The notes under the pieces are model-generated. The model was not told where the DNA came from, did not search any database, and worked only from the letters and a program-made list of their open reading frames with translations. Positions 1-64,000 of a DNA stretch of 64,000 bases are shown piece after piece. This stretch comes from Methanocella sp. Its GTDB lineage: Archaea; Thermoproteota; Bathyarchaeia; Bathyarchaeales; Bathycorpusculaceae. The position numbers and the translations under genes were made by a program. Position 1 is the first letter of the stretch; every line of letters starts with the position of its first letter. The DNA lies in NCBI GenBank assembly GCA_050261115.1, contig JBLNCY010000057.1, forward strand, positions 32,001-96,000, written 5' to 3'.

Positions 1-6
1 AATGGT

Positions 7-390
7 TTGGAACGCAGAGACTTTGACCGCGCAAACGTCATAAAAGAGGAAATTCGGCAGCAGGAGCACCGTTTCCTAGCTGTATATGTGGAGGCAAGAA
101 ACAGCATCATGATTATGCTTAGTGAAAGGGAAGATCGGCTTGGCACTATGGCTATTGCGGTTCCTAAACCCCGAGACATGGTGGGCGCCGTTACCTCTTC
201 GGTGCTTGTTGGCGATAAACATGTTATCTCTGCGCGCATGTTCGCCGAGTACGTTGCTTCAAAGAAAGGCAAAATCGCCATGGTTTCAGTTTACCTTGAC
301 AAAGTCAGCGAGATACAGGCGCAGGAATTCTTTATGCACCTAATTGACAAAGTAATGAAAACAGACAGTAAAGAACCCACCACAGCATAA
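7..390 (+). CDS. Proteasome assembly chaperone PAC4/PSMG4-like protein
   Basis: 127 aa. The pattern NSIMIMLS..LGTMAIAVP..VTSSVLVGD..SARMFAEYVASKKGKIAMVSVYL parallels PAC4 (SLFLWVG..LxxLAVAM..STSLLGD..LAQRLARKTxKQVFVSYNL). Recognised by eye; start uncertain at the window edge. Confidence 0.55.
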   Translation: MERRDFDRANVIKEEIRQQEHRFLAVYVEARNSIMIMLSEREDRLGTMAIAVPKPRDMVGAVTSSVLVGDKHVISARMFAEYVASKKGKIAMVSVYLDKVSEIQAQEFFMHLIDKVMKTDSKEPTTA

Positions 391-404
391 CCGACTGGAC
401 CATT

Positions 405-899
405 ATGCACATCCAGAAATTATCTGATGCCGACTTAGAAGCCATTTACTCAATAATTAACGAAGCAGCAGAAGCCTACAAGGGCAAAATCCCCCCTGAC
501 TGCTACCATGAACCTTACATGTCCCAAATGGAACTCCAAAATGAAATATCTGCAGGCGTACAATTTTACGGCATTACTCACGAAGGGAAATTAGCTGCTG
601 TTATGGGAATCCAACCCGTCGGCGACGTCACCCTAATCCGCCATGCCTACACCCTGCCTAAGTATCAGTCCCATGGGCTAGGAAGCCAACTCCTGCGTTA
701 CCTGCTTAGTTTAGCAAAAACAAGGTGCATTCTTGTCGGCACATGGCAAGTCGCATCCTGGGCAATTCGCTTCTACCAAAAACACGGGTTTATCCTGCTG
801 TCTAGAGAAGAGACAAATAGGCTTCTTGGCAAATACTGGAACATCCCAAAGAGGCAAATCGAAACCTCCACGGTACTTGAACAGTGGCACAATCCATGA
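405..899 (+). CDS. GNAT family N-acetyltransferase
   Basis: Acetyl-CoA motif A (YTLPKYQSHGLGSQLL) and AIRFYQKHGF. Confidence 0.85.
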   Translation: MHIQKLSDADLEAIYSIINEAAEAYKGKIPPDCYHEPYMSQMELQNEISAGVQFYGITHEGKLAAVMGIQPVGDVTLIRHAYTLPKYQSHGLGSQLLRYLLSLAKTRCILVGTWQVASWAIRFYQKHGFILLSREETNRLLGKYWNIPKRQIETSTVLEQWHNP

Positions 900-1951
900 A
901 AACCCTAATCCTCAAAGTAGACCCAAACAACCCCGACAAGACGCAAATCCAAATCGCAGCAGACATCATCCAAAGAGGCGGTTTAGTGGCTTTCCCAACC
1001 GAGACCGTGTATGGGTTAGGCGCAAATGCGCTGGATGGCGATGCAGTGCGGCGGCTCTTTGAAGCAAAAAAGCGCCCACTCGATAACCCACCCATAGTTC
1101 ATGTCACTGAGGCCTCGGAAGTTTATTCACTTGTAGCAGAAGTCCCGCCGAAAGCTGAATTGCTCATGAAACAATTCTGGCCAGGTCCCCTTACGCTGGT
1201 TTTCAAGCGCTCAAATAATGTGCCCAAAGAGTCAACGGCGGGATTAGATACCATTGCCATCCGAATCCCAAAACACCCCATAGCACAAGCGCTCATCCGA
1301 CAAAGCAAACGCCCAATCGCGGCGCCCAGCGCAAACCTCTCAGGCAGACCCAGCCCCACCACAGCCCAACACGTCTACAGCGACCTAAACGGACGCATAG
1401 ACGCCATCATCGACGGTGGCGCCGCCAACATAGGCGTCGAATCCACCGTAGTCGATTTAAGCTGTGACCCACCAGTGCTGCTTCGGCCTGGCGGAACACC
1501 CTTTGAGGCACTTAAAGCTGTGTTGGGCGATTTGCGGCTGCATCCTTTTGTTGAATCCGAAATGGAAGTGCCGCTAGACCAAGCGCGCTCGCCAGGTATG
1601 AAGCATAAACATTACGCGCCAAACGCCCAAGTTATCCTAGTAGAAGGCAACGTGGAGGCAGTTATGTCCAAGATTAGGGAGCTTACGGTTGATTATAAAG
1701 CAAAAAAAGCCCAGGTCGGGGTCCTAGCTACAGACGAAACCATAGCAGCCTACACTGCTGATGTGGTTAAATCAATGGGCAGCCGCCAAAACCTGTCTAC
1801 CGTCGCCGCGAGCCTTTTTGGACTGCTACGGGAAGTGGATGCTTTAGGCGTTGACGTAATCATCGCCGAAGGTGTCCCCTTGGAGGGGTTAGGCTTAGCT
1901 GTAATGAACCGCCTACGCAAAGCCTCCAACTACCACATCATAAAAGCATAG
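896..1951 (+). CDS. sua5: Threonylcarbamoyl-AMP synthase Sua5 (YrdC + SUA5 domain)
   Basis: VAFPTETVYGLGA, KKRPLDNPPIVHV, PSANLSGRPSPT, SPGMKHKHYAP; ATG at 896 overlaps the upstream TGA (ATGA). Confidence 0.96.
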   Translation: MKTLILKVDPNNPDKTQIQIAADIIQRGGLVAFPTETVYGLGANALDGDAVRRLFEAKKRPLDNPPIVHVTEASEVYSLVAEVPPKAELLMKQFWPGPLTLVFKRSNNVPKESTAGLDTIAIRIPKHPIAQALIRQSKRPIAAPSANLSGRPSPTTAQHVYSDLNGRIDAIIDGGAANIGVESTVVDLSCDPPVLLRPGGTPFEALKAVLGDLRLHPFVESEMEVPLDQARSPGMKHKHYAPNAQVILVEGNVEAVMSKIRELTVDYKAKKAQVGVLATDETIAAYTADVVKSMGSRQNLSTVAASLFGLLREVDALGVDVIIAEGVPLEGLGLAVMNRLRKASNYHIIKA

Positions 1952-2851
1952 CTATTTGCGTAGGGAAGCCAGCAAGTCCTCGAGGTTGATTTTAGCTACT
2001 CCGACCACGCTGTCAGCGGCGCCGTAGTAAACAAATAAATCATCGCCGATGACGACGTTACCACAGCTAAACACTACGTTAGGTACCTTACCGAAGCGTT
2101 CATAGTCCCGTTTCGGCGCCAAAATTGCTTTCCTGGACCGATAAAGCACCCGCTCTGGGTGGTCTTCGTCAAGCAATATAATCCCCAGACTGTACAGTCG
2201 TTCTGTGCTTACGCCATGGTAAACAAGCAGCCAGTAATTGTCGATTTTAATGGGGGTGCCGCCTGCGCCGAGTTTCCAGTTATCCCAGCCCCGTGCACGT
2301 GGCAGCATCATGGATTTCAAATCACACCAATGCTCTAGATCCTCTGAGTAGGCGATGCAGATGTCGGGTTCGATGCGGTGTATCATCGCGTAGCGCCCGT
2401 CGAATTTCTGGGGAAAAATCACTGCGTCTTTATTTCGTATTCCTGGGAACGGGAGCTTGCGGGGCGTCCAGTTCCATCTTTTTGCCAGGAAATCGGCTTT
2501 TTTTATCGTTGTTAGTGCAATTTGGAAGACCATCAAGTGGCTGTATTCTCTTAGCGCCGTGTAGGTCATGACTAAGCGATCGTCGATTTCTGTTATGCGG
2601 GGGTCTTCTACGCCATCTTTTTCGCAGGCCGCTTTGGGCTCAAACACGGGCTCGGGTAACCGTTCGTCTATGTGGACGCCGTCTTTGGAAGTGGCATAGC
2701 CGATTCTTGAGATGTCATCGTTTCCTATAGCTCGATAGAGTAGGTGTACTTTGTTGTCTAGGTAGACGGCGGCGGGGTTGAATACTTCTCTGGATTCCCA
2801 TGGGTGAGCTTCTATGGGTCGAAGGATTGGGTTACCGACGTAGCGCTGCAT
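1952..2851 (-). CDS. GH130-family glycosidase / mannoside phosphorylase-like
   Basis: NPIL..WES..VFNPAA, GVEDPRIT, NKDAVIFP, YHGV, GKVPNVVFSCG, YYGAAD. Confidence 0.88.
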   Translation of the reverse strand: MQRYVGNPILRPIEAHPWESREVFNPAAVYLDNKVHLLYRAIGNDDISRIGYATSKDGVHIDERLPEPVFEPKAACEKDGVEDPRITEIDDRLVMTYTALREYSHLMVFQIALTTIKKADFLAKRWNWTPRKLPFPGIRNKDAVIFPQKFDGRYAMIHRIEPDICIAYSEDLEHWCDLKSMMLPRARGWDNWKLGAGGTPIKIDNYWLLVYHGVSTERLYSLGIILLDEDHPERVLYRSRKAILAPKRDYERFGKVPNVVFSCGNVVIGDDLFVYYGAADSVVGVAKINLEDLLASLRK

Positions 2852-2860
2852 GGTTAATCC

Positions 2861-3274
2861 CTATAACGCAGTCGCTAAAGGTGTCTTGATTCCCAAGATC
2901 TCGTCGAAGAAGCCCCGTAGCGAGAATAATCCGATTAGTTTTCCTGTGGCGTCGGTCACTGGGAGGTGCCGTATGTCATGTGAAAGCATCAAGCGTTTGG
3001 CTTCGTCAAAGGAGGCGTCGTGAGAAATCGTCACAACGTGCCTGCTCATGACTTCACTAAGCGGGCGATCTACGGGGTGCTTGTTAGCCATCAATCGAAT
3101 AGCGTCTCGCTCGGTAAATATGCCGATGCATTTCTGCTCGTCATCCACAACTACCACTGACCCCACATGGCGTTCGTATAGTAACGACAATGCTGCCTGT
3201 ATAGAAACATCCTCTTTAGCGGTGACGATTTTTTTACACATCAAATCTTTGACTTTAAGCATGGGTTCACACAT
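2861..3274 (-). CDS. CBS-domain pair protein
   Basis: VKDLM..VGSVVVVD..GIFTERD and VMS..IRHLPV..GKLIG. Confidence 0.9.
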   Translation of the reverse strand: MCEPMLKVKDLMCKKIVTAKEDVSIQAALSLLYERHVGSVVVVDDEQKCIGIFTERDAIRLMANKHPVDRPLSEVMSRHVVTISHDASFDEAKRLMLSHDIRHLPVTDATGKLIGLFSLRGFFDEILGIKTPLATAL

Positions 3275-3326
3275 AATTAACCCTCACAAAAGCAGACTCT
3301 AACCAATATAACTCAGTGGCTACAGC

Positions 3327-4367
3327 TTAAATTCTCTTTTGGTTACGAATTTCCTCAAGCTTTAGCCGTGCCAGCAGATAAGAAATTGAGGATTCCGCTC
3401 CCTGATTTCTGTTAACCGCCTCCGCCCCTAATCCATCATAGCAGCCGCCAGTCTGCACGTTATACATGACAATTTTACGGCTGTTTTGACCCAAAAACCA
3501 CCCAAACACCCTATCGGCCAATGTGAGATACTGTGTTTTGTTGGTGGCATAGTAAGCGTCGACTGTGGCGTCCACCATCGCTGCCGCCTCTAGGGGCTGT
3601 TGATCATATAGGGGTCGATTCCCGCCTCGTTTGAACCAGCCGTCGTTCCCGATTGGCACAAAATAACCGTCGATCATCTGGGTCTTAGTCAAGAAATCCA
3701 TAGCGTCCTCTGCTACTTCTAGATATTCGGGTTTTTTAACTATCAAATAAGCCAAAAACAACGCTTGGGCTAGGCGAGCGTTGTCATATGTCAGGTGAGG
3801 TTCAAACCAGTGCCAGTCATCTTTGGTTTGGTCGCGGAAGTTCTGGACCATTAGATCTGCGAGTTTTTCAGCGGACTCTATGATTTCCTTATTTGGGGCA
3901 GCTTGATTGTACTCATATAAGCCTGATATAGTTGAGGAGTAGAAGCGCATGGAAATCGACTTGAAAACCCAAGGAAGTGCGCGGTCAAAGATGTCTTTTG
4001 CGACTAAACGCATGTCTTGGGGGAGTCTGCTGTTTATGGCGCATCCGCATGCCCAAAGAGTCCGTCCGGCTGAGTCTTCGGAGCCGTCTACGTCAAGGAA
4101 AGTGCGTTCGTAGCTTAGGTAGTTGTGGAAGTTGCCGTCTGGCTTCTGCATATGATTTAGAAACGACAAGTAGACTTTTGCCAGCCGCTCCATACTGGGG
4201 TCTGAGTAAAGTTTGTGGTATTTTACGGCTGCAATCAGGGCGCGGGCGTTGTCGTCGGTGGTGTAGCCTTCGCCTCTTTTGGGGATGCAGAATTTCGCAT
4301 GCTGAAAGACCCCCGTATCGTCGGTGAAGTCTCTGAGGTAATCGATTTTTAAGTATGGTAAGCGGAT
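3327..4367 (-). CDS. Glycosyltransferase-associated (alpha/alpha)-barrel domain protein, normally the C-terminal half of a GT4 fusion; start non-canonical or reached by frameshift
   Basis: The frame stays open upstream of the track ATG (4193) and encodes LPYLKIDYLRDFTDDTGVFQHA..GYTTDDNARAL. Later motifs: WFEPHLTYDNARL, DQQPLEA, GGCYDGL, NQGAES. No ATG/GTG/TTG upstream in frame; ATC at 4367 follows SD-like GGAGATGA. Confidence 0.8.
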   Translation of the reverse strand: MRLPYLKIDYLRDFTDDTGVFQHAKFCIPKRGEGYTTDDNARALIAAVKYHKLYSDPSMERLAKVYLSFLNHMQKPDGNFHNYLSYERTFLDVDGSEDSAGRTLWACGCAINSRLPQDMRLVAKDIFDRALPWVFKSISMRFYSSTISGLYEYNQAAPNKEIIESAEKLADLMVQNFRDQTKDDWHWFEPHLTYDNARLAQALFLAYLIVKKPEYLEVAEDAMDFLTKTQMIDGYFVPIGNDGWFKRGGNRPLYDQQPLEAAAMVDATVDAYYATNKTQYLTLADRVFGWFLGQNSRKIVMYNVQTGGCYDGLGAEAVNRNQGAESSISYLLARLKLEEIRNQKRI

Positions 4368-5575
4368 TGTACCTTCATCTCCGATTGCGCTGTTAATTGA
4401 TCGAAAAGTGTTAGGTACTTTTTTGCAACTATAGGCCAGGTGAAGTTTCGACTGTAGAAATAGGCCTTTTGCTCTAGGGATCGGCGGAGTTTTTGGTCTT
4501 CGATGATTTCTGTAACTTTTTCAGCGATGGATTGTGGGTCGTTGAATTTGCAGAATACTCCACGGCCTTCTCCAAGCGCTTCTTTTGCATGCAGATAGGG
4601 TGTGGATACTACCGCTTTTCCTGCGGCTAGTGCGTAGGATAAGGTGCCGCTGCTCACCTGATTAGGTGAAAGGTAAGGCGTAATATACACGTCAGTTGCT
4701 AGCAGGTAATTGTATATTTCCTGTTTTGAGAGGAAACGGTTTAGGAACCTAACATGGTTACGTAACCCGAGGTCTTTAGCCATCTTTAAGAGCGAGTTTC
4801 GGTAAGCTTCGCCCTCATGCTTCTTTACCTGTGGATGTGTTACGCCGAGCACATAATAGATAAGGTTAGGCTCTTTTTTTATTATCTCCGGGAGCGCTTG
4901 GATGACGTTTTCGATGCCTTTGCCTTTGCTTAGCAACCCAAACGTTGAGAGCACCACCTTGTTTTGTAAGCCTAAAGTGGGTTTTGCCTTGTAACTGGGC
5001 ATAAAGGGCAAGTCTGGGCAACCATGCGGAATTATTGTAACTTTTTTTGACGGAACCCCATATTGTTTAACCAGATCACGCGTCGTCTGATTCAAAACAA
5101 CGATTGCCGTGCTTTTTTCAACTACTTCATGAAACACCTCTTTTGCCCGATCCTCAAAATTCGGGAGCACGGTATGAAGTGTAGTGGCTACTGGCCTGTT
5201 TAGTTTATCAAGGAAACCGCAAATGTACTCTCCAGCTTCCCCTCCGAATATGCCGAATTCATGCTGGATATTAACCACATCTACGGAGGATTGATTAAGG
5301 AAATCTGCCATCAGCAGGTAATCTTCCAAGAAGTCGCGCCCGATTTTGTGTTCAAAGCCTTCAAATGTTGGTTTAAACAGGCGGCGACCATCGATGGATA
5401 TCACTCTCTGATCGCGTAACTGGTTTAATTGGTTTATCGCATTTACTAAGTCGGCAGTAAACGTGGCTATCCCGCATTTTCGGGGCGGGAAAGTGCTTAC
5501 ATAAGCAACTTCCTTAACGCTAGCCAGCTTGGGGCTGCCTAGAACATACTTTGCCAATAACAAATCACGAACCAA
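4349..5575 (-). CDS. GT4 family glycosyltransferase
   Basis: STFPPRKCGIATFT, QHEFGIFGG, FGLLSKGKGIE, QVSSGTLSYALAAGKAVVSTPY; TTG start. Confidence 0.92.
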   Translation of the reverse strand: MVRDLLLAKYVLGSPKLASVKEVAYVSTFPPRKCGIATFTADLVNAINQLNQLRDQRVISIDGRRLFKPTFEGFEHKIGRDFLEDYLLMADFLNQSSVDVVNIQHEFGIFGGEAGEYICGFLDKLNRPVATTLHTVLPNFEDRAKEVFHEVVEKSTAIVVLNQTTRDLVKQYGVPSKKVTIIPHGCPDLPFMPSYKAKPTLGLQNKVVLSTFGLLSKGKGIENVIQALPEIIKKEPNLIYYVLGVTHPQVKKHEGEAYRNSLLKMAKDLGLRNHVRFLNRFLSKQEIYNYLLATDVYITPYLSPNQVSSGTLSYALAAGKAVVSTPYLHAKEALGEGRGVFCKFNDPQSIAEKVTEIIEDQKLRRSLEQKAYFYSRNFTWPIVAKKYLTLFDQLTAQSEMKVQSAYHT

Positions 5576-5655
5576 TTAGGAGGATTTATTGCGTTTAAGG
5601 ACATGTGATTGTCATTTGACAGTCACAACAGGCGAAATTAGATCTATCCTCGCTA

Positions 5656-5667
5656 GAGGTTTATATT
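5656..5667 (+). promoter_or_regulatory. Putative BRE/TATA promoter for the GH130 paralogue
   Basis: GAGGTTTATATT ~45 bp upstream of ATG 5710; same form as the boxes before psmA and rps13. Confidence 0.5.
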
Positions 5668-5709
5668 TTACCTGCACACAGTGGTGTTTCAAGAAGGGAG
5701 AGGGGTTTA

Positions 5710-6603
5710 ATGAAACGTTTTGCACATAATCCCATATTAGAACCAATCAAGTCTAACCCTTGGGAAAACCGATGCGTGTTTAACGCTGCAGCAATTTACC
5801 ATGACGGCTTAGTAAACATCGTTTACCGAGCACAAGGAACCGACATGGTCTCAAGACTAGGCTTAGCAACATCAAACGACGGTTTCACCATAAACGAACG
5901 CTTAGACACGCCAATCTTTACGCCGATACACCACGCTGAACGCGACGGCTGCGAAGATCCACGCTTAACCGTAATCGGCGACGAATGCATCATGGCCTAC
6001 ACAGCATACCGCAACCACGATTTCCCAGTCATTTTCCAAATCGCATTAACATCCATAAATCTCAAAGACTTTGCCAATCGCAACTGGAACTGGAAAGAAC
6101 GCAGTCTTCCATTCCCAAACGTCCGCAACAAAGACGCAGTCATCCTACCTAACAAGGTAGACGGCAAATACATGATGTTCCACAGAATCGAACCCAGCAT
6201 CTGCGTATCCTACTCAGAAGACCTCAAACGTTGGCACGATTTCAAATCCATCATGGAGCCACGCGACGGCATGTGGGACAGCAAAAAAATCGGTGCGGCA
6301 GGAACACCAATCGAACTCAACGAAGGCTACTTATTCATCTATCACGGCGTAGACGAACAGAAACGCTACTCACTTGGCGCAGCTCTGCTAGACAAGAGTA
6401 ACCCGGAGAAGGTTCTTTTCCGCTCAGACGAACCCATCTTAACGCCATGCGAACAGTACGAATGCGTCGGTGACGTCCCAAACGTAGTGTTTAGCTGTGG
6501 TAACGTGCAACTTGATGATCAAGTTATCGTCTACTATGGCGGAGCAGACACGGTTCTCTGTGGCGCAAGCTACGAGTTAAACGAGTTGCTCCCCAAAAAA
6601 TAG
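5710..6603 (+). CDS. GH130-family glycosidase / mannoside phosphorylase-like (paralogue of 1952-2851)
   Basis: NPIL..WEN..VFNAAA, GCEDPRLT, NKDAVILP, GDVPNVVFSCG, YYGGAD; colinear with the 1952-2851 protein. Confidence 0.88.
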   Translation: MKRFAHNPILEPIKSNPWENRCVFNAAAIYHDGLVNIVYRAQGTDMVSRLGLATSNDGFTINERLDTPIFTPIHHAERDGCEDPRLTVIGDECIMAYTAYRNHDFPVIFQIALTSINLKDFANRNWNWKERSLPFPNVRNKDAVILPNKVDGKYMMFHRIEPSICVSYSEDLKRWHDFKSIMEPRDGMWDSKKIGAAGTPIELNEGYLFIYHGVDEQKRYSLGAALLDKSNPEKVLFRSDEPILTPCEQYECVGDVPNVVFSCGNVQLDDQVIVYYGGADTVLCGASYELNELLPKK

Positions 6604-6832
6604 GCAACGTCTCTGCTTAAGGTATGGTTCCCTTAAGCAACCACCTTTTTGTTTTGTTCTATCTTTAGCGTATTCTGTTGGCATGGAATTGTAGCCACAA
6701 ATTGTTAAATCAAGCCAGCAAATCCAGTTATAATGTAACCTATCATAAGTCACGACTAAACAAGCGCAGCTTTGAGTACTACGCCTACGGTTTTTGGTCA
6801 TTCAATGGTGATTGATAGGGAGGTGAACCGAG

Positions 6833-7393
6833 ATGTCAAAAGCTTACAAGTATGAAACAAGTGACGAAGGCACAACAGACTTCATTAAAGACTTGACGGC
6901 TAAAGCAAGCGTTAATGAAAAAGAATACCAGGAGAGAGTCTTGGAGGATGAAGCAATCATGGATTCAGATGAGCCCGATTGGTCGTCACAAAATCAATCG
7001 CCATTGACTGGCCATATGGCAGGCTCCATGGAGGAGCTTGAACGTATCCAGAGCTCCGAAAACATGGCTGCCGCTGAGGTTCACCAATGCCTTAAAGATT
7101 CTCTTGATTGCTACCAGACCTGTACAGAAACAATAATCCGATGCATCTCAATGGGCGGCAAACATGCTAAAGCTGAAAACATTAATTTGCTGATGGATTG
7201 CGCTAGAATCTGTAACACTAACGCCGACTTTATCATGAGGAATTCAACGTATTATCCTCAGATTTGCGGCATATGCGCTGATATCTGCGATGAATGCGGA
7301 GACGAATGTGACAAGTTCGATGACGACTTTATGAAGGAATGTGCAAGCGCATGCAGACGCTGCGCTGAGTCATGCCGTGAAATGGCAAGATAA
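6833..7393 (+). CDS. Four-helix-bundle Cys-rich copper-storage protein (Csp3/DUF326-like) with acidic N-terminal extension
   Basis: 15 Cys in CxxC/CxxxC spacing in the C-terminal ~105 aa (DCARIC..ICGICADICDECGDEC..ECASACRRCAESC); SD GGAGGTGA upstream. Confidence 0.85.
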   Translation: MSKAYKYETSDEGTTDFIKDLTAKASVNEKEYQERVLEDEAIMDSDEPDWSSQNQSPLTGHMAGSMEELERIQSSENMAAAEVHQCLKDSLDCYQTCTETIIRCISMGGKHAKAENINLLMDCARICNTNADFIMRNSTYYPQICGICADICDECGDECDKFDDDFMKECASACRRCAESCREMAR

Positions 7394-7436
7394 CCCAGTT
7401 ATTGCTATTTTTGGTTGGTGGGAGGTGAAATATTTT

Positions 7437-7913
7437 ATGCAAGAAGAGATTCGTAGAGAACAGGAAAAGTTGAGAGACAATGCAACAATCTATGACTTAC
7501 TAAAACTTGAGCATAAAGACGTAAAGAGGCTTTTCAAACAGATTGTTGACGAGGAACGGTTCCAGGAAAACATTTACAGCCAAATCAAGACGGCGCTAAA
7601 GTTGCACATGTCTGGTGAGGAAAAGCTACTCTATCCAAAGCTCGAAAACAATGCAGAGACACGCACATTGACTTTGGAATCCTATGAGGAGCATGATGTC
7701 GGTAAAAAAGTCATGAATGACATTGATAGCTCAACAGATATGGAGGACAAGTTTGCCAAGTTGAAGGTTCTCAGTGAAGCCATCGATATGCATGTTGAGG
7801 AGGAGGAAGGTGAGCTTTTCAAGAAGGCAAAGCGGGTTCTTTCAATGGAAGAAGAGCGTGAGATTGCTCGTCAATTCATGGATATGAAGCTGGCGAATAT
7901 GAATAACCGATGA
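7437..7913 (+). CDS. Hemerythrin-like (HHE cation-binding) domain protein
   Basis: LLKLEH..LKLHMSGEEKLLYP..EEH..HVEEEEGELF; ATG 7437 preceded by SD GGAGGTGA at 7421-7428. Confidence 0.88.
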   Translation: MQEEIRREQEKLRDNATIYDLLKLEHKDVKRLFKQIVDEERFQENIYSQIKTALKLHMSGEEKLLYPKLENNAETRTLTLESYEEHDVGKKVMNDIDSSTDMEDKFAKLKVLSEAIDMHVEEEEGELFKKAKRVLSMEEEREIARQFMDMKLANMNNR

Positions 7914-8130
7914 TGCAGGTAGACAGCTTCCCTAATTTTTTCTAAAGTCGCCCATATATTAATATTTTCATGACAGCCCAACCCTTTAGTGAAACCTACG
8001 CCAAAGCGTATCACTCAATAAAGAAAAAAACTTGCCACTAATCAACTGTGCAATCCTGCGTAAATCCCATATAAACATTGCATCATCCCGACGCTAAGCA
8101 GAACAGACCGCAGATATTGCTTCTGGCAAG

Positions 8131-8169
8131 TTATATATAAAGGGAGGGGGGTCCTTGGCAAAGCAAGAG
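8131..8169 (-). repeat. Dispersed intergenic element, copy 1 (partial)
   Basis: TTATATATAAAGGGAGGGGGGTCCTTGGCAAAGCAAGAG matches the reverse complement of copy 2; ~16 bp beyond the aRF1 stop. Confidence 0.85.
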
Positions 8170-8185
8170 CGTCCAGTGAATCTTT

Positions 8186-9454
8186 TTACTGTATCTTAAA
8201 GCGGAGGAAAGCAGCGATACCGCCAAACGCGTTAAGCAGCATCTGTCCCTCCTCTGTCTCAGTTGATATGACTTCCACCTCAGCGTTAGTCAGCTGCGAC
8301 AAATCCGCGATGTCATCCACAATCTCTTTTTTGTCAACGATTGTATATGAGGGCGCTTTACATCCACCGCAGGGTTTTGTGCTAAGTCCCTGTTCGAAAG
8401 CCTGCATGTCTTTGCCCTTAACTGTGTGCTGCTCCTCAAAGTTGCACGCGCCACATCTGATGGTGACCCGATACAAGTCAAGCTCTTCAGAGAGCAACAC
8501 GGTGCGTACGGCGCCGCTGTTCATGTATCGGCGTACCTCATTTTCGCCATAAGTTATGAAGCCGCTGTCATGGCCGACTTCATAGAGGAATTTCTGCATA
8601 AGCTGCTTCTCCTCTATATAGCGGACTTTTTTCATGATTTCAGGCGCTTTGTCAACAACCTCTTTAACGCCCTGCTCTTCCACATAGGCAGTGTCCACTA
8701 CATCAAGGATCTTGTTTTGCAGTTGATAATTTAGAAATGCGCCCTTCTGGAAATCATACTTTGTCGGGCCCGGACCACCCAGAATGATGCCCTTTAGGTT
8801 CTCCATAGGCAAAAAGACGTCGTTAGCGTGACCCGCTACACGGGTAAAATACTCGGTAAGCTGCATTTCACGTAAACGCTCATAACGCCTCGCTGACTGA
8901 CCACCCGCCCGTGTTTTGCCACCTACACCGCTATGCATCTGCATAACAATGTTTAGATGCTTACCCTGCAACGTAGCAATAGTGGCGTTGCTTGCATCCA
9001 CAAGTAATATACCGTAGGCTTCTTTCTCGCGAAGCATCTCTTGCAGGTGCTCAGTATGGAAGCGGCTGTCACATCGATAAAGAAAAATCCTGATAGGCTC
9101 AGGCGGAATAATAACATAGGATTCCATACGTTCCGTTCCGGGTCCACCGCCGGGCTGCGGCAGGGCGCCAGTGAAGATTACGATGCCGTGTTCACCGGGG
9201 TCTTTGAAGAGTTTGAGTTTCTGTTGCGCCTTAACGATGGCGTCAAGAACGTTTTTGCGGGTGACGTTGGATTTAATGTTGCTTGCAGTACCATACTCGT
9301 TTCGAAGAAGGTTAAGGGCGTCGCTGATCTGCTTGTCAGGTGGCACATAGATGGTGATGAGTTCAGTATGGCTGCCTTCTTTGGCGGCTAATGCGTTGAT
9401 GGTTTTTCTTAACCTGAATAGCTCAAGTGAGCTTCTTTTCTCTGTGGTACTCAA
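8186..9454 (-). CDS. prf1: Peptide chain release factor aRF1
   Basis: TASNIKS, YRCDSRF and GGQSARRYER motifs; CxxC..CxxC Zn-ribbon insert in domain C; TTG start. Confidence 0.97.
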   Translation of the reverse strand: MSTTEKRSSLELFRLRKTINALAAKEGSHTELITIYVPPDKQISDALNLLRNEYGTASNIKSNVTRKNVLDAIVKAQQKLKLFKDPGEHGIVIFTGALPQPGGGPGTERMESYVIIPPEPIRIFLYRCDSRFHTEHLQEMLREKEAYGILLVDASNATIATLQGKHLNIVMQMHSGVGGKTRAGGQSARRYERLREMQLTEYFTRVAGHANDVFLPMENLKGIILGGPGPTKYDFQKGAFLNYQLQNKILDVVDTAYVEEQGVKEVVDKAPEIMKKVRYIEEKQLMQKFLYEVGHDSGFITYGENEVRRYMNSGAVRTVLLSEELDLYRVTIRCGACNFEEQHTVKGKDMQAFEQGLSTKPCGGCKAPSYTIVDKKEIVDDIADLSQLTNAEVEVISTETEEGQMLLNAFGGIAAFLRFKIQ

Positions 9455-9540
9455 AGCGTCTTCACTGAAAGATGTTATAATTCAATACTCTACGTTAAGA
9501 TGAGGAAAATAAAAGTTCCTACTCCAAGAAAGGAGGCGGG

Positions 9541-10560
9541 TTATGCTTTTGGTGCTTTAGCTGGCTTGTCAGCTTTGGGTGCAGGAGGGTCGGGTGGTAA
9601 TCCGAGTGCTTCTTTGAGGTAGGCCTTGAATGGGCCGAGCTTGCCGCCATAGTTGCCTGCCGATATCTTGAGGATACCAGGACACATAAGTGATGCTTGG
9701 ACGCCGACCGCCATAGCTTTCTTGACTGCGTCAAGGGTTAAGCCGTTAATGACGATTTCAAGCACACTTGTACAGCCCTCGGGGACAATGCTGTCAGGTA
9801 CAATGGTTCGTAGGGTTGGGCAGTAAGTGTGGTTGGTGGAGGCTTTAAGCTTGTATTTCATGGAGCCAGCCTTGCTACCTGATCGGCACACGCCGCCTGG
9901 AAACGGCAAGATAACATCTGGAACTTGCGCGTGAATTGCATCTACTGCGGCTTCAGCTGCTGCAAGACACTCCTGGGGGGTCTTTGCAAATATCATATAG
10001 TTGCCGCCTGCTACTGCTTCGGTGGCGCCAAAGCCGTCTTCAACAAAAAAGTTGCCTTCCATCACGGGTATCTTCCAGACTTTACGTCCCCCAATCATGG
10101 CTTTACCTTGGAAGCCGTCGCCGAAGTAGCGGAGGCTGCTGCCGATAAGTAGCACACGTTTGCCTAAAAGTCCGTTGAAGGCTGCTGTGGTTGGGCAAGT
10201 CATGGTGCATTGACCGATGCGGCCCATTAGTGAGTGTTTGAGTTCAAAGCGGTCCTTGTTGTAAATTTGAATTAGGATGCCGGGTCGTTTGTCTGGGGTT
10301 TCACTGGCTGGAACGGTGCGTTCGATGGCTGCTTCAGCGGAAGCGGCGATGACGCTTGTGGCGTAGCCTGTTGTTATGGATGCAGCAGTCTGTGCCCATT
10401 TCTCGTTAGCTGCAGTGATGAGTACACGAGCTGCCCACAGCGGAAACATCTCTGCAAAGGTATCCTCAACCTTCACAACGCCATGAGGAGTATTCACTAG
10501 GTACATCTTTTCTTTTTCGTCATAACCTTGAATTTCCAGCTTGCTACTGTTCGATGACAT
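9541..10560 (-). CDS. ftr: Formylmethanofuran:tetrahydromethanopterin formyltransferase
   Basis: VEDTFAEMF, TPDKRPG, RIGQCTMTCPTTA, LRYFGDG, SGSKAGS, EIVINGL, ISAGNYGGKLG. Confidence 0.95.
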   Translation of the reverse strand: MSSNSSKLEIQGYDEKEKMYLVNTPHGVVKVEDTFAEMFPLWAARVLITAANEKWAQTAASITTGYATSVIAASAEAAIERTVPASETPDKRPGILIQIYNKDRFELKHSLMGRIGQCTMTCPTTAAFNGLLGKRVLLIGSSLRYFGDGFQGKAMIGGRKVWKIPVMEGNFFVEDGFGATEAVAGGNYMIFAKTPQECLAAAEAAVDAIHAQVPDVILPFPGGVCRSGSKAGSMKYKLKASTNHTYCPTLRTIVPDSIVPEGCTSVLEIVINGLTLDAVKKAMAVGVQASLMCPGILKISAGNYGGKLGPFKAYLKEALGLPPDPPAPKADKPAKAPKA

Positions 10561-10740
10561 GAACGAGACCTTGCCTCTTGAGTGGGCTTTTGTATAATTT
10601 AAGAGTTTTCATGTTTTTTCTGGTTTCAAGCTGTGTATTTTTATGGTATTAAACGTTGGTTTTCTTGGCATATTTAGAGTTTAGCAGGGAACGCCGAGTG
10701 CTTGCTGTTAGATTAGGGGTGTTGGATGTTGGATAGTGGT

Positions 10741-10797
10741 CTGTTGCTTTGCCGACCTACCCCCTCCCTTATATATAGAACCAACCACGGGTTCAAC
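10741..10797 (+). repeat. Dispersed intergenic element, copy 2 (reference)
   Basis: CTGTTGCTTTGCCGACCTACCCCCTCCCTTATATATAGAACCAACCACGGGTTCAAC; near-identical to 63364-63420. Confidence 0.93.
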
Positions 10798-10969
10798 TTA
10801 GCCTTGAATGCGCATGTGATTTTGCGGCTATGGGTTGGCTTCTCATTTTTTATGTCCTTCTGTAGTCACTATCCTCTACATAGCAGACTCTAGGCAAACA
10901 CCGCAAAGGGCTATGAAGCGCTTAATTTTTTAAGTCAGACAACCATATCAGAACCGCGAAGAGAGAGAT

Positions 10970-11377
10970 ATGCCGATTAAGTATTTTCCCGCCCCCGAAA
11001 TCAAAAAACAAGTTGACCAGTTAGTGCAGGAATGCGAATTCCATCATGTGGTGCCACAGTTCGTTTTCTGTGTTCGAAGCAAAGGCAGCAAAGCAAAACG
11101 CACCATAGCCCGCATTCATGGACTGGGCAAAATCTGGCAGGGCGTACTTAACCTCCCACCCAGCTACACCATCGAGGTTATTAGCGAAATCTATGACAGG
11201 ATGTCTCCCGAGGATAAGGAGCGCACGTTGATTCATGAGTTGATGCATATCCCTGGCGGCTTTAGCGGCGGCTTTAGGCCTCACAAGGGCTATGTTGAGA
11301 GGAAGAATGTTGAGGCAGTGTATAAGAAACTGCAGAGTGACCGCGCTGCGAGGCGGCAGAAGCGACTTTTTTCCTGA
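10970..11377 (+). CDS. Small HEXXH zinc metallopeptidase (archaeal/phage-type, SprT-like)
   Basis: RSKGSKA..ARIHG..Y.IEVISE..TLIHELMHIP..FSGGFRPH. Confidence 0.8.
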   Translation: MPIKYFPAPEIKKQVDQLVQECEFHHVVPQFVFCVRSKGSKAKRTIARIHGLGKIWQGVLNLPPSYTIEVISEIYDRMSPEDKERTLIHELMHIPGGFSGGFRPHKGYVERKNVEAVYKKLQSDRAARRQKRLFS

Positions 11378-11517
11378 ATAAAACGTGGCGGCATCGGTTA
11401 AAGTTTTTAAGCTTCTTTGCCGCGGTTGTGTTTATTGCAGCTTTAACAAAAGCCATATAAGCCTTAATGGGCAAAGTCACAAGAAAACTTTGCCGTAGAA
11501 CGGGGTTAAACAGTTCA

Positions 11518-13179
11518 ATGAAGCATGTTATGAAAAGTCTAAAGCACAACGGCGTATACGTTCCACCCTATGACCTAAAGGGGTTTAGTGTTAAAATCGC
11601 TGGACAACCAGTTAAATTAACACCTAAAAGCGAGCCTATGGCAGTAGCCTGGGTACGCCGAGTCCTTTCTACCACTATACCCCCACCCGATAACGTCTTC
11701 ACCAAGAACTTTATGCAGGAATTTTTGCAACAACTACAAAAAGAAAACCCCAAAGCCACATTCCTCCAAGAGTTTACCCTCAAATACTTATCAAACATAG
11801 ATAACCCAACCCTCAACAACGGCGGCGTCCAAGCCCTCGACATCGACTTCACCGACATAAAAGCATACATTCTTAACGAAAAGGCCAAAAAAGAAGCCAT
11901 GACCAAAGAGGAGAAAAAGAAACTGGCTGAGGAACGCAAAGTCATACGCCAGGAGTTCCGCGACAAATACGGCTATGCCGAAGTGGACGGTCAACGCCTC
12001 GAAATCGCCAACTGGACCGCTGAACCCAGCTGCCTCTTTGCGGGACGCGGTGACCACCCCCAGCGCGGCAGATGGAAAGAAGGCCCAAGTGAAGAAGACA
12101 TCACCCTCAACCTCTCCCCCGATGCCCCCAAACCCGAAGGCTGGAAGGGCAAAATCATCTGGGAACCCGAAAAGATGTATGTTGCCAAATGGGTTGACAA
12201 ACTAACTGGCAAAGTCAAGTACGTCTGGTTCAGTGACACTGCGTTTCTTAAGCAGAACCGAGAGAAGGAAAAATTCAAAAAAGCTGAGGACCTGGGCAAA
12301 CACATAGACGCCGTAGAGAAACATATTCTCAAAAACCTCTCCGCAAAAGACATCATGCGTCGGAAAACAGCAACTGTTGCCTGGTTGATTCTTGCAGTGA
12401 ACATGAGGGTTGGCGATGAGAAGGACCCAGATGAAGCTGATACGGTGGGCGCCATTACCCTGCGTGATGAGCACATCAGCATTCAAGGTGACCAGGTTAC
12501 CTTTGACTTCTTGGGTAAGGACAGCGTTAGATGGGTAAAAACCGTTCAAGCCCCGCCTCAAGTCATCAAGAACCTCACTGAGTTCAAGCAGGATAAAAAA
12601 GTCCAGTACCTCTTTGAGGGCATCGACAGCAAAACTGTCAGCCGATTCTTATCTGAAAAAGTACCCAAACTCACCGCAAAAGTGTTCCGTACCTGGAAAT
12701 GCACTAAAACAGTCAAAGAAGAACTCGAAAAGAGCGGCGTAACCAAAAACGATCCCGACTACAAAAAGAACTTTGCAGCCAAAATGGCTAACCTCAAAGT
12801 AGCAGAAGTCGCTAACCACAAACGCAAAATCCCACCCACCTATGACCAGCGCATAGCGGAGAAGGAGCGGAAACTAAAGGAACTGGAAGAACAGCTCAAA
12901 GTTAAGAAAAAAGAGGGCAAAAAAATTGAGTCGCTGGAAGGCCGCATTGAGAAAGCCAAACTTGATTTGGAATTGGCTAAGCTTACCCGCGAATACAACT
13001 TGGGCACCTCGCTTAAGAGCTACATTGACCCACGGGCATACGTTAAGTGGGCTAAGAAAGTCAAGTTTGACGTTGAAAAGTTCTATCCCAAGACCCTGCG
13101 CAGCAAATTCAGTTGGGCGCTACAGGCAGGCAGCAAGAAGAGCACGGATGCCTGCGACTCCGAGTGTATAACTCCATGA
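11518..13179 (+). CDS. DNA topoisomerase IB (eukaryote-like)
   Basis: LKHNGVY, GRGDHPQRG; catalytic residues in NMRVG, FLGKDS, KVFRT, ANH and GTSLKSYIDPR. Start is 11518 or 11530. Confidence 0.95.
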   Translation: MKHVMKSLKHNGVYVPPYDLKGFSVKIAGQPVKLTPKSEPMAVAWVRRVLSTTIPPPDNVFTKNFMQEFLQQLQKENPKATFLQEFTLKYLSNIDNPTLNNGGVQALDIDFTDIKAYILNEKAKKEAMTKEEKKKLAEERKVIRQEFRDKYGYAEVDGQRLEIANWTAEPSCLFAGRGDHPQRGRWKEGPSEEDITLNLSPDAPKPEGWKGKIIWEPEKMYVAKWVDKLTGKVKYVWFSDTAFLKQNREKEKFKKAEDLGKHIDAVEKHILKNLSAKDIMRRKTATVAWLILAVNMRVGDEKDPDEADTVGAITLRDEHISIQGDQVTFDFLGKDSVRWVKTVQAPPQVIKNLTEFKQDKKVQYLFEGIDSKTVSRFLSEKVPKLTAKVFRTWKCTKTVKEELEKSGVTKNDPDYKKNFAAKMANLKVAEVANHKRKIPPTYDQRIAEKERKLKELEEQLKVKKKEGKKIESLEGRIEKAKLDLELAKLTREYNLGTSLKSYIDPRAYVKWAKKVKFDVEKFYPKTLRSKFSWALQAGSKKSTDACDSECITP

Positions 13180-13457
13180 GCGTCGTCGAAACCAAAGACG
13201 GCGCCAACCTCACAGTTTTTGTAAAACCCAACTCCCCAAAGTTCAAGATAGAATTTGACGGCACTGAAGTCATTGTTTACTCCACGGAGGAACCCGTCAA
13301 GGGCAAGGTGAATAAGGAGATTATGAAGGAGATGGGGAAGCTTTTGGGGTTGCGTGTGGAGATTGTTTCTGGGTTGACTTCTAAGCAGAAAGTGCTGCTC
13401 TTTAGGGGCATAAGCAAAGCTGAGGTTGAAGCACTGTTAGGTAGCTTACAGGGTTGA
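13176..13457 (+). CDS. DUF167/YggU (UPF0235) family protein
   Basis: VFVKPNS..P.KGKVNKEI..IVSGLTSKQK; ATG 13176 overlaps the TopoIB stop (ATGA). Confidence 0.88.
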   Translation: MSVVETKDGANLTVFVKPNSPKFKIEFDGTEVIVYSTEEPVKGKVNKEIMKEMGKLLGLRVEIVSGLTSKQKVLLFRGISKAEVEALLGSLQG

Positions 13458-13523
13458 AGTGGTTGGTGGATTTGGAAAAACCATAAATTCTAAGACACCC
13501 TAACGCTTCCTTGGTGGGTACAG

Positions 13524-13958
13524 ATGAAAGCAGACCAAGCAACCCAAAAGGGAGTTATACAGGCTTTTAAAGAAATGTTTGAGGCGTACAAAAAGAAAGA
13601 CACCCAAGGCGTCCTTAACTGCTGGGCAAGCGACCCCGATATAGTAATGATTGGGTCAGGTAAGGATGAGAAAAGTGTTGGTGTAGAAAAATTTGTTGAG
13701 AGTCTAACAAGGGATTGGGAGCAAGCCAACATCACCGCCATCGACGTGAAGGATTTCAGCGTCTCAGTCTCGGGGAATGTCGCTTGGCTTAGTTCAGATT
13801 TAACCTTTAACTATACAGTAAAGGAAAAAGCCCTGCAGTTGGCTGGGCGCTTAACGGGAGTTATGGAGAAACGCAACGGAAAATGGCTCTGGATGCAGAT
13901 GCATTACTCTGTTCCTAACGTTAATCAGAAACGCGGCCAATCGTGGCCCAAAAAGTAA
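13524..13958 (+). CDS. NTF2/SnoaL-like domain protein
   Basis: D..MIGSG.DE..G, VSGNVAW, RLTGVMEKRNGKWLWMQMHYS. Confidence 0.82.
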   Translation: MKADQATQKGVIQAFKEMFEAYKKKDTQGVLNCWASDPDIVMIGSGKDEKSVGVEKFVESLTRDWEQANITAIDVKDFSVSVSGNVAWLSSDLTFNYTVKEKALQLAGRLTGVMEKRNGKWLWMQMHYSVPNVNQKRGQSWPKK

Positions 13959-14087
13959 GCTGCAAAAACTGTGGACATAACTGGGCTAGTTCAATGGAGA
14001 AGTACTAGCGCCTTTTCACCATTTCTCGACGGTTATTCTATCATTATTCTTTTGTGCTTTGCATGGTTTGATTTTAGAATTAAAATA

Positions 14088-14100
14088 AAGCGTTTATATC
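14088..14100 (+). promoter_or_regulatory. Putative BRE/TATA promoter of ppcA (possibly leaderless)
   Basis: AAGCGTTTATATC ending ~25 bp before ATG 14126. Confidence 0.55.
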
Positions 14101-14125
14101 CCCCAAGGCTAAGCGTAACTTTGAG

Positions 14126-15724
14126 ATGAAGGTTATGAGCAGCAGCGAAGAAAACCGAATCATTCCAAGAACCATGTCTACCCAGCATCCAGACAACGCA
14201 GTTACACCAGACTGGAGCCGAGACGAAGTAATCGGGGGCAACGCAGAGGTCTTGGAAGCCTTCTATGCATACAGCAGTCTAGGCTGCCAGGAAGTCATGT
14301 GGGACTCTGAAGGCAAAGACGCTGACACCCGCGTGGTTCGAAAGCTGCTCCAGAAGTACTGGGATTACTTTGCAAGCCACACAATCGGCGAAGATCTCTT
14401 CCTAACATATCGTGTTCCCAACCCAAAGATTGAAGGTGCCGAGAAGAAGATCATTGTTGAGACTCTACAGAATATCCCCGTGGCCTATGATGTGGCGACG
14501 TTGGTTTACAAGCGGGAGGTTTCGCCCCTCTTTGAAGTCATCTTGCCCATGACTACCGACGCTAAAGAAATCATCATGCTATACAACTATTACAAAAAAG
14601 CCATAGTTGAAGCAGAAGACGCCAAACTCTACGAGCAAACCACCGTCAAAGACTGGATGGGTCACTTTATGCCCAAAGCCATCAAAGTAATCCCGCTTGT
14701 GGAAGACTTTGACAGCATCCTAAACGTAGACCAAATCATTGCGCCATACATCAAGGCAGTGAAGCCCAAACAGCAACGCATCTTCGTCGCCCGCTCAGAC
14801 CCCGCCCTAAACTACGGTCATATCTGCGCGGTGCTGCTCTCAAAAATCGCATTAAGCAAACTCAAAAAACTCGAAAAACAGACTGAACACACAGCGATAC
14901 ATCCAATCCTTGGGGTGGGCTCAAAACCCTTCCGAGGCCACCTCTCGCCAGATAACATCGACAACTTCTTACAAGAATACCAGGGCCTATCCACAGTCAC
15001 CATCCAATCCGCCTTCAGATACGATTACCCCGCAGACCAAGTCAAAGAAGGCATCCAAACCCTCAACCAACGCCTACCCAACGGGGTCCCCGAATTCATC
15101 GACCCCGAAGAAGAATCCGTTCTCCGCGGCATTCTCTCAAAGTGCAGAAAAGAATACGAACACCAAATCGAAATCATGGCCCCCTTCATCAACGCAGTCG
15201 CAGCCTACGTTCCAGCAAGACGCACAAGAAAACTCCACATCGGACTCTTCGGCTACAGCCGATGCGTCGCAGGGGTATGCCTGCCAAGGGCCATCAGCTT
15301 TGCCAGCGCACTCTACAGCGTCGGTATCCCACCCGAATTCATCGGCCTTAAAGCACTAAACCAGCTAAGCGAACAGGAATGGCAAACCCTCACCAAGAAC
15401 TACATAAAAATGCAGCATGACTTCAAAGTAGTCGGCGAATATGTCTCCTTAAACAACATAAACATGCTCACCGAGTTGAGTCAAATCACAGCTAAACGGT
15501 CAGGCATGAGTGAAGACCAACTAAAAGACGCCCTTGCAAGCTTAATCGAGGACCTAAACGCCGCCGAGCAGAAGCTAAACATCAAGCTGGGCCCCCGAGG
15601 ATTCTCCCAGAGACGACACGAGAACTTTTCAAACAACTTTTTGCTCTCATTCCTGCAGAAGCAAGATGCAGAGGCAAAGGCGGCGCTGGTGGAATCAGCC
15701 AAGCTTAGAAGATGCCTAGGCTAA
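14126..15724 (+). CDS. ppcA: Archaeal-type phosphoenolpyruvate carboxylase
   Basis: IPRTMSTQHPDN, MWDSEGK, FEVILPMT, ARSDPALNYG, PFRGHL, RKLHIGLFGYSR, LPRAISF. Confidence 0.96.
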   Translation: MKVMSSSEENRIIPRTMSTQHPDNAVTPDWSRDEVIGGNAEVLEAFYAYSSLGCQEVMWDSEGKDADTRVVRKLLQKYWDYFASHTIGEDLFLTYRVPNPKIEGAEKKIIVETLQNIPVAYDVATLVYKREVSPLFEVILPMTTDAKEIIMLYNYYKKAIVEAEDAKLYEQTTVKDWMGHFMPKAIKVIPLVEDFDSILNVDQIIAPYIKAVKPKQQRIFVARSDPALNYGHICAVLLSKIALSKLKKLEKQTEHTAIHPILGVGSKPFRGHLSPDNIDNFLQEYQGLSTVTIQSAFRYDYPADQVKEGIQTLNQRLPNGVPEFIDPEEESVLRGILSKCRKEYEHQIEIMAPFINAVAAYVPARRTRKLHIGLFGYSRCVAGVCLPRAISFASALYSVGIPPEFIGLKALNQLSEQEWQTLTKNYIKMQHDFKVVGEYVSLNNINMLTELSQITAKRSGMSEDQLKDALASLIEDLNAAEQKLNIKLGPRGFSQRRHENFSNNFLLSFLQKQDAEAKAALVESAKLRRCLG

Positions 15725-15774
15725 CCCGCCAACCCACTTCTTGTTTCCAAACTCGTCTGCGGGTTTTGTGCGCT

Positions 15775-16857
15775 TTAGCCGAGTAGTTTTGCAAGGCTCG
15801 GAACTTTCTTTAACACAAACACAATCCCCGCAGATAGGGTAAACACGATTACCGCAAAAATGGGCACATCAATCAGGACTATGTCGGTTATCGAGTTCAC
15901 CCAGAAACCAAACACTCCATTGGAAACCAACGTGACTAGTATTATCATGTGTATTAGGTAGATGGGGAGCGTGTTTTGGCTTACCCACTGTATGATTCCA
16001 CCGAGGATTTTGCGGTTGCCCAGGCTGTTGAAGTCTAGCGAGATTAACGCAAAAAACAGAGCGGCGCTTGCCAGTATGATGGTGGGGCTGACGTAGCTAT
16101 GGAAGAACCCCGTGTACTGCTCACCCAAGATACTCGTAAGCAGCCAGCTACTTGCGACGGTTCCCAGCAAGCCGCCTAGCATTAGAAGGAGCGCTCTGAG
16201 TTTTGGCATGCTGGTTTGCAGCAGATATAGGCCTAAGAGATAGTAACCGACCCAGTCTATGAGAATAAATGGGTAGGGATAATAGTTGAGTTGGGGCAAA
16301 AACACATGGATGGCAGGCGTTAGGGTGGTGCCGGCGAACCATATAATCAGCAGGTACAGGTAGAGTTTGCGGTCTAAATGCCTAACCAGCACACGGAGCA
16401 CAGGAGTTAAAGCATACAGCCCCATGAGCAGGTAGAGGTACCAGAGGTGAGTGTATGCACCGCTTGCAAGTCCCTGCACCATACTCATGAGCGTGAGGGG
16501 CTGTCCCAGCACCCCAAAAGTCCATGCAAAGTAGATTACTGTCCAAAAGATGAAGGGCAACCCAATACGGTCTAGCCGCTTCTTGTAGAATACCTTAAGC
16601 GGCTCCTCTTCTCGATTGGGGTCAAGCAGCAGCACACCGGTTAACATGACAAATAGGGGGACCCCTAAAAGCCCTGCAGCGGCATAGGTGGTGGTTGATA
16701 GCCAATTAACAACATCCATACCTGTAACTGCGGGGTTCAAGAAGCGGTAAGGAAACCCAGAGCTATGAAGCAGGATAACCATGAAAATAGCGATGAAGCG
16801 GATTACATCAATGGTATAGTTAGCGGCAACTGGTTTCTCCCCCAGACTTCCCACCAC
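15775..16857 (-). CDS. Acyltransferase family 3 membrane protein (O-acetyltransferase)
   Basis: IDVIRFIAIFMVILLH, VPLFVMLTG, HLWYLY, PIYLIH; ~10 TM segments. Confidence 0.9.
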   Translation of the reverse strand: MVGSLGEKPVAANYTIDVIRFIAIFMVILLHSSGFPYRFLNPAVTGMDVVNWLSTTTYAAAGLLGVPLFVMLTGVLLLDPNREEEPLKVFYKKRLDRIGLPFIFWTVIYFAWTFGVLGQPLTLMSMVQGLASGAYTHLWYLYLLMGLYALTPVLRVLVRHLDRKLYLYLLIIWFAGTTLTPAIHVFLPQLNYYPYPFILIDWVGYYLLGLYLLQTSMPKLRALLLMLGGLLGTVASSWLLTSILGEQYTGFFHSYVSPTIILASAALFFALISLDFNSLGNRKILGGIIQWVSQNTLPIYLIHMIILVTLVSNGVFGFWVNSITDIVLIDVPIFAVIVFTLSAGIVFVLKKVPSLAKLLG

Positions 16858-16922
16858 AGCACCCCTGCCATGCTAACCCATCTATGAATAAGCTGCTAAA
16901 TAAAATTAATCAAAAGGGTAAC

Positions 16923-19196
16923 CTAGACTTTACCTGATAGTACCTTCTTTAGTTCAATCCAAAATGTCGCCAAAAACGACACCCCAACCACCAGCACCCA
17001 ATCCGAAGCACCCAAACTCGTGATTTGGAGGGCAGCCTGAGTAGCGGACAGAGAGGTACCAACAGCTAACAAGAAAACCGCCAGCAAACCCCATAGCAGC
17101 ATAATCCTGTTTGTTAGGATGCCATGTTTGAACAGCGGAGTGTTTCCGGTTCGGAGGTTTAGCGCCAAAAAGACCTGGCTAAACAGCAAAGTGGCGAAAG
17201 CGACGGTTCGGGCATGGGTTATTTCGGCAGTTGAGTAGTAGGTGAATAGGTAGGTGGCGGTGACGGCTAGAGTTAGGCTTAATGCGCCTATCAAGAGCGA
17301 CCGAAGCATGCGTTCATCCATGAAGGTTGCGTAAGGCGCCTGCGGCTTGTTCATTGCGCCTCTCTCCTGAGGTTCCCCAACAAAGAGTACAGATGCAACT
17401 AAATCCACAAACAACACAAGCACCAAGACCTGGATGGGCGCAAACGGCAAAGGAACACCCAACAAGACCGGAACCATAAAAGTCAGTGCCAAAGCGGCTT
17501 TACTGGCAAGGTAAAACCGGATGCCCTTACGAATGTTACCGTTGAACCTTCGGCACTCACTTATTGCGTTTTCGATGGCGGCCAAATTATCATCCACTAA
17601 AACTATGTCTGCAGCTTCCCTAACATCAGCCCCATTGGTGCCCATAGCGATGCCAATGTGCGCTTTTTTAAGTGCGGGTACGTCGTCTATGTCGGTGCCG
17701 GTTACTGCAACGGTCTCGCCCGTTGCTCTTAGAAGCTGAATTATGCGCAGCTTATCCCCCGGAGCAATGTTAGCGAAAACAGGGGTAATCTTGAGGGCTT
17801 CTTTTAGGACTTCATCGGGCATGGTTGCCATTTCCTCGGCACTCAAGACATGGGTATTAGGGATTCCGATTTGACCTGCAAGGGTTTTGGCGGTTTGGGG
17901 GTGCTCGCCGGTAATCAATAGGATGCGTATGCCCGCTTTTTGGCAGTTGCGGATGGCGCTTGGTACCCCTAGGCGGGGAGGGTCTATGAAGCCGATGATG
18001 CCGACAAACACAATCTCCCTTTCAGCCTCATCGACCGACTCGTCTGGGTGTAGTCGGCGGTAGCCGAATGCTAAAAGACGCTCGCCCGCATGTGCCATCC
18101 GTGCCGCCGCCCTAGAGGCTTCCGCCCGTAGCTCGTCGGTTAGGGGTGTTTCTTGGCCTTCTAGGAGTATGCGGTTTGATGTTGCCAGTAGCTTTTCGGG
18201 TTCGCCGCTCGTTAAGGCAACAGTTGAGTTGCCGTACTGGTAAATGTATGTGACTAGTTTTTGTTTATTGTCTAAGCGTAGTTCGTCTTTGAGAATCCAG
18301 TTGCTTGTTACTGCAGTCTTGTCTATGCCCACCTGTTTGAGCCGCTCCAAAATGGCCTTAGCCATCGAGTTAGAGAGTTGGTTGTCGGGGGTGTCACTTG
18401 CTAAAAACCCTGTGCGTAGGGCGGATTTCTCGTTCTCCCCAAACTCCCTCGAAGCATGTATGGTACCGTCAAAGTAGAGGTGCTCAACACGCAGCTTGTC
18501 CTCTGTTAAAATGCCTGCTATGTCGGTGGCGATGATGCTTACATTGCCCAAGTTTTCTGCTGCATTCATCCGCTTTACGATGGCGCCTTTGCATGACAAT
18601 GCCAAGCTACCTATCCCAAGAGCCGTAGCGATGATTAGCGGTAGCTCTCTAGGAACAAAGGCAAACGCTAAAGCAAGACCATAAAGCACTGCACCGGCGG
18701 GGTAATCTTGAAGTCCCGGTAAGCCTCGAATGTAACCTAGCAGGGGAATCAGTATAGCAAGGAATACTGCCATCCAAACCAGGGTTCTTGGCAGATGCTT
18801 CATAGCGATAGGTTCTCGGAGCTGCTCGCTCCTTAGAATTGTTGACGTTTGTGGTACCAGCCGATGCAGAGCCGAGATGGCCCGGTTAGTGCGGTACTCA
18901 TTCCAGACGTTAACCAGCACCAAAAGAACAAACACCATTGCGACTGTAGCTATGGCAGTTAATCCGTCACCAGTAACTATGCCCAAAGCACTGTAGAGCA
19001 CGCCTATAAAGAGCAGCAGAAGAGTCATGGGCTCAGTGGTTTTCTTCTTAAGAATGTCTAAGAGGCGGATTTTGGGTTCCTGAACCACCGTGTTCTTGCC
19101 ATACTTACATGCCTCTTGCTCTGTACCCCTTTGGGTGTCTGAGCCTAAAGCTGCAGCACCATCTTCGGAGTGTTGGGTGTATGGCGGAGGATTCAT
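16923..19196 (-). CDS. Degenerate P-type (P2-like) cation ATPase: actuator domain missing, catalytic motifs mutated
   Basis: P-type architecture (GERLLAFG, FVGIIGFIDPPR, PALKKAHIGIAMG), but DKTGTLT reads DIAGILT, TGD reads TGE, GDGxND reads GTDIDD, and there is no TGES. Confidence 0.85.
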   Translation of the reverse strand: MNPPPYTQHSEDGAAALGSDTQRGTEQEACKYGKNTVVQEPKIRLLDILKKKTTEPMTLLLLFIGVLYSALGIVTGDGLTAIATVAMVFVLLVLVNVWNEYRTNRAISALHRLVPQTSTILRSEQLREPIAMKHLPRTLVWMAVFLAILIPLLGYIRGLPGLQDYPAGAVLYGLALAFAFVPRELPLIIATALGIGSLALSCKGAIVKRMNAAENLGNVSIIATDIAGILTEDKLRVEHLYFDGTIHASREFGENEKSALRTGFLASDTPDNQLSNSMAKAILERLKQVGIDKTAVTSNWILKDELRLDNKQKLVTYIYQYGNSTVALTSGEPEKLLATSNRILLEGQETPLTDELRAEASRAAARMAHAGERLLAFGYRRLHPDESVDEAEREIVFVGIIGFIDPPRLGVPSAIRNCQKAGIRILLITGEHPQTAKTLAGQIGIPNTHVLSAEEMATMPDEVLKEALKITPVFANIAPGDKLRIIQLLRATGETVAVTGTDIDDVPALKKAHIGIAMGTNGADVREAADIVLVDDNLAAIENAISECRRFNGNIRKGIRFYLASKAALALTFMVPVLLGVPLPFAPIQVLVLVLFVDLVASVLFVGEPQERGAMNKPQAPYATFMDERMLRSLLIGALSLTLAVTATYLFTYYSTAEITHARTVAFATLLFSQVFLALNLRTGNTPLFKHGILTNRIMLLWGLLAVFLLAVGTSLSATQAALQITSLGASDWVLVVGVSFLATFWIELKKVLSGKV

Positions 19197-19446
19197 CAGG
19201 CAGTCCCTAAATTAGTATAAGTCGTGTGCTAGTTGCGGGCTAAACACGCCCTAAAAGGTTTGCAACAGTAATCAATAGAATCCTGCTGGCAGCTGTTTTT
19301 AGTTTTTATCCGTTCATGTTTATTTGCCTGCTTTTCTTTTGACAGAAAGGTGCTAAATGAACCGCTACCACAGTTTTAGTATAAGAACAGCAACGATACA
19401 TCTGGTAGTGTTTAGGTAGGTTCTGCAGGGTGGTTTCCAAACCAGA

Positions 19447-19503
19447 GTTCAACCTGTGGTTGGTTCTATATATAAGGGAGGGGGTCCCTCGGCAAAGCAA
19501 CAG
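19447..19503 (-). repeat. Dispersed intergenic element, copy 3
   Basis: GTTCAACCTGTGGTTGGTTCTATATATAAGGGAGGGGGTCCCTCGGCAAAGCAACAG (reverse orientation to copy 2). Confidence 0.93.
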
Positions 19504-19683
19504 CAAAAATGCATAAGAACATAGACAGCATCTGGCGAGTGCCCGATAGAGGAGCGGCATAGTAGGGAGAACTGCTGCTACACCCTATACGTTTATGGGG
19601 ATGTATATGCCTGAAAGGTGTTGTATTATGCGCATAAGCCTTATATTTTCAAAATCAACCTTCTCTGACTGAAGGACAAACGT

Positions 19684-20760
19684 ATGCATAAAAAACTCTT
19701 GATTCCCGGTCCAACAGAAGTAAGTAAAGAAGTACTCAGTGAACAAAACCAATATTTAATCGGGCACAGAGAAAAAGAGTTCTCAACATTATACGGCGGA
19801 ATCACCGATAAAATCGCCAAATTCTTCCAGTTACCCGCCGATTACAAACCCACCGTTACCACAGGCTCCGGAACGCTATGGTTTGACATAATCGGCCGAA
19901 GCATAGTAAAAGAAAAAGCACTCGCATGCGTCAACGGCGCCTTTAGCCAACGCTGCGCACAAACCCTCATCTCATGCGGCAAACAAACCGACATACTAGA
20001 AGTAGAAATGGGCAAAGCAATCAAACCCGAGATGGTCGCCGAGAAACTCGCCACCGGCAAATACGACACCTTAACTGTTTGCCACAACGAAACCAGCACG
20101 GGTGTAAGAAGTCCAATCGCCGAAATCGGCAAAATGGTCAAAAAAGAATATCCCGGCATAATCTTTGCCGTGGACGCGGTCTCGTCTATGGCAGGCGACA
20201 AAACGCTGCCCAATGAACTCAACTGCGACATCGTGTTTGGCAGCACACAGAAATGCTTCGCACTACCCCCCGGCTTAGCAGTAGCGCTAGTCTCTGATCG
20301 CGCAATCGAACGCGCTAAAACCGTTCCTAACCGAGGCGCCTACACCGATCTAGTTGACATGTTCGAGTTCGAAAAGAAACATCAAACACCCTTCACGCCA
20401 AACGTTAGCTTACTCTATGCACTCAACAAACGCATGGACCTTCTACTGGAGGAAACCTACGATAAAGTCTACCAGCGCCACCTCGACATGGCGCAGTATA
20501 CTCAGGCGTGGGCAAAGAAGCACTTCAGCATGTTCCCCGAGGCAGGATATGAATCCATCACTGTTAGCTGCATAAACAGCAACGGCAAAGACGTTAACGC
20601 AATGAGCAAAAGGCTTGCTGAGGAAAAGGGCTACTTGATTTCTGCGGGTTACGGTAAACTTAAGGATAAAACCTTCCGCATCGGCCACATGGGCGAATGG
20701 AACCTAGACGGCATCAAAGACGTACTTGCTAGTATAGATGAGATTTGGGGATTGAAGTGA
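19684..20760 (+). CDS. Class V PLP aminotransferase (serine-pyruvate / phosphoserine aminotransferase-like)
   Basis: LIPGPTEV, HNETSTG, VDAVSS, STQKCFALPPG, TPFTP, FRIGHMG. Confidence 0.92.
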   Translation: MHKKLLIPGPTEVSKEVLSEQNQYLIGHREKEFSTLYGGITDKIAKFFQLPADYKPTVTTGSGTLWFDIIGRSIVKEKALACVNGAFSQRCAQTLISCGKQTDILEVEMGKAIKPEMVAEKLATGKYDTLTVCHNETSTGVRSPIAEIGKMVKKEYPGIIFAVDAVSSMAGDKTLPNELNCDIVFGSTQKCFALPPGLAVALVSDRAIERAKTVPNRGAYTDLVDMFEFEKKHQTPFTPNVSLLYALNKRMDLLLEETYDKVYQRHLDMAQYTQAWAKKHFSMFPEAGYESITVSCINSNGKDVNAMSKRLAEEKGYLISAGYGKLKDKTFRIGHMGEWNLDGIKDVLASIDEIWGLK

Positions 20761-21659
20761 CCGTAAAAATCCTTGTTAGCGACAGAATCGCTGACGAAGG
20801 CATAAAGATTCTTAGAGAACAAGGCTATGAGGTCACGGAGGGTTGGGATATTCCTAAACCTGACCTTCCCAAAATCATCGGAGAATACGACGTTTTAATT
20901 GTCCGCAGCGCAACCAAAGTTAGAGGCGAGCTTTTAGAGAACGCAAAAAAGCTCCGAGTTATCGGCCGAGCAGGCGAAGGCTTAGACAACATCGACTATG
21001 AGCGAGCCAAACAGTTAGGCATCACAATAGTCAATACTCCGCATATTTCATACATTAGCGTCTCAGAACTAACCATCGGTCACATGATTGCACTTGCACG
21101 CAACATCGTTCAGGGCACAACCTCTCTACGGGAGGGCAAATGGGAAAAAGAAAAACTCATGGGTACCGAACTCAACGGCAAGATGCTGGGTGTCATCGGC
21201 TGCGGCTACATCGGCAAAGACGTCGAACGCTTGGCGCTGGCGTTAGGCATGAAGGTTATTGCAGTTGAGGAATGTGTCTATGATCGGTTTGTGCCCCTTG
21301 CAGACATGTTGCCGCAGGCAGACTTCATAACCATCCATGTCCCCTTAACGCCCAAAACGCGTCATCTGCTTTCCGCCAAGGAATTCCAGTTGATGAAGCA
21401 GGGAGTACGCATAATCGACTGTAGCCGCGGAGGCGTCATTGATCAAGATGCGCTCTATGAAGCGTTGGTTAGCGGCAAAGTTGCAGGTGCAGCGCTTGAT
21501 GTCTTTGAGGAGGAGCCGCCTAAGAATAACAAGCTGCTCACGCTCCCAAACGTGATTGCTACGCCGCATATGGGTGCTCAAACTCATGAGGCGCAACATC
21601 GGGCAAGCATACAAATAGCCAATAACGTTATAGATGCGCTTGAAAAACTGAAGCTGTGA
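20757..21659 (+). CDS. serA: D-3-phosphoglycerate dehydrogenase (short type, no ACT domain)
   Basis: VRSATKV, RAGEGLDNID, GVIGCGYIG, HVPLT, SRGGVID, LDVFEEEP, TPHMGAQT; GTG overlaps the upstream TGA. Confidence 0.85.
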   Translation: MTVKILVSDRIADEGIKILREQGYEVTEGWDIPKPDLPKIIGEYDVLIVRSATKVRGELLENAKKLRVIGRAGEGLDNIDYERAKQLGITIVNTPHISYISVSELTIGHMIALARNIVQGTTSLREGKWEKEKLMGTELNGKMLGVIGCGYIGKDVERLALALGMKVIAVEECVYDRFVPLADMLPQADFITIHVPLTPKTRHLLSAKEFQLMKQGVRIIDCSRGGVIDQDALYEALVSGKVAGAALDVFEEEPPKNNKLLTLPNVIATPHMGAQTHEAQHRASIQIANNVIDALEKLKL

Positions 21660-21671
21660 GTTGACATCTGA

Positions 21672-22949
21672 TTGGTTGATATTCGCCCTTTCAAAGCCAT
21701 AACTTACACACCAAAAGCTGGCCCCGCCGAGGACCTCATAACCCAACCCTACGACAAAATAGATGCCGAAATGCAGAAACAGTACTATGAGCGCTCGCCC
21801 TACAATTTTTGTCGCTTGATTTTGCCAGTGGAGCAAGATAAGTACAACGTGGCTAACCAGAGGATAAACCTGTGGCTAAAGGAGGGCGTTATGGCCAAAG
21901 AAGCCCAGCCCGCGTTCTTCATTTCCCGCCAAGAATTCACCCTAAACGGTAAACGCATAGCTCGAACCGGCATCATAGCCGCCGTTAAACTTCACCCTTA
22001 CAGTGAGAATGTGGTTTTTCCGCATGAAGCGACCTTTAAGGCGCCCAAAGCAGACCGCTTAAATATGCTTCGGACGGTGCAAAAAGACCTTGAGCCTGTC
22101 TTTTTGATGTATCAGGATCCAGAGGAGAAAACTATCACTTACATGGCGGAGGTCGCAAAGTCTGCGCCTGTGATTGAAGCCACGGACTCGTTAGGCGTTA
22201 AGCACACGGTTTGGAAGATATCCGATCCTGCAAAGGTTGAAGAACTGCGGGCACTGCTTGCACCCAAGGTTGTGGTCATAAATGATGGTCACCACCGCTA
22301 TGAAAGCGCGATTCTATACCGTGATGAGATGCGGGCTAGGGGCAACTGGAGTGAGGATCAAGCTTTCAATTATTATATGTGCTATTTGGTTCCAGTTCAA
22401 GAGAAGGGGCTGGTGGTGCTTCCGACTCATCGGTTACTTAAGCAGCATAAGCTTACCCCCGACGTAATGGATGGGCTGAAATGCTTCTTTGACGTGGTGT
22501 CGCTTGAGCCAAGCATCGGTGCTTTGGAGGCTTTTTTGGCCAGCCATGTTGGGGAACATGCCTTTTGCGTCTATGACGGCAAGAAAGCTTGCGGTTTAAT
22601 CCTCAAACATGACGATGCAGTCTACGAGTACGTGGAAAAAACGGTGTCTAAGGAGACCAAAGTTTTCGACGTGGTTATCCTTCGCGACATCGTGTTTAAG
22701 CAGGTGCTAAAAACCGGTCAATTAACCATAGATGACACCATACTGTATGAGCGCTTGACTAAAGACGCAATTACTAAAGTGGATCGCGGTGAAGCCAGTA
22801 TCGCTTTTTTGGTGAACCCGATTAAGGCAGAGACGGTTGCTGAAGTTGCGGTGCAGCATGAGGTTTTGCCTGAGAAGAGCACCGACTTTTATCCTAAACT
22901 GGTTTCGGGTTTAGTGCTGATGGATATTTCTCCTTCAGAAAAACTCTAA
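21672..22949 (+). CDS. DUF1015 family protein (ParB/Srx-like fold)
   Basis: IRPFKA, PYDKI, PHEAT..PKADRL, INDGHHRYE, PTHRL, PEKSTDFYPKL.SGL. Confidence 0.9.
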   Translation: MVDIRPFKAITYTPKAGPAEDLITQPYDKIDAEMQKQYYERSPYNFCRLILPVEQDKYNVANQRINLWLKEGVMAKEAQPAFFISRQEFTLNGKRIARTGIIAAVKLHPYSENVVFPHEATFKAPKADRLNMLRTVQKDLEPVFLMYQDPEEKTITYMAEVAKSAPVIEATDSLGVKHTVWKISDPAKVEELRALLAPKVVVINDGHHRYESAILYRDEMRARGNWSEDQAFNYYMCYLVPVQEKGLVVLPTHRLLKQHKLTPDVMDGLKCFFDVVSLEPSIGALEAFLASHVGEHAFCVYDGKKACGLILKHDDAVYEYVEKTVSKETKVFDVVILRDIVFKQVLKTGQLTIDDTILYERLTKDAITKVDRGEASIAFLVNPIKAETVAEVAVQHEVLPEKSTDFYPKLVSGLVLMDISPSEKL

Positions 22950-22970
22950 CTCCCCTTTTGGGGGTTTGTT
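22948..22970 (+). terminator. Putative hairpin/T-rich terminator after the serine operon
   Basis: AACTCCCC-TTTT-GGGGGTT followed by TGTT immediately after the stop codon. Confidence 0.4.
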
Positions 22971-23043
22971 GGGCGGCGAGTTAGCTAAGGCTGGTTGGAG
23001 AGTCTAAGCAACAGGTAGCCCTTCCTCGTTTGGTTGAGGATGG

Positions 23044-23190
23044 TTACTTTATGAATTTGGTGGGTTGACGCTTAAACCGTTTCTTGCAGACTAAGCTGCA
23101 GAAATGGTAGGTGTCTCCTTCGTAGGAAATTTTAAACTTGGCAGTGTTCTCGTCGAGCACTGCGCCACAGACTGGGTCTCTCATTGACAT
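23044..23190 (-). CDS. YHS/TRASH-domain small metal-binding protein (48 aa, not in ORF track)
   Basis: Hand translation MSMRDPVCGAVLDENTAKFKISYEGDTYHFCSLVCKKRFKRQPTKFIK; DPVCG..Y.FCS..C..F..P signature. Confidence 0.9.
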   Translation of the reverse strand: MSMRDPVCGAVLDENTAKFKISYEGDTYHFCSLVCKKRFKRQPTKFIK

Positions 23191-23448
23191 TTGGGGTACT
23201 AAAGCCTCACTGAATCATTTATGTCCATGCTTTTATGGTTAGTGGTGGCTTTAACTGGAATCTTCAATTTTATGGTTGCCTTTTTTGGGAAAAGCGCTGA
23301 AATTTGAGGCGATTTAACTGTTTTCAGCGTTTGCTTATTGCTTCTGTACAAGTGGTCGTGATTTGTTTATTTGCCCTTCAAAGAAGATGGGTCTTTCCAA
23401 GCCCAATTTCTAACTAAAAATAAGGAAGGGAGCTGATTTGGCGTAGGT

Positions 23449-23781
23449 TTATCTGAATTTACCTTCAATAAGTACTTTAAAGAGGTAAATGGCAGCTGGC
23501 AGGTTAATCGCGACCCGAATGGCGTTTAGCCAAACCTGATAGTAAATGATTATGCCTACGCTGGTGCTTAGCGTATAAACTAGGGTGAAAATGACAAACG
23601 CTATGCCCCATTTTTTGCCTGAAAGCACAGCTGGAACCGTGAGTGTCCAAAGCGCGATTTCTATGTAGTTATTTAGGTCCTCCACATCGCCGCTTAATAG
23701 TATCATGGCCATCAGTAGGATGTTGATTACTGCCCATGCAGCTAATGCATACTTTGTGATTGAGTGGCTTGATGCTTCCAT
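23449..23781 (-). CDS. Small integral membrane protein (4 TM)
   Basis: 110 aa with four hydrophobic segments. Confidence 0.7.
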   Translation of the reverse strand: MEASSHSITKYALAAWAVINILLMAMILLSGDVEDLNNYIEIALWTLTVPAVLSGKKWGIAFVIFTLVYTLSTSVGIIIYYQVWLNAIRVAINLPAAIYLFKVLIEGKFR

Positions 23782-23881
23782 ATTACTTAGCCTCAGCTAA
23801 CCATAGTTACAACTGTTTAATTACTTTTACAGTTAGTAAATTAATACTTACACCGTAAAAGTCACAGGGAAGAAAGCAAAG

Positions 23882-25228
23882 GTGAACCCCAAAACCATAC
23901 AGCAACTAATAACCCAACATTACCCCCTGATCGCAATACTGATTGCTAGCTTCCTTGTCGCCGTCTCCATGGCAACCTACACTAACTGGGACGCCCAACT
24001 AGAATACGAAGCAGCCACAAACATCACCAGTAGCGGCTACCCCATTATCTGGACAGGGCACCTGATTAACCAGCCGCCCCTTGGCTTCTACACCTCCGCT
24101 GGCTTCTTCCAGGTCTTCGGCCAATCCTACAGCAATGCGGTCTTGTTTACGACCCTCTGGGGTGTTGCCGACGTTGGGTTAGTCTATGTTCTGGGGGTTT
24201 TGCTTTATGGTAAACGGACAGGGTTGGTTGCGTCTGCGCTTTTTGGGTTAATTCCTTGGCATGTCTATATGTCTAGGATTTTTCTGATTGATAATCAGTC
24301 GATTTTTTGGAGTTTACTCTTTTTAGTCGTCGGGGTTTTGGCGGTTAGGCGCAATTCAGATAGACTTATGGGCGTTGCGGGTGGTGTGTTTGCTTTGGCG
24401 ATGTTAACCAAGCTTTACTGTGTGTTTGCCCTGCCTCCGCTGCTACTCATTCAGTGGGTAGAAAAGAAACGCGGCGTCTTTATGCCTTCAAACAGAAAGC
24501 TCCTCGCATTCGCCCTACCCATAATAGTTACACAGGTCATCTGGTATGGGCACTCCGCGTTGACTCATCAGAACTTTTTAGGCGTATACTTCAACACAGA
24601 CTTCGTATCCCCACCAATCACAGACCCCAACGTGTTTTTCCTTCCGATTGTTCTCTCCAAAACCGCAGGCTACTTCCTTTATGGCGCCGTCGCGGTTTCT
24701 GTCGCCTTCGCGTTTGTTTATCGCAGGCGGTTAGCGGATTTTCTGCGCATGGACCTTATTTGCCTTGCCGCCATTGGGGTTATTGCGTCATTGAGTTCGG
24801 TTATGGTGTTGGGTTTGCATTTGACGGTTCCTTATGTGAGCGTTTTTAAGTATACCTACATGGCGTTGCCGTTTTTCTGTTTGCTTGCCGCTTCACTTGC
24901 AGATAAAGGCGCGGCTGTTCTTGGCGGTGCAGAGTGGAAGTGGAGGGCGCATTGGAAAAAGGTTGCTTTAGTTGCGGTTGGTTTTGCACTAATAGTGGGT
25001 TCATTGGTTGAGAGTGTGGTGTTTCTAAACGGTTGGGTTACTTATGCTTCGTTTGGCATTGACTCGGTTGTGTATTACCCGCTTAACCTCTATATGGATA
25101 CTGCTTACCCGGGGCTGGTGACACAGATGCACTATGCAGCTTTAGGGTTGGTGTTGGCGACTTTTGGTTTAGTGTTCCTCTTAGATACAAGAAGGAAAAA
25201 GAGGCTGCCGCAGCTTAAGATGCCATAA
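23882..25228 (+). CDS. GT-C (ArnT/PMT-like) membrane glycosyltransferase
   Basis: N-terminal WD..YE, NQPPLGFY, SRIFLID, LAMLTK; >10 TM segments. Confidence 0.8.
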   Translation: MNPKTIQQLITQHYPLIAILIASFLVAVSMATYTNWDAQLEYEAATNITSSGYPIIWTGHLINQPPLGFYTSAGFFQVFGQSYSNAVLFTTLWGVADVGLVYVLGVLLYGKRTGLVASALFGLIPWHVYMSRIFLIDNQSIFWSLLFLVVGVLAVRRNSDRLMGVAGGVFALAMLTKLYCVFALPPLLLIQWVEKKRGVFMPSNRKLLAFALPIIVTQVIWYGHSALTHQNFLGVYFNTDFVSPPITDPNVFFLPIVLSKTAGYFLYGAVAVSVAFAFVYRRRLADFLRMDLICLAAIGVIASLSSVMVLGLHLTVPYVSVFKYTYMALPFFCLLAASLADKGAAVLGGAEWKWRAHWKKVALVAVGFALIVGSLVESVVFLNGWVTYASFGIDSVVYYPLNLYMDTAYPGLVTQMHYAALGLVLATFGLVFLLDTRRKKRLPQLKMP

Positions 25229-25303
25229 TTGACCTTTGTTTGATGAAAGGTTGCGTCTTTATTAGGCTTGTTTTGTATTCCTCTATCTGTTCAGGCGATA
25301 GTT

Positions 25304-25993
25304 TTGAGCAAGAACCAAAAAATGAACCGCAGCGAATACATTAAGTCAATAGCTGCAGTTGCAGTAATCGTTGTTGTGGTTCTTGGCTTCTTTTTTGGTT
25401 TAAGCTTCGCGTTGAACGCTGAAGTTCCAATCCGCGTGGTCGAGTCGGGAAGCATGTGTGTTCCCTATGGCGGTGCATGTGATGGGTTGAGTGACATCTT
25501 TGAGCAAACCCTGCATGTTGGTGACATCATAATCATCCAAGGTATAGACGCAGAAGCAATAAATGCGGATTATCCTAACAGCGACATAATTGTTTACCTT
25601 AACCCCACTAATCCCGCCGCCACCCCCATCGTCCATCGCGTAGTCTCCAAATATCAGGAGAACGGTGTGTGGTATTTCCAAACAAAGGGCGACGGCAATG
25701 GACATCCTTGGCCCGCTCCGGTTTCGTCTGGGGAGTATGATTCTAACTCGATTTGGCATACCGGGCAAGGTGTCCCCGAAGACCTAGTTCTGGGGAAGGT
25801 GGTGTTGCGTGTCCCTCTGTTTGGGCACATTACATTGTTTCTGCGCAGCAACAGTTGGGGGCTACCGCTGATAGTTGCGATAATACTTATCCTGTTAATT
25901 GTAGAGTTCGTTATTCCGATGCTTAGAACGAAAAAGAAGAATGTAGCCGCTGGAAGCGGCGGTGCTGAAGGGGTTACGCTGTTAAGCGGTTAA
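25304..25993 (+). CDS. Signal peptidase I (archaeal S26B/Sec11 type)
   Basis: TM anchor, VVESGSM (Ser), LHVGDIII, PIVHRV (His), TKGDGN, C-terminal TM; start is 25304 (TTG) or 25322 (ATG). Confidence 0.88.
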   Translation: MSKNQKMNRSEYIKSIAAVAVIVVVVLGFFFGLSFALNAEVPIRVVESGSMCVPYGGACDGLSDIFEQTLHVGDIIIIQGIDAEAINADYPNSDIIVYLNPTNPAATPIVHRVVSKYQENGVWYFQTKGDGNGHPWPAPVSSGEYDSNSIWHTGQGVPEDLVLGKVVLRVPLFGHITLFLRSNSWGLPLIVAIILILLIVEFVIPMLRTKKKNVAAGSGGAEGVTLLSG

Positions 25994-26537
25994 TGAAGTC
26001 TTGGCATTGTGCGTCAACATCGCCGTCTGAAGCTACTTTTACAACTGCATTAACTGTCAAGCTGTTGTCTTCTGAAAGGTTGGCTACTTGTTTTAACACG
26101 GCAGAGTAATCCGAGTTGTCAACGCTTATCGTGCCGTATCCAAAGACGCCGATTTTCTGGTTTCCTGTCGGTGACAGGTTGGCAAGGTAATCCTGTACTG
26201 TTTTAGCCGGCGTGTCTGCATAGATTGGGCCCCCCACAATGATTAAGTCGTATCCGGAGATGTCGGCTGCAGCGGAGCTTTTGATGCCTGCTAACACTAC
26301 GTTATAGCCCTTGTCCTGTAGGTTGTAGCCGATTTTTGTCGCCACATCCTTTGCTCCGCCCGATAAAGCGGGGCTGTATATAATGAGTGCTTGTCCGATG
26401 GGTTAGCCGTGGGGTAATGGCTGGGTGTCGGTTGCAAGGGTGCCTGCTAAGTCGAGGGCTATTGTTGCTGTGAATGCAATGAAAACCGCTAATATGATTA
26501 CGAATATGCTGAGGATTATTTTGAAGAGTTTTCTCAT
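25974..26537 (-). pseudogene. Membrane-anchored flavodoxin-like gene with an in-frame TAA at codon 45
   Basis: ATG 26537 gives MRKLFKIILSIFVIILAVF..PLPHG* then the same frame continues PIGQALIIYSPALSGGAKDVATKI..YDLIIVGGPIYA; stop at 26403-26405. Confidence 0.8.
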
Positions 26538-26714
26538 AGGTCTCTCTCAGTAGCTTAGTTTGCGTTTGTTAATAATAAGCACTATCTATGGAAGGCATGC
26601 TCTAAACCGAAAAAGTGGCTGGCCATCGGGCTTAGAGATTGCTTAGCTGTTGATAGTCGATGCATTTCTGGTGTGGGAAGCTAACAATACATGCGTTCTT
26701 TTACGACCGCGACT

Positions 26715-29483
26715 TTATCCGCCTAGGAAACTCGCAAGCCGCGTCATACCAATAATCTCATCAAAATTCAAACCCAACGCATCCAAGACCTGCTCAAAGG
26801 TTGCCTGCAAATACGCGATGTACTTATCAACGTCTATCTCGTTGCGTGAAGCTAACTCGACTGGTTTAACGCCCGAGTAGTCTTCAGCTGAACCTCCCCG
26901 CGACGAGGACTTGATGACTTTTACAAAGCTAATTTGGTCGCCTGCGCGGATTTCTTTGCCATTGTTCTGTAGAATTCGGGCTGCTTTAACGTGTTGTGGC
27001 GTTGTTTTAGTATAGCTTGCAAGCTCATCGCCTAAAACCATGTGAAATGCCAAATCGGTGTTGTCTGCCCATTCTCTGCGTTTGAGGGTGTTATAGCGTT
27101 CGCGGACGATGGCGGCGATTTCTTTTTTGGCTTTCTCGAAGTCTTGTGGGTTCTTTACTTGTCCAAGTTTGGCTTTCATCTGGTTGAAGGCGTCTTTTAT
27201 GAAGACGGGTATGTGCTTCTTTTTGCCTGTTAAGCCTTTAACGTCTACGGCGCCGTCTTCGAGTACGCCGAGGTAGTTCTTTTTGCGGCTGCTAAAAACG
27301 GCATAGCGGTAGGTTTTGTCTACGTCGATGCCCATGCCTAATTCGTGCTCTGTATAGTGGACCACGTCTTCGATTTGCTCTTTAGTTGGGTTTTTGAGGA
27401 ATAAGCTGTCGGTGTCGCCGTAGAGCACCTGGATGCCTACGGTGTTACAGTGGTTTAAGATTTGGGTGATGCTGTAGCGTCCGATGGCTGCGGTGGCTTC
27501 TGCGACTGGCGGGCAGTAGAGGTCAAAGCTGTCGGCTCCAAACACGCCATAGCTTGCGTTTAAAATTACTTTAAGCGCGCCTTGGGTGATGCTATACCAG
27601 CTGCGCAGTTCGGGGGGTAGCGTTTTGTCTTTGGCTTTGTTCTTGTACCATCTGACACGGAGGTCTCGAAGTGAGCCTATGAGTAGGCTTTCGAGGGCGC
27701 GGTGCTCGGTGCAGACCCAGTGCTGGGTGTCAGGAATCGGTTTTTTATTTTTGCAGCCGGGGTGGTTGCAGCAAATCGACTGGTAGCCAAGGTTCCAGAC
27801 TTTGATGATGGAGGGGTATAGGCTGGGGAAGTCCATGACGGAGACATTAAAGTGTACGCCGGGAACAGGCTCAACAACTATTGCGCCTTTGTATTTTTTG
27901 CCCTTGATGACGGCGGTGGTGCTGGTTTTGCCTTTTTTGGTTAGGATGTCTTCGGAGTTGGGGATTAGCATGCCGCGGTTGCGGTGTTCGCGTTGCATAA
28001 AGTTGCGTATCCAGCGGCTCACTCCCTGGCGGCTAACGTCCTCCATGGGCATGGAGGCGATTCTGGTGAGAACTAGCAGCAGCTTCATTGCTGCGTCATT
28101 GTCGTGGCTGGTCAGTTTGTAGGTGATCTCTGAGTCGCGCAGACAATAGGCGGATAGTTCGCTGTAATCTAATTCGCCAAACGCCTTCTCAAGATGAAGT
28201 TTCGGTGTACCAATAAGGGCGCAGCCGACGTCATCTAAGCTAACATCCTTGTACTTGCCGCCATAAGCGTAGACCTGCACGGAGCGGTTGAAAAAGAACT
28301 TGTATAGGTCGATATGTAGCCCGTAGTGGAGTGTGCAGACCCGTTTGCCGATATCAATGGGTATCTCGCTTCTTCGTAGCCCTAAGTTGTAGGCGCGGTG
28401 GGCGAGGTATCGTAGGTCAAAGTCGTCGCCGTTAAAGGTTAAGATAAAGGGGAAATCGTTTAGAATCCCGAAAACTTTGCGGATTAGTTCTTCTTCGGTT
28501 TCACAGAACTCAATCTCTAATCCGCTGATTAGGTTTGGGTCGCCGCTTTTTACGCCTTCCCGTTTTAGCACCAGGACTTTTTTGTCGCCATCGCTGCTAT
28601 AAATTGAGCAGGCGATAACTGGGCAAGCGCCTTCTCGGGCGTCTGGAACGCGATTAGCAAGGGGGGAATAGACCTCTATGTCTATGGCTGCTCGTCTAAA
28701 CTGAGGTGCAGGGTACTCGAGGAGCTTTGCCCACATTTCGGCGTAGCTGCGTTCCTCTTCACTGCATTCTTTGAAGGTGTCTCGGATTTTGGCCAGATTC
28801 TCTGACGCCGTGATATCGACGGCCTCGACGAGGTTGCCGTCTTTAACTTCATAAATCATGCCCGGCTGGAGCTTGCGGTCGAAAATGTATGACTGGTAAT
28901 ATTTGATTCTGGCTTCCCAAATCTTTGCCCCTGCATCTTGCATGCTTACCCCAAATATGCCTTTGTAATCCTCGGGGATTATGTCTCGAATTGAGCTTCC
29001 GGGGCGTCCGCCGACTGCCTGGGGGTCTTTGCAGACGATTTTGGTGACTTCTATTTCTTTGTCGTTTAAGGGGTCAAAGCGTTTGACCGTCTCAAAATGG
29101 TCAAAGCCCTCGTGATTTTTCACCCGCTCAAAAAGCTCCATCTCCTCTTTAGCGATGCTTGTTAAACAGTAGGGGAGATGCCCTGTGTTGTCATACCAGA
29201 AGTACATTTCTCCTGCTTGGGGCTCATAGAGCTTGATTACCGCCTTCCTCAGTTTGCCATCGTAGCCTGCGGATACAAAGTAGGACGGCGGCAGGTTAGG
29301 TGGTGCAACGGGGGGGTTTGCGTGTGGTTTGCGTTCACGCTTCTTTAGGGGTGCAGGTTCCGCAGTTACGGTTGGGGGCTGCGGTTGTTTTTCTTCCTCT
29401 TTGGGCTGCGCTGGTGCCGGTGGAGGTGCCTTCTGTGGTTTAGATGTTCCCCAGAAACTATCTAAACTCTGCTGTTTTGGCAT
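26715..29483 (-). CDS. polB: Family B DNA polymerase (PolB1 type)
   Basis: Exonuclease motifs AIDIEV, TFNGDDFD, YCLRDS; polymerase motifs DFPSLYPS, KVILNASYG, YGDTDS, KKNY; N-terminal PIP-like QQSLDSFW. Confidence 0.96.
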   Translation of the reverse strand: MPKQQSLDSFWGTSKPQKAPPPAPAQPKEEEKQPQPPTVTAEPAPLKKRERKPHANPPVAPPNLPPSYFVSAGYDGKLRKAVIKLYEPQAGEMYFWYDNTGHLPYCLTSIAKEEMELFERVKNHEGFDHFETVKRFDPLNDKEIEVTKIVCKDPQAVGGRPGSSIRDIIPEDYKGIFGVSMQDAGAKIWEARIKYYQSYIFDRKLQPGMIYEVKDGNLVEAVDITASENLAKIRDTFKECSEEERSYAEMWAKLLEYPAPQFRRAAIDIEVYSPLANRVPDAREGACPVIACSIYSSDGDKKVLVLKREGVKSGDPNLISGLEIEFCETEEELIRKVFGILNDFPFILTFNGDDFDLRYLAHRAYNLGLRRSEIPIDIGKRVCTLHYGLHIDLYKFFFNRSVQVYAYGGKYKDVSLDDVGCALIGTPKLHLEKAFGELDYSELSAYCLRDSEITYKLTSHDNDAAMKLLLVLTRIASMPMEDVSRQGVSRWIRNFMQREHRNRGMLIPNSEDILTKKGKTSTTAVIKGKKYKGAIVVEPVPGVHFNVSVMDFPSLYPSIIKVWNLGYQSICCNHPGCKNKKPIPDTQHWVCTEHRALESLLIGSLRDLRVRWYKNKAKDKTLPPELRSWYSITQGALKVILNASYGVFGADSFDLYCPPVAEATAAIGRYSITQILNHCNTVGIQVLYGDTDSLFLKNPTKEQIEDVVHYTEHELGMGIDVDKTYRYAVFSSRKKNYLGVLEDGAVDVKGLTGKKKHIPVFIKDAFNQMKAKLGQVKNPQDFEKAKKEIAAIVRERYNTLKRREWADNTDLAFHMVLGDELASYTKTTPQHVKAARILQNNGKEIRAGDQISFVKVIKSSSRGGSAEDYSGVKPVELASRNEIDVDKYIAYLQATFEQVLDALGLNFDEIIGMTRLASFLGG

Positions 29484-29586
29484 CCTCTCTCTGAACCCTT
29501 TTTATCCACTATGAGTATGAGGCACTATAAACGTTTGCTGCATAACCTGCTTAAACCGCTGAGACGAAAACAAAACAATAAAGGGG

Positions 29587-30165
29587 TTAATTTAGGAGTT
29601 CAAGAAGCCTGTTCCATGACTCTTTAGCATCTTTAGCGTTTTGGTTGCGAGGAAAAAAGCTGCAGATAACACCTAAATCCCTACAGCTATCCAAGTTCCG
29701 CTTCAAATCATCCACAAACAACACCTGACCACCCGCGATCTGCGAAATCACGTATTGGACTTGTGCTCGTTTGCTTGGGAACCGTTCGCGACCCACAACC
29801 TCCTTGATGAAGCCGGCTAAGCCATGCTCTTCAAGATAGCCTTGGATTACCCGCTTAGTTTGCATGGAGACGATATAGATAGGGATTTTTTTCTGTCTAA
29901 CTGCCTTGAGGAATCCTGCGATATAGGGTACCTGTGGGCTCCTCTTTAGCGCTTCAATCTCCATTTTCTCAATTTCTGCGCTGGCTTGTGCAAAAACTGG
30001 TGTGCCAAAGTATTGCTCATAAAACGTGAGGAGACTCTTAACCTCTTGTCCAGTGCATGTTGATGCTAACTTTAGTGCTTCTTTCCAGTTCACCTCAACG
30101 TTGACTACTATGCCGTCGAAGTCAAGCGCAACCGCCGCAACTTTTGGGTTTATGCTACTTGCCAT
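29587..30165 (-). CDS. HAD-superfamily phosphatase
   Basis: Motif I ALDFDG, motif II IVS, motif III K, motif IV LFVDD. Confidence 0.85.
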   Translation of the reverse strand: MASSINPKVAAVALDFDGIVVNVEVNWKEALKLASTCTGQEVKSLLTFYEQYFGTPVFAQASAEIEKMEIEALKRSPQVPYIAGFLKAVRQKKIPIYIVSMQTKRVIQGYLEEHGLAGFIKEVVGRERFPSKRAQVQYVISQIAGGQVLFVDDLKRNLDSCRDLGVICSFFPRNQNAKDAKESWNRLLELLN

Positions 30166-31232
30166 GTTTTATCTTCATGCTCCAGAATTACTCCGGCGTC
30201 TAGTTGTCGTACCAGCAGATAATTGGCTGGGAATAGGTCGTAGGTGGGTAGTTTGCCGTCTGTTTCGCCTAAGAGCGCCAGTTTAAGGTATTGGTAGGCT
30301 AGGTTGAGTTCGGGTTTGTTAAATACCTTGGCAAACGCGTAGCCCCATAGTGGTGCGGTGGTGTGCCATTTGCCATCCACTTCGGTTACTACGGGGTTGC
30401 CGTCTGCGTCTTCTTTGATGTCGGTAGAGTAGAATCCATGTGGCTGCAGGTCAAGTGCTTTAACGGATTCTATTCCGATGCGGCTAATTTTCTGGTCCAC
30501 TATGGTGCGGGCGATGGTTGGCGTTCCCGTTACCCCCGAGAGCGAGATATGCTTGAGGAAGTACTCTAAGCGTTCACGACAGTAAGACGTCACCAGTTTA
30601 CCTTTATACCAAAGCGAGTCACATGCCAAGTCGCGGCCAGGCAGAAACTCTTGGATTACAAAATCGCTGACTCTACTTCTTCCCTGCGAAACGTTAAGTT
30701 CAACCCAAAGCCGCGCTTGCTGAGCGTCGGAGACTTTTAGGCCTAGTCTGCCGCCTGCGCCACGGCGCGCCCGTATCCAAAGCGGCGCCCCAATCCGGCT
30801 GAATGCTTGTTCTATATCTTGGAAGCTGCTTACTTCGATGGTTTTGGGGACGCGGACTCCTTTGGCCAGTAGGGCGTTGTGGATGAATAGTTTGTCTGGC
30901 ATGATGGCGTTGGGTTGAGGTAGGTAGGTTTTTACGTTGTTGAATTGGGTCAGGTTTTGTGAGACGACTTGGGCTTCGCTTGAGGGGTGAGGGTGGAGGA
31001 AGTCGATTTTGTGGGTTTGGATGATTTTTTGTAGGAGTGGGATGAAGGTGGGGTCGTCGTGTCGGGGTGAGTGGTATCTTGTGTCGGTGTCTGGGAACCG
31101 TAGGAGGTGGGGGTTGTGGTCGGTGCAGGCGATGTAGATGGGGATGTTTTTCTGTTGCTGTGCGAGTCTGAGGGCTCGGATGAAGCTAATGCCGCCGGAG
31201 CCGCCAGAGCCTGTTACAAGTATGTTTGTCAT
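30150..31232 (-). CDS. ATP-grasp fold carboxylate-amine ligase
   Basis: ILVTGSGGSGG, DK..L..GV.VPKT, P.WIR..GAGG, IQEFLPGR, D.KED..G.P.VTEVD. Confidence 0.85.
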   Translation of the reverse strand: MTNILVTGSGGSGGISFIRALRLAQQQKNIPIYIACTDHNPHLLRFPDTDTRYHSPRHDDPTFIPLLQKIIQTHKIDFLHPHPSSEAQVVSQNLTQFNNVKTYLPQPNAIMPDKLFIHNALLAKGVRVPKTIEVSSFQDIEQAFSRIGAPLWIRARRGAGGRLGLKVSDAQQARLWVELNVSQGRSRVSDFVIQEFLPGRDLACDSLWYKGKLVTSYCRERLEYFLKHISLSGVTGTPTIARTIVDQKISRIGIESVKALDLQPHGFYSTDIKEDADGNPVVTEVDGKWHTTAPLWGYAFAKVFNKPELNLAYQYLKLALLGETDGKLPTYDLFPANYLLVRQLDAGVILEHEDKTWQVA

Positions 31233-32038
31233 TGCGTCTCACGTTTCTGTTCTTGTACTATCTGGTAAGCTTGGCTTCCAGTTAAAAACGTTATATCCAA
31301 AGCGGCGAGTTCCTCGACGAGTTTCGGGTAGACTCTGCCTCCCTTCATCATCACCGCATTGTCATGCCAAAGCAAAGTAAGCAACTCCGCGCCGCCCTCG
31401 TAGAGTTCTTTGGCGGTTTTTACGATGTAGGGCACGATGGATTCCTCGGTGTGCTTCATGTAGGTGAAGAGGTAGGCGTCCATGTAGGTGATGGGAAACA
31501 CAGTAACGCCGTCCCGCTCAAAACAACCAGTGTTTCTAGGAGTTATGGTGTGTTTGTCGTATGAGATGGATGAGTCGTATTTGATGCTTGCTGCCTTAAA
31601 GTTGGGGTAGGTGTTTTCTTGGATTTTGAGACAGTGGATTCGGCAGCCCACGATGGGTGCACCTAAGGCTTGCTCAATTAGGCTTTTCTCTTTGTCTACG
31701 TCTTGTTGGTTGGCAGTATTGTTTGCGTGTAACCCAACCTCCCAGCCATGTGCCCTAAGATCACGGAGAGTTTCTGAGTACTCCATTACGGGGCTTCCAT
31801 CATCATATATAGGGCGGAAGAAGAATGTTGAGCGAATCCCGTGTTTCCCTTCGATTTCACATATTCTTGGTACCCCAAAGTAGGGGTTAAAATTGCCCTC
31901 TTGCATTTTTTGGATGATGTCTGGGGTAAATCTGTCTTGCCTTGCCAGAACGTGCGCCTTGCCCGGACCGTTTAAGGGCCAGTCAACGTCGTGGGTTAAA
32001 ACGAGTTTACGCTGACTTTTGGGCGTCGGTGACTTCAA
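31229..32038 (-). CDS. Polysaccharide deacetylase (NodB/CE4-like) family protein
   Basis: LTHDVD, STFFF, EVGLH, G.RIH, YDSS, LLWH. Confidence 0.85.
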   Translation of the reverse strand: MKSPTPKSQRKLVLTHDVDWPLNGPGKAHVLARQDRFTPDIIQKMQEGNFNPYFGVPRICEIEGKHGIRSTFFFRPIYDDGSPVMEYSETLRDLRAHGWEVGLHANNTANQQDVDKEKSLIEQALGAPIVGCRIHCLKIQENTYPNFKAASIKYDSSISYDKHTITPRNTGCFERDGVTVFPITYMDAYLFTYMKHTEESIVPYIVKTAKELYEGGAELLTLLWHDNAVMMKGGRVYPKLVEELAALDITFLTGSQAYQIVQEQKRETQ

Positions 32039-32130
32039 GGCGGGTCTCCGCTTCTCTATTAGGCTTTGGGATATAAAGATTTACAGTAACCACTAACCCA
32101 GTTGCCGATTGTAGAGCTACCGAATGGGGT

Positions 32131-32307
32131 TTATTCGGCGATGTAGCCTTCTAAGCCGTTTAGAAGCGACTTCATGCGGGGTTTATGCTTCTTGTGGATG
32201 TGAACGTCCACTTCGTTTTTGGTATCGAAGATTCTTCCGCATTCAGCGCACATGTACTGTCCGGCTCTGGTTGTGGGGGTGCTTCTTCGCTTAACTACCT
32301 GACTCAT
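32131..32307 (-). CDS. Stand-alone C2H2 zinc-finger microprotein (58 aa, not in ORF track)
   Basis: Hand translation MSQVVKRRSTPTTRAGQYMCAECGRIFDTKNEVDVHIHKKHKPRMKSLLNGLEGYIAE; Y-x-C-x2-C-x3-F-x8-H-x4-H. Confidence 0.82.
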   Translation of the reverse strand: MSQVVKRRSTPTTRAGQYMCAECGRIFDTKNEVDVHIHKKHKPRMKSLLNGLEGYIAE

Positions 32308-32380
32308 CCTCTAACTCCTACTGGTTATTATAAAAATGGAAAATGGCTTAACTTGCTGTGTGCAGGCAAACAGTTACACA

Positions 32381-32530
32381 CTATTCTTGCTCGTGTTCTT
32401 TTCCTTCCTCTATGAGTTCACGGACCCGTGGCCCACCTTTTGCGCCGCCTTTTCTACCGGCTTCCTCAACTGTCATTTTCCCTTTTCTTGCGCTTGTTTC
32501 CATGTCCTCTTCTCTTCGCCTTCTTGACAA
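32381..32530 (-). CDS. KGG-repeat small hydrophilic stress protein (YciG/GsiB/Con-10-like)
   Basis: GKMTVEEAGRKGG motif; TTG 32530 lies 5 nt after SD GGAGGTGA. Confidence 0.82.
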   Translation of the reverse strand: MSRRRREEDMETSARKGKMTVEEAGRKGGAKGGPRVRELIEEGKEHEQE

Positions 32531-32681
32531 ACATGTCACCTCCATTGTCGGAGCTTGCCAATGAAACTCTAGCAGATTTGAATTCGACATAAAGCTATGT
32601 GGCTGTTATTACGCAGTAACATTCCATTTTGGGTTGTATTGCTTATTAGGGGCACCGCGTTGTTAGAACTGTGAACCGAAA

Positions 32682-34028
32682 TTGTTGCGGGAAGCTTGGA
32701 CAATCGCCATAGAAACCCTGAGTTGGATGGAGATTCGCAGACTAAACGAGCGCAGCGCCCTGCTACGCACTACTAAGCAGCTAAACATCAACAACCCCGG
32801 GGTCATGCGCTTAGCTTATGGCTTGGTTGTGGAGACAACCCGCCGCAAAAACCTCATCGACAAACTCATAAATGACGTAGTCTCGCCCAAAACTCTAAAG
32901 GAGTTCGATCAAGGCTTACAGGCGTTCCTGCGCCTCTACGTTTACCAGACCCGAGTTACCAAGAACTGGGGTAAATATAACCTCAAAGAAGCTAGCAACA
33001 TTGCCAGCCTTGGACGCAGCATCCTGGGTTGGGAATCCATGCTGGAAATCGAGCCCTACCTCGGCTTCCTTTTAACCCGAAAAATTAGCCCCATAATCGA
33101 GGCGGCGCCGGTAGCAGAGAAAATCGCCCTTCAAACCTTCAACCCAACCTGGTTTGTGGAGTACTGCTTTAGCCACTTTGGCAAAGAAGAAGCCGTCGCG
33201 TTCCTTCAGGGCAGCCTCAATCCGCCTCCGACGTACATTCGTATAAACACGCTGGCCGGCTCAGAAGAAGAAATCCTCCCTAAGCTATCCGCGGAAGGAA
33301 TTAGGCTCGAAAAGGCTGAACCCCTAAAGTATACCTACAAAGTCCTCGAAACCAAACAGCCATTGAACAATTCGCAGGCTCTTAGGGCAGGCCTCTTCTA
33401 TGTGCAAGACAAAGCTAGTTGCTTTGCAACTCAAGCCGCAAACCCAAAGCCCGGCAGCGTGGTCTTTGATGTCTGCGCCGCACCGGGAGCCAAAACCACC
33501 TTCCTTGCCCAGCTTATGCAAAATCAAGGCAGAATAACCTCCGTCGACTTCTCTGCCAAACGCATGAAGACCTGGCAAAAGGAAACCCATCGCATGCAAG
33601 TCACAAATGCGGAGTCACTGGTTGCAGACGCAAGAGTCTCCATCCCCTTAGTTGGGCAAGCTGACCTTTTGGTTCTTGATCCGCCTTGCACAAGCAGCGG
33701 CGTCTTTGCTAAGCAGCCCTCGGCCAAATGGCGTCTTAGCCCAAAATCCATCCAGAACATGAGTGCGATTCAGCTGAAAATGATTAACAACTGCGCTGAC
33801 AAAGTCAAAGCTGGCGGCACCTTAGTTTACTCTACTTGTAGCATTACGGTGGAGGAGAATGAGGGGGTCATAGAAGCTTTCCTGCAAGCCCACCCAGAGT
33901 TCAGTCTTGTAGAGATTGAGCCAAAAGCTGGGCTACCAGGACTTAAAGGCTTAACTCAGTGCCAACGCCTCTACCCGCACCTGCACCACTGCAATGGCTT
34001 CTTCATAGCCAAACTACAGAAGCAGTAA
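32682..34028 (+). CDS. RsmB/NOP2-family RNA m5C methyltransferase with NusB-like N-domain
   Basis: RINTL, YVQDKAS, DVCAAPGAKT, LDPPCTSSG, VYSTCS..EENE. Confidence 0.92.
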   Translation: MLREAWTIAIETLSWMEIRRLNERSALLRTTKQLNINNPGVMRLAYGLVVETTRRKNLIDKLINDVVSPKTLKEFDQGLQAFLRLYVYQTRVTKNWGKYNLKEASNIASLGRSILGWESMLEIEPYLGFLLTRKISPIIEAAPVAEKIALQTFNPTWFVEYCFSHFGKEEAVAFLQGSLNPPPTYIRINTLAGSEEEILPKLSAEGIRLEKAEPLKYTYKVLETKQPLNNSQALRAGLFYVQDKASCFATQAANPKPGSVVFDVCAAPGAKTTFLAQLMQNQGRITSVDFSAKRMKTWQKETHRMQVTNAESLVADARVSIPLVGQADLLVLDPPCTSSGVFAKQPSAKWRLSPKSIQNMSAIQLKMINNCADKVKAGGTLVYSTCSITVEENEGVIEAFLQAHPEFSLVEIEPKAGLPGLKGLTQCQRLYPHLHHCNGFFIAKLQKQ

Positions 34029-34625
34029 TCAACCGCTACCAAAATCGCCCAGCGTCCTCTGCGGCGACTCCTTACTATAGAGCGGGTATGTCACTTTTGT
34101 GCCCTCTACATGTGCCAACTCGTTGAGCTCATGCCGCACCGTACCATCCTTGCTGATTATATGCAGCACTTGGATATGCCTGGCGACCAATGCGTCGCTA
34201 ATCAGGTTGCGGTGGCACTTCCAGGGCAACGCCTCAGCACACATCAACGCCACCCGATTCTCCCTTGCCAAAGCAACAATTTTCAGAAGTGCTTCGGTGA
34301 ATTCTTTGCTTTGCATATAGTCGGCGTATCCCCGGAAACTTGGATTTTTCAAGCCGAGGTTGATGCTGTTGGCTTTGGGGTGACGTAGGCCGCCGATTTC
34401 GGGCAGATGCACATATTTTATGTTATAGCGTTTGAGGGTGTTGGGTAGTGCTTCTTTGTTGAATTGGGGGTTGTGGCGGCTGTGCGGCGCTGTGCGGACG
34501 TCGATAACTAGGGTGACGGAATAGGTTTGCAGGAGTTCTAAGAATTCTTCTATGGTGCGTGTACTGTGCCCTATGGTGAGCACGGTCAAGTCTGGTTCTT
34601 TACTCAACTCAGATAATGCCCTCAT
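34029..34625 (-). CDS. DUF488 family protein
   Basis: TIGHSTR, LVIDVR..P.SR.NPQFN, GGLR, FRGYADYM, LMCAEALPWKCHR. Confidence 0.9.
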   Translation of the reverse strand: MRALSELSKEPDLTVLTIGHSTRTIEEFLELLQTYSVTLVIDVRTAPHSRHNPQFNKEALPNTLKRYNIKYVHLPEIGGLRHPKANSINLGLKNPSFRGYADYMQSKEFTEALLKIVALARENRVALMCAEALPWKCHRNLISDALVARHIQVLHIISKDGTVRHELNELAHVEGTKVTYPLYSKESPQRTLGDFGSG

Positions 34626-34971
34626 CTGCTGATATGGGCGGTTTGGATATAAGAATTAACCCTCAAACTGCCCTAGCACAGATACCTTGACAAAAGTTAG
34701 GAGAGAGATGCAAAAAAATTCATTGAGTAAACAAATAATCCCTCCCTTTTGCTTCGAACGGTATGGGTAGATTCAGCAAAACTTAGGTGCTTTAGCGGCT
34801 GTTATCCCATCCTCTATGGCTCTACAGCAAGAGACTTAAAACCGTTAACTTGCCTCTGCCTTGAGAATTAACACTCTAAGGCTCGAAACACATCACTAAA
34901 GATGAAAGATAGGCCTCATTCATTTTTATGTGGCGTTCAGGTTTAGTTAGGTCTTGCACTTACAAGCCATT

Positions 34972-35025
34972 GTTGAACCCTTGGTTGATTCTATATATAA
35001 GGGGGGGTCTATGGCAGAGCAATAG
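34972..35025 (-). repeat. Dispersed intergenic element, copy 4
   Basis: GTTGAACCCTTGGTTGATTCTATATATAAGGGGGGGTCTATGGCAGAGCAATAG. Confidence 0.9.
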
Positions 35026-35205
35026 ACGCTGTTTATTTGTTGGGTGCCGGACTAATTGCAGAACCAAAAACAACAAACCGATTAATTCCCAGCTTTCACA
35101 CTGGGTCCCTAGCAGGCGTTGGGTTGCTATCAAACCTGCCATTTTGTACCTAAAAATGTGCTAAACCGCCATTCCAGCGGCAGCTTTTGGGTTTTCCTTT
35201 TATAG

Positions 35206-35219
35206 GAAGGTTTTTAGTA
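35206..35219 (+). promoter_or_regulatory. Putative BRE/TATA promoter of the proteasome-exosome operon
   Basis: GAAGGTTTTTAGTA ~57 bp upstream of the psmA ATG. Confidence 0.5.
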
Positions 35220-35275
35220 TAGTTATTGTATGAGTCTGTGAAAAAGTACAGAGTCTATAATGAGGTTAACATATT

Positions 35276-36004
35276 ATGTCCGTATTTGCAGCACCTGGAG
35301 CATATGACCGTGCAATAACTGTATTCTCGCCTGATGGCCGACTATTTCAAGTCGAATACGCGATGGAGCTCGTAAATCGCGGGGCCACCATACTTGGCAT
35401 CCAAACCTCAGAAGGATTAGTTCTAGGATCAGAAGAAAACATTGAAGTCCTCGAAGAAGCAGGCTACAGCTGGAAAATCTTCCGCGTCGACGATCACATC
35501 GGCGCAGCCATCGTCGGCTTATCAAGCGACGCCAGAATACTAATCGATCAAGCACGCATCTATGCTCAAAGTAATAAACTAACATACGACGAACCCATCG
35601 ACGTAGAAGTCGTAACCAAACGCATCTGCGACATCCAACAAATGTACACCCAACACGCAGGTGTCCGACCCTTCGGCGTATCCATAATCTTCGGCGGAGT
35701 CGACAAAACCGGTCCACGCGTCTTCGGAACCCACCCAAGCGGCACATACCGCGGCTACAAAGCCACCGCCTTGGGAGCAGGACGCGAAACCGTACTAAAC
35801 ATCCTAAAAGAAGAATACAAAGACGACATGACCATTGACAACACCATAAAATTAGCGGTAAAATGCCTAGTCAAAGCACTCGAAGCACGCCAGCTACCAC
35901 CCAGAATCAAAATCGCAATCATCCCAGCAGCAACAAAGAAAATGGAAATGCTAAACGACAACACAGTCGAAGGATACATCAAAGAGCTGGGCCAAAGCAA
36001 GTGA
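35276..36004 (+). CDS. psmA: Proteasome subunit alpha
   Basis: YDRAITVFSPDGRLFQVEYA, RPFGVS. Confidence 0.97.
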   Translation: MSVFAAPGAYDRAITVFSPDGRLFQVEYAMELVNRGATILGIQTSEGLVLGSEENIEVLEEAGYSWKIFRVDDHIGAAIVGLSSDARILIDQARIYAQSNKLTYDEPIDVEVVTKRICDIQQMYTQHAGVRPFGVSIIFGGVDKTGPRVFGTHPSGTYRGYKATALGAGRETVLNILKEEYKDDMTIDNTIKLAVKCLVKALEARQLPPRIKIAIIPAATKKMEMLNDNTVEGYIKELGQSK

Positions 36005-36011
36005 CAAACTG

Positions 36012-36698
36012 ATGAGCGAAAAGTTCACAGTCGCACGCTTAACCAGAGAAAACGAACACTTTGAAATCCTCGTAAAACCAGCAAAAGCGCTCTACTACCG
36101 CAACGGCAAAATCGCAGGGATAACTGAGGTTTTAGCCGCCGACATCATTTTTTCTGACGCTAACAAGGGCACCCGAGTCTCAGAGGAGGCTATGAAAAAA
36201 GCCTTCAAAACCACAGACACCCTAAAAATCGCAGATGAAATCCTCAAAAAAGGCACCCTTCAACTCACAACTGAACAACGCAGAAAAATGGTCGAGGACA
36301 AAAAACGGCAAGTGATTGACTTTATCGCTCGACAGGCAGTTGACCCCAAAACCAACCTGCCTCATCCGCCCATGCGCATCGAAAACGCCATGGAGCAAAT
36401 CCGTTACTCCATAGACCCATACAAGTCCGTGGAGGAGCAAGCAAAAGACATCGTTAAACTCTTACGACCTATCCTGCCGCTTAAAGTCGAGCAGGTCAAG
36501 GTTGCAGTAAAAATCCCCGCACAATACGCCTCCAGAGCCTACGGCACCGTTAAAACGTTGGGCACCATAAAACGTGAAGAATGGCGCGGCGACGGCTCTT
36601 GGTACGGCGAACTTGAATTACCCGCAGGCGCCTATGCTTCGCTTCTAAACAAGCTTGGCGACGCCACAAAGGGAAGCGGAGAAGCAAAAATAATCTAA
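36012..36698 (+). CDS. Ribosome maturation protein SBDS/SDO1
   Basis: HFEILV, IFSDANKG, LQLTTEQRR, DPKTNLPHPP.RIE; canonical operon position. Confidence 0.95.
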   Translation: MSEKFTVARLTRENEHFEILVKPAKALYYRNGKIAGITEVLAADIIFSDANKGTRVSEEAMKKAFKTTDTLKIADEILKKGTLQLTTEQRRKMVEDKKRQVIDFIARQAVDPKTNLPHPPMRIENAMEQIRYSIDPYKSVEEQAKDIVKLLRPILPLKVEQVKVAVKIPAQYASRAYGTVKTLGTIKREEWRGDGSWYGELELPAGAYASLLNKLGDATKGSGEAKII

Positions 36699-36721
36699 GT
36701 AATATGAAAAATGGTGATTTT

Positions 36722-37435
36722 ATGCCAACATTCTTTGAAAAAAAACAACTCGTAACGCCCGGAGAATTACTCGCAGAAGGCGACTACTTACCTGGCGAAA
36801 ACACGTATATTGAAAACGGCAAGATATTCGCCGAAAGAATTGGACTCGTAGACAGCGATAACAAAAAAGTTAACGTGGTGGCACTTAGAGCATTTTACGT
36901 GCCAAAAGTCGGTGACATAGTAATCGGAACAGTTACTGAAGTAGGCTTCAACGGCTGGACCGTCGACATCAAATCCCCCTACACCGCCATGCTACGCGCA
37001 TCCGATGTGCTTAGCAGGCCCTTTAAGCCCCAAAACGACGAGTTATCAGCAGTCCTAAACACAGGCGACCTCATCGTAGCCAAAATCGCCTCATACGACC
37101 GCGCACACGACCCACAATTAACCGTGGGCGAGCCAGGATTGGGAAAAATTACTCGCGGCCAACTCCTCAGAGTAACCCCAACAAAGATTCCTCGTATCAT
37201 CGGACGCAAGGGCTCGATGATATCTATGATTAAGCAGGAAACCAACTGTCAAATCATCCTTGGACTCAACGGCGTCGTTCTAGTCACAGGCAAGACCCCT
37301 GAAGAGGAAGCAATAGCCATCGGCGCAATCCGCAAAATTGAAGAAGAATCCCACACAAGCGGCTTAACCGATCGCATCACACAGTTATTGAAAGAAAAGA
37401 AAACACCAGCCCAACTGGAGGAAATACAACAATGA
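36722..37435 (+). CDS. rrp4: Exosome RNA-binding subunit Rrp4
   Basis: [16 protein letters not shown] (S1), [13 protein letters not shown] (KH); SD GGTGA before ATG 36722. Confidence 0.95.
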
Positions 37436-38178
37436 ACGAAAAAACTGAAAAACTAATCGACAAGAAAGGCATCCGCGGCGACGGAAGAAAAGCGGATGAA
37501 CTTCGCCCCCTAAAACTACAGGTCGGCGTACTTCCAAACGCTGATGGATCAGCATACATTGAACACGGCAAAAACAAAATCTTAGCCGCAGCATACGGCC
37601 CAAGAGAAATGCACCCCAAGCACCTCGCACAAGCAGATCGCATGGTGCTCAGATGCAGATATCACATGGCGCCCTTTAGCGTGCAAGAACGCAAATCTCC
37701 CGCACCCTCACGCAGAGAAGTTGAATTAAGCAAAGTAATCAAAGAATCCCTTGAACCAGCCCTATTCCTTGAACTCTACCCCCGCACAGGCGTCGACGTC
37801 TTTGTGGAGGTTTTACAGGCAGACGGCGGAACCCGCTGCGCAAGCATTACCGCTGCAGCTCTAGCTATTGCTGATGCGGGTGTTCCGATGCGTGATTTAG
37901 TTGTGGCATGCGCCGCAGGCAAAGTTGAGGACCAAGTCGTCTTAGACCTCTACGACGCCGAGGACAAATTAGGCTCTGCCGATGTCCCCGTTGCTTACAT
38001 GCCTAATCTAAACGCAATCACGTTACTGCAGATGGATGGTGTTCTTTCTCCAGCTGAATTCGAGAAAGCAGTCACTATGGCTATGGATGGCTGCAAAAAG
38101 ATCTACCAAATGCAGAAAGAAGCACTTAAGACCAAATATATGGCTATTAAAGAAACTGAGAAGGAGACTGAAGAGTAA
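37432..38178 (+). CDS. rrp41: Exosome complex exonuclease Rrp41
   Basis: [35 protein letters not shown]. Confidence 0.97.
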
Positions 38179-38969
38179 TGTCATCACTTGTAACTAAAGT
38201 CAAAGTAAAGCAAATCGAAGCCCTACTAGAGAAAGGCACACGTATGGATGGTAGAGGCTTACTTGATACCCGCGAAATCAAAATCGAACAAGGCCTCATA
38301 GAGAAAGCCGAGGGCTCAGCTCGTGTGCTTTTGGGCAAAACCGAGGTGCTTGTCGGGGTTAAAGTCGAAACAGGCGAACCCTTCCCAGACACACCAAAAG
38401 AGGGCGTCATGACTGTTAACGCGGAACTTGTACCGCTTGCGTCGCCCCACTTTGAGCCAGGTCCACCTGACGAAAACAGTATTGAACTTGCTCGTGTTGT
38501 TGACCGAGGCATTAGAGAATCGCATGCTGTTGATACAGAGAAGCTGTGCATCGAGGAAGGCAAAAAAGTCTTTGTTGTGTTTGTCGATGTCTATGTCCTT
38601 AACCATGACGGCAACCTAATTGACGCTTCTGCAATCGCGGCTATGGCGGCGCTCATGAACACCAAAATGCCTAACTATGAAATCAAAGACGGCGAACTAA
38701 AGATCAAGCAAGGCTACACACCGCTACCCATGAAGAGCCACCCCGTTACAGTCACCATCGGCAAAATCAATGGTAAACTCGTTGTTGACCCTGCATTGGA
38801 AGAGGAATCCGTTATGGATTCGCGCATAACCTTTGCATCTAATGAGGACGGAAACATCTGTGCTATCCAGAAGGGTCTGTCAGGCTTTTTCTCACCGCAA
38901 CAGATTTTAGATGCCTCAAAGATTGCTCTGGACAAAGCAGTCGAATTAAGAAAGAAACTAAACTGGTGA
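38178..38969 (+). CDS. rrp42: Exosome complex component Rrp42
   Basis: RMDGR, AEGSARV.LG.T, PFPDTP, GPPDE..ELARVVDRGIRES, DGNLIDA. Confidence 0.97.
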   Translation: MSSLVTKVKVKQIEALLEKGTRMDGRGLLDTREIKIEQGLIEKAEGSARVLLGKTEVLVGVKVETGEPFPDTPKEGVMTVNAELVPLASPHFEPGPPDENSIELARVVDRGIRESHAVDTEKLCIEEGKKVFVVFVDVYVLNHDGNLIDASAIAAMAALMNTKMPNYEIKDGELKIKQGYTPLPMKSHPVTVTIGKINGKLVVDPALEEESVMDSRITFASNEDGNICAIQKGLSGFFSPQQILDASKIALDKAVELRKKLNW

Positions 38970-38975
38970 AAATAG

Positions 38976-39323
38976 TTGCCCAAGACAAAAAAAGTTGGTC
39001 CAACTCGAGGGTTCGGTCCTCGATACGGTTCCACTGTAAGAAAACGCTACGTCAAAGTCATAACTGAACTCAAAAAGCCACACAGATGCCCCCAATGCGG
39101 GTTTGTCCGTGTTAAACGCGAAAGCGTTGGCATCTGGGTATGCGGCAAATGCGCCTACACCTTCTCTGGCGGAGCGTACACTCCACACACGAAACTCGGC
39201 GCCGTTGCAAAACGTGCAGCTAAAGGCGGTCTAGAAGTTGAAGCGGCCCAAGCGCAGGTACCAGTAGTGGAAGCCGAAGAAGTTGAAGCCGCTGAAGAGG
39301 CAACTGAAGAAACCACCGAGTAA
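38976..39323 (+). CDS. rpl37ae: 50S ribosomal protein L37Ae with acidic C-terminal tail
   Basis: GPRYG..RK, CPQC..GIWVCGKC..FSGGAY. Confidence 0.96.
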   Translation: MPKTKKVGPTRGFGPRYGSTVRKRYVKVITELKKPHRCPQCGFVRVKRESVGIWVCGKCAYTFSGGAYTPHTKLGAVAKRAAKGGLEVEAAQAQVPVVEAEEVEAAEEATEETTE

Positions 39324-39377
39324 ACCTCTCTTCTTTTAACCTATTTTTATTAACTCATTCTATACTTAGGGTACGTT

Positions 39378-39635
39378 ATGTCAATTAGAACCTCAACCGC
39401 TGTCAATTTGCAGTTCACCGACGCAAAACAAATCGATATACTCCTATCCGCGTTATCTCCCGAAGCAATGGCGCCGGCGACTCGACGATCATGTGTCACC
39501 TTGAATAGGGATGGTGTGTGTTTGAGGTTAACTGTTGAAGCCGAAGACACTGTTGCGTTAAGGGCTACTCTAAACACTTATCTGCGCTGGATAAACTCCG
39601 CCCTAAACGTCCTTGAAGCGATTAAGAAAGCTTAA
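39378..39635 (+). CDS. pcc1: KEOPS complex subunit Pcc1
   Basis: AL.PE..R..L.VEAED..ALRA.LNTYLRW; canonical operon position. Confidence 0.88.
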   Translation: MSIRTSTAVNLQFTDAKQIDILLSALSPEAMAPATRRSCVTLNRDGVCLRLTVEAEDTVALRATLNTYLRWINSALNVLEAIKKA

Positions 39636-39652
39636 CTGTAATGGCGAGGGTT

Positions 39653-39708
39653 CTGTTGCTCTTGCGACCTACCCTCTCCCTTATATATAACCAACCATGG
39701 GTTTAACC
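39653..39708 (+). repeat. Dispersed intergenic element, copy 5
   Basis: CTGTTGCTCTTGCGACCTACCCTCTCCCTTATATATAACCAACCATGGGTTTAACC, 17 bp after the pcc1 stop. Confidence 0.9.
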
Positions 39709-39770
39709 TATGATTCGGGTATTTTGGCAAAATTTTAATATGTACTAAGCTAACGGCTGGCGGTAGCTAA

Positions 39771-40202
39771 TCACAGGTTACCCCGTTTCCACACCTTTAC
39801 TGTCTCATAGGCGAGAAACACAACAATGACCGACGTAGCAACCAAAGAAAAAACATATGCCTGATACAACACTGACGGCCGAAGAACCGTTAATTCAATC
39901 AATAAAACTGCGACTGCAAACATTGTATAAAAGAAGTATCTTGGAACTAAGAATCGGCTAATCTTTACACTGTTCTCCAGTAGGTATTTATTGACTGTGA
40001 ATCCGCCTGTTTCCCTTTTGAGTAACCCTGCATCCTCCAGCTTGGAAAGATGGTAGGTGGCAACTGAAGAACTGCTGAAATTCATCGCCCTCTGTAACTC
40101 GCGGGTACCGACGGGTTTGCGACTTTTAAGGAGAAACCGATACACTTCAAGAGTCGTACCCTTTAGCACTTCTTTTGATTCATCGGTAACCTCAGAGTTC
40201 AT
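39771..40202 (-). CDS. Winged-HTH (ArsR-like) regulator with two C-terminal TM helices
   Basis: LKGTTLEVY..L..P.GTRELQRAM.FSSSSVA.YHL.KL..AGL, then two hydrophobic helices. Confidence 0.82.
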   Translation of the reverse strand: MNSEVTDESKEVLKGTTLEVYRFLLKSRKPVGTRELQRAMNFSSSSVATYHLSKLEDAGLLKRETGGFTVNKYLLENSVKISRFLVPRYFFYTMFAVAVLLIELTVLRPSVLYQAYVFSLVATSVIVVFLAYETVKVWKRGNL

Positions 40203-40343
40203 AATGCCAACAATACACTTTAAAAGATTTAAGACCTATCCCTTTCACTCCTCAGGGCTTGATGTTCGAGAATTAGAACACTTTTTCTAAAAAATACGAT
40301 TAAATAAACGTCTGCGCCTTCAATATGGTAAGGTTCAGATAGA

Positions 40344-40604
40344 TTGAACTATAAGACTCTGCTAGCTCCATTGTTCGGGGTTGTTTTGGCTTTGTTGATA
40401 GCAATGGCTGTGATTCCGTATTGGCCTCAAGACCAACCCCAAGTTGCGCCGAGCCCAACTCCGCTACCTATCACGGGAACCCCTCCTCCGATCCAAGTTC
40501 CTTCTGCGGCAAACCTCTACTATTTTCCACCAATGATGCTCCTGCTAATTGCGGTAATCGTCGTCGCCTTGATTATTCTTCTATATTTCCGAAAAGAACC
40601 ATAG
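40344..40604 (+). CDS. Small 2-TM protein with Pro-rich linker
   Basis: 86 aa; TM - PQVAPSPTPLP - TM. Confidence 0.6.
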   Translation: MNYKTLLAPLFGVVLALLIAMAVIPYWPQDQPQVAPSPTPLPITGTPPPIQVPSAANLYYFPPMMLLLIAVIVVALIILLYFRKEP

Positions 40605-40700
40605 TGGCAGCTCTTTCTTGCTGTGCTAAAAAGAGAACACTCTGCACTAAAGCATTGCATTAAGTACTGCACTTTCCCTAGAAGTAATAGAAGTGGCAAA

Positions 40701-41315
40701 ATGTCAACCGCTGCCTCGTACCCCATAATTCAACTCTACATCATGCTGTTGAGCATCTGTGTAATTGTCGCGATAGCAGTGTTTTGGAAATACCCTTCAT
40801 TGAGGGTTTACCGCCGAAAACGCAATGTAGCAATTTACACTATTGTCCTTCTTGTATTCGGCCTAATAGCATATCAAGCCTACAATGCATCTCTGGGGCC
40901 AAATTTTATCTCGTTTAGTATACAAAAAACCCAAAACATCATCTACGTTGGAGAACAAAACCATTTCTTTGTAACCTGCCGTAGTGAAGGTGCCAGAGAA
41001 GTCCACTTTTATATGACCATCAATGCGAAAAATGCAACGCTCCAAACAAATGGGCATGAGGGCTATATACAGCTAAACGAAACAGCGATAAAAATTCCAT
41101 TCACTTTTCACGGAAACGGAGAACAAGCGCAGCCTGTATTCTTCACTGTTAACCCAAACGTTAGTAGTATCTCATTCTATCCTCGCATTGAACGCCTAGA
41201 CGGTGCTAAGATAGCTGTCATGACATATCTAAGCGAAATCCAATGCACCTTTGACCCCTCATCAAATAGTTATGTGATGGCTGCTTCAGTTTCTCAGCCG
41301 ACTGCTGTTCCCTAA
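40701..41315 (+). CDS. Membrane-anchored hypothetical protein (2 TM + beta-rich extracellular domain)
   Basis: Two N-terminal TM segments and several N-x-S/T sequons; start uncertain (track gives 40623). Confidence 0.65.
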   Translation: MSTAASYPIIQLYIMLLSICVIVAIAVFWKYPSLRVYRRKRNVAIYTIVLLVFGLIAYQAYNASLGPNFISFSIQKTQNIIYVGEQNHFFVTCRSEGAREVHFYMTINAKNATLQTNGHEGYIQLNETAIKIPFTFHGNGEQAQPVFFTVNPNVSSISFYPRIERLDGAKIAVMTYLSEIQCTFDPSSNSYVMAASVSQPTAVP

Positions 41316-41672
41316 TGGAGTAAGAATGGCATGGCTGTTTGGGTTGTTTCTATGTTGATTGCCGCAATACCTTTTGTGATACTTAGACTATCTTGTTCGT
41401 TAACCACCGACGGATTACAAAGGAATTTAGGGCTATCCCGAGTTTTTGGAACGTTTGTTCTGGGTGGGCCTTATTGTCATGTTTGCTTCTGTCTCATTTG
41501 TTGGCTGGCTGGGCGGGGGTATTCTTAGTTATCATCTGCTTCCCCACTCTCTCCCTTTGAGCTGTTGTATATCCCCGTTCAGCTTCTTGGGCTATGTATA
41601 GGCTCGCTTAGCATCGCCATACTATTGACTGTTATAGGTGCCAGAAACAAAAAGAAAAAACAAGGCCATTAA
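41315..41672 (+). pseudogene. Probable decayed membrane-protein gene
   Basis: Hydrophobic frame 41331-41528 ends at TAG, then the same frame continues ..LLYIPVQLLGLCIGSLSIAILLTVIGARNKKKKQGH*. Confidence 0.35.
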
Positions 41673-41681
41673 TTCACCAAG

Positions 41682-42860
41682 TTACAGCTTCCCAATTACT
41701 GTCCCGTTCCAGTAAATCAACCGATCATAGCGCGACTTTTGCATCCGTGCGGGGTCATCATAAACTATGTCAAAATCAGCGCCGTACTGCATAGTCAGAT
41801 TCTGGACGTCACCATATATGCCTGCGGATAGGCTGTCGGAGCCCCAGAGTCCCCAGATGGTGTCAGTTGCGCTTCCAAACTTGTAACCATAGTTGGCGGG
41901 CAAAACATAGGCTGTCTTGACGTTTTCATGGTTCCTGTTGGCTGGGGGGTGGGTTTGTATGTGATTCCAGAATGTTTTCAGCGTGTCTAGGTGTTCGGTG
42001 GTTAGGATGCCATATTGGGCTGAGGGTATCTCTGGATAGTTAAAGACGATGGCAAACTTGGCGCCGTTGTTGTAGGCAAGTAGTAGGTCATTGTACATTG
42101 AGGCGCCGTCTTGTAGGTAGGGTGAACCGCTATGGTTGGTGTAGGTCCAGGTTATAATGGCGCCCCAATCCCTCTCAAACGCCCGTGCCGCACCCCTAAC
42201 AAACGCGATCTGCTGTTGTCGGCTATTGTTCCATCCAAATTCAGCTAAGACGGCATCGTAGCCTGCTTGGTAATCAAACCAGTACAAGCCATAATCAGCC
42301 GTTAAAACACGCTGCCCCGCATCCTGATAGTACCTTATCTCGGGGCTCAGAACGCTAACGTACTTTTCTGCGGCTTCTTTGTGGCTTTCTGCACTGGTGA
42401 CCTCTTGATAGCGGCTACGGTCTAGCTGATCTCCGCCCGGTTCGTCCCACCGATAAACAGCTACAAACTTGTCGCCATACCTTGCCTTTGCGTCTGAGAC
42501 CCACTGTGCTGGCGTATAGTCCTCCCAACCACTGTACTGGGTGAGGTTAGTGAATAGCACTACAAAGTTTAGACCCGCTTCGATTATGTAGTTGCAGCTT
42601 AAATCAAGCAGAGTTCGGTTTATAGAAACCTCCGGCAACCCCAGAACAACTATGTTAGTGTAGCCTTTGACTTCGTTGACAACGGCTTCTAGGTCTTCAA
42701 AGTTTCCGTATGCAACCTCAACGCCCACAAAAAACTCAGACAACCCACCCCCTGCATCAAACCGCAAAGAAAAAAACATCGCCAAAAAGACTGTAAATAT
42801 AAGTATTCCTGACAAGGCGATTTTTTGTTTTCCCAAGAACTCTCTTGATTTAGCTCGCAT
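41682..42860 (-). CDS. Secreted/membrane-anchored hypothetical protein, possible glycoside-hydrolase-like TIM barrel
   Basis: N-terminal TM; Y.WDEPGG.QLD, TADYGLYWFDY.AGYD.VLAEFGWN, WG.IITW. Confidence 0.7.
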   Translation of the reverse strand: MRAKSREFLGKQKIALSGILIFTVFLAMFFSLRFDAGGGLSEFFVGVEVAYGNFEDLEAVVNEVKGYTNIVVLGLPEVSINRTLLDLSCNYIIEAGLNFVVLFTNLTQYSGWEDYTPAQWVSDAKARYGDKFVAVYRWDEPGGDQLDRSRYQEVTSAESHKEAAEKYVSVLSPEIRYYQDAGQRVLTADYGLYWFDYQAGYDAVLAEFGWNNSRQQQIAFVRGAARAFERDWGAIITWTYTNHSGSPYLQDGASMYNDLLLAYNNGAKFAIVFNYPEIPSAQYGILTTEHLDTLKTFWNHIQTHPPANRNHENVKTAYVLPANYGYKFGSATDTIWGLWGSDSLSAGIYGDVQNLTMQYGADFDIVYDDPARMQKSRYDRLIYWNGTVIGKL

Positions 42861-42917
42861 GCAAAGAAATATGCGCTAGATTCAAGAAAAGCTTTGTCGA
42901 AAACCGCTTGTAGCAGC

Positions 42918-42940
42918 TTATTCGAGGGGGGGCTATGGAA
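42918..42940 (-). repeat. Possible degenerate copy of the dispersed element
   Basis: TTATTCGAGGGGGGGCTATGGAA resembles the core of copy 4 (TATATAAGGGGGGGTCTATGGCA); short match only. Confidence 0.35.
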
Positions 42941-43100
42941 ACTTTGCGCATTGAAAAGCGGTGCTGTTGATGGATTGCTTATCGGCTGATTGTTTATCTT
43001 GGTTGTTAGCCCTCAAATAATATGTCCTTGGTACATATGTTGTGCCCATTAGGTTTGGCTAATTGTATTTTTGCTAAAATATACGGGTTCCTTGTCTAGG

Positions 43101-43114
43101 GAAGGTTTAAATAA
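43101..43114 (+). promoter_or_regulatory. Putative BRE/TATA promoter of the S13 operon
   Basis: GAAGGTTTAAATAA ~55 bp upstream of the rps13 ATG. Confidence 0.6.
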
Positions 43115-43168
43115 ACACCAAGTCATTTCGTATATGCTTCAAAGTTAAAAAACGGATGAAAATTCAGC

Positions 43169-43648
43169 ATGTCACAGGAATACCGCTATATTGTTCGTAT
43201 CATGGGTACAGACGTTCAAGGTACCTTAAAGACTTCCTACGCAGTCGCGCATGTCAAAGGGATAAGCAATAGCCTTGCTAACGCAGTCATCAAAAAAGCA
43301 GGCGTAAATCCAGACCTGCGCGTTGGCTTAATTACTGAATCAGACATCGCAAAAATTGAGGATGTCATCCGGGACCCCGTAAGATACGGCATACCCGGCT
43401 GGATGTTTAACCGCCGAAAAGACATAGAAACCGGCAAAGACCAACACGTTCTAAGCGCAGACTTAGCATTCAAAATTAAAACAGATATTGACTTAGCCAA
43501 AGAAATCAGGTCCTGGCGTGGATACCGCCATGCATACAGCCTGAAAGTAAGGGGCCAAAGAACCAAGACCACCGGACGCCAAGGCAAATCTCTCGGAGTT
43601 AAGAAAAAGGCCGTCCAAGGAAAGCCTGGCGCTGAAGGAGGCAAATAA
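43169..43648 (+). CDS. rps13: 30S ribosomal protein S13
   Basis: [41 protein letters not shown]. Confidence 0.97.
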
Positions 43649-43650
43649 GC

Positions 43651-44241
43651 ATGGGAGATCCAAAGAAGCAGCGTAAGAAATTCGAGACGCCACGGTTCCA
43701 ATGGCGCAAAGACGTTCTCCAAGAAGAACTTAAACTCCTCGGACAATATGGCTTACGAAACAAACATGAACTCTGGCGCCACAAAACCACCCTATCCAAA
43801 GCCAGAGGCATCGCACGTTCACTCATCAGCAAATCAACCGAAGAACGCGCAAAAATGGAAAACGAACTCCTCAGCCAACTTAAAAAGAAAGGCATCCTAC
43901 AGGAAACCGCAGTACTCGACAATGTACTCGACTTAACCATCGAGGACATACTCGAACGCAGGCTACAAACAATTGTTTTCCGCAAAGGCTTAGCACGTAC
44001 AAGCTTCCAAGCGCGTCAACTAATCACACACGGCCATGTTAGCATCGATGGTCGCAGAGTAACAATCCCAGGCTACATCGTACAAAAAGACGAAGAAGCA
44101 AAGATCGCATACACGGCTGATAGCCCGGTAGCAAATCAGGAACACGCATTACGTGTCGGCTTAACAGTAGTTGCCAAACAACCCGAACTAAGGCAGCAAG
44201 GTAGAGGCCGAAGAGGCGGACGCGGAGGCGGCAGATTTTGA
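43651..44241 (+). CDS. rps4: 30S ribosomal protein S4
   Basis: [40 protein letters not shown]. Confidence 0.97.
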
Positions 44242-44648
44242 GCATCAACCCAAACAGCAAACGTAACGACAAGTGGGCAATCGTCCACATATACAGCTCC
44301 TACAACAACACCCTAATCCACATAACCGACATATCCGGCGCAGAAACTATCGCACGCACAACCGGCGGCATGTTCGTCAAAGCCGACCGCATGGAATCCT
44401 CACCCTATGCAGCCATGCGTGCAGCAACAGGCGCAGCAGAAATCGCCCGCGACAAAGGCATCACCGCAATCCACATCAAAGTCCGCGCACCAGGCGGATC
44501 AGGACCCCGAACACCTGGCCCCGGTGCACAAGCAGCAATCAGAGCCCTAGCAAGATTTGGCTTCCGTATTGAACGAATCGAAGAAGTCACCCCGGTCCCA
44601 CACGACGGCACAAGACGCCCCGGTGGCAGAAGAGGAAGAAGAGTCTAA
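44238..44648 (+). CDS. rps11: 30S ribosomal protein S11
   Basis: [39 protein letters not shown]. Confidence 0.97.
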
Positions 44649-44754
44649 CTCTCCTTATCCCCAATTTGTTAAGGCGAAAAATACAAATAATGCACCGAAA
44701 TATCGTATTGACCGCAACGGCAATTATAGTAACCTTATTGGAGTGTCCCAGCAA

Positions 44755-45570
44755 GTGAAGATAGAAATCTTGGAAAAAAACGATACTAATCTCCGTATAG
44801 TCGTAAAAGACGCGGACGTTCCCCTAATGAATGCTCTGCGTCGCTTAGCACTTGCTGAAGTCCCCTGCATGGCAATCGAAGAAGTTGTCATGATAGAAAA
44901 CAGCTCAATTCTACAAGACGAAATAATTGCACATCGCCTCGGCTTAACGCCGCTCCGCACCGATCTTGACGCATACAACCTGCCCGAGGAATGCGAATGC
45001 CAAAGCGAATTCGGCTGCCCCCAATGCCGAGTAACCCTAACACTTGACGCTGAGGCAAAAGACGGAACAAGAACCGTATACAGCGGCGAAATCGTCTCTG
45101 AAAACCCCGAAATTCTACCGGTATCAGACAAAATCCCAATTATCAAACTGGCCAAGAACCAAAAGCTAAAGCTCGAAGCCTACGCACGGCTCGGTAAAGG
45201 CAAAACCCACGCAAAGTGGCAGCCAGTTTCCATGTGCACATACAAGTACTATCCAAAAATCACGGTTCCAGAAGAGAACTGTGAAGACTGCACAAAATGC
45301 GCGGACATATGCCCCAAACGGGTCTATGCGGTGAAAGACGGCAAAGTTGACGTCCGAGACCTATTGGCCTGCAATTTATGTATGGACTGCGTTGAAGCAT
45401 GCCCAAAGAAGCCTTCCCCAATAAAGGTCGAATGGGAAAAGAACCAATTCATCATGAATGTTGAATCTACAGGTGCGCTTCCACCCGAGCGAGTGCTCAA
45501 AGAAGCCACTAAACTGTTAGGTAAACAATTAAACGAGTTTAAAGAACAAATCAAGGCGACACAACAATGA
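44755..45570 (+). CDS. rpoD: DNA-directed RNA polymerase subunit D (Rpo3) with ferredoxin-like domain
   Basis: NALRR..AEVP.MAI, NSS.L.DE.IAHRLGL.P, HAKWQP, two CxxCxxCxxxCP motifs; GTG start at 44755. Confidence 0.96.
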   Translation: MKIEILEKNDTNLRIVVKDADVPLMNALRRLALAEVPCMAIEEVVMIENSSILQDEIIAHRLGLTPLRTDLDAYNLPEECECQSEFGCPQCRVTLTLDAEAKDGTRTVYSGEIVSENPEILPVSDKIPIIKLAKNQKLKLEAYARLGKGKTHAKWQPVSMCTYKYYPKITVPEENCEDCTKCADICPKRVYAVKDGKVDVRDLLACNLCMDCVEACPKKPSPIKVEWEKNQFIMNVESTGALPPERVLKEATKLLGKQLNEFKEQIKATQQ

Positions 45571-45929
45571 GAAAAACAAAATCAACCAACCCACAACTAG
45601 TCGAACTTATCAGTCTTCTACGTAAAACCAGCAAAGAGCAAGAAGCTCCAATCTGGGCTGACGTAGCTGACACACTTGCACACACACGCCGCCAACGAAC
45701 CGTCATAAACCTCAGCAACATCAACCGATGCACCGAGCAAGCAGACGTCGTCGTTGTTCCAGGCAAAGTTTTAGCTTCAGGCGCCCTAGATCACACTGTA
45801 ACCGTCGCCGCCTTCGAGGCTTCTGGCGCAGCAAAAGCCAAGCTTGAAGCATCAAAAGGAAAACTAATCTCAATCCCAGAGCTCCTATCGCAAAATCCAA
45901 AGGGCTCTAAAGTAAAAATCGTCCGGTGA
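45567..45929 (+). CDS. rpl18e: 50S ribosomal protein L18e
   Basis: TNPQL..LI..L, IW..VA..L, INLS.INR, VVVPGKVL.SG. Confidence 0.96.
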   Translation: MRKTKSTNPQLVELISLLRKTSKEQEAPIWADVADTLAHTRRQRTVINLSNINRCTEQADVVVVPGKVLASGALDHTVTVAAFEASGAAKAKLEASKGKLISIPELLSQNPKGSKVKIVR

Positions 45930-45936
45930 AAATAAA

Positions 45937-46389
45937 ATGGCACAAACAACAAATAAATCCACAGTTACCTTGGTGAACGCTGAAGGCCAAATTGTAGGCC
46001 GCATGTGCAGCAAAATCGCCAAACTGCTCCTAAACGGCGAAGAAGTCATCATACTTAACGCTGAAAAGGCAGTGTTTTCCGGTAAGAAAAAGAGCAAAAT
46101 CGCTGAAGCACACCTATTCCTAGAAGTAGGTGCGCCCTCCCGTGGTCCATTTCACTACCGTAGACCCGACCGTTTCCTACGTAAAACAGTTCGCGGTATG
46201 CTGCCCTTTAAGCAGCCTAAGGGCGTAGCCGCCTATAAGCGTCTAAAAGCCTTCATGGGTGTGCCCCCAGAGTTTGCAGGTAAAAAAATGATCTCTTTCG
46301 ATGACGCCCAATCAACAGATTTGAAAGGGCCACACTTTACCTTAGCCGAACTCGCCAAAGAGATCGGCTGGAGAAACAGGATGGAATAA
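45937..46389 (+). CDS. rpl13: 50S ribosomal protein L13
   Basis: IVGR..S.IAK.LL.GE, NAEKAV, RKTVRGMLP. Confidence 0.96.
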   Translation: MAQTTNKSTVTLVNAEGQIVGRMCSKIAKLLLNGEEVIILNAEKAVFSGKKKSKIAEAHLFLEVGAPSRGPFHYRRPDRFLRKTVRGMLPFKQPKGVAAYKRLKAFMGVPPEFAGKKMISFDDAQSTDLKGPHFTLAELAKEIGWRNRME

Positions 46390-46391
46390 TT

Positions 46392-46811
46392 ATGCCAACA
46401 ACACCAGCAAAGAAAGTCCTCGTAGTAAGTGGGAAAAGAAAAACAGCTGTAGCCCGAGCAATCATAAAGCAGGGCGCAGGCAAAGTCCGCATAAACATGA
46501 CTCCAGTTGAAATATACTCGCCAGAGATTGCAAAAGCAAAAATCATGGAGCCACTCCTCCAAGCTGGCGGAGATGTCTGGACACAGCTAGACATGGACGT
46601 TAAAACCAGCGGTGGCGGCTATATGGGTCAAGCAGAGGCAGCCCGTATGGCAATCGCAAACGGCATCCTCAAATGGACCAAGAGCACGCATCTACGCACT
46701 GTCTTCAACGAATATGATCGCACAATGGTTGCGGGTGACTCTCGTACAAAAGAGACAAAGAAGGTTGGCGGAGCAGGCGCAAGGGCTAAAGAACAGAAAT
46801 CATACCGATAA
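46392..46811 (+). CDS. rps9: 30S ribosomal protein S9
   Basis: GKRKTAVARA, GGG..GQAEA, YDRT..GD.R, QKSYR. Confidence 0.97.
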   Translation: MPTTPAKKVLVVSGKRKTAVARAIIKQGAGKVRINMTPVEIYSPEIAKAKIMEPLLQAGGDVWTQLDMDVKTSGGGYMGQAEAARMAIANGILKWTKSTHLRTVFNEYDRTMVAGDSRTKETKKVGGAGARAKEQKSYR

Positions 46812-46826
46812 GGAGAGAAAGAAATA

Positions 46827-47057
46827 GTGATTATTCCCGTAAGATGCTTCACCTGCGGCAAGTTGGTTGGAGACCGATGGGACGAATTCACACGCCGAAT
46901 CAAGACCGGCGAAAACGCAAGCGACGTACTAGACAGCCTTGGCCTTAAGCGCTACTGTTGCCGTCGTATGCTTCTCTCTAACGTCGAGATTATCGACGAA
47001 GTTCTGCGCTTCTATGAAGAAGCAGAGAAACGTAAAGAAGCCCGAAACTTCTACTAA
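46827..47057 (+). CDS. rpoN: DNA-directed RNA polymerase subunit N (Rpo10)
   Basis: [19 protein letters not shown]. Confidence 0.97.
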
Positions 47058-47062
47058 ACTAC

Positions 47063-47092
47063 AGTAAACCCTCCTTTAGGGTTACTATTTTT
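47063..47092 (+). terminator. Putative hairpin + T-tract terminator after rpoN
   Basis: AGTAAACCCT-CCTTT-AGGGTTACT followed by ATTTTT. Confidence 0.5.
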
Positions 47093-47153
47093 ATTAATTC
47101 TGTTTTGTCGCTGTTACTGTAGCGTGCTGTACTGGGTCTCCAGTAGACAACCT

Positions 47154-47188
47154 TGTTGCTATATCATGCGACCCTCCATTAGATAGAG
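47154..47188 (+). repeat. Possible degenerate copy of the dispersed element
   Basis: TGTTGCT-N12-CCTCCATTAGATAGAG versus copy 2 TGTTGCT-N14-CCTCCCTTATATATAG (13/16 in the second block). Confidence 0.5.
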
Positions 47189-47267
47189 GCGGCTTGAGTG
47201 GGACCTAGGAAGCCGTTCTGTTGGCATTAAAAATTGCTTTAATGTTTGTACTTTTATGGAAAATAGT

Positions 47268-47981
47268 TTAGAAGAAATTTGTCAGGGACATATTTGGGCT
47301 TGGCGGCTCAGCTGTACCCAGCATGTAGGTTGGGTGTTTTTCAAGGTTGAGTTCTGCTGTGTAGGGTGCTTTTTGGTAGGATAGGACGGTGTTGGCTTTT
47401 GATAGAGCCATTTCTTTTAGGGCGATGTTTCTGATGCTGCCCTCACGGTTTAGGTAGGTTGCCACGATTATTATTTGATGTTTCTCTGCGAGGTAAACGA
47501 GATAGTTGATTATTTGGGTGTAGACTCGCTGGATTTCTTCTTTTGGGAAGGCACTGATGAGGAATAAGTTTGCAATGTCTGAGACAACTACGAGTTTAGC
47601 GTTGCATGCCTTAATTTTTTCCTCTAACTTTTCTGTTATGAATGAGGTTAGTTGGTATAAGGTAAAGGCGCTGAAGTTGAGGATGCGTTGGCGTGCAATC
47701 TGAGCGTTTATGTGGTTTTGTTTTGCGAATTGGGCAATTTCTTCTGGTCTAAAGGTGCTTGCGGTGTCAATGTAGATGACGTTGCTTGATAGGCCGCCGA
47801 GCTGTGTCGGTAGTTGCGCTCGTACGCAAAGCAGTGAAACTAAGGAAGACATTGATGGTGACCCGTAGATGACGGCGAATTCTCCTGGCGTGAAGCCTGG
47901 GAAGAGGTAGTCGACTTCTGGTGTGTTGAATGTGAATTTCTGTTGCGCCGTTTGGGGCTTTACCATCATTTTCTGCATCAT
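47268..47981 (-). CDS. Inactivated RadA/Rad51-like protein (Walker A lost)
   Basis: RAQLP..LGGL..NVIYIDT..TFRPE and LVVVSDI mirror RadA; the P-loop position reads YGSPSMSS instead of GxxxxGKT. Confidence 0.8.
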   Translation of the reverse strand: MMQKMMVKPQTAQQKFTFNTPEVDYLFPGFTPGEFAVIYGSPSMSSLVSLLCVRAQLPTQLGGLSSNVIYIDTASTFRPEEIAQFAKQNHINAQIARQRILNFSAFTLYQLTSFITEKLEEKIKACNAKLVVVSDIANLFLISAFPKEEIQRVYTQIINYLVYLAEKHQIIIVATYLNREGSIRNIALKEMALSKANTVLSYQKAPYTAELNLEKHPTYMLGTAEPPSPNMSLTNFF

Positions 47982-48101
47982 TGTTTATTCACCGTATGTT
48001 ATGGAACATGGTAACCCCTGTTTTGCCTATTTAAATCATCGAAGAAGAGACAAACCCATACAGGGGGGAGGTGCCTGAAAGTAAAAGTAAAAATAGGTAT
48101 C

Positions 48102-48332
48102 TTATGCTTGGTTAATTTGCCGTTTGCGTAGCTCTTTTTGTTGTTGAATAATCACGTTCGCTAACGAAGCTAAGAATATTACTGCAAACGCAAAGATGGC
48201 GATGCCTATTTTGTAGCTAAAATCGATGTCTAAGGCGAAAAGCGCCAGCACCGTAATAAGCGTCAAGGCTAAAACAAGCGCTTCTTGAACGGTACCAAAC
48301 ACCCTGGTTGTACTACCAAAACTCAAGCCCAA
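48102..48332 (-). CDS. Small 2-TM membrane protein
   Basis: 76 aa, two hydrophobic helices and a basic tail; GGTGA SD before TTG. Confidence 0.65.
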   Translation of the reverse strand: MGLSFGSTTRVFGTVQEALVLALTLITVLALFALDIDFSYKIGIAIFAFAVIFLASLANVIIQQQKELRKRQINQA

Positions 48333-48454
48333 TCACCATTTACTCATGTTGAGCTCCTGCGCGAAATATTAATTTATTGCAAAAAATAATCCCTTCTGCC
48401 GGTTATCTTTATAGAATGAAAAGTGAAGTAGCTGAAAAGAGAGTGTTTGTTGGT

Positions 48455-48676
48455 TTAGAAGCCGTTTACAGCTGCTTCTTTGACTCGGCTTTCAATGAAT
48501 TGGGGCCACTTTTTCTTCGCTGCAATTCCGTTCGTTTTCTTGATCGATGAGTTGCTGTTTCACGGTGCAAGTAGTTTCTCGACATCTACTGGTTTTAGGA
48601 GGTGTGCGTCTGCGTTTTTATTTAGGGATAGCGTTTTGAGGGATTCAAGTTTCTTGTTCAGGTCGTTGGAAGTCAT
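48455..48676 (-). pseudogene. Relic of a receiver-domain response regulator (C-terminal part, frameshifted)
   Basis: Fragments SLNKNADAHLLKPVDVEKLL / TVKQQL..SEEKVA / QFIESRVKE in shifting frames resemble the GADxY..KP end of REC domains. Confidence 0.6.
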
Positions 48677-48687
48677 GAAAGAAACCT

Positions 48688-49079
48688 CTACCTCCCCGTT
48701 TTTACCTGACCCTCGATAGCCATCACTGCGAGTTTAACGTATTTTTCAAAGGTTAAGTCGGGTACGAGCCATTTAGGTCCCGTCCATTCATAGTTGCATT
48801 GGACCTTGTCGTATAGGTACTTCATGATTAAGATTTCAAGTTGTTTTACTGCTTGGCCGAAAAAAGCTTCTATAGCTTGCTTGAAGTCTTCTATTCTATC
48901 AGGGATTCCTTTTTTTGGTAAGCCTAATTTCGTTCGACGATTAAAGTATAGAAAATTTCATGTTTTTGGCCTAGTCGGTGAAGGCTAAGTCTATGGCATC
49001 TAGCAGCGCTGCTTCGAATTTATTTCATTTTTGTTTTTGCCAATGCTTCCATCACGACTTGATCTGTACTTTCAGCCAT
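48688..49079 (-). pseudogene. Relic of a DUF3227/NitrOD5-like output-domain gene (several frameshifts)
   Basis: Fragments KFEAALLDAIDLAFT / LG..IFY / LGLPKKGIPDRIEDFKQAIEAFFGQAVKQLEILIMKYLY..DLTFEKYV; family recalled from memory. Confidence 0.65.
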
Positions 49080-49366
49080 CCAGTCGACTTACTACCCATA
49101 GAATGCTGGTTGGAATAAAAGCTTATGAATCCAAAATCAACACTATCGGTGTGTCCACAGGGCTCAGGATAGGCTCGATTAATTCCTTTGGGTCGCCTGG
49201 TGATGTTGTTTTTGTGCTCCCAGAGGGGTTAAAGCCTGCAAAAGTTGCCAGTGATTGGTAAATCGGGGCATAGTTGATCCATTAAAGTATAAGCTTTTAT
49301 ACGTAGGTTACTGATGGATGTTCAAAACAAGGGTATTCGCTTACGTGAGAGGGGTGAGAAGACTAA

Positions 49367-52300
49367 ATGCCGTATATCAAAAAAATCGAGTTAAAAGGCT
49401 TTAAGTCTTTTGGGCCGCAAACCGTTAAGGTTAACTTTGACAAGGGTTTCACAGCGATTACTGGCCCCAACGGAAGCGGAAAATCTAACATCATGGACTC
49501 ACTGCTCTTTGCGCTAGGAGAGCTATCTACTCGCCGACTCAGGGCAGAAAACTCGGCGAAACTAATTTTCCATGGTTCTGAAAGGTCGAACCTAGATAAG
49601 GCGAAGATGGCTAAAGTCGTGGTGCAATTTGATAATTCTGATGGCTTGATGCCTGTTGATACTAACACCGTCACCATCAGCAGAGAAGTTTACCGTAACG
49701 GTCAAAGCGTCTACCGCCTCAACGGGCGCCGCATGAGCCGCGCCATGGTAACTGAGACGCTGTCAATGGCTGCGGTTAGCACTATGAGTAACAACATCCT
49801 CCCCCAGGGCACCATCACCCGACTTACCGATCTAACTTCGCTTGAGCGCCGAAAAATTATCGAGGACCTCATTGGTATTGCTCAATATGACAGTGAGAAA
49901 ACTGAGGCAGAAGAGAAGCTTCGGGCCGCAGACATTTCGATCCGCACGGCAATGGGCCGCATCGACGAAGTGCAAAAACGCCTCGATGATTTGGAGCGTG
50001 AGCGTAACCAGTTACTGCGCTATAACTTTATTCAGGCTGAGACGAAAAAGTTCCAGGCGATCAAAGTTTCCGCAGATATAGCGGTACAGAACCAAAAGGT
50101 TGCCGAGGGCGCTAAGCAGGCTGAAATTGTTACGTCTCGCCTAGACAAGTTGCGTGAGGAGCGTGACCTGCGCCGTAATCGTCGGCATGAGATCGAGGGA
50201 GACTGGCGTAAACTTAGCGGCGAAGGCTTAGAACAGGGTGGCTCGGAAGTTCTGAAAGTTCAAATCCGCATAGGTGAATTAAAATCCAAACTCACAGAGC
50301 TTAATTCCAAGATTAACTCTGGCCAGGCCAGCATAGACAGCTTCAAACGGGTTAGAGAGAACAACTTAGCCCAGCATGAAGCCTTGCATAATGAAATCCG
50401 CGAGAACCGTCTCAAGATTCGTCAGCTCAACGCTGAATTGGTAAAGATAAACGGCGAATTAGCTCAAAAGCAAGCTCAGCATGAAGCGCTTGCCAAGGAA
50501 ACTTCGGCGCTTTGGGAGAACCTTGACGGTAACAACCAGCAGATCCGCCAATTAGAGGGTCAAATAGAGGGTTATGTTAAGCGGTTGGCTTTCTTGCGTT
50601 CTGAGTATAAGCAGGATAAGGCTGCCTTGCGGCTTTGTGTTGGCAGAATCAAGAACCTCTCTGCTCGTAAGGAGAAATTTATTGCTTCACAAGCTGAAAT
50701 CGAGAAATCCCTCTCCGAGCTTGAAGCTGTTCAGCGTGACCAAAAAGCCCAACTCAAGAGCCTTGAGCATTTAATTGAGAAGAAAAAGATTCAGAAGGAA
50801 ACGGTTCAACGGGAGATTGAGGAGGCTGAAAAAATCGCTACCTCGGCTAAGGAGGCAGTGGTTGAGTTTGCGACTCAACGTGACTTGGCGGCTACGATTG
50901 CTGCAGAGGAGAAGGCGCTGCGGGGCATCGAAGAGATGGGAAACGTCGGCGCAATCGATGGCATTCATGGTCGGCTGCGGAGCCTTGTCAAGATTGATAA
51001 GAGCTTCAAGAAAGCAATCGATGCAGCATCCGCTGGCTGGCTTGATGCCCTTGTCGTTAAAGACATTGACGTCGCGTTTACCTGTACTGAGACGCTTCGT
51101 CGTATGAAACTGGGTCGGGTTAAAATCATCCCCTTGCAGGGTGTAAACAAAGCCAAGAATAAGCCGGCGCCTAAACGTGAAGGTGTCCTAGGGCCCCTAA
51201 GTAGTTTTATGAAGTATGACGCTGCTTACGAGTTGGCGGTGAACTATGTCTTCGGCGACACCATAGTTGTCTCCAACGACAAAACCGGGTTTGCGCTCTC
51301 AAACGAGGGTTACCGCGCTGTCACAGTCAACGGCGACGTCTATGAGCCGGGTGCATTTGAAAGCGGCTATTACCGGGCACCCATCGATTTCAGCACAATT
51401 ATCCCAAGCGAAAACGCCCTAAAAAGCCTCGACGAAGCCGTTAAGGCACTTCAAACCCACCTATCGCAGCGCGGCACAGACATCGCCAGCATCGAAGAGG
51501 ATCTGGATCGATCTAAAATCGAGATGGCTCGCCTGGCAGAGGGTATTGCAACCCTTGACCGTGAAATCATTCGCATACGCCGAGGCATCAAGCGCACCCA
51601 ACTCAACATTCGTCACATCGAAAAATACGGCGGCAAACTAGAGCGTGAGGCAGCCGCATTTAAGGGTCGCATGACCGTCTATAAGAATGAACGGAACAAC
51701 ATCAAGAGTAGCCTCAAGAAGTTACATACCCAGATCGCTGAACTCAGGCTAAAGACTGACGTAGCTCACATTCAAGAGCTTGAAGTCCAACGCGAAAAAT
51801 ATGGCGAAGAAGCCAACACACTGCGCCAACGTTTAGGTTCGCTGCAGACGGAGATTAACACAAACCAGTCTCAATTTGACCACGTGCTCCGAGTTGGCTA
51901 CAAGAATGCCAAAATCCAACTTACCAAAATCGATCAACAGCAAGAAAAACTGCAAAAAGAAGTCTCTGACGCCATAGCCGAACGCGATGCAATAAACACT
52001 GAGGTAGCTGCGTTAGAGAAGAGCCGTATTGAGTTATCCAATGCGGTTTTGTCTGCTAAGGAGGAGGCTAAAAAGTTTACCTCCCAAATCGATCAAATTG
52101 ATGCTGAACTGCGAACGCTTGATGCGGAGTATGAGCAGGCAGACAAATTAGCTAACCAATTGCATCTGAGTATGGAGACTGCGCAGATTCGTTTGCAGCA
52201 ACTGCAGGCTCAGCTTAAGCAGTACGGCTATGATCAGCCGCTGGAGACCAACCTGCAGCAGGTTACAGACGCTGAAACAACCATTCGTATGATGCAGTTC

Positions 52301-52927
52301 GAGATGGATCGCATCGGCGCCGTAAACCAGCTTGCGGCTCAGCACTATGTTGAGCAAATTAGTCGTTACAAAGAGCTCTCGGTTAGGTTAAACGAGCTTG
52401 AACGTGAGAAGCAGGCTATAGTTGCGTTTATGGATGAAATCGAAGCCAAAAAACGGCGGGTTTTCATGACGGCGTTCGATAAAATCAATGCCAGCTTGTC
52501 GGTATACTTTAAAAAGATGACTGGCGGCGGTAGCGCAACGCTTAAACTCGAGAATCCAGAGGAGCCATTCACTGGCGGCATCGACATGATTGTGCAGTTC
52601 CCCAACAAACCCAGCATCGTCGTGAGCGGCGCCTCAGGTGGGGAGCGCTCTATTTCAGCGGTTGCATTCATTTTTGCATTAAAAGAGTTCTCGCCAGCAG
52701 CGTTCTATGTGCTAGACGAAGTTGACGCCCACTTGGACGCCTTCCATACCACTCGGCTGGCAGAAACTCTGCTTGAAGAAGCGCAGCAGGGTAAAACGCA
52801 GTTTATTGTTATCAGTCTGCGTCCAGAAATGGTCAATAAGGCCCAGAAAGTCTACGGTGTCTATGAACGTAACGGTGTTTCTGCAGTGGTCACCGCCAAG
52901 TTCCCCCCTGAGGAGGCGGCTGCCTAA
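49367..52927 (+). CDS. smc: Chromosome segregation protein SMC
   Basis: GFKSF, Walker A GPNGSGKSN, coiled coils, hinge (GIHGRL..), signature SGGE, Walker B YVLDEVDAHLD. Confidence 0.97.
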   Translation: MPYIKKIELKGFKSFGPQTVKVNFDKGFTAITGPNGSGKSNIMDSLLFALGELSTRRLRAENSAKLIFHGSERSNLDKAKMAKVVVQFDNSDGLMPVDTNTVTISREVYRNGQSVYRLNGRRMSRAMVTETLSMAAVSTMSNNILPQGTITRLTDLTSLERRKIIEDLIGIAQYDSEKTEAEEKLRAADISIRTAMGRIDEVQKRLDDLERERNQLLRYNFIQAETKKFQAIKVSADIAVQNQKVAEGAKQAEIVTSRLDKLREERDLRRNRRHEIEGDWRKLSGEGLEQGGSEVLKVQIRIGELKSKLTELNSKINSGQASIDSFKRVRENNLAQHEALHNEIRENRLKIRQLNAELVKINGELAQKQAQHEALAKETSALWENLDGNNQQIRQLEGQIEGYVKRLAFLRSEYKQDKAALRLCVGRIKNLSARKEKFIASQAEIEKSLSELEAVQRDQKAQLKSLEHLIEKKKIQKETVQREIEEAEKIATSAKEAVVEFATQRDLAATIAAEEKALRGIEEMGNVGAIDGIHGRLRSLVKIDKSFKKAIDAASAGWLDALVVKDIDVAFTCTETLRRMKLGRVKIIPLQGVNKAKNKPAPKREGVLGPLSSFMKYDAAYELAVNYVFGDTIVVSNDKTGFALSNEGYRAVTVNGDVYEPGAFESGYYRAPIDFSTIIPSENALKSLDEAVKALQTHLSQRGTDIASIEEDLDRSKIEMARLAEGIATLDREIIRIRRGIKRTQLNIRHIEKYGGKLEREAAAFKGRMTVYKNERNNIKSSLKKLHTQIAELRLKTDVAHIQELEVQREKYGEEANTLRQRLGSLQTEINTNQSQFDHVLRVGYKNAKIQLTKIDQQQEKLQKEVSDAIAERDAINTEVAALEKSRIELSNAVLSAKEEAKKFTSQIDQIDAELRTLDAEYEQADKLANQLHLSMETAQIRLQQLQAQLKQYGYDQPLETNLQQVTDAETTIRMMQFEMDRIGAVNQLAAQHYVEQISRYKELSVRLNELEREKQAIVAFMDEIEAKKRRVFMTAFDKINASLSVYFKKMTGGGSATLKLENPEEPFTGGIDMIVQFPNKPSIVVSGASGGERSISAVAFIFALKEFSPAAFYVLDEVDAHLDAFHTTRLAETLLEEAQQGKTQFIVISLRPEMVNKAQKVYGVYERNGVSAVVTAKFPPEEAAA

Positions 52928-53652
52928 TGTCATCGACTACTACACAGACCACCAGCGTTATGCGGCGACCTTTCTATTTGCGTCCGCCTTGGAACGTCCT
53001 CTTTGAGCTTAGCAAGCTTGAGAAGCTTACCCCTTGGAATGTCAACATAGCATATTTGCTGCGTACGTTTCTTGCTGAAATGGAGAAGCATGTGGGTCCT
53101 GAGACGGTGGACTTCCGTGCATCAGGTGTAGCGTTGGATTCTTCAGCTTTAATTTATCTTATGAAATCCAAGTTACTGCTTACCCTCCAAGAACCTCCTG
53201 CTCCGCCTCCGCGTGTACCAACCGATTTCGTGCCGCCGCCACTCTTTCTGCCTCTAAGGCATGAACTCACCTCAACTACCATTCAGCACTTACTCGAAGT
53301 ATTAGATGAGGTCTTAAAGGGCGAAAAGCTCCTCAACCTAGGCCATAAAATAGAGCCGCACCCTATCCTGCCAGCAGTCACCGACTTACTGCCAAAATTT
53401 GACAAGTTCATAGCTGAGCTTGAAATTGAGGTCGATAAACTCTACAGTTATCTTATTGAGTGCACGGGCGGACAGGGCATCATTGACTTCACAACATTAA
53501 TCAAGGGCAAAACACGCATTGAAGCCTTAAGGTTGTTCATCTACCTGTTGTTCCTTGCACAGGACGGAATGGTTAGCCTCTGGCAGAACGAGGAAACCGA
53601 GGAACTCTATATAGCTGTGGGGAAATTAAAAGTTGGAAAACCAACCGCTTAA
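52927..53652 (+). CDS. scpA: Kleisin ScpA
   Basis: L.PWNVNI..L..F, DFR.SG.AL..A..KS..L, FIYLLFLA..G; lies between smc and scpB. Confidence 0.9.
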   Translation: MSSTTTQTTSVMRRPFYLRPPWNVLFELSKLEKLTPWNVNIAYLLRTFLAEMEKHVGPETVDFRASGVALDSSALIYLMKSKLLLTLQEPPAPPPRVPTDFVPPPLFLPLRHELTSTTIQHLLEVLDEVLKGEKLLNLGHKIEPHPILPAVTDLLPKFDKFIAELEIEVDKLYSYLIECTGGQGIIDFTTLIKGKTRIEALRLFIYLLFLAQDGMVSLWQNEETEELYIAVGKLKVGKPTA

Positions 53653-54475
53653 TCAAGACCAAACCACACAGGGCATACCAGCCGATACCAAAGCGCCAGC
53701 TACCGATGAACCTGCACAAGCAGAAGCGCCAAAAGACGCCCGAGCACCCCAAACTCCATTGCCCTCTCAATCCACTCAAAAGGCTGCTTCTGAGGCTGAC
53801 TCTGGCGTAGAAACTCCCGAACGCCAGGCTCGCGCACTTAATCTGCTTGAAGCCGCGCTCTACATTGCAGGTCGCCCACTTGATATAAACGAAATGTGCC
53901 AAGCCGTCGGCAGCCGAAGCAAAAAACGGGTCATCGGCTACGCTGAGGCTCTTATGGAGCAGTATAAAGCTCGAAACAGTCCTATGGAGATTTTAGCGCT
54001 CAAAGATGAGCGTTACGTAATGCAGGTTAAGGCGGAGTATACGCCGCTGATCAAGAAGCTGGTTAATAGGCCTCTTCTGTCTTCGGGTCCACTCAAAACC
54101 CTCTCCTATATTGCTTATCGTCAGCCTATTACTCAGAAGCGTGTCATTGAGGTGCGCGGTCAGCATGCCTATGGGCACGTTAAGCTGCTAAAGGACATGG
54201 GCCTAATCATGACAGAGCGCAGTGGCCGGTCGCTGGCATTGAAGACCACCGAGTACTTTGCGGACTATTTTGGTTTGACGATGGATACTTCAGGTCTAAA
54301 AAAAGACCTGCGCAAGATTTTCGGTGAAGCAATCAAGGAAGATATGGCTGCGCGGGAACGTAAAGAGGCTGAGGAAGAGAAGCAGGCACTGGCTGAGATT
54401 GAGGAATCCGATAAGCAGGAGACCCCCCAGAGGCCAAGGGCGCCGCTTAGTTTCGAGGGGCCAAATCAACCCTAA
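53633..54475 (+). CDS. scpB: SMC-Scp complex subunit ScpB
   Basis: LEAALY..G.PL, LS...LKTLSYIAYRQPITQ..RG, TT..F.DYFGL. Confidence 0.95.
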   Translation: MENQPLNQDQTTQGIPADTKAPATDEPAQAEAPKDARAPQTPLPSQSTQKAASEADSGVETPERQARALNLLEAALYIAGRPLDINEMCQAVGSRSKKRVIGYAEALMEQYKARNSPMEILALKDERYVMQVKAEYTPLIKKLVNRPLLSSGPLKTLSYIAYRQPITQKRVIEVRGQHAYGHVKLLKDMGLIMTERSGRSLALKTTEYFADYFGLTMDTSGLKKDLRKIFGEAIKEDMAARERKEAEEEKQALAEIEESDKQETPQRPRAPLSFEGPNQP

Positions 54476-54562
54476 CCATCCCCCACCCATTTTACCGATA
54501 AGTAGAGATGCGTATAGAAATTCTATTATCCCAGAATTAACGATAACTATCTTGTGCCCAAA

Positions 54563-55018
54563 ATGATAACCATACCTCTGGATGATTTAGATAAAAAAAT
54601 CTTGCGTGAACTGCAACAGGATGGTCGCATATCTTTTGCTGATTTGGGCCGCAAACTAGATGTTCCAGAGGCAACCATACGGTTCCGTGTTAAGCGGCTA
54701 GAAGATCATCGGGTTATTACTCGGTTTACTGCTTTGGTTGATCCTTCCAAGGTTGGTATAGTGGTGAGTGGGGCGATTTTGTTAAAGATTGATCCTGCTC
54801 ATTTGGATGATGCATGTAAGCGGTTGACTGATTTTTGTGAGGTTGGGTATTTGTTCCAGAGTACGGGGGAGTATGACATTGTGTCGGTTGTGTTTGCGCA
54901 TGATTTAGAGGAGTTTAATGATGTGGTTAGGCGAGTGAAGTTGATTGTGGGTGTTAAAGATGCGCGTGTTTCGGTTACTACTCGGTTTTTGAAGAATAAT
55001 CAGGAATTAACCTTCTAG
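54563..55018 (+). CDS. Lrp/AsnC family transcriptional regulator
   Basis: LDDLDKKIL.EL..DGR.SF.DL..L.V..ATI..RVKRL; TGEYD in the RAM domain. Confidence 0.92.
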   Translation: MITIPLDDLDKKILRELQQDGRISFADLGRKLDVPEATIRFRVKRLEDHRVITRFTALVDPSKVGIVVSGAILLKIDPAHLDDACKRLTDFCEVGYLFQSTGEYDIVSVVFAHDLEEFNDVVRRVKLIVGVKDARVSVTTRFLKNNQELTF

Positions 55019-55155
55019 CAGTTAATGTTGCTGCATTCGCAGTATAATGCATCATAGTTGTTTGTTCCATAACATTAATAGGATTATTTGCCAAAATAGT
55101 GATAACCCCTAAGCTAAATTGATCTAACGTTAACCTTACAGCATTTGGTGAAATA

Positions 55156-55638
55156 TTGACTGCCCAACCTCGCCCCCTAACCGACGAAACTGACAGAAAA
55201 ATACTCCAAATCCTCCAAGACAACTTCCCCCTAGTTGAACAACCCTACGAGCACCTCGCCCAGCAACTCAACTTAAATGAAACCCAAGTCATAGAACGAC
55301 TAACCCGCCTAAGCCAACAGGGCATCACCCGAAAAATCGGCGCAGTTATCGACATAACCAAACTCGGATTAAACGCAACCACCCTCATAGCAGCAAAAGT
55401 TCCCCCAGAAAGAATAGACGTCGTCGCCGACGTAATCAACCAATACCCCCAAGCATCCCACAATTACCAACGCGAGAACGAATACAGCGTCTGGTTTACC
55501 CTCAAAGCAAACAACCTAGCCGAACTAAACGCACTCCTTGAGGAGATAGTGCAAAAGGCCTCTCTAAGCAGAGAAGACCTGCTTAATCTACCCACCAAGA
55601 CCTGCTTTAAAATTGACGTAAGATTTGATGTGACCTGA
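55156..55638 (+). CDS. ahbA: Siroheme decarboxylase subunit AhbA (NirD/L-like)
   Basis: D.KIL..LQ..FPL...PY, G..RKIGA, SHNYQR...Y.VWFT; followed by ahbBCD. Confidence 0.9.
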   Translation: MTAQPRPLTDETDRKILQILQDNFPLVEQPYEHLAQQLNLNETQVIERLTRLSQQGITRKIGAVIDITKLGLNATTLIAAKVPPERIDVVADVINQYPQASHNYQRENEYSVWFTLKANNLAELNALLEEIVQKASLSREDLLNLPTKTCFKIDVRFDVT

Positions 55639-55649
55639 GGCACAGCTTT

Positions 55650-56114
55650 ATGGATGAAATCGATCGTAAACTTTTAGCTCAAACCGAAAAAGGCATACCG
55701 TTAACTTCTCGCCCTTTTGACCAAATAGCCCAAGAAGCTGGGATCTCTCCCCCAGAGGCTATTAGTAGGCTGCAGCGGCTCCAGAAAAGCGGCATAATCC
55801 GGCGATTTGGAGTTTCACTTATGCCCAATGGGGTGGGTTATTTGGCTAATGCATTGGTAGCTTGGAAAGTTCCCCCGCAACGCATTGCTTTGGTGGGAGA
55901 GTATTTTTGTAAGTGCAAGGAAGTGTCTCACTGTTACGAACGCGAAGTAGTGCAGGGTAGGTGGGATTATAACTTTTATACAGTCATACACGCCCAGCAA
56001 CGTTCCACAGTGGAAGAAATGGTGCAGCGATTCGCCGCTGAAACATCCCTGAGTGAATACGCGATTCTTTTCAGTACAAGAAACCTCAAGCTAAAGGAGA
56101 AAACGAAATGTTAA
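55650..56114 (+). CDS. ahbB: Siroheme decarboxylase subunit AhbB (NirG/H-like)
   Basis: GIPL..RPF, GIIRRFG, NALVAW, VSHCYER..W.YN.YT.IH. Confidence 0.9.
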   Translation: MDEIDRKLLAQTEKGIPLTSRPFDQIAQEAGISPPEAISRLQRLQKSGIIRRFGVSLMPNGVGYLANALVAWKVPPQRIALVGEYFCKCKEVSHCYEREVVQGRWDYNFYTVIHAQQRSTVEEMVQRFAAETSLSEYAILFSTRNLKLKEKTKC

Positions 56115-57262
56115 ACATAACAAAACTCTGGTGCGGCACCCCCAGCTCAATGGATAACCTGCGCTACGGCAATCATGTACACAAAAAACCCGTCGTTGTC
56201 TGGAACAGCACCCAACGCTGCAACCTCCAATGCATCCACTGCTACTCCAACTCAGAAAACAAAACCTACCCCAACGAGTTAACAACCCAGCAGGCAAAAG
56301 ACATGGTTATGGACCTGGCTAGCTTCGGTGCGCCTGTTCTGCTTTTTTCAGGCGGCGAACCTCTCCTTCGGCAGGACCTCTTTGAAGTTGCCAAGATCGC
56401 CACAAGTAACGGTATACGCGCTGTACTCTCCACAAATGGCACACTAATCACCCCCGAAATCGCTGGGCAACTAAAAGATGCCGGGTTCTCATACGTTGGC
56501 GTAAGCATCGACGGCACCGAGCAGACCAACGACAGGTTCCGCGGCAGTCCCGGCGCCTTTAAAAAAGCAATTCAGGGAATTCGCAACTGCAAAGCTGCAG
56601 GCGTAAAACCGGGTTTACGTTTCACGGTAACCAAATACAATTATCCCGACCTGCTTGGCGTCTTTGATGTAATCGAGAAAGAACAAATCCCCCGTGTGTG
56701 CTTCTATCATTTGGCATATGCTGGCCGGGGCTCCTCGATTAGCAACGACGATTTAACCCACAGCCAAACCCGCGAATTCATGGATACAATTCTTGAGAAA
56801 GCAGAAGAATTGCAGCAGAAAAATATAGACACTGAAATACTAACCGTCGATAACCACGCGGACGCTGTTTACCTTTACCTTAAACTCAAACAGAAAAACC
56901 CCCAGCAAGCACAGAGCGCTCTAGCGCTGCTTAGGCAGAATGGCGGTAACAGTTCAGGCGCTGGCATTGGTTGCATAGACGCCCAAGGAAACGTTCACAT
57001 CGACCAGTTCTGGCGCCACTATACCCTTGGCAATATTCTCGAGCGGAAGTTCAGCGATATCTGGACTGACAACCAGGAGCCAATGCTCCAAGCACTCAGA
57101 AACCGAAAACCCCACCTTCAAGGCAGATGTGCTAGCTGCCGTTTCCTTGACCTATGCAACGGGAACCTTCGAGTCAGAGCCGAAGCCATCTACGGCGACA
57201 TCTGGGCACCAGACCCAGCCTGCTACCTAACCGACAAAGAAATCACCCAAGCAGGCATCTAA
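56108..57262 (+). CDS. ahbC: Radical SAM Fe-coproporphyrin synthase AhbC (NirJ1-like)
   Basis: PVVVWN.T..CNL.C.HCY, LLFSGGEPL, YHL.YAGRG, TVDNHAD, GGNSSG, CNGN.R.RA..W..DPACY. Confidence 0.9.
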   Translation: MLNITKLWCGTPSSMDNLRYGNHVHKKPVVVWNSTQRCNLQCIHCYSNSENKTYPNELTTQQAKDMVMDLASFGAPVLLFSGGEPLLRQDLFEVAKIATSNGIRAVLSTNGTLITPEIAGQLKDAGFSYVGVSIDGTEQTNDRFRGSPGAFKKAIQGIRNCKAAGVKPGLRFTVTKYNYPDLLGVFDVIEKEQIPRVCFYHLAYAGRGSSISNDDLTHSQTREFMDTILEKAEELQQKNIDTEILTVDNHADAVYLYLKLKQKNPQQAQSALALLRQNGGNSSGAGIGCIDAQGNVHIDQFWRHYTLGNILERKFSDIWTDNQEPMLQALRNRKPHLQGRCASCRFLDLCNGNLRVRAEAIYGDIWAPDPACYLTDKEITQAGI

Positions 57263-58309
57263 ATGGAAACCCACCCCAAACCGGCATCTCTGGCTCCACG
57301 GGTTATAGCTTGGGAATCCACCCGAGCCTGCAACTATGCCTGTGTCCACTGCCGCGCAGAAGCACAAAAGCAAGCTGACCCCAACCAGTTAACCACCCAA
57401 GAAGCACTCCGACTAATGGATGAGATTGCAGAGGTATGCAAGCCCATTCTGATTATCAGCGGCGGAGACCCGCTAAAAAGAGAAGATATCTTTACGGTGG
57501 CTTCCTATGCCGATAAGCTGGGGTTTAGGGTAGTTATGTCCCCAAGCGGTAGCAACATAACCCCCGAAGTCATCTCCAACATGAAATCATCAGGCGTAAA
57601 GATGATCTCACTAAGCCTCGATGGCTCAAACGCAGTGGTGCATGATTCTTTTAGGAAAGTTCAGGGCGCGTTCGATTTAGTCCTAAAAAACATCCACACC
57701 GCAAAAGAAGTCGGTATGCCTTTTCGCATAAATACAACAGTAACCAAACACAACGCCAACGACTTACCCGCCATTCACGATTTAGTTGTGTCTTTGGGTT
57801 CGGTTGAATGGGATGTTTTCATGCTTGTGCCCACAGGAAGAGGAAAAGTAACCATGGAAATAACCCCCCAAGAATACGAAGCCACGCTACAGCAGATTCA
57901 TGCACTTAGCCAGAAATCGCTCATTCATATCAAAATGACCTGCGCCCCGCAATACATTCGCATAGCCGCCCAACAGGGCAAAGCCACTGGGGAAGCGCCT
58001 CATGGTCGCGGTTGCATGGCGGGCAACGGCTTCTGCTTCATATCCCACGTCGGAGAGGTATTCGGCTGTGGATTTTTACCGGTTGCCGCTGGAAACGTCA
58101 GAAAGGAAAAATTCGGCGACGTCTATCAGAAGGCACCCCTGTTTGCGGCACTGCGGAATCACAACCTGTTAACTGGGCACTGTGGCCTGTGTGAATTCAA
58201 GGTTGGGTGTGGCGGTTGTCGGGCTAGGGCATTATCGGTTTACGGCGATATGTTTGCTGGGGAACCCTATTGTACCTATAGACCTGCAGCTCAAAAAACA
58301 AAAAGTTAG
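57263..58309 (+). CDS. ahbD: Radical SAM heme b synthase AhbD (NirJ2-like)
   Basis: IAWE.TR.CN..C.HCRA, FMLVPTGRG, TCAPQY.R, GCMAG..FCFISH.G..GCG, CGGCRARA. Confidence 0.9.
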   Translation: METHPKPASLAPRVIAWESTRACNYACVHCRAEAQKQADPNQLTTQEALRLMDEIAEVCKPILIISGGDPLKREDIFTVASYADKLGFRVVMSPSGSNITPEVISNMKSSGVKMISLSLDGSNAVVHDSFRKVQGAFDLVLKNIHTAKEVGMPFRINTTVTKHNANDLPAIHDLVVSLGSVEWDVFMLVPTGRGKVTMEITPQEYEATLQQIHALSQKSLIHIKMTCAPQYIRIAAQQGKATGEAPHGRGCMAGNGFCFISHVGEVFGCGFLPVAAGNVRKEKFGDVYQKAPLFAALRNHNLLTGHCGLCEFKVGCGGCRARALSVYGDMFAGEPYCTYRPAAQKTKS

Positions 58310-58458
58310 ACACCTCAAGCTACTTTGGACATCAAGGAGAAAACTGGAGGCCAATTCTGACCCATAGTCGGGTTCCTTTCTTGCGTTCTTAATGGGCGAG
58401 TGTTGCCCTGAAAATAGATTCATATTGGGTTTTGACGTGTCAATTCGGTCTGATGCAT

Positions 58459-58713
58459 ATGGAATACGTTACATTCATCGGCTTACTCGCCGCGTTTCTA
58501 ACAACAATTTCACTGTTGCCCCAAGTGATTAAAGTGTGGAAGACAAAATCCGCCAAGGACGTTTCGAGCGGTATGTTTTCGATACAATGCGGCTCAGTTT
58601 CAACTTGGGTTGTGTACGGCTTTCTAATGCATGACCTTCCCATCATAGCTGCAAACTTGCTGGTCTTTATTCAGGCAGCAACAATCTTGCTATTCAAGAA
58701 ACGGTTCCGCTAA
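58459..58713 (+). CDS. SemiSWEET / PQ-loop sugar transporter
   Basis: IGLLAA.LTT.S.LPQV.K..KTKSA.DVS, W..YG...D.PII.AN. Confidence 0.9.
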   Translation: MEYVTFIGLLAAFLTTISLLPQVIKVWKTKSAKDVSSGMFSIQCGSVSTWVVYGFLMHDLPIIAANLLVFIQAATILLFKKRFR

Positions 58714-58739
58714 ACCCTACCTAAGCCCTTCAAGTGCAA

Positions 58740-58796
58740 GTTGAACCATGGGTTGACTCTATTTATGAGGGAGGAGATCCCTCGGCAGAGCAACAG
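58740..58796 (-). repeat. Dispersed intergenic element, copy 6
   Basis: GTTGAACCATGGGTTGACTCTATTTATGAGGGAGGAGATCCCTCGGCAGAGCAACAG. Confidence 0.88.
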
Positions 58797-58945
58797 GCCG
58801 CCGCCATGACACCTCCAAGATGTTAGCAAAAAGAGTCCAAACGATGCCCTGCGTCCTCTGTGGAAACCAGCGTTAAATCCTAAAAGGGACCAAAATTATT
58901 TAATTCCACCGCCGACACTTCTCAAAGCAATTAGTCGTTAGTCAT

Positions 58946-60211
58946 TTGGAGACACAAAAGTTGGCACACCAAGAATGCATAAACTGCAAAACAACCTACA
59001 GCATAGACGAAATTGTTTACTTCTGCAGAAAATGCGGAGACATCCTAGAAATCAAATATGACCCCCAAGAGCTTGCGGAGGCGGCAAAGACTAGCGACTG
59101 GAAGACCAAGCCGCTCTCTGTCTGGCGCTACCGCCCCTTTATGCCAATCCATGACAGCACCAAACTCGTCACTTTAGGCGAAGGCGGCACAGGCCTACAC
59201 CACTCAATCCACCTAGGCAAAGAGTTAGGCGTCACAAACCTCTACGTAAAAAATGAAGGCGAAAACCCCACAGGCAGCTTTAAAGACCGAGGCATGACCG
59301 TTGGCGTAACCAAAGCCGTTGAACTCGGCGTCCGCCATGTAATCTGTGCATCCACAGGTAACACGAGTGCAGCCCTCGCAGCCTACGCAGCACGCGCCGG
59401 CACAAAATGTACCGTACTGATTCCCTCAGGCAAAATCGCCTACGGTAAACTCAGCCAAGCCATGATTCATGGCGCTAAAGTACTGCAGGTGCGCGGAAAC
59501 TTTGACGAAGCTCTAGAATTCGTGCTCAAGCTGGGCGAAACGCATAGAGACATTTACTTGCTTAACTCGATTAACCCCTTCCGTATCGAAGGCCAAAAAT
59601 CCCTCGGATACGAAATCTGTGAGCAACTAAACTATGATGCTCCAGACCGCATAATTATCCCAGTCGGCAACGCAGGCAACATCAGCGCCGTCTGGAAAGG
59701 CCTCAAAGAATTCTACGAACTAGGCCTAATCAAAAAACTCCCAAAAATGACCGGTATCCAAGCAGCGGGGTCTGCTCCCATCGCGCAAGCCATCAAAGTC
59801 AACAGTGAAAAAATCGTCCCCGTCGAACATCCCGAAACCATCGCGACCGCCATCCGCATCGGCGCACCCGTAAGCTGGAAAAAAGCCGTCAACGCCATCC
59901 GCGAATCAGGCGGCACAGCCGAGACAGTAACAGATGACGAAATCCTTGACGCCCAAAAAACATTAGCACAAACCGAGGGTATCTTTGTGGAGCCTGCATC
60001 TGCCTCGTCACTGGCAGGCCTCAAAAAACTAGTCAATAACGGAACCATACAGCGAGATGAGCGTGTCGTCTGCATCACTACAGGTCACGGCCTAAAAGAT
60101 CCAGACACCGCCATCAAACAATGCGAAAAACCCATCGAGGTAGACGCACAAATCGAAGCAATCGAGGCGGCTCTTGGCCTAAAAAAGAGCATAATTGCCC
60201 CTGCAAGGTAG
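58946..60211 (+). CDS. thrC: Threonine synthase
   Basis: N-terminal CxxC..CxxC, LGEGGT, NPTGSFKDRG, ASTGNTSA, PVGNAGN, EPASA, TGHGLKD. Confidence 0.96.
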   Translation: METQKLAHQECINCKTTYSIDEIVYFCRKCGDILEIKYDPQELAEAAKTSDWKTKPLSVWRYRPFMPIHDSTKLVTLGEGGTGLHHSIHLGKELGVTNLYVKNEGENPTGSFKDRGMTVGVTKAVELGVRHVICASTGNTSAALAAYAARAGTKCTVLIPSGKIAYGKLSQAMIHGAKVLQVRGNFDEALEFVLKLGETHRDIYLLNSINPFRIEGQKSLGYEICEQLNYDAPDRIIIPVGNAGNISAVWKGLKEFYELGLIKKLPKMTGIQAAGSAPIAQAIKVNSEKIVPVEHPETIATAIRIGAPVSWKKAVNAIRESGGTAETVTDDEILDAQKTLAQTEGIFVEPASASSLAGLKKLVNNGTIQRDERVVCITTGHGLKDPDTAIKQCEKPIEVDAQIEAIEAALGLKKSIIAPAR

Positions 60212-60217
60212 ATAGAC

Positions 60218-61246
60218 ATGAGAATAATACTGATTGGTTATGGAGTAGTCGGAAAAGGCGTAACAACAATTCTAACACGCCGATATGCCCAACAAATCAA
60301 AGACGGCTTTAACCCCAAAATCGTCGCCATAGCCGACATAGACGGCGCAATCATAAACCCCCGTGGATTGAGCCCCGAGAAACTAGAAGAAATCAAGCAG
60401 CGTGGCTACCCGATTTCTGCCGATAAAGACTTTGGTGTTCAAGGCATCAAAGCGCTTGATGTCATCAAAGAGGTTGAGGCAGAAGTCGTCGTCGAAGTCA
60501 CCCCCGTAAACATTCAAACCGCAGAACCCGCCCTCTCCCACATCACAACCGCCTTCAAAACAGGCAAACACGTCGTCACCACCAACAAAGGCCCCCTAGC
60601 ACTTGCCATGCCCGCCCTAACCGAACTAGCTGAATACAATAATGTGTATTTCCGCTTCAGTGGCACAGTCGGCGGCGGAACCCCGATGCTTGAATTCGCC
60701 AAACGCTGTCTGGCGGGCGATCGAATCTTGGGCATAAAGGGTATCCTAAACGGCACAACCAACTACATCCTAACCGAGATGGCGCAGAACCGCGTCTCCT
60801 TCCAAGACGCTCTATCTCAAGCACAAAAACTTGGATACGCAGAACGCGAGCCCTCCATGGATATCGACGGGTTTGATACATCATGCAAGACAGTTATTCT
60901 TGCTAACTGGATACTAAACCAGAAAGTCACCCTCAAAGACGTGGACCGCACAGGCATCCGCTACGTAACCCTCCAAGACCTTGATGAAGCAGCCAAACGG
61001 GGCAACACCATCAAACTCATAGGTTCAGTGGATGACAAGAGCAAGCCTACAGTCAAACCCATGGAGGTCCCAAAGACCAGCCCTATGTGTGTTAGCGGCG
61101 TTCTTAACGCAGTGACTTATCAATGTGAGTTCGCCGCTGAGCAGACAATCATCGGTCGGGGTGCCGGTTCGATTGAGACGGCAGGTGCAGTTTTAAGAGA
61201 CCTCTTAGACATAAGACATAAGTTAGCATCTAGACTACTAACGTAG
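60218..61246 (+). CDS. hom: Homoserine dehydrogenase
   Basis: GYGVVG, HVVTTNKGP, TVGGGTP, GILNGTTNYIL, GYAE..P..DIDG.D, GRGAG..ETA. Confidence 0.96.
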   Translation: MRIILIGYGVVGKGVTTILTRRYAQQIKDGFNPKIVAIADIDGAIINPRGLSPEKLEEIKQRGYPISADKDFGVQGIKALDVIKEVEAEVVVEVTPVNIQTAEPALSHITTAFKTGKHVVTTNKGPLALAMPALTELAEYNNVYFRFSGTVGGGTPMLEFAKRCLAGDRILGIKGILNGTTNYILTEMAQNRVSFQDALSQAQKLGYAEREPSMDIDGFDTSCKTVILANWILNQKVTLKDVDRTGIRYVTLQDLDEAAKRGNTIKLIGSVDDKSKPTVKPMEVPKTSPMCVSGVLNAVTYQCEFAAEQTIIGRGAGSIETAGAVLRDLLDIRHKLASRLLT

Positions 61247-61265
61247 AGAAAGGCGAAAAGAAATC

Positions 61266-62672
61266 ATGAAAATTGTTATGAAGTTCGGTGGAACCAGCGT
61301 AGGCACAGGCGAGAACATACGCCACGTGGCCGACTTAGTTGCACAGTACAGCAAAGAACACAAAATCGCCGTCGTCGTCTCGGCACTTGCAGGCGTCACT
61401 AACAGCCTAATCGAAACCGGCTGCAAGGCACAGAAAAGCGACCAAAAAAACATCGAAGCATTCACCTCTAGCCTGCTAAAGAAGCACACAGACGCCATAG
61501 CCACGGCGATTACAAGTAAAAGCATCCAAAAAGAAGTAACCGAAATAACACAAAAAAGCATCGCCGAACTAGAAAAAGTCCTAACAGGCATCTGCTATGT
61601 GGGCGAATTAACCCCGAAATCAAAAGACTACGTAATGTCGTTTGGCGAACGCCTCTCTGCACCAATAGTTTGGGGAGCAATCAAAGACCACAACATACAG
61701 AGCCAATTCTTCACCGGCAAAGAATCAGGCATAGTTACCGACTCCAACTTTGGCGAAGCAGAACCCCTCATGAACTACACAACCCACCTACTACGTGAAC
61801 GATTGGAGCCTTTGATGGAGCAAGGCACTATCCCAGTTGTCACAGGCTTCATAGCCGCAAACCAAGACGGCATCGTAACCACCGTCGGCCGCGGAGGCAG
61901 CGACTACACAGCCACCATACTCGGCGTAGCCCTAAAAGCCGACGAGGTATGGATATGGACAGACGTAGACGGCATCATGACCACCGATCCCAAACTTGTC
62001 CCAGCTGCACGCATGCTACCCCAACTAAGCTATCAAGAGGCAGCCGAAATGGCTATCTTCGGCGCCAAAGCCATGCATCCACGAGCTCTCGGCCCAGTAT
62101 CTAAAGAAAACATACCTGTGCGCATAAGAAACACCCAAAACCCATCCAATATGGGCACACTAATCACAAAGGCGCCGGCGGCTAACGAGACTAAACCCGT
62201 AAAGGCAGTTGCCATGATTAAAGACGTCGGTATGCTAAACGTCTATGGCGCTGGCATGGTGGGTGCGCCGGGTAGCTATGCAAAGGTCTTTGATGTGCTT
62301 GGCAGAAATAACATAAACGTCATGATGATTTCCGCCGCTGCATCCGAAGCCAACATATCCATGATAGTGAAACGCTCAGTGCTGGGCAGAGCCGTAAGCA
62401 ATATCGAAATCGCATTGCAGGAAAGAGGCGGCATAGTCAGTGAAGTCACAACCGAAGATGACGTTGCAGTTATCGCGGTTATGGGTGCTCACATGAAAGG
62501 TACGCTGGGTGTGGCGTCGAAAATCTTTAGCATCGTAGCCAAGATGGGTATAAACATCCGCATGATCGCACAAGGCAGCTCCGAACTCAACATCAGCTTT
62601 GTTGTGAAGGAGAAGGATGGCGCTGCCGTCGTTAGAGCAATCCATGAAGAGTTTAACCTCGACAAAGCCTAA
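61266..62672 (+). CDS. lysC: Aspartate kinase (with ACT domains)
   Basis: VMKFGGTSV, VVVSA, GRGGSDYTA, WTDVDGI.T.DP, GAK.MHP, QGSSE.NIS. Confidence 0.95.
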   Translation: MKIVMKFGGTSVGTGENIRHVADLVAQYSKEHKIAVVVSALAGVTNSLIETGCKAQKSDQKNIEAFTSSLLKKHTDAIATAITSKSIQKEVTEITQKSIAELEKVLTGICYVGELTPKSKDYVMSFGERLSAPIVWGAIKDHNIQSQFFTGKESGIVTDSNFGEAEPLMNYTTHLLRERLEPLMEQGTIPVVTGFIAANQDGIVTTVGRGGSDYTATILGVALKADEVWIWTDVDGIMTTDPKLVPAARMLPQLSYQEAAEMAIFGAKAMHPRALGPVSKENIPVRIRNTQNPSNMGTLITKAPAANETKPVKAVAMIKDVGMLNVYGAGMVGAPGSYAKVFDVLGRNNINVMMISAAASEANISMIVKRSVLGRAVSNIEIALQERGGIVSEVTTEDDVAVIAVMGAHMKGTLGVASKIFSIVAKMGINIRMIAQGSSELNISFVVKEKDGAAVVRAIHEEFNLDKA

Positions 62673-62772
62673 CTTTTCCATTTTTGTTTCTGTGTGCTTG
62701 CAGGCACAACTATTTTTATTTCTTGAATATCTGAACCCTTTAGTTTTAGCAGTAGAATACTGGGAGTTATGA

Positions 62773-63255
62773 ATGCGTAACTTACTTCGTAACCGGAAAG
62801 GCTCTGGGAAGATTATTGCTTTAGTTCTCATCATAATCGTTGTCTTTGCGTTGGTGAGTTTGGCTATCTACTATTATTATGCGTACAATAACCTGACTTT
62901 CAATTTAAACCAAGTTAGGTTAGGCGAGGTAAGCTCGAATTCTCTAACGCTAAATGTCCAGATCGCCATTAACAACACGTATCTGCTACCAGTTTACATC
63001 CCAAGCGGCAGCTTCACGCTGTACCTTAATGATCAACGGCTGGGAACGGGCACGTTTAACTCGATAACAGTCGGAGGAAACAATCAAGGCATAGTTACAG
63101 TGCCAGTTACAATTAATGCTGCTGACGTTCCGTCTGCTGCTTTCGGTGTGCCAACAGGCGGCGGCACGGTGACTTTAACTGTTCAGGGCTCGGCTAATCT
63201 GGTGGTGTTTAGTGTACCATTCAATGCTACTCTCTACAATGCACAATTAACTTAG
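62773..63255 (+). CDS. Membrane-anchored LEA_2/WHy-domain-like protein
   Basis: N-terminal TM, then beta-sandwich pattern L.V.I.INN...P.YIP...F.LYLN...LG.G. Confidence 0.7.
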   Translation: MRNLLRNRKGSGKIIALVLIIIVVFALVSLAIYYYYAYNNLTFNLNQVRLGEVSSNSLTLNVQIAINNTYLLPVYIPSGSFTLYLNDQRLGTGTFNSITVGGNNQGIVTVPVTINAADVPSAAFGVPTGGGTVTLTVQGSANLVVFSVPFNATLYNAQLT

Positions 63256-63363
63256 GCAACTGCCCAGCAGCCGTAAGTATCCTCTATGATGTATCTGAAA
63301 AAGATTACTTGTCCACTGAAGACTTGCTGTTTTGGGTGACGTAGTGGTAATTCGGCTGCTGTT

Positions 63364-63420
63364 CTGTTGCTTTGCCGAGCTACCCTTCCCTTATATATAG
63401 AACCAACCAAGGGTTGAACC
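63364..63420 (+). repeat. Dispersed intergenic element, copy 7
   Basis: CTGTTGCTTTGCCGAGCTACCCTTCCCTTATATATAGAACCAACCAAGGGTTGAACC. Confidence 0.93.
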
Positions 63421-63532
63421 TGTGCTTGGTAAAAATCGTGAGGAAAGAATACCTATGGCGCGGGGTGTTTAGTTATTGGTCATCTTGGAAGCTATAGTCC
63501 AAAAAATTGAAATAAAGAAAAGAGTGAACCGC

Positions 63533-64000
63533 TCAGTTTGCGGTTACTGTTATATCGTCGATGTAGTAGGTCATCTCTGTTTCCCAAACAGCCGAGATGC
63601 CTAATGCTACTTTGACGTTGCCTGACTCGTCAGTTTTCACCTCTGCGGAGTAACTGTAGCTCTTCCAGCCCTCTGCTTGGTTTGCCGCACCTATTACCTG
63701 GAAGTCGCCTTCGGATGCGGCGTTCTTGGTACCGATGTAGGCGACTACATTTGCTAGAGTGTTGAAGCTCTCACTGTTGCTCCATAATTGGAATGTTACA
63801 GTCACATCTCTTGTAGTGTTTGGGGTCAATGCAAGATTGCGTGTTAGCCAGATGGTTCCGTCGTCCTGACTGCCGTCAATGTAGAACTGCGCTGACCTGT
63901 TACCAGCGAAAGATTGGTTTGAGACGACGTTGATTGTCCAGTTAACGGTTTGTCCGGGGTGGTTTGGGTCTGCTGGTACGTCTGCGCCAGTCACCCAGTC
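63533..64000 (-). CDS. Hypothetical extracellular beta-sandwich (carbohydrate-binding-like) protein, 5' end outside the window
   Basis: Open frame to the window edge; G..SA.F.IDG..DDGTIW..GW..Y..YYIDDI. Confidence 0.65.
   Translation of the reverse strand, partial: DWVTGADVPADPNHPGQTVNWTINVVSNQSFAGNRSAQFYIDGSQDDGTIWLTRNLALTPNTTRDVTVTFQLWSNSESFNTLANVVAYIGTKNAASEGDFQVIGAANQAEGWKSYSYSAEVKTDESGNVKVALGISAVWETEMTYYIDDITVTAN

Follow-up and report, generated by a model that had tools for sequence, protein, structure and literature searches.

A dispersed intergenic element organized around a TATA box in a bathyarchaeial genome: a candidate promoter-type cassette

A short sequence recurs between genes in a 64-kb stretch of archaeal chromosome (64,000 nucleotides, referred to here as the window), and the question it raises is whether it is a mobile repeat, an RNA motif, a recombination site, or a regulatory module. 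A preliminary description had offered two readings, a REP/MITE-like family or a binding cassette for several proteins that combined a TATA box with a site for a dyad-binding protein. Sequence reading and a profile search located all seven copies named in that description, with the modules in the order it gave. The family thus has seven members in the window, six full and one partial, and both orientations occur. The profile was built from six window copies, and the six full copies matched it at E values of 3e-23 to 3e-17. Two further copies proposed as weak, at 42918 and 47154, gave no family-profile match even at E<10.

Anatomy of the element and its copies in the window

The element consists of ~70 bases in modules arranged around a TATA box. 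An L module, made up of TGTTGCTYTGCC, a short variable spacer, and the C-tract CCCCTCCC, is followed by the TATA box TTATATATAG, with the TGTTGCTYTGCC motif ~45 nt upstream of TATA. In class A copies a 35-nt module, R_A (TCAAC-N6-GGTTSAAC-N5-CTTGAA), comes after TATA, and its motifs span from TATA to ~30-40 nt downstream, where a start site would be expected. In class B copies this place is taken by R_B, a G/T-rich module of 125 nt that has 36 copies in the genome and none in the window. L and TATA join R_A, R_B, or unique sequence. Almost every copy has TATA with the C-tract upstream of it; reading of the sequences found L and an A/T core upstream of all 36 R_B matches, of which strict regular expressions flagged TATA in 33 and the C-tract in 29. 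The C-tract and TATA tolerate insertions and deletions, and the element fades gradually at its boundaries rather than ending sharply.

Table 1. Copies of the element in the window
Copy	Composition	Position	Strand	Basis
1	Partial: L module, C-tract, TATATATA; no R module	8125..8172	-	Sequence read
2	Full class A (L, TATA, R_A)	10729..10810	+	Profile E 3.2e-23
3	Full class A	19434..19515	-	Profile E 4.6e-22
4	Full class A, C-tract shortened	34959..35031	-	Profile E 2.6e-17
5	Full class A	39640..39719	+	Profile E 3.4e-18
6	Full class A, TATA degenerate (TCATAAATAG)	58727..58808	-	Profile E 5.1e-20
7	Full class A	63352..63431	+	Profile E 1.1e-21

Copy 1 (profile match 8132-8171(-), E 5.5e-4) lies between convergent genes and starts ~14 nt after the stop codon of eRF1 (8186). 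Copies 2, 3, and 4 are located between divergent pairs: FTR, 9541-10560(-), and a phage-metallopeptidase-like gene, 10970-11377(+); a P-type ATPase, 16923-19196(-), and an aminotransferase, 19684-20760(+); and DUF488, 34029-34625(-), and proteasome alpha, 35276-36004(+). Copy 5 fills most of a 135-nt convergent gap between Pcc1, 39378-39635(+), and an HTH protein, 39771-40202(-), and copy 7 is also between convergent genes, LEA_2, 62773-63255(+), and a gene at 63533-64132(-). Copy 6 is found between the end of a PQ-loop gene (58713) and the start of a PALP gene (58946), and is directed away from PALP. An outer block reported for copies 3 and 4 is real, but it stands downstream of R in only these 2 of 111 copies; copy C46 has the same motif, but on the L side.

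Copy number, placement, and conservation

Across the 2,148,294 bases of the genome (G000) the profile gave 129 matches at E<10; a threshold of E<=1e-3 left 111 of them and one of E<1e-6 left 86. The shuffled-genome control gave 0 at E<10. The earlier expectation of hundreds of copies was too high: with ~111 matches the density is one copy per 19 kb, approximately half that of the window, and the genome therefore carries ~110-130 copies. Apart from CRISPR arrays and tRNA genes, this is the only dispersed intergenic repeat family in the genome. It is not a CRISPR repeat, as had been noted previously; the arrays (C9 and C16) use a different 37-nt repeat, and a spacing of ~19 kb with both orientations is unlike that of regularly spaced CRISPR direct repeats.

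The intergenic bias holds genome-wide, with 87 of the 111 copies outside called genes even though 86% of the genome is called coding, a count that depends on crude gene calls. There is no preference for gene orientation. The neighbors of the 87 intergenic copies in the forward/backward directions were START/START in 17, START/END in 22, END/START in 23, END/END in 20, and a contig edge in 5, so that the forward-facing neighbor was a gene start in 41 and a gene end in 44. Some END/END gaps that host a copy are only ~135 nt long. Many copies start 0-20 nt from the stop codon of the upstream gene, which puts the end of the gene behind them 37-68 nt from the center of TATA. The distance from TATA to the next start codon on the same strand ranges from 69 to 538 nt; in a few copies it is 69-93 nt, and at C10:51820 (69 nt) and C22:37387 (92 nt) little space is left for a second promoter. 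Neighboring genes (eRF1, FTR, topoisomerase IB, ATPase, proteasome, and Pcc1) have no common theme. Copies are not enriched at contig ends (14 observed versus 10.2 expected; p = 0.14), and the sole base skew in the flanks is an excess of T on the upstream side of L in copies that have a gene end at that side.

The 46 class A copies have a mean pairwise identity of 69%, with a maximum of 88% and none of 1035 pairs above 95%; at that mean identity, the copies are old. Because 19 of 68 columns are nevertheless near-invariant (<=2 mismatches), while 14 of 68 are at least 40% variable, constraint seems to act on the DNA motif by motif. The number of mismatches varies more between columns than chance would give (dispersion index, 8.0; chi-square, 692 on 67 df), although this test may be inflated, the copies having been chosen by a profile from six window copies. 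The AACC-N3-GGTT dyad of the preliminary description is present, but changes in its left half are not matched by compensating ones in the right.

The family is limited to one genus and a sister genus. Its distribution within the genus is patchy, with matches in 28 of 120 genomes and none in the other 92, and the family is dispensable. Matches per genome in this comparison were at least 36 in G000, at least 36 in G119, 28 in G064, and 25 in G088. The consensus differs by species: G119, a sister species, has the same motifs in its own variants, and there the dyad motif reads as a direct repeat, TTCAAC-N6-TTCAAC. The genome of G014 is without the family, yet at three compared loci its distance from G000 is similar to that of G050. 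At the PALP operon, the site of copy 6, diverged L, C-tract, and TATA sequences are located upstream, in the same place and orientation, in G000 and in the metagenome relatives L166 (90% amino acid identity) and L169 (87%). Copies in G043, G064, and G002 also stand beside orthologous genes in the same configuration, and the site in G050 that is syntenic with copy 5 has a C-tract and TATA followed by an ORF of ~70 amino acids.

Mobility, RNA, and recombination

A selfish, nonautonomous mobile element of the MITE, REP, or REPIN type, spread by transposition and now mostly decaying, with an incidental TATA-like core, would account for a copy number that ranges from 0 to >100 among species of one genus, for a separate consensus in each species, and for intergenic copies that are indifferent to gene orientation. 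Copies are also found at synteny break points, LEA_2 and copy 7 are absent between the same neighbors in the nearest metagenome relatives (L116 and L117), and in 80 relatives the 504 kb surrounding the orthologous operon yielded only 1 profile match. However, this half of the earlier proposal fell on the tests that define such elements (inverted repeats, duplications, hairpin, and transposase). As the preliminary description had observed, terminal inverted repeats and target-site duplications are lacking in the 46 class A copies when compared with controls: the two 28-nt ends of a copy shared a longest inverted match of 4.09 nt on average, versus 4.03 ± 0.11 with shuffled ends, and the longest direct repeat in a copy's own flanks averaged 4.17 nt versus 4.11 ± 0.14 with swapped flanks. 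A hairpin in L was rejected as well. The arms of L pair well in some copies (GTCTAT..ATAGAC and GTCTCTTG..CAAGAGAC), but own arms (3.35 nt) did no better than permuted arms (3.22 ± 0.09; maximum, 3.46 in 500 permutations).

Mobilization by a RAYT/IS200 transposase was rejected, as G000 has no Y1_Tnp match. Matches to Y1_Tnp (PF01797) occur in 39 of 120 genus genomes; no such transposase was found in family-bearing G000, G064, G075, or G085, and G119 is outside the 39. The search, which covered Y1_Tnp, TnpB, DDE_3, DDE_Tnp_1, and integrases in an assembly that is 95% complete, found in G000 one DDE_Tnp_1 and four integrases, no TnpB over the cut-off, and no DDE_3 (IS630-type). No transposase gene was flanked by L or R in any locus read. 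Young copies are missing, decay is motif-wise rather than uniform, boundaries fade, and some copies occupy orthologous places across species. A mobile element seems rather unlikely. As to a viral origin, exact matches to the 19-nt core in viral contigs numbered six, of which five were one unrelated sequence. One viral contig of 30.6 kb, which may be host DNA, has tandem modules beside homologs of host genes.

Structured RNA was rejected as the main reading, as alifold returned no consensus fold on either strand, whether for L, class A, or class B, and mean MFE z-scores were weak (-0.74 and -0.42). The 5' part of R_B had a mean z-score of -0.9, with 8 of 36 copies below -1.5. The window had no Rfam match at the gathering score, and neither the window copies nor 20 class B loci had a match at E<=1. 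A regular T5 terminator after R is absent, the first T5 run being found at scattered distances.

This archaeon is represented in RNA libraries from anaerobic digesters. Part of window positions 10001-20000 is contained in 24 public RNA runs, four of which were compared to positions 7800-20200; the data are contigs, which carry neither strand nor ends, and contig ends near elements were not used. Contigs X1 (8049-8707) and X6 (8072-8439) bridge copy 1, and contigs join the element to its flanks at C6:117270, C10:75695, C19:40465, and C6:34500 too. At several loci L and TATA are both covered by a contig that continues past them, so that either the cassette is also part of longer transcripts or the libraries contain DNA. 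Copies 2 and 3 and the gene at 10970-11377 had next to no RNA-contig depth, a kind of gap that is uninformative.

An element that acts at the RNA level might be a linear motif in 3' or 5' untranslated regions, in which case copies carried in opposite senses by different transcripts could pair, or class B might specify G/U-rich small RNAs of ~100 nt. The five loci at which RNA-library contigs join the element to its flanks are consistent with this, as are the many copies that begin just after a stop codon, the conservation of class B for ~125 nt past TATA, and a CAGCAAC/GTTTGCTG helix that is possible in many class B copies. However, neither strand has a conserved secondary structure, the z-score of the R_B 5' part is modest, Rfam matches and a terminator at regular distance are lacking, and indels are tolerated in the C-tract and TATA. 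An RNA-level element is considered improbable.

The element could also be a site of recombination or chromosome architecture, with palindromic TATATATA as the crossover core, L and R as protein-binding arms, and copies as points of inversion and rearrangement. The genome has exactly one L-TATA-L' copy and one R'-TATA-R copy, the reciprocal pair that an exchange between two direct copies, inside the palindromic core, would be expected to leave. Both hybrids are on C22 (C22:33664 and 17469), 16.2 kb apart; by our own arithmetic, two random sites would be that close with a chance of ~1.5%. A copy in G002 stands between two genes whose G000 orthologs each carry a copy on different contigs, and one end of an inversion relative to G050 is located at copy 2. 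If this reading were true, the ~110 copies would be a built-in system of inversion and reshuffling, via a site-specific recombinase or a repair route, and the hybrids on C22 would be the two joints of one inversion. In the 40 genus genomes compared at the C22 inversion, synteny is too heavily rearranged to be read. The two arms, L and R, do not form an inverted pair, unlike the usual recombinase arms; operon boundaries are usual breakpoints anyway; and ~110 active sites would endanger the genome. We assign this reading a low probability.

A candidate promoter cassette

The multiprotein cassette of the preliminary description fits better than a REP/MITE in its main part, a module around TATA, given the motif-wise conservation, the lack of RNA structure, and canonical spacing in two relatives. 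Its proposed dyad binder is less secure, since other species do not keep the motif in dyad form. The observations suggest that a promoter-type module was multiplied across the chromosome. Our preferred reading, held tentatively and at somewhat less than an even chance, is that a promoter-type cassette was amplified and that the transcripts from its copies are for the most part noncoding or antisense.

In archaeal promoters the BRE is at the position occupied here by the C-tract CCCCTCCC. In G011 (L024) the C-tract and TTATATAAA are ~27 nt ahead of the ATG of a FAD-type protein, and in G087 (L087) L, C-tract, and TATA are ~30 nt ahead of the ATG of an ortholog of G000 C52:2061-3542; in these two relatives the forward direction probably works as an ordinary promoter. 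In G069 and G119 the L motif is itself preceded, at ~27 nt, by another C-tract and TATA, apparently as tandem promoter units.

The cassette would act as double-stranded DNA. The C-tract and TATA would recruit TBP and TFB, and two sequence-specific factors would read the L motif and the R motif, respectively; the R motif is where a repressor would block the polymerase. Transcription would begin ~25-35 nt downstream of TATA, towards R. Because copies stand in any orientation to genes, most would yield noncoding, antisense, or long-leader transcripts, and a few would be the promoter of the next gene. Multiplication may have proceeded by a copy mechanism that leaves no transposon signature, with selection afterwards holding motif positions while spacers decayed. 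The analysis establishes the family itself, its anatomy, its spread, and its pattern of conservation, along with the negative outcome of the MITE/REP, RNA-structure, and Rfam tests; which proteins bind, which way the cassette fires, and what it transcribes are inferred from sequence. Several points stand against a promoter cassette. Gene promoters should avoid sites between two gene ends, yet 20 of the 87 intergenic copies are found there. After R_B the next gene presents its START in 18 copies and its END in 18. Ordinary G000 promoters have TTTAAATA or TTTATATA, beginning 40-54 nt before the start codon, and no C-tract, and PALP, tRNA genes, and CRISPR leaders have TATA boxes of their own. 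Most genomes of the genus do without the family, the number of TFB genes does not follow it, and a consensus peculiar to each species is accounted for more easily if the copies derive from one master sequence than if selection acted by itself.

If the copies were ordinary promoters of neighboring protein genes, together making up a regulon under one transcription factor or an extra TFB, this would explain the use seen in G011 and G087 and the few G000 copies 69-93 nt before a start codon. However, orientation to genes is random, with copies between gene ends; neighboring genes share no theme; and conservation over 70 nt is far longer than the site of a factor. TFB gene number does not correspond to family presence: G064, G085, G135, and G082 each have 4 TFB domain matches, the same as most family-less genomes, and an extra TFB tied to the family was rejected on these counts. 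A regulon of this kind seems very improbable.

Three narrower possibilities were considered and rejected. As for a promoter of stable RNA, 6 of 41 tRNA genes (4 forward, 2 reverse) have a copy within 600 nt upstream, and the tRNA genes have their own TATA boxes. As for a CRISPR leader promoter, three arrays share a leader that has its own TATA, and a copy is found at only one, ~190 nt upstream of the array at C16:30212. As for a set of paralogs following the class B copies, the genes next to the 36 copies included no more than three related proteins.

The canonical archaeal promoter has a TATA box, an adjacent upstream element, and a distance of ~25-30 nt to the transcription start. The element resembles it in the 8-9 nt TATA, the conserved tract directly upstream, and the 27-30 nt to the ATG in relatives. 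It differs in that the tract at the BRE position is C-rich, whereas ordinary G000 promoters have only a weak preference for A there, and in that another 25-40 nt are conserved on each side.

Several known repeats invite comparison. In halovirus HF2, class I intergenic repeats of 58 bp carry promoters and are reported to have driven a reporter gene, with long counter-transcripts observed (PMC8707807). Both families are archaeal, intergenic, repeated, ~60 bp long, and equipped with an A/T-rich promoter motif, and in both, sequence and position are conserved among relatives. The HF2 repeats are viral, few, and placed before genes, whereas the ~110 copies described here are chromosomal, stand in any orientation, and are known from sequence. 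Putative mobile promoters are groups of highly similar promoter-like sequences before unrelated genes, with no known mobile element; they are defined as gene-upstream regions, and their groups are mostly small (PMC3575422). Promoter-like sequence, unrelated downstream genes, and no attached mobile element are features in common with them, but the present family is large, its 70-nt layout is fixed, and a gene start is not what roughly half of its copies face. The same paper lists Correia elements of Neisseria, ERIC, and REP/REPIN as mobile elements with functional promoters (PMC3575422; on REPINs, see also PMC8049555). Those elements are likewise small, dispersed, and intergenic, with about a hundred copies or more, long persistence, and some promoters. 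Correia elements are bounded by terminal inverted repeats and duplicate a TA, whereas REP/REPIN form hairpins and depend on a RAYT transposase. The family described here has neither the terminal repeats and duplication of the former nor the hairpin or RAYT of the latter.

Dispersed small repeats that carry promoters are thus known from bacteria and one archaeal virus; our literature search found no chromosome-wide archaeal family built around TATA itself that lacks transposon hallmarks. If the cassette is active, its copies would mark about a hundred places in an uncultured archaeon where noncoding or antisense transcription begins, and would offer ~110 natural variants of one promoter for studying how archaea read the sequence around TATA. 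With the patchy spread and the species-specific consensus, the multiplication of promoters without transposases would become directly testable.

Anatomy and copy number of the element

All seven copies of the element (a ~70-nt dispersed, TATA-centered repeat) that the preliminary description had named were found when the window (47.9% G+C over 64,000 bases) was read, with the modules in the order claimed; the weak copies that it had proposed at 42918 and 47154 gave no match in a search of the window with the element profile. This profile, built from six of the seven window copies, recovered all six full copies (E, 3e-23 to 3e-17) and, with an E value of 5.5e-4, the partial copy. In the 2.15-Mb genome (66 contigs) to which the window belongs as C57:32001-96000, here termed G000, 129 matches reached E<10, of which 111 had E≤1e-3 and 86 had E<1e-6 (density, 1 copy per 19 kb), and the same profile gave 0 matches at E<10 in the shuffled genome. 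In an all-versus-all comparison of 1,332 intergenic stretches of G000, the element was the sole dispersed intergenic repeat family besides CRISPR arrays and tRNA genes.

Once the copies were aligned on their A/T core, a left module (L) was common to all of them: TGTTGCTYTGCC and, after 7 to 10 variable bases, the C-tract CCCCTCCC. Next comes the core, TTATATATAG, which is succeeded by AGA[GC]TCA; beyond this point, two classes diverge in their right-hand module (R). In class A, which includes all six full window copies, the sequence goes on as CAACC-N3-GGTT[GC]AAC and, after five variable bases, CTTGAA, beyond which similarity fades. In class B, ~125 conserved G/T-rich bases come after AGA[GC]TCA. 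A profile of the class B 3′ part alone found 36 copies in G000 and 0 within the window; L and the A/T core were present upstream of all 36 in the printed sequences, although strict regular expressions applied to the same sequences flagged 33/36 for the TATA and 29/36 for the C-tract. In about 10 copies, window copy 1 among them, unique sequence comes after L and the core. Three class A copies have ~60 more similar bases 3′ of R (GAGGAAAG ... TGGTCATCTTGGAAGC), which suggests a putative longer subfamily unit.

Two copies are chimeric, one R′-core-R and the other L-core-L′, and a pattern scan revealed no further chimeras. Both are on the same contig outside the window, at a distance of 16.2 kb, and an exchange between two direct copies inside the palindromic core, inverting the intervening segment, would be predicted to give such a pair. 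These reciprocal chimeras suggest a recombination or architectural site, an explanation that we nevertheless regard as improbable.

Locations of element copies and associated features (C, contigs of G000; L, loci)
Feature	Location	Strand	Remark
Copy 1	window 8125..8172	-	partial; profile match 8132-8171
Copy 2	window 10729..10810	+	class A
Copy 3	window 19434..19515	-	class A
Copy 4	window 34959..35031	-	class A
Copy 5	window 39640..39719	+	class A
Copy 6	window 58727..58808	-	class A
Copy 7	window 63352..63431	+	class A
Closest class B copy	C57:17740		window's own contig
Chimera R′-core-R	C22:17469		
Chimera L-core-L′	C22:33664		
Extended 3′ similarity	window 63421-63500; C6:25196; C58:2904		
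RNA-library contigs	window 8049-8707; 8072-8439		
Inverted gene block	window 10917-15724		
Topoisomerase IB gene	window 11467-13179		
Group II intron model match	window 62442-62639		
LEA_2 gene and copy 7	window 62773-63431		
Conserved ~140-nt stretch	C22:33758-33905 (L196:1442-1589)		outside window
CRISPR arrays	C9:8862-10153; C16:368-484; C16:30212-31197		outside window
Modules on viral-filed contig	L205:3380-3600; 6754-6820		
Homolog of operon amid L205 modules	C43:209-3252		
Gene with ordinary TATA in G000	C52:2061-3542		

Constraint, mobility, and folding

Over 68 core columns, the best 46 class A copies had a mean identity of 69%, the top pair reached 88%, and 0 of 1,035 pairs were >95% identical. 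Mismatches were spread unevenly (dispersion index, 8.0; chi-square, 692; 67 degrees of freedom), with ≤2/46 mismatches in 19 columns and ≥40% in 14, in copies chosen by a profile from six window copies that favors those columns; the recurrence of these blocks in other species speaks against this caveat. The conserved blocks are TGTTGCT, GCC, the C-tract, TATA, TCAAC, GGTT.AAC, and CTTG, with free spacers between them. The pattern is that of adjacent, putative protein-binding sites and not of a decaying transposon.

Neither terminal inverted repeats nor target-site duplications were detected relative to controls in 46 copies. A Y1 (RAYT/IS200) transposase gene was absent from G000 and from three relatives that are also rich in copies (G064, G075, and G085); matches to this transposase occurred in 39 genus genomes, a set that does not include copy-rich G119. 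G000 has no TnpB domain over the cutoff and no IS630-type transposase, and it has one DDE_Tnp_1 and four integrases. It seems unlikely that the family is an undescribed kind of selfish mobile element. Correia, ERIC, and REPIN elements resemble the family in life-style; when the features that define them were tested for, they were not found here. The group II intron D1-D4-6 model gave a weak match within the aspartate kinase gene (19 bits; gathering score, 49; E, 0.29), most likely by chance.

A hairpin in L was unsupported, its own arms pairing over a mean of 3.35 nt versus 3.22 ± 0.09 nt for permuted arms. Neither strand of L, class A, or class B yielded a consensus fold, folding energies were near those of shuffles, and the element had no Rfam match in the window or at 20 class B loci. 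We give only a slim chance to a motif acting at the RNA level or to a small RNA from class B.

Placement relative to genes and promoters

With genes called crudely (2,314 calls; 86% of G000), 87 of 111 copies lay outside called genes. The forward (R-side)/backward neighbors of these 87 were START/START for 17, START/END for 22, END/START for 23, and END/END for 20, with a contig edge for 5, as expected of an element indifferent to gene orientation. The next gene past the class B R module was reached at its start 18 times and at its end 18 times, and some gaps between convergent genes, such as that of window copy 5, are nearly filled by the element. No theme unites the window neighbors (eRF1, FTR, eukaryote-type topoisomerase IB, P-type ATPase, aminotransferase, DUF488, proteasome alpha, Pcc1, HTH protein, PQ-loop protein, PALP enzyme, and LEA_2). 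The topoisomerase IB gene encodes the domains Topoisom_I_N, Topoisom_I, and Topo_C_assoc; the archaeal genome in which it lies has FTR, eRF1, Pcc1, and proteasome genes as well.

Ordinary G000 promoters have TTTAAATA or TTTATATA, beginning 40 to 54 nt upstream of the start codon, with a weak A preference and no C-tract upstream. The TATA of the element is 69 to 538 nt upstream of the next same-strand start in G000, and PALP, tRNA genes, and CRISPR leaders have TATA boxes of their own. Thus, the element is mostly not the main promoter of its neighbors in G000. A few G000 copies are just 69 to 93 nt from the next gene, with little space for another promoter; an ordinary regulon of gene promoters is nonetheless very improbable as an explanation of the family.

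In two relatives, spacing to the ATG suggests that the same module is used as a gene promoter. In G011, the C-tract and TTATATAAA are ~27 nt upstream of the ATG opening a FAD-type protein. In G087, L, the C-tract, and TATA are ~30 nt upstream of the ATG of an ortholog of a gene that has a different, ordinary TATA in G000. In G069 and G119, the L motif is itself preceded, at a distance of ~27 nt, by another C-tract and TATA, an arrangement like that of tandem promoters.

Part of the window was present in 24 runs, 23 of them recorded as RNA and mostly from anaerobic digesters and sludge; four were compared over window positions 7800 to 20200 as contigs, in which strand and ends are unreadable. 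Two RNA-library contigs span the eRF1 gene through copy 1, and RNA-library contigs fuse element sequence to the flanks of four further copies. Because contigs bridge copies and flanks, the element sits inside longer molecules in these RNA libraries, in which DNA may be present.

Distribution and positional conservation

Occurrences of the strict core pattern numbered 49 in G000, 2 in G007, and 0 in 39 other relatives. A sequence-only model built from 26 class A copies matched 28 of 120 genus genomes, with zero matches in the other 92. Matches numbered at least 36 each in G000 and G119, 28 in G064, 25 in G088, 20 in G135, 19 in G075, 17 in G085, 16 each in G050 and G082, and 11 in G069. In an order-wide draw of 151 genomes, 9 matched; beyond the genus, these comprised one sister-genus genome (9 matches in G162) and two weak single matches. 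G014 has no element copies, although at three loci compared it is about as near to G000 as G050 is. G119 copies have their own consensus, CCCCTATATATAGATTCAACGGCAGGTTCAACTTGCAATTG, which differs from that of G000 at positions constant within each genome.

Upstream of the PALP operon and oriented away from it, G000 (copy 6) and two metagenome relatives (L166, 90% amino acid identity, two modules; L169, 87%) have diverged versions of the L, C-tract, and TATA modules, and the gene on the far side is different in each. Copies are beside orthologous genes in the same configuration in G043, G064, and G002, and G110 has a copy in the same gap, reversed. Other positions are unshared, with 1 profile match in 504 kb around the orthologous operon of 80 relatives.

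The LEA_2 gene and copy 7 are flanked by the aspartate kinase gene and a convergent gene; both are missing at this place in the nearest metagenome relatives, L116 and L117 (88% amino acid identity), in which the two flanking genes adjoin each other directly, ~96 nt apart. A gene block with one breakpoint in the gap of copy 2 is inverted relative to G050 and reordered in G119. A ~140-nt stretch on C22, 75 to 85% conserved across most genus genomes, overlaps a minus-strand 47-amino-acid open reading frame with CxxC-like motifs and has no Rfam match. The G000 CRISPR arrays have a 37-nt repeat ending ATTGAAAC; three arrays have in common a ~110-nt leader with its own TATA, and one array is preceded by a class A copy ~190 nt away. 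The family also occurs on a 30.6-kb contig that is filed as viral but may be DNA of the host or a provirus; there, three modules in tandem and a single one surround a two-gene operon with a G000 homolog.

In the literature searched, we found no family of this kind described for the chromosome of an archaeon. Promoter-carrying intergenic repeats of halovirus HF2 (PMC8707807) and prokaryotic "putative mobile promoters" (PMC3575422) are among the closest in kind. The reading that we tentatively favor, with somewhat less than even confidence, is that the family may be a multiplied promoter-type DNA cassette now kept at its motif positions. Such a cassette would fire toward R, giving mostly putative noncoding or antisense transcripts. 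The amplification and function readings are mutually compatible.

Follow-up and report, generated by a model that had tools for sequence, protein, structure and literature searches.

Introduction

Prokaryotic genomes commonly carry small repeats scattered between their genes. The bacterial REP/BIME/REPIN and Correia-type repeats are short, are present in about 100 copies, often lie just past stop codons or between convergent genes, expand in a lineage-specific manner and sometimes carry promoter or terminator signals. Mobile promoters are identical upstream regions found before unrelated genes. Convergent CTCF sites sit at cohesin loop anchors, and close divergent CTCF pairs are common at shared vertebrate domain boundaries. 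We know of no prokaryotic intergenic repeat with kilobase-spaced convergent pairs regardless of gene strand, and our literature search found no description of such an element. Part of the spread of CTCF sites is attributed to SINE/TE expansions (PMC6979391). In Thermococcus, the abstract and passages of another study describe Smc-ScpAB stalled by the DNA-bound roadblock protein TrmBL2, with roadblocks at tens of loci, AT-rich underlying sequence and few large domains (PMC11840125).

The repeat analyzed here was noticed in a window of 64,000 nt (the whole stretch of DNA under analysis) from the 2.15-Mb bathyarchaeal genome G000, a metagenome-assembled genome (MAG) of 66 contigs. Like the REP, REPIN and Correia repeats it is short, non-coding and intergenic, has about 100 copies, often just past stops or between convergent genes, and has expanded in particular lineages. 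Unlike REP/REPIN it comes without RAYT, terminal inverted repeats (TIR) or target site duplications (TSD), its pairs stand kilobases apart and not as adjacent doublets, and its core is a TATA box instead of a GC-rich hairpin. What it shares with mobile promoters is the spread of a promoter-like module over numerous unrelated loci of one genome; it differs in that half of the copies are aimed at 3′ ends, in the absence of the canonical BRE and in convergent pairing over long range. The likeness to CTCF sites lies in an asymmetric site whose relative orientation, and not its relation to the gene strand, is non-random, in the dominance of convergent pairs, in dispersal by lineage-specific expansions and in an SMC complex encoded in the same genome. 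In contrast to the CTCF case, the islands of the repeat, ∼5 kb in size, are isolated, ∼20 kb apart, and do not tile the genome, close divergent pairs are almost absent (4 of 65), and the core is a TATA box. The Thermococcus case likewise involves an archaeal Smc-ScpAB, and SMC and ScpB are encoded in our window; Bathyarchaeia are however a different lineage, and the abstract and passages of the Thermococcus study describe neither an oriented repeated element nor a convergent rule (PMC11840125). A TrmB-domain protein is encoded in G000; nothing ties it to the repeat.

Architecture of the Repeat

In the constant core of the repeat, a perfect TATA box is followed by a G-rich box and a conserved tip of ∼20 nt, TATATATA-AGGGAGGGGG-N-GGCAAAGCAACAG; this core is joined to either of two upstream modules, a 9-3-9 palindrome (module A) or an A/C-rich module of ∼60 nt. 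The TATA box, TATATATA, is almost invariant and is bordered by GGTTC, GACTC or GAGTC on one side and by CCTCCCT on the opposite side. Module A abuts the TATA box on the upstream side, and ∼37 conserved nt follow. Among the G064 copies, conservation extends from about −35 to +20 around the expected start-site point. Two copies are double-headed, with G-box/tip arms on both sides of a single TATA box (G000:C22:33645-33711 and G102:C9:26011-26076).

No Rfam family matched the 64-kb window at the gathering score, and RNAalifold found no consensus structure on either strand for 20 type-2 copies. A hairpin formed by the G-box with a CCCTC further downstream was rejected because it is found in some variants only. 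T-runs at the tail edge were likewise rejected as a general terminator signal, as judged by eye from their presence in ∼8 of 46 full copies. The repeat is non-coding and specific to its lineage, and we take it to be actively spreading.

Copies and Enclosed Blocks in the Window

A preliminary description of the window had listed seven clear copies in the orientation order G,C,G,G,C,G,C, forming three inward pairs around gene blocks. Our search returned all seven at these places and in these orientations (Table 1), and the contents and sizes of the three blocks were also correct, with tip-to-tip lengths of 2570, 4626, and 4566 bp for blocks 1, 2, and 3, respectively. The upstream copies, placed 150–250 bp before the first start codon in that description, were measured at 149–250 nt, and the downstream copies, placed 16–110 bp past the last stop, at 16, 17, and 108 nt, where the 17-nt value rests on recognizing a Pcc1 ORF of 85 aa (39378-39635). 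The copy upstream of psmA is separate from the gene's own promoter, as had been proposed: this promoter is the sole upstream stretch conserved in 11 relatives. Copy 3 has no detectable partner, as originally described.

TABLE 1. Repeat copies, enclosed blocks and SMC genes in the 64-kb window.
Feature	Position	Strand	Description
Copy 1	8123..8176	+	Truncated: TATA, G-box and tip, without module A; E=3.7e-9; tip 16 nt from aRF1 stop, pointing into block 1
Block 1	8186..10560	-	eRF1-family release factor (aRF1), 8186-9454; formylmethanofuran-H4MPT formyltransferase (FTR), 9541-10560 (Pfam)
Copy 2	10732..10813	-	Full type-1 copy; E=1e-22; tip 180 nt upstream of ftr start, pointing into block 1
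Copy 3	19434..19507	+	Full type-1 copy, 180 nt upstream of aminotransferase gene
Copy 4	34961..35030	+	Full type-1 copy, 250 nt upstream of psmA
Block 2	35276..39635	+	PsmA, SBDS, Rrp4, Rrp41, Rrp42, L37ae (Pfam); Pcc1 (from sequence)
Copy 5	39645..39716	-	Full type-1 copy; tip 17 nt past pcc1 stop, pointing into block 2
Degenerate copy	47154..47189	-	Downstream of S13..RpoN operon; weak, E=0.068 in 64-kb search
SMC genes	49367..54475	+	SMC, 49367-52927 (Pfam); ORF in ScpA position, 52927-53652; ScpB, 53633-54475 (Pfam)
Copy 6	58727..58799	+	Full type-1 copy, 149 nt upstream of thrC
Block 3	58946..63255	+	Threonine synthase-like PALP enzyme (thrC), homoserine dehydrogenase, aspartate kinase, LEA_2 protein (Pfam)
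Copy 7	63360..63434	-	Full type-1 copy; tip 108 nt past LEA_2 stop, pointing into block 3

Two further, degenerate copies had been described as a pair enclosing the S13..rpoN operon. The one at 47154 was found on the minus strand as a weak match, but its partner at 42918 was undetected even at E<=200, which leaves that pair unsupported. The smc-scpA-scpB genes were recognized by Pfam for SMC and ScpB, whereas the ORF in the ScpA position had no Pfam match; these genes are context for a loop-extrusion reading and separate from the repeat.

Convergent Pairing Across the Genome

In the whole of G000 we found 107 copies (E<1e-3). The 71 neighbor pairs comprise 29 inward, 22 outward and 20 tandem pairs, and none of 10,000 orientation shuffles gave 29 or more inward pairs. 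Among pairs less than 10 kb apart, 24 are inward, 1 outward and 7 tandem. The corresponding counts are 13, 1, and 5 in the species G113 and 8, 2, and 4 on a 557-kb contig (C9) of the species G064. Summed over the three species, this gives 45 inward, 4 outward and 16 tandem pairs among 65 close pairs (chi-square p=1.4e-15; inward against outward, binomial p=8e-10). Convergent neighbors are also much closer than divergent ones, a point that the preliminary description had proposed to check: the median spacings are 5.4 and 19 kb, respectively, in G000, 11.9 and 23.8 kb in G113, and 6.6 and 19.3 kb on the G064 contig. The smallest inward spacing in G000 is ∼1 kb. Five additional genomes (G102, G090, G075, G086, and G078) yielded 3–19 copies with model R1, too few for the neighbor test because each species has its own variant.

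With just seven copies in the window and a genome of 66 contigs, a chance arrangement or an assembly artefact had to be considered, and the preliminary description had left room for chance. The shuffles refute this statistically, and the pattern recurs in G113 (P=0.0005) and on the G064 contig. As to the assembly, at least half of the words sampled from the psmA stretch, both its copies included, occur in 18 runs, and 98–100% of them in 13 DNA runs. The probability of chance or artefact is thereby practically nil, and we conclude that inward pairing is a genome-wide property replicated in three species. By a rough count by eye, there are about as many copies near contig ends as expected.

Position and Polarity Relative to Genes

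All but seven of the 107 copies are intergenic (100 of 107), in a genome that is 81% coding according to our home-made ORF scorer, which misses small genes such as pcc1. The tip, i.e., the CAACAG end, faces the 5′ end of a gene 42 times and the 3′ end 54 times (n=96, p=0.26), and in tandem intergenic regions the repeat is codirectional with the genes 19 times and opposed to them 22 times. This independence from gene direction argues for a role at the level of DNA over one at the level of the transcript. The TATA-like sites upstream of genes in G000 are accompanied by an A-rich BRE (A = 0.42–0.45 at −5 to −3), which is absent beside the repeat TATA box. Of the features of an archaeal core promoter, the repeat has the TATA box and lacks both the BRE and the pointing at a served gene. 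A plain promoter or terminator fits poorly, since there is no link to the gene strand and the TATA box lacks the usual A-rich BRE.

Two other candidates were rejected. An mRNA panhandle formed by copies in the 5′ and 3′ UTRs was discarded because the psmA copy stands upstream of the gene's own promoter and because in many blocks genes occupy both strands. A dedicated TFB paralogue was discarded because TFIIB-repeat counts do not track the abundance of the repeat in six genomes (element-rich: G000 6, G064 4, G102 4, and G113 10; element-free: G014 8 and G008 4).

Gene Content of the Enclosed Islands

Proteins with information-processing Pfam names (translation, transcription, replication, RNA processing, chaperonin or cell division) make up 33 of 99 in 20 blocks vs 11 of 80 in 20 random 5-kb controls (Fisher p=0.003), a comparison that rests on our own sorting of the Pfam names. 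The three blocks in the window have the same kind of content as these 20. Several enclosed blocks hold genes on both strands and are not always single operons. The proposal that the copies bracket operon blocks is borne out as far as the enrichment of core information-processing genes goes, but not for single operons in general.

Distribution and Turnover

Most congeners are free of the repeat. The exact 13-nt core is abundant in just 7 of 120 genomes (G064 66, G069 47, G000 41, G113 33, G102 25, G075 19, and G050 6 occurrences) and is found 0–3 times in each of the other 113, so any function must be dispensable or lineage-specific. Each species has its own homogeneous variant of the repeat. 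Even between the closest species the intergenic DNA is unalignable, at ∼88% coding identity. Of the 45 gene-end adjacencies of copies, 36 are not shared between G064 and G000.

The psmA..pcc1 block is flanked by inward copies on both sides in G000 and G064/L207, upstream in G078, L235, and L239, and downstream in L237 and L254. In 80 metagenome loci of this block, 6 of 6 flanking matches point inward. The ftr-aRF1 block is flanked inward on both sides in L069. In G014, which is free of the element, the left genes, the psmA block and the right gene stand in the same order as in G000 (one block), so the copies here were added around resident genes.

Synteny and Mobility

Comparing the G064 contig C9 with G000, none of the 26 determinable element-bearing adjacencies is conserved, whereas 40 of the 76 adjacencies across element-free gaps of at least 150 nt are (Fisher p=2e-7). 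Copies never break up conserved gene adjacencies. It had been proposed to check whether copies coincide with synteny breaks, and they do (26 of 26). Since rearrangements have almost saturated the gene order of the two species compared, which is too scrambled to indicate a cause, this may only mean that the copies lie between operons; of 348 determinable adjacencies, 109 are broken, about the share expected between operons. Inward blocks were rejected as units of rearrangement, their interiors being no more syntenic than others (fraction of breaks 0.25, compared with 0.225 in outward and 0.32 in tandem intervals). The two flanks of 30 G064 loci usually map to different places in G000, several of them adjoining G000 copies, and one G064 copy lies between genes whose G000 orthologues each adjoin a different G000 copy. 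No site-specific recombinase was seen among the Pfam matches of the 20 blocks, the three window blocks and their neighbors. The empty site of a mobilized cassette was not seen at the one block compared, as G014 keeps the psmA block in place; with the same gene order around it, this weakens the earlier suggestion that operon blocks are shuffled.

Signs of a mobile element were sought among the copies themselves. By inspection, the tail TCAAG..GTTSAACC and the tip GGCAAAGCAACAG, in the consensus of 13 copies and in that of 46 full copies, are not complementary and do not form a TIR. TSDs were absent from 40 full copies at all offsets with k=3–6, the best case being a 3-mer shared in 4 of 40 copies vs 0.6 expected. 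No protein family has more than two full-length copies in the assembly, except one tandem cluster of small ORFs. Transposase Pfam families are absent from the 99 and 34 proteins of the blocks and the window, respectively, with the proviso that a MAG can miss IS elements. RAYT (PF01797) was found in none of five element-rich genomes (G000, G064, G113, G069, and G102), vs 6 of 14 known genomes in a control search. The adjacent inverted doublets typical of REP/REPIN do not occur, inward spacing being at least ∼1 kb with a median of 5.4 kb. Members of an inward pair belong to the same subfamily in 21 of 29 cases vs 52% expected (p=0.02), and their identity is 0.749 vs 0.752 for type-matched random pairs (P=0.61); a co-origin of pair members was rejected on the latter ground.

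Interpretation of the Pairing

The pairing points to a direction-sensitive boundary function on the DNA. Our preferred reading, held tentatively and with somewhat less than even confidence, is that the copies are repeat-borne, orientation-dependent boundary elements around housekeeping islands of ∼5 kb. For the mechanism we infer protein binding, barrier action, a tracking machine and any benefit to the cell. Each copy would be a putative protein-binding site acting as an orientation-dependent boundary on DNA, and two copies with facing tips would delimit an island of 2.5–10 kb with mostly core housekeeping genes. The convergent pair would insulate this island from ∼20 kb of flanking DNA. The barrier may act on a machine that tracks along DNA, either Smc-ScpAB or RNA polymerase on its way into or out of the island; such a machine can distinguish inside from outside, which would account for the abundance of convergent pairs and the near-absence of close divergent ones. 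Quite unlikely, in our judgement, is a full archaeal counterpart of convergent CTCF sites, in which a factor on the TATA/G-box core would halt Smc-ScpAB or RNA polymerase when approached from one side but not from the other, convergent pairs would close small insulated domains round core housekeeping operons, and the sites would be renewed in each lineage by repeat expansion.

A selfish dispersed repeat without cellular function could give the same picture if an asymmetry already present at the borders of highly active gene islands guided both its insertion site and its orientation, or if copies were born as inverted pairs; the pairing would then report an insertion mechanism or chromosome structure and not what the copies do. 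The patchy species-specific expansions (7 of 120 genomes rich in the exact core), the homogeneous variant of every species and the shared subfamily of pair members are in favor of this, and the mostly unshared positions (36 of 45 gene-end adjacencies) are, from the genome comparison, closer to the picture of a selfish repeat than to that of a fixed architecture. Yet neither a transposase in 23 blocks nor a multi-copy protein family in the assembly was seen, TSD and RAYT are missing, pair members are no more alike than type-matched random pairs, and in several species the same two operons have copies of matching polarity at their flanks. We consider the selfish repeat rather unlikely. Recombination sites or transposon-like ends would go further: inverted copies would serve as substrates for inversion or cassette exchange, or as ends of mobilizable blocks, and scramble gene order in the genus. 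The 26 breaks at 26 element-bearing adjacencies on the G064 contig fit this, as do the flanks that map apart in G000, several beside copies, and the copy joining genes that abut two different copies there. Orthologous copies also carry the variant of their own species, which implies sequence exchange among copies. This proposal has to contend with the near-saturation of rearrangement, where the association may amount to a position between operons, with the unchanged order around the psmA block in the element-free G014, with the unremarkable interiors of inward blocks, and with the lack of a recombinase or transposase in or beside 23 blocks and of TSDs at single copies or at two pairs inspected by eye. 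Recombination alone would also give equal numbers of close inward and close outward pairs, and we regard it as unlikely.

The structure of the core raises the alternative of mobile promoter modules, with TBP and TFB on the TATA/G-box firing toward the tip, so that the two ends of an island would carry a sense and an antisense promoter, respectively, with module A serving a regulator as its operator. A 9-3-9 palindrome next to a perfect TATA box, with ∼37 conserved nt ending at the expected start-site position, is what such a module would look like. The extent of conservation in G064, the two double-headed copies with one TATA box between two arms, and the distance of 44–340 nt from the start codon for most copies aimed at a 5′ end agree with it. 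However, tips toward 3′ ends are no rarer than tips toward 5′ ends (54 vs 42), the TATA box of the repeat lacks the A-rich BRE of the genome's own promoters, a conserved promoter of psmA itself lies between the copy and the gene, and the near-absence of close outward pairs is left unexplained. Mobile promoters are, in our view, on the improbable side.

The pairing shows that stretches of ∼5 kb of this archaeal chromosome possess a readable inside and outside. Should the boundary reading hold, with a bound factor and a tracking machine, the repeat would represent an orientation-dependent domain boundary that is encoded in the sequence and lies outside the eukaryotes, of which we know no earlier example, and repeat expansion would rewire chromosome organization in archaea. 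Should the pairing be a by-product of spread, it would reveal a new mobility mechanism, as none of TIR, TSD, RAYT, and transposase was found. Either way, the copies offer concrete, testable sites in the Bathyarchaeia, a group that is abundant and barely cultured.

Metatranscriptome Contigs Near the Copies

Unstranded metatranscriptome contigs from four runs (Logan) show little cover in the bin containing copy 4 (34640-35303). At the other end of block 2, one unstranded contig ends at 39624, within pcc1. Contigs of the S13 operon, also unstranded, begin at 43150-43157 in three runs, and the fourth run has an adapter-bearing loose end at 43157.

Copies of the Element and Their Gene Blocks

All seven copies of the intergenic repeat given in the preliminary description were found in the window, in the orientations claimed there, with the consensus TCAAGYnnRGTTSAACCnnTGGTTGRYTC-TATATATA-AGGGAGGGGGTnnnTCGGCARAGCAACAG. 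We refer to the CAACAG end as the tip. The three plus/minus pairs each bracket the gene block ascribed to them: aRF1 + FTR (2570 bp tip to tip), PsmA-SBDS-Rrp4-Rrp41-Rrp42-L37ae-Pcc1 (4626 bp) and thrC-like-hom-lysC-LEA_2 (4566 bp). Upstream copies lie 149–250 nt ahead of the first start codon and downstream copies 16, 17, and 108 nt past the last stop, in agreement with the claimed 150–250 and 16–110 bp; the 17-nt distance presupposes the easily overlooked Pcc1 ORF, which our ORF scorer missed. Two further copies had been called degenerate. One was recovered as a weak match (E = 0.068), and the other was undetected by the profile.

A profile built from the seven window copies found 107 copies at E < 1e-3 in G000, the genome carrying the window (2.15 Mb, 66 contigs). 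The element consists there of two subfamilies with a common 45-nt TATA-G-box-tip module. Type 1 (~70 nt, ~65 copies) carries an imperfect 9-3-9 palindrome (AGTTSAACC-N3-GGTTGRYTC) immediately 5′ of the TATA. In type 2 (~130 nt) the palindrome is replaced by a conserved ~60-nt A/C-rich module (CTGCAGCCACACAGCC..AAAACCAGCAAACACCCAGACATACC..CTGCGGTTGYTGAGTC) in fixed register, seen in 24 placed copies and at 4 weak matches; the tabulated example and about 27 further sites all lie outside the window. Two “double-headed” copies have a single TATA with a G-box/tip arm on either side, each being a perfect outward pair at distance zero. The outer ~60 nt beyond the tails of two copies are alike, and thus some copies bear an extra outer module. 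No Rfam family matched the element, and no consensus RNA structure was found for it.

Neighboring Copies Face Each Other

Chance would divide the 71 neighbor pairs of G000 into about 18 inward, 18 outward, and 35 tandem. When orientations were shuffled, as the preliminary description had proposed, at least 29 inward pairs were obtained in 0 of 10,000 trials. Convergent neighbors also lie closer together than outward ones. The same was seen in two other genomes, G113, counted with the profile trained on G000, and G064 (contig C9), where copies were called with a species-specific profile. Summed over the three, pairs closer than 10 kb are 45 inward, 4 outward, and 16 tandem of 65 (chi-square p = 1.4e-15). 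A misassembly is unlikely, as 98–100% of sampled words from the psmA stretch, both copies included, are present in 13 DNA runs. Successive inward pairs start 24–41 kb apart on two G000 contigs, which may indicate some regularity.

Orientation (inward/outward/tandem) and spacing of neighboring copies
Sequence	Copies	Neighbor pairs	Pairs <10 kb	All pairs	Spacing, inward vs. outward
G000		71	24/1/7	29/22/20	median 5.4 vs. 19 kb
G113	109 matches	86	13/1/5	32/25/29, P(inward) = 0.0005	11.9 vs. 23.8 kb (Mann-Whitney p = 1e-4)
G064:C9 (557 kb)	32		8/2/4	10/10/11	6.6 vs. 19.3 kb (p = 0.002)

Relation to Genes and Content of the Islands

By the gene calls of a home-made ORF scorer, which puts 81% of the genome in coding sequence, 100 of the 107 copies lie between genes. 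The regions holding them are convergent (28), tandem (41), or divergent (23). Copies in tandem regions run along the gene direction 19 times and opposite to it 22 times, and the tip points toward a 5′ end in 42 cases and toward a 3′ end in 54 (p = 0.26). Since these counts show no strand link, the polarity of the element tracks the partner copy and not the direction of transcription. Several inward blocks contain sizeable genes on both strands and so are not always a single operon.

Outside the window, 20 inward blocks together encode 99 proteins, 33 of which have Pfam names that we assigned, by our own subjective sorting, to information processing or the cell cycle, compared with 11 of 80 in 20 random 5-kb control segments (Fisher p = 0.003). 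They cover RNA polymerase and elongation (Rpb6, Rpb7, Spt4), ribosomal proteins (S27a, S24e, S6e, S3Ae, L18Ae), translation factors and related proteins (eIF2-gamma, eIF6, aIF5B, Pelota, diphthamide synthase, NFACT), tRNA/RNA processing (two aaRS, two tRNA intron endonucleases, Dus, a MiaB-like enzyme, archease, LSm, Rio2), replication (PCNA, primase, DNA-polymerase small subunit, Cdc6, SSB), folding and targeting (thermosome, prefoldin, FtsY), and cell division (CdvA, a Vps4-like ATPase).

Distribution and Turnover Among Relatives

R1, the profile used across genomes, has matches in 25 of the 101 genomes of the genus, G000 counted. An exact 13-nt core occurs 41 times in G000, 66 in G064, 47 in G069, 33 in G113, 25 in G102, 19 in G075, and 6 in G050; the other 113 of 120 genomes hold 0–3, and a reversed control pattern occurs once over all genomes. 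The variant is homogeneous within a species and differs between species (TTTGTTCTTTATATAAGGGAGGGGAGGTACACTTTGAGACGTCGCGTGGTTCCAGC in G064), and therefore copies have spread or been homogenized within lineages.

On G064:C9, 46 adjacencies between a gene end and an element have an orthologue in G000; for one of them this lies at a contig edge. Nine of the other 45 also adjoin a G000 copy, in 8 cases with matching polarity, and the remaining 36 adjoin none (background 194/4054; p = 2e-4). Among the few conserved positions is the 3′ end of a TFB gene, where the tip points toward the gene in both genomes. The psmA..pcc1 block has a copy at either end in G000 and G064/L207, and at one end in G078 and at the metagenome loci L235, L239, L237, and L254; in G014, which is element-free, gene order around the block is unchanged. 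Among metagenome psmA loci with sufficient flanking DNA, 3 of 64 have the upstream and 3 of 31 the downstream copy, all 6 inward. At the ftr-aRF1 locus L069 both copies are present.

Possible Explanations of the Pairing

With 45 inward against 4 outward pairs, we infer a process whose approach to the site is one-sided. This could be a DNA-tracking machine, or an insertion mechanism reading a pre-existing inside/outside asymmetry; the mechanistic steps are inference throughout. If copies recombined or were simply bridged by protein, no inward/outward difference would be expected, and a plain promoter or terminator would follow the gene strand, which the element does not. We tentatively rank first the reading in which the copies, spread as a repeat, serve as orientation-dependent boundaries of housekeeping islands. 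Chance is practically negligible beside the shuffled controls. A selfish repeat, paired through a bias of its insertion, would suit the species-own variants, and we hold it to be unlikely; the element has no terminal inverted repeats, no target-site duplication was seen around copies and no RAYT in five element-rich genomes, so that it qualifies neither as a classical MITE nor as a REP/REPIN. As background, the element was compared with CTCF, REP/RAYT, Correia elements, and “mobile promoters.”

Mobile promoters firing inward, to which the TATA box would lend itself, appear similarly improbable. The TATA-like sites of G000 peak 40–55 nt ahead of start codons, and in its own promoters positions −5 to −3 relative to them form an A-rich BRE; none was found on either side of the element TATA. 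The psmA copy is, as previously described, distinct from that gene's own promoter, which sits downstream of it in a stretch (GGGTTTTSCTTTTATA...) conserved in 11 of 11 relatives examined, the remaining upstream intergenic DNA being unalignable among them. The RNA data consist of unstranded contigs only. Recombination sites or transposon ends seem quite improbable. The proposal that copies mark synteny breaks stood in part: between G064:C9 and G000 (reciprocal best hits, 399 orthologues) all 26 element-bearing adjacencies of determinable status are broken, compared with 36 of 76 element-free gaps of at least 150 nt (Fisher p = 2e-7). However, gene order is scrambled to roughly operon size, and the 109 broken among 348 adjacencies of determinable status (roughly one per 5 kb) are near the share expected between operons; the association may therefore just mean that copies lie between transcription units. 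No transposase or recombinase was found by Pfam in the 20 blocks or the window blocks, and no multi-copy protein family fit to be a transposase in the G000 assembly.

Our literature search found neither this element nor convergent repeat pairs in archaea described. In Thermococcus, TrmBL2, bound to DNA at AT-rich sites, is reported to act as a roadblock that stalls Smc-ScpAB (PMC11840125). No oriented repeated motif is described for that system in the parts consulted (PMC11840125). Two ORFs in the window are listed below as minor observations.

Coordinates of individual features
Feature	Sequence	Position	Remark
Pcc1 ORF	window	39378-39635	85 aa; PF09341; after L37ae (38976-39323)
psmA promoter-proximal stretch	window	35185-35275	
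Degenerate copy, weak	window	47154-47189	
Degenerate copy, undetected	window	42918	
Outer sequence, copy 7	window	63435-63495	similar to next row
Outer sequence, C6:25165 copy	G000:C6	25105-25164	
Type 2 example	G000:C57	17663-17775	
Double-headed copy	G000:C22	33645-33711	
Double-headed copy	G102:C9	26011-26076	
Inward-pair starts	G000:C6	1143, 25165, 54222, 95206	
Inward-pair starts	G000:C57	40106, 66963, 90731	
TFB gene	G000:C43	32598-34204	
TFB gene	G064:C9	402021-403676	
135-aa ORF	window	10970-11377	just outside the aRF1 + FTR block (block 1); “Putative phage metallopeptidase” (PF18894, E = 7e-21)
ORF between SMC and ScpB	window	52927-53652	expected ScpA position; no Pfam match at E ≤ 1e-5
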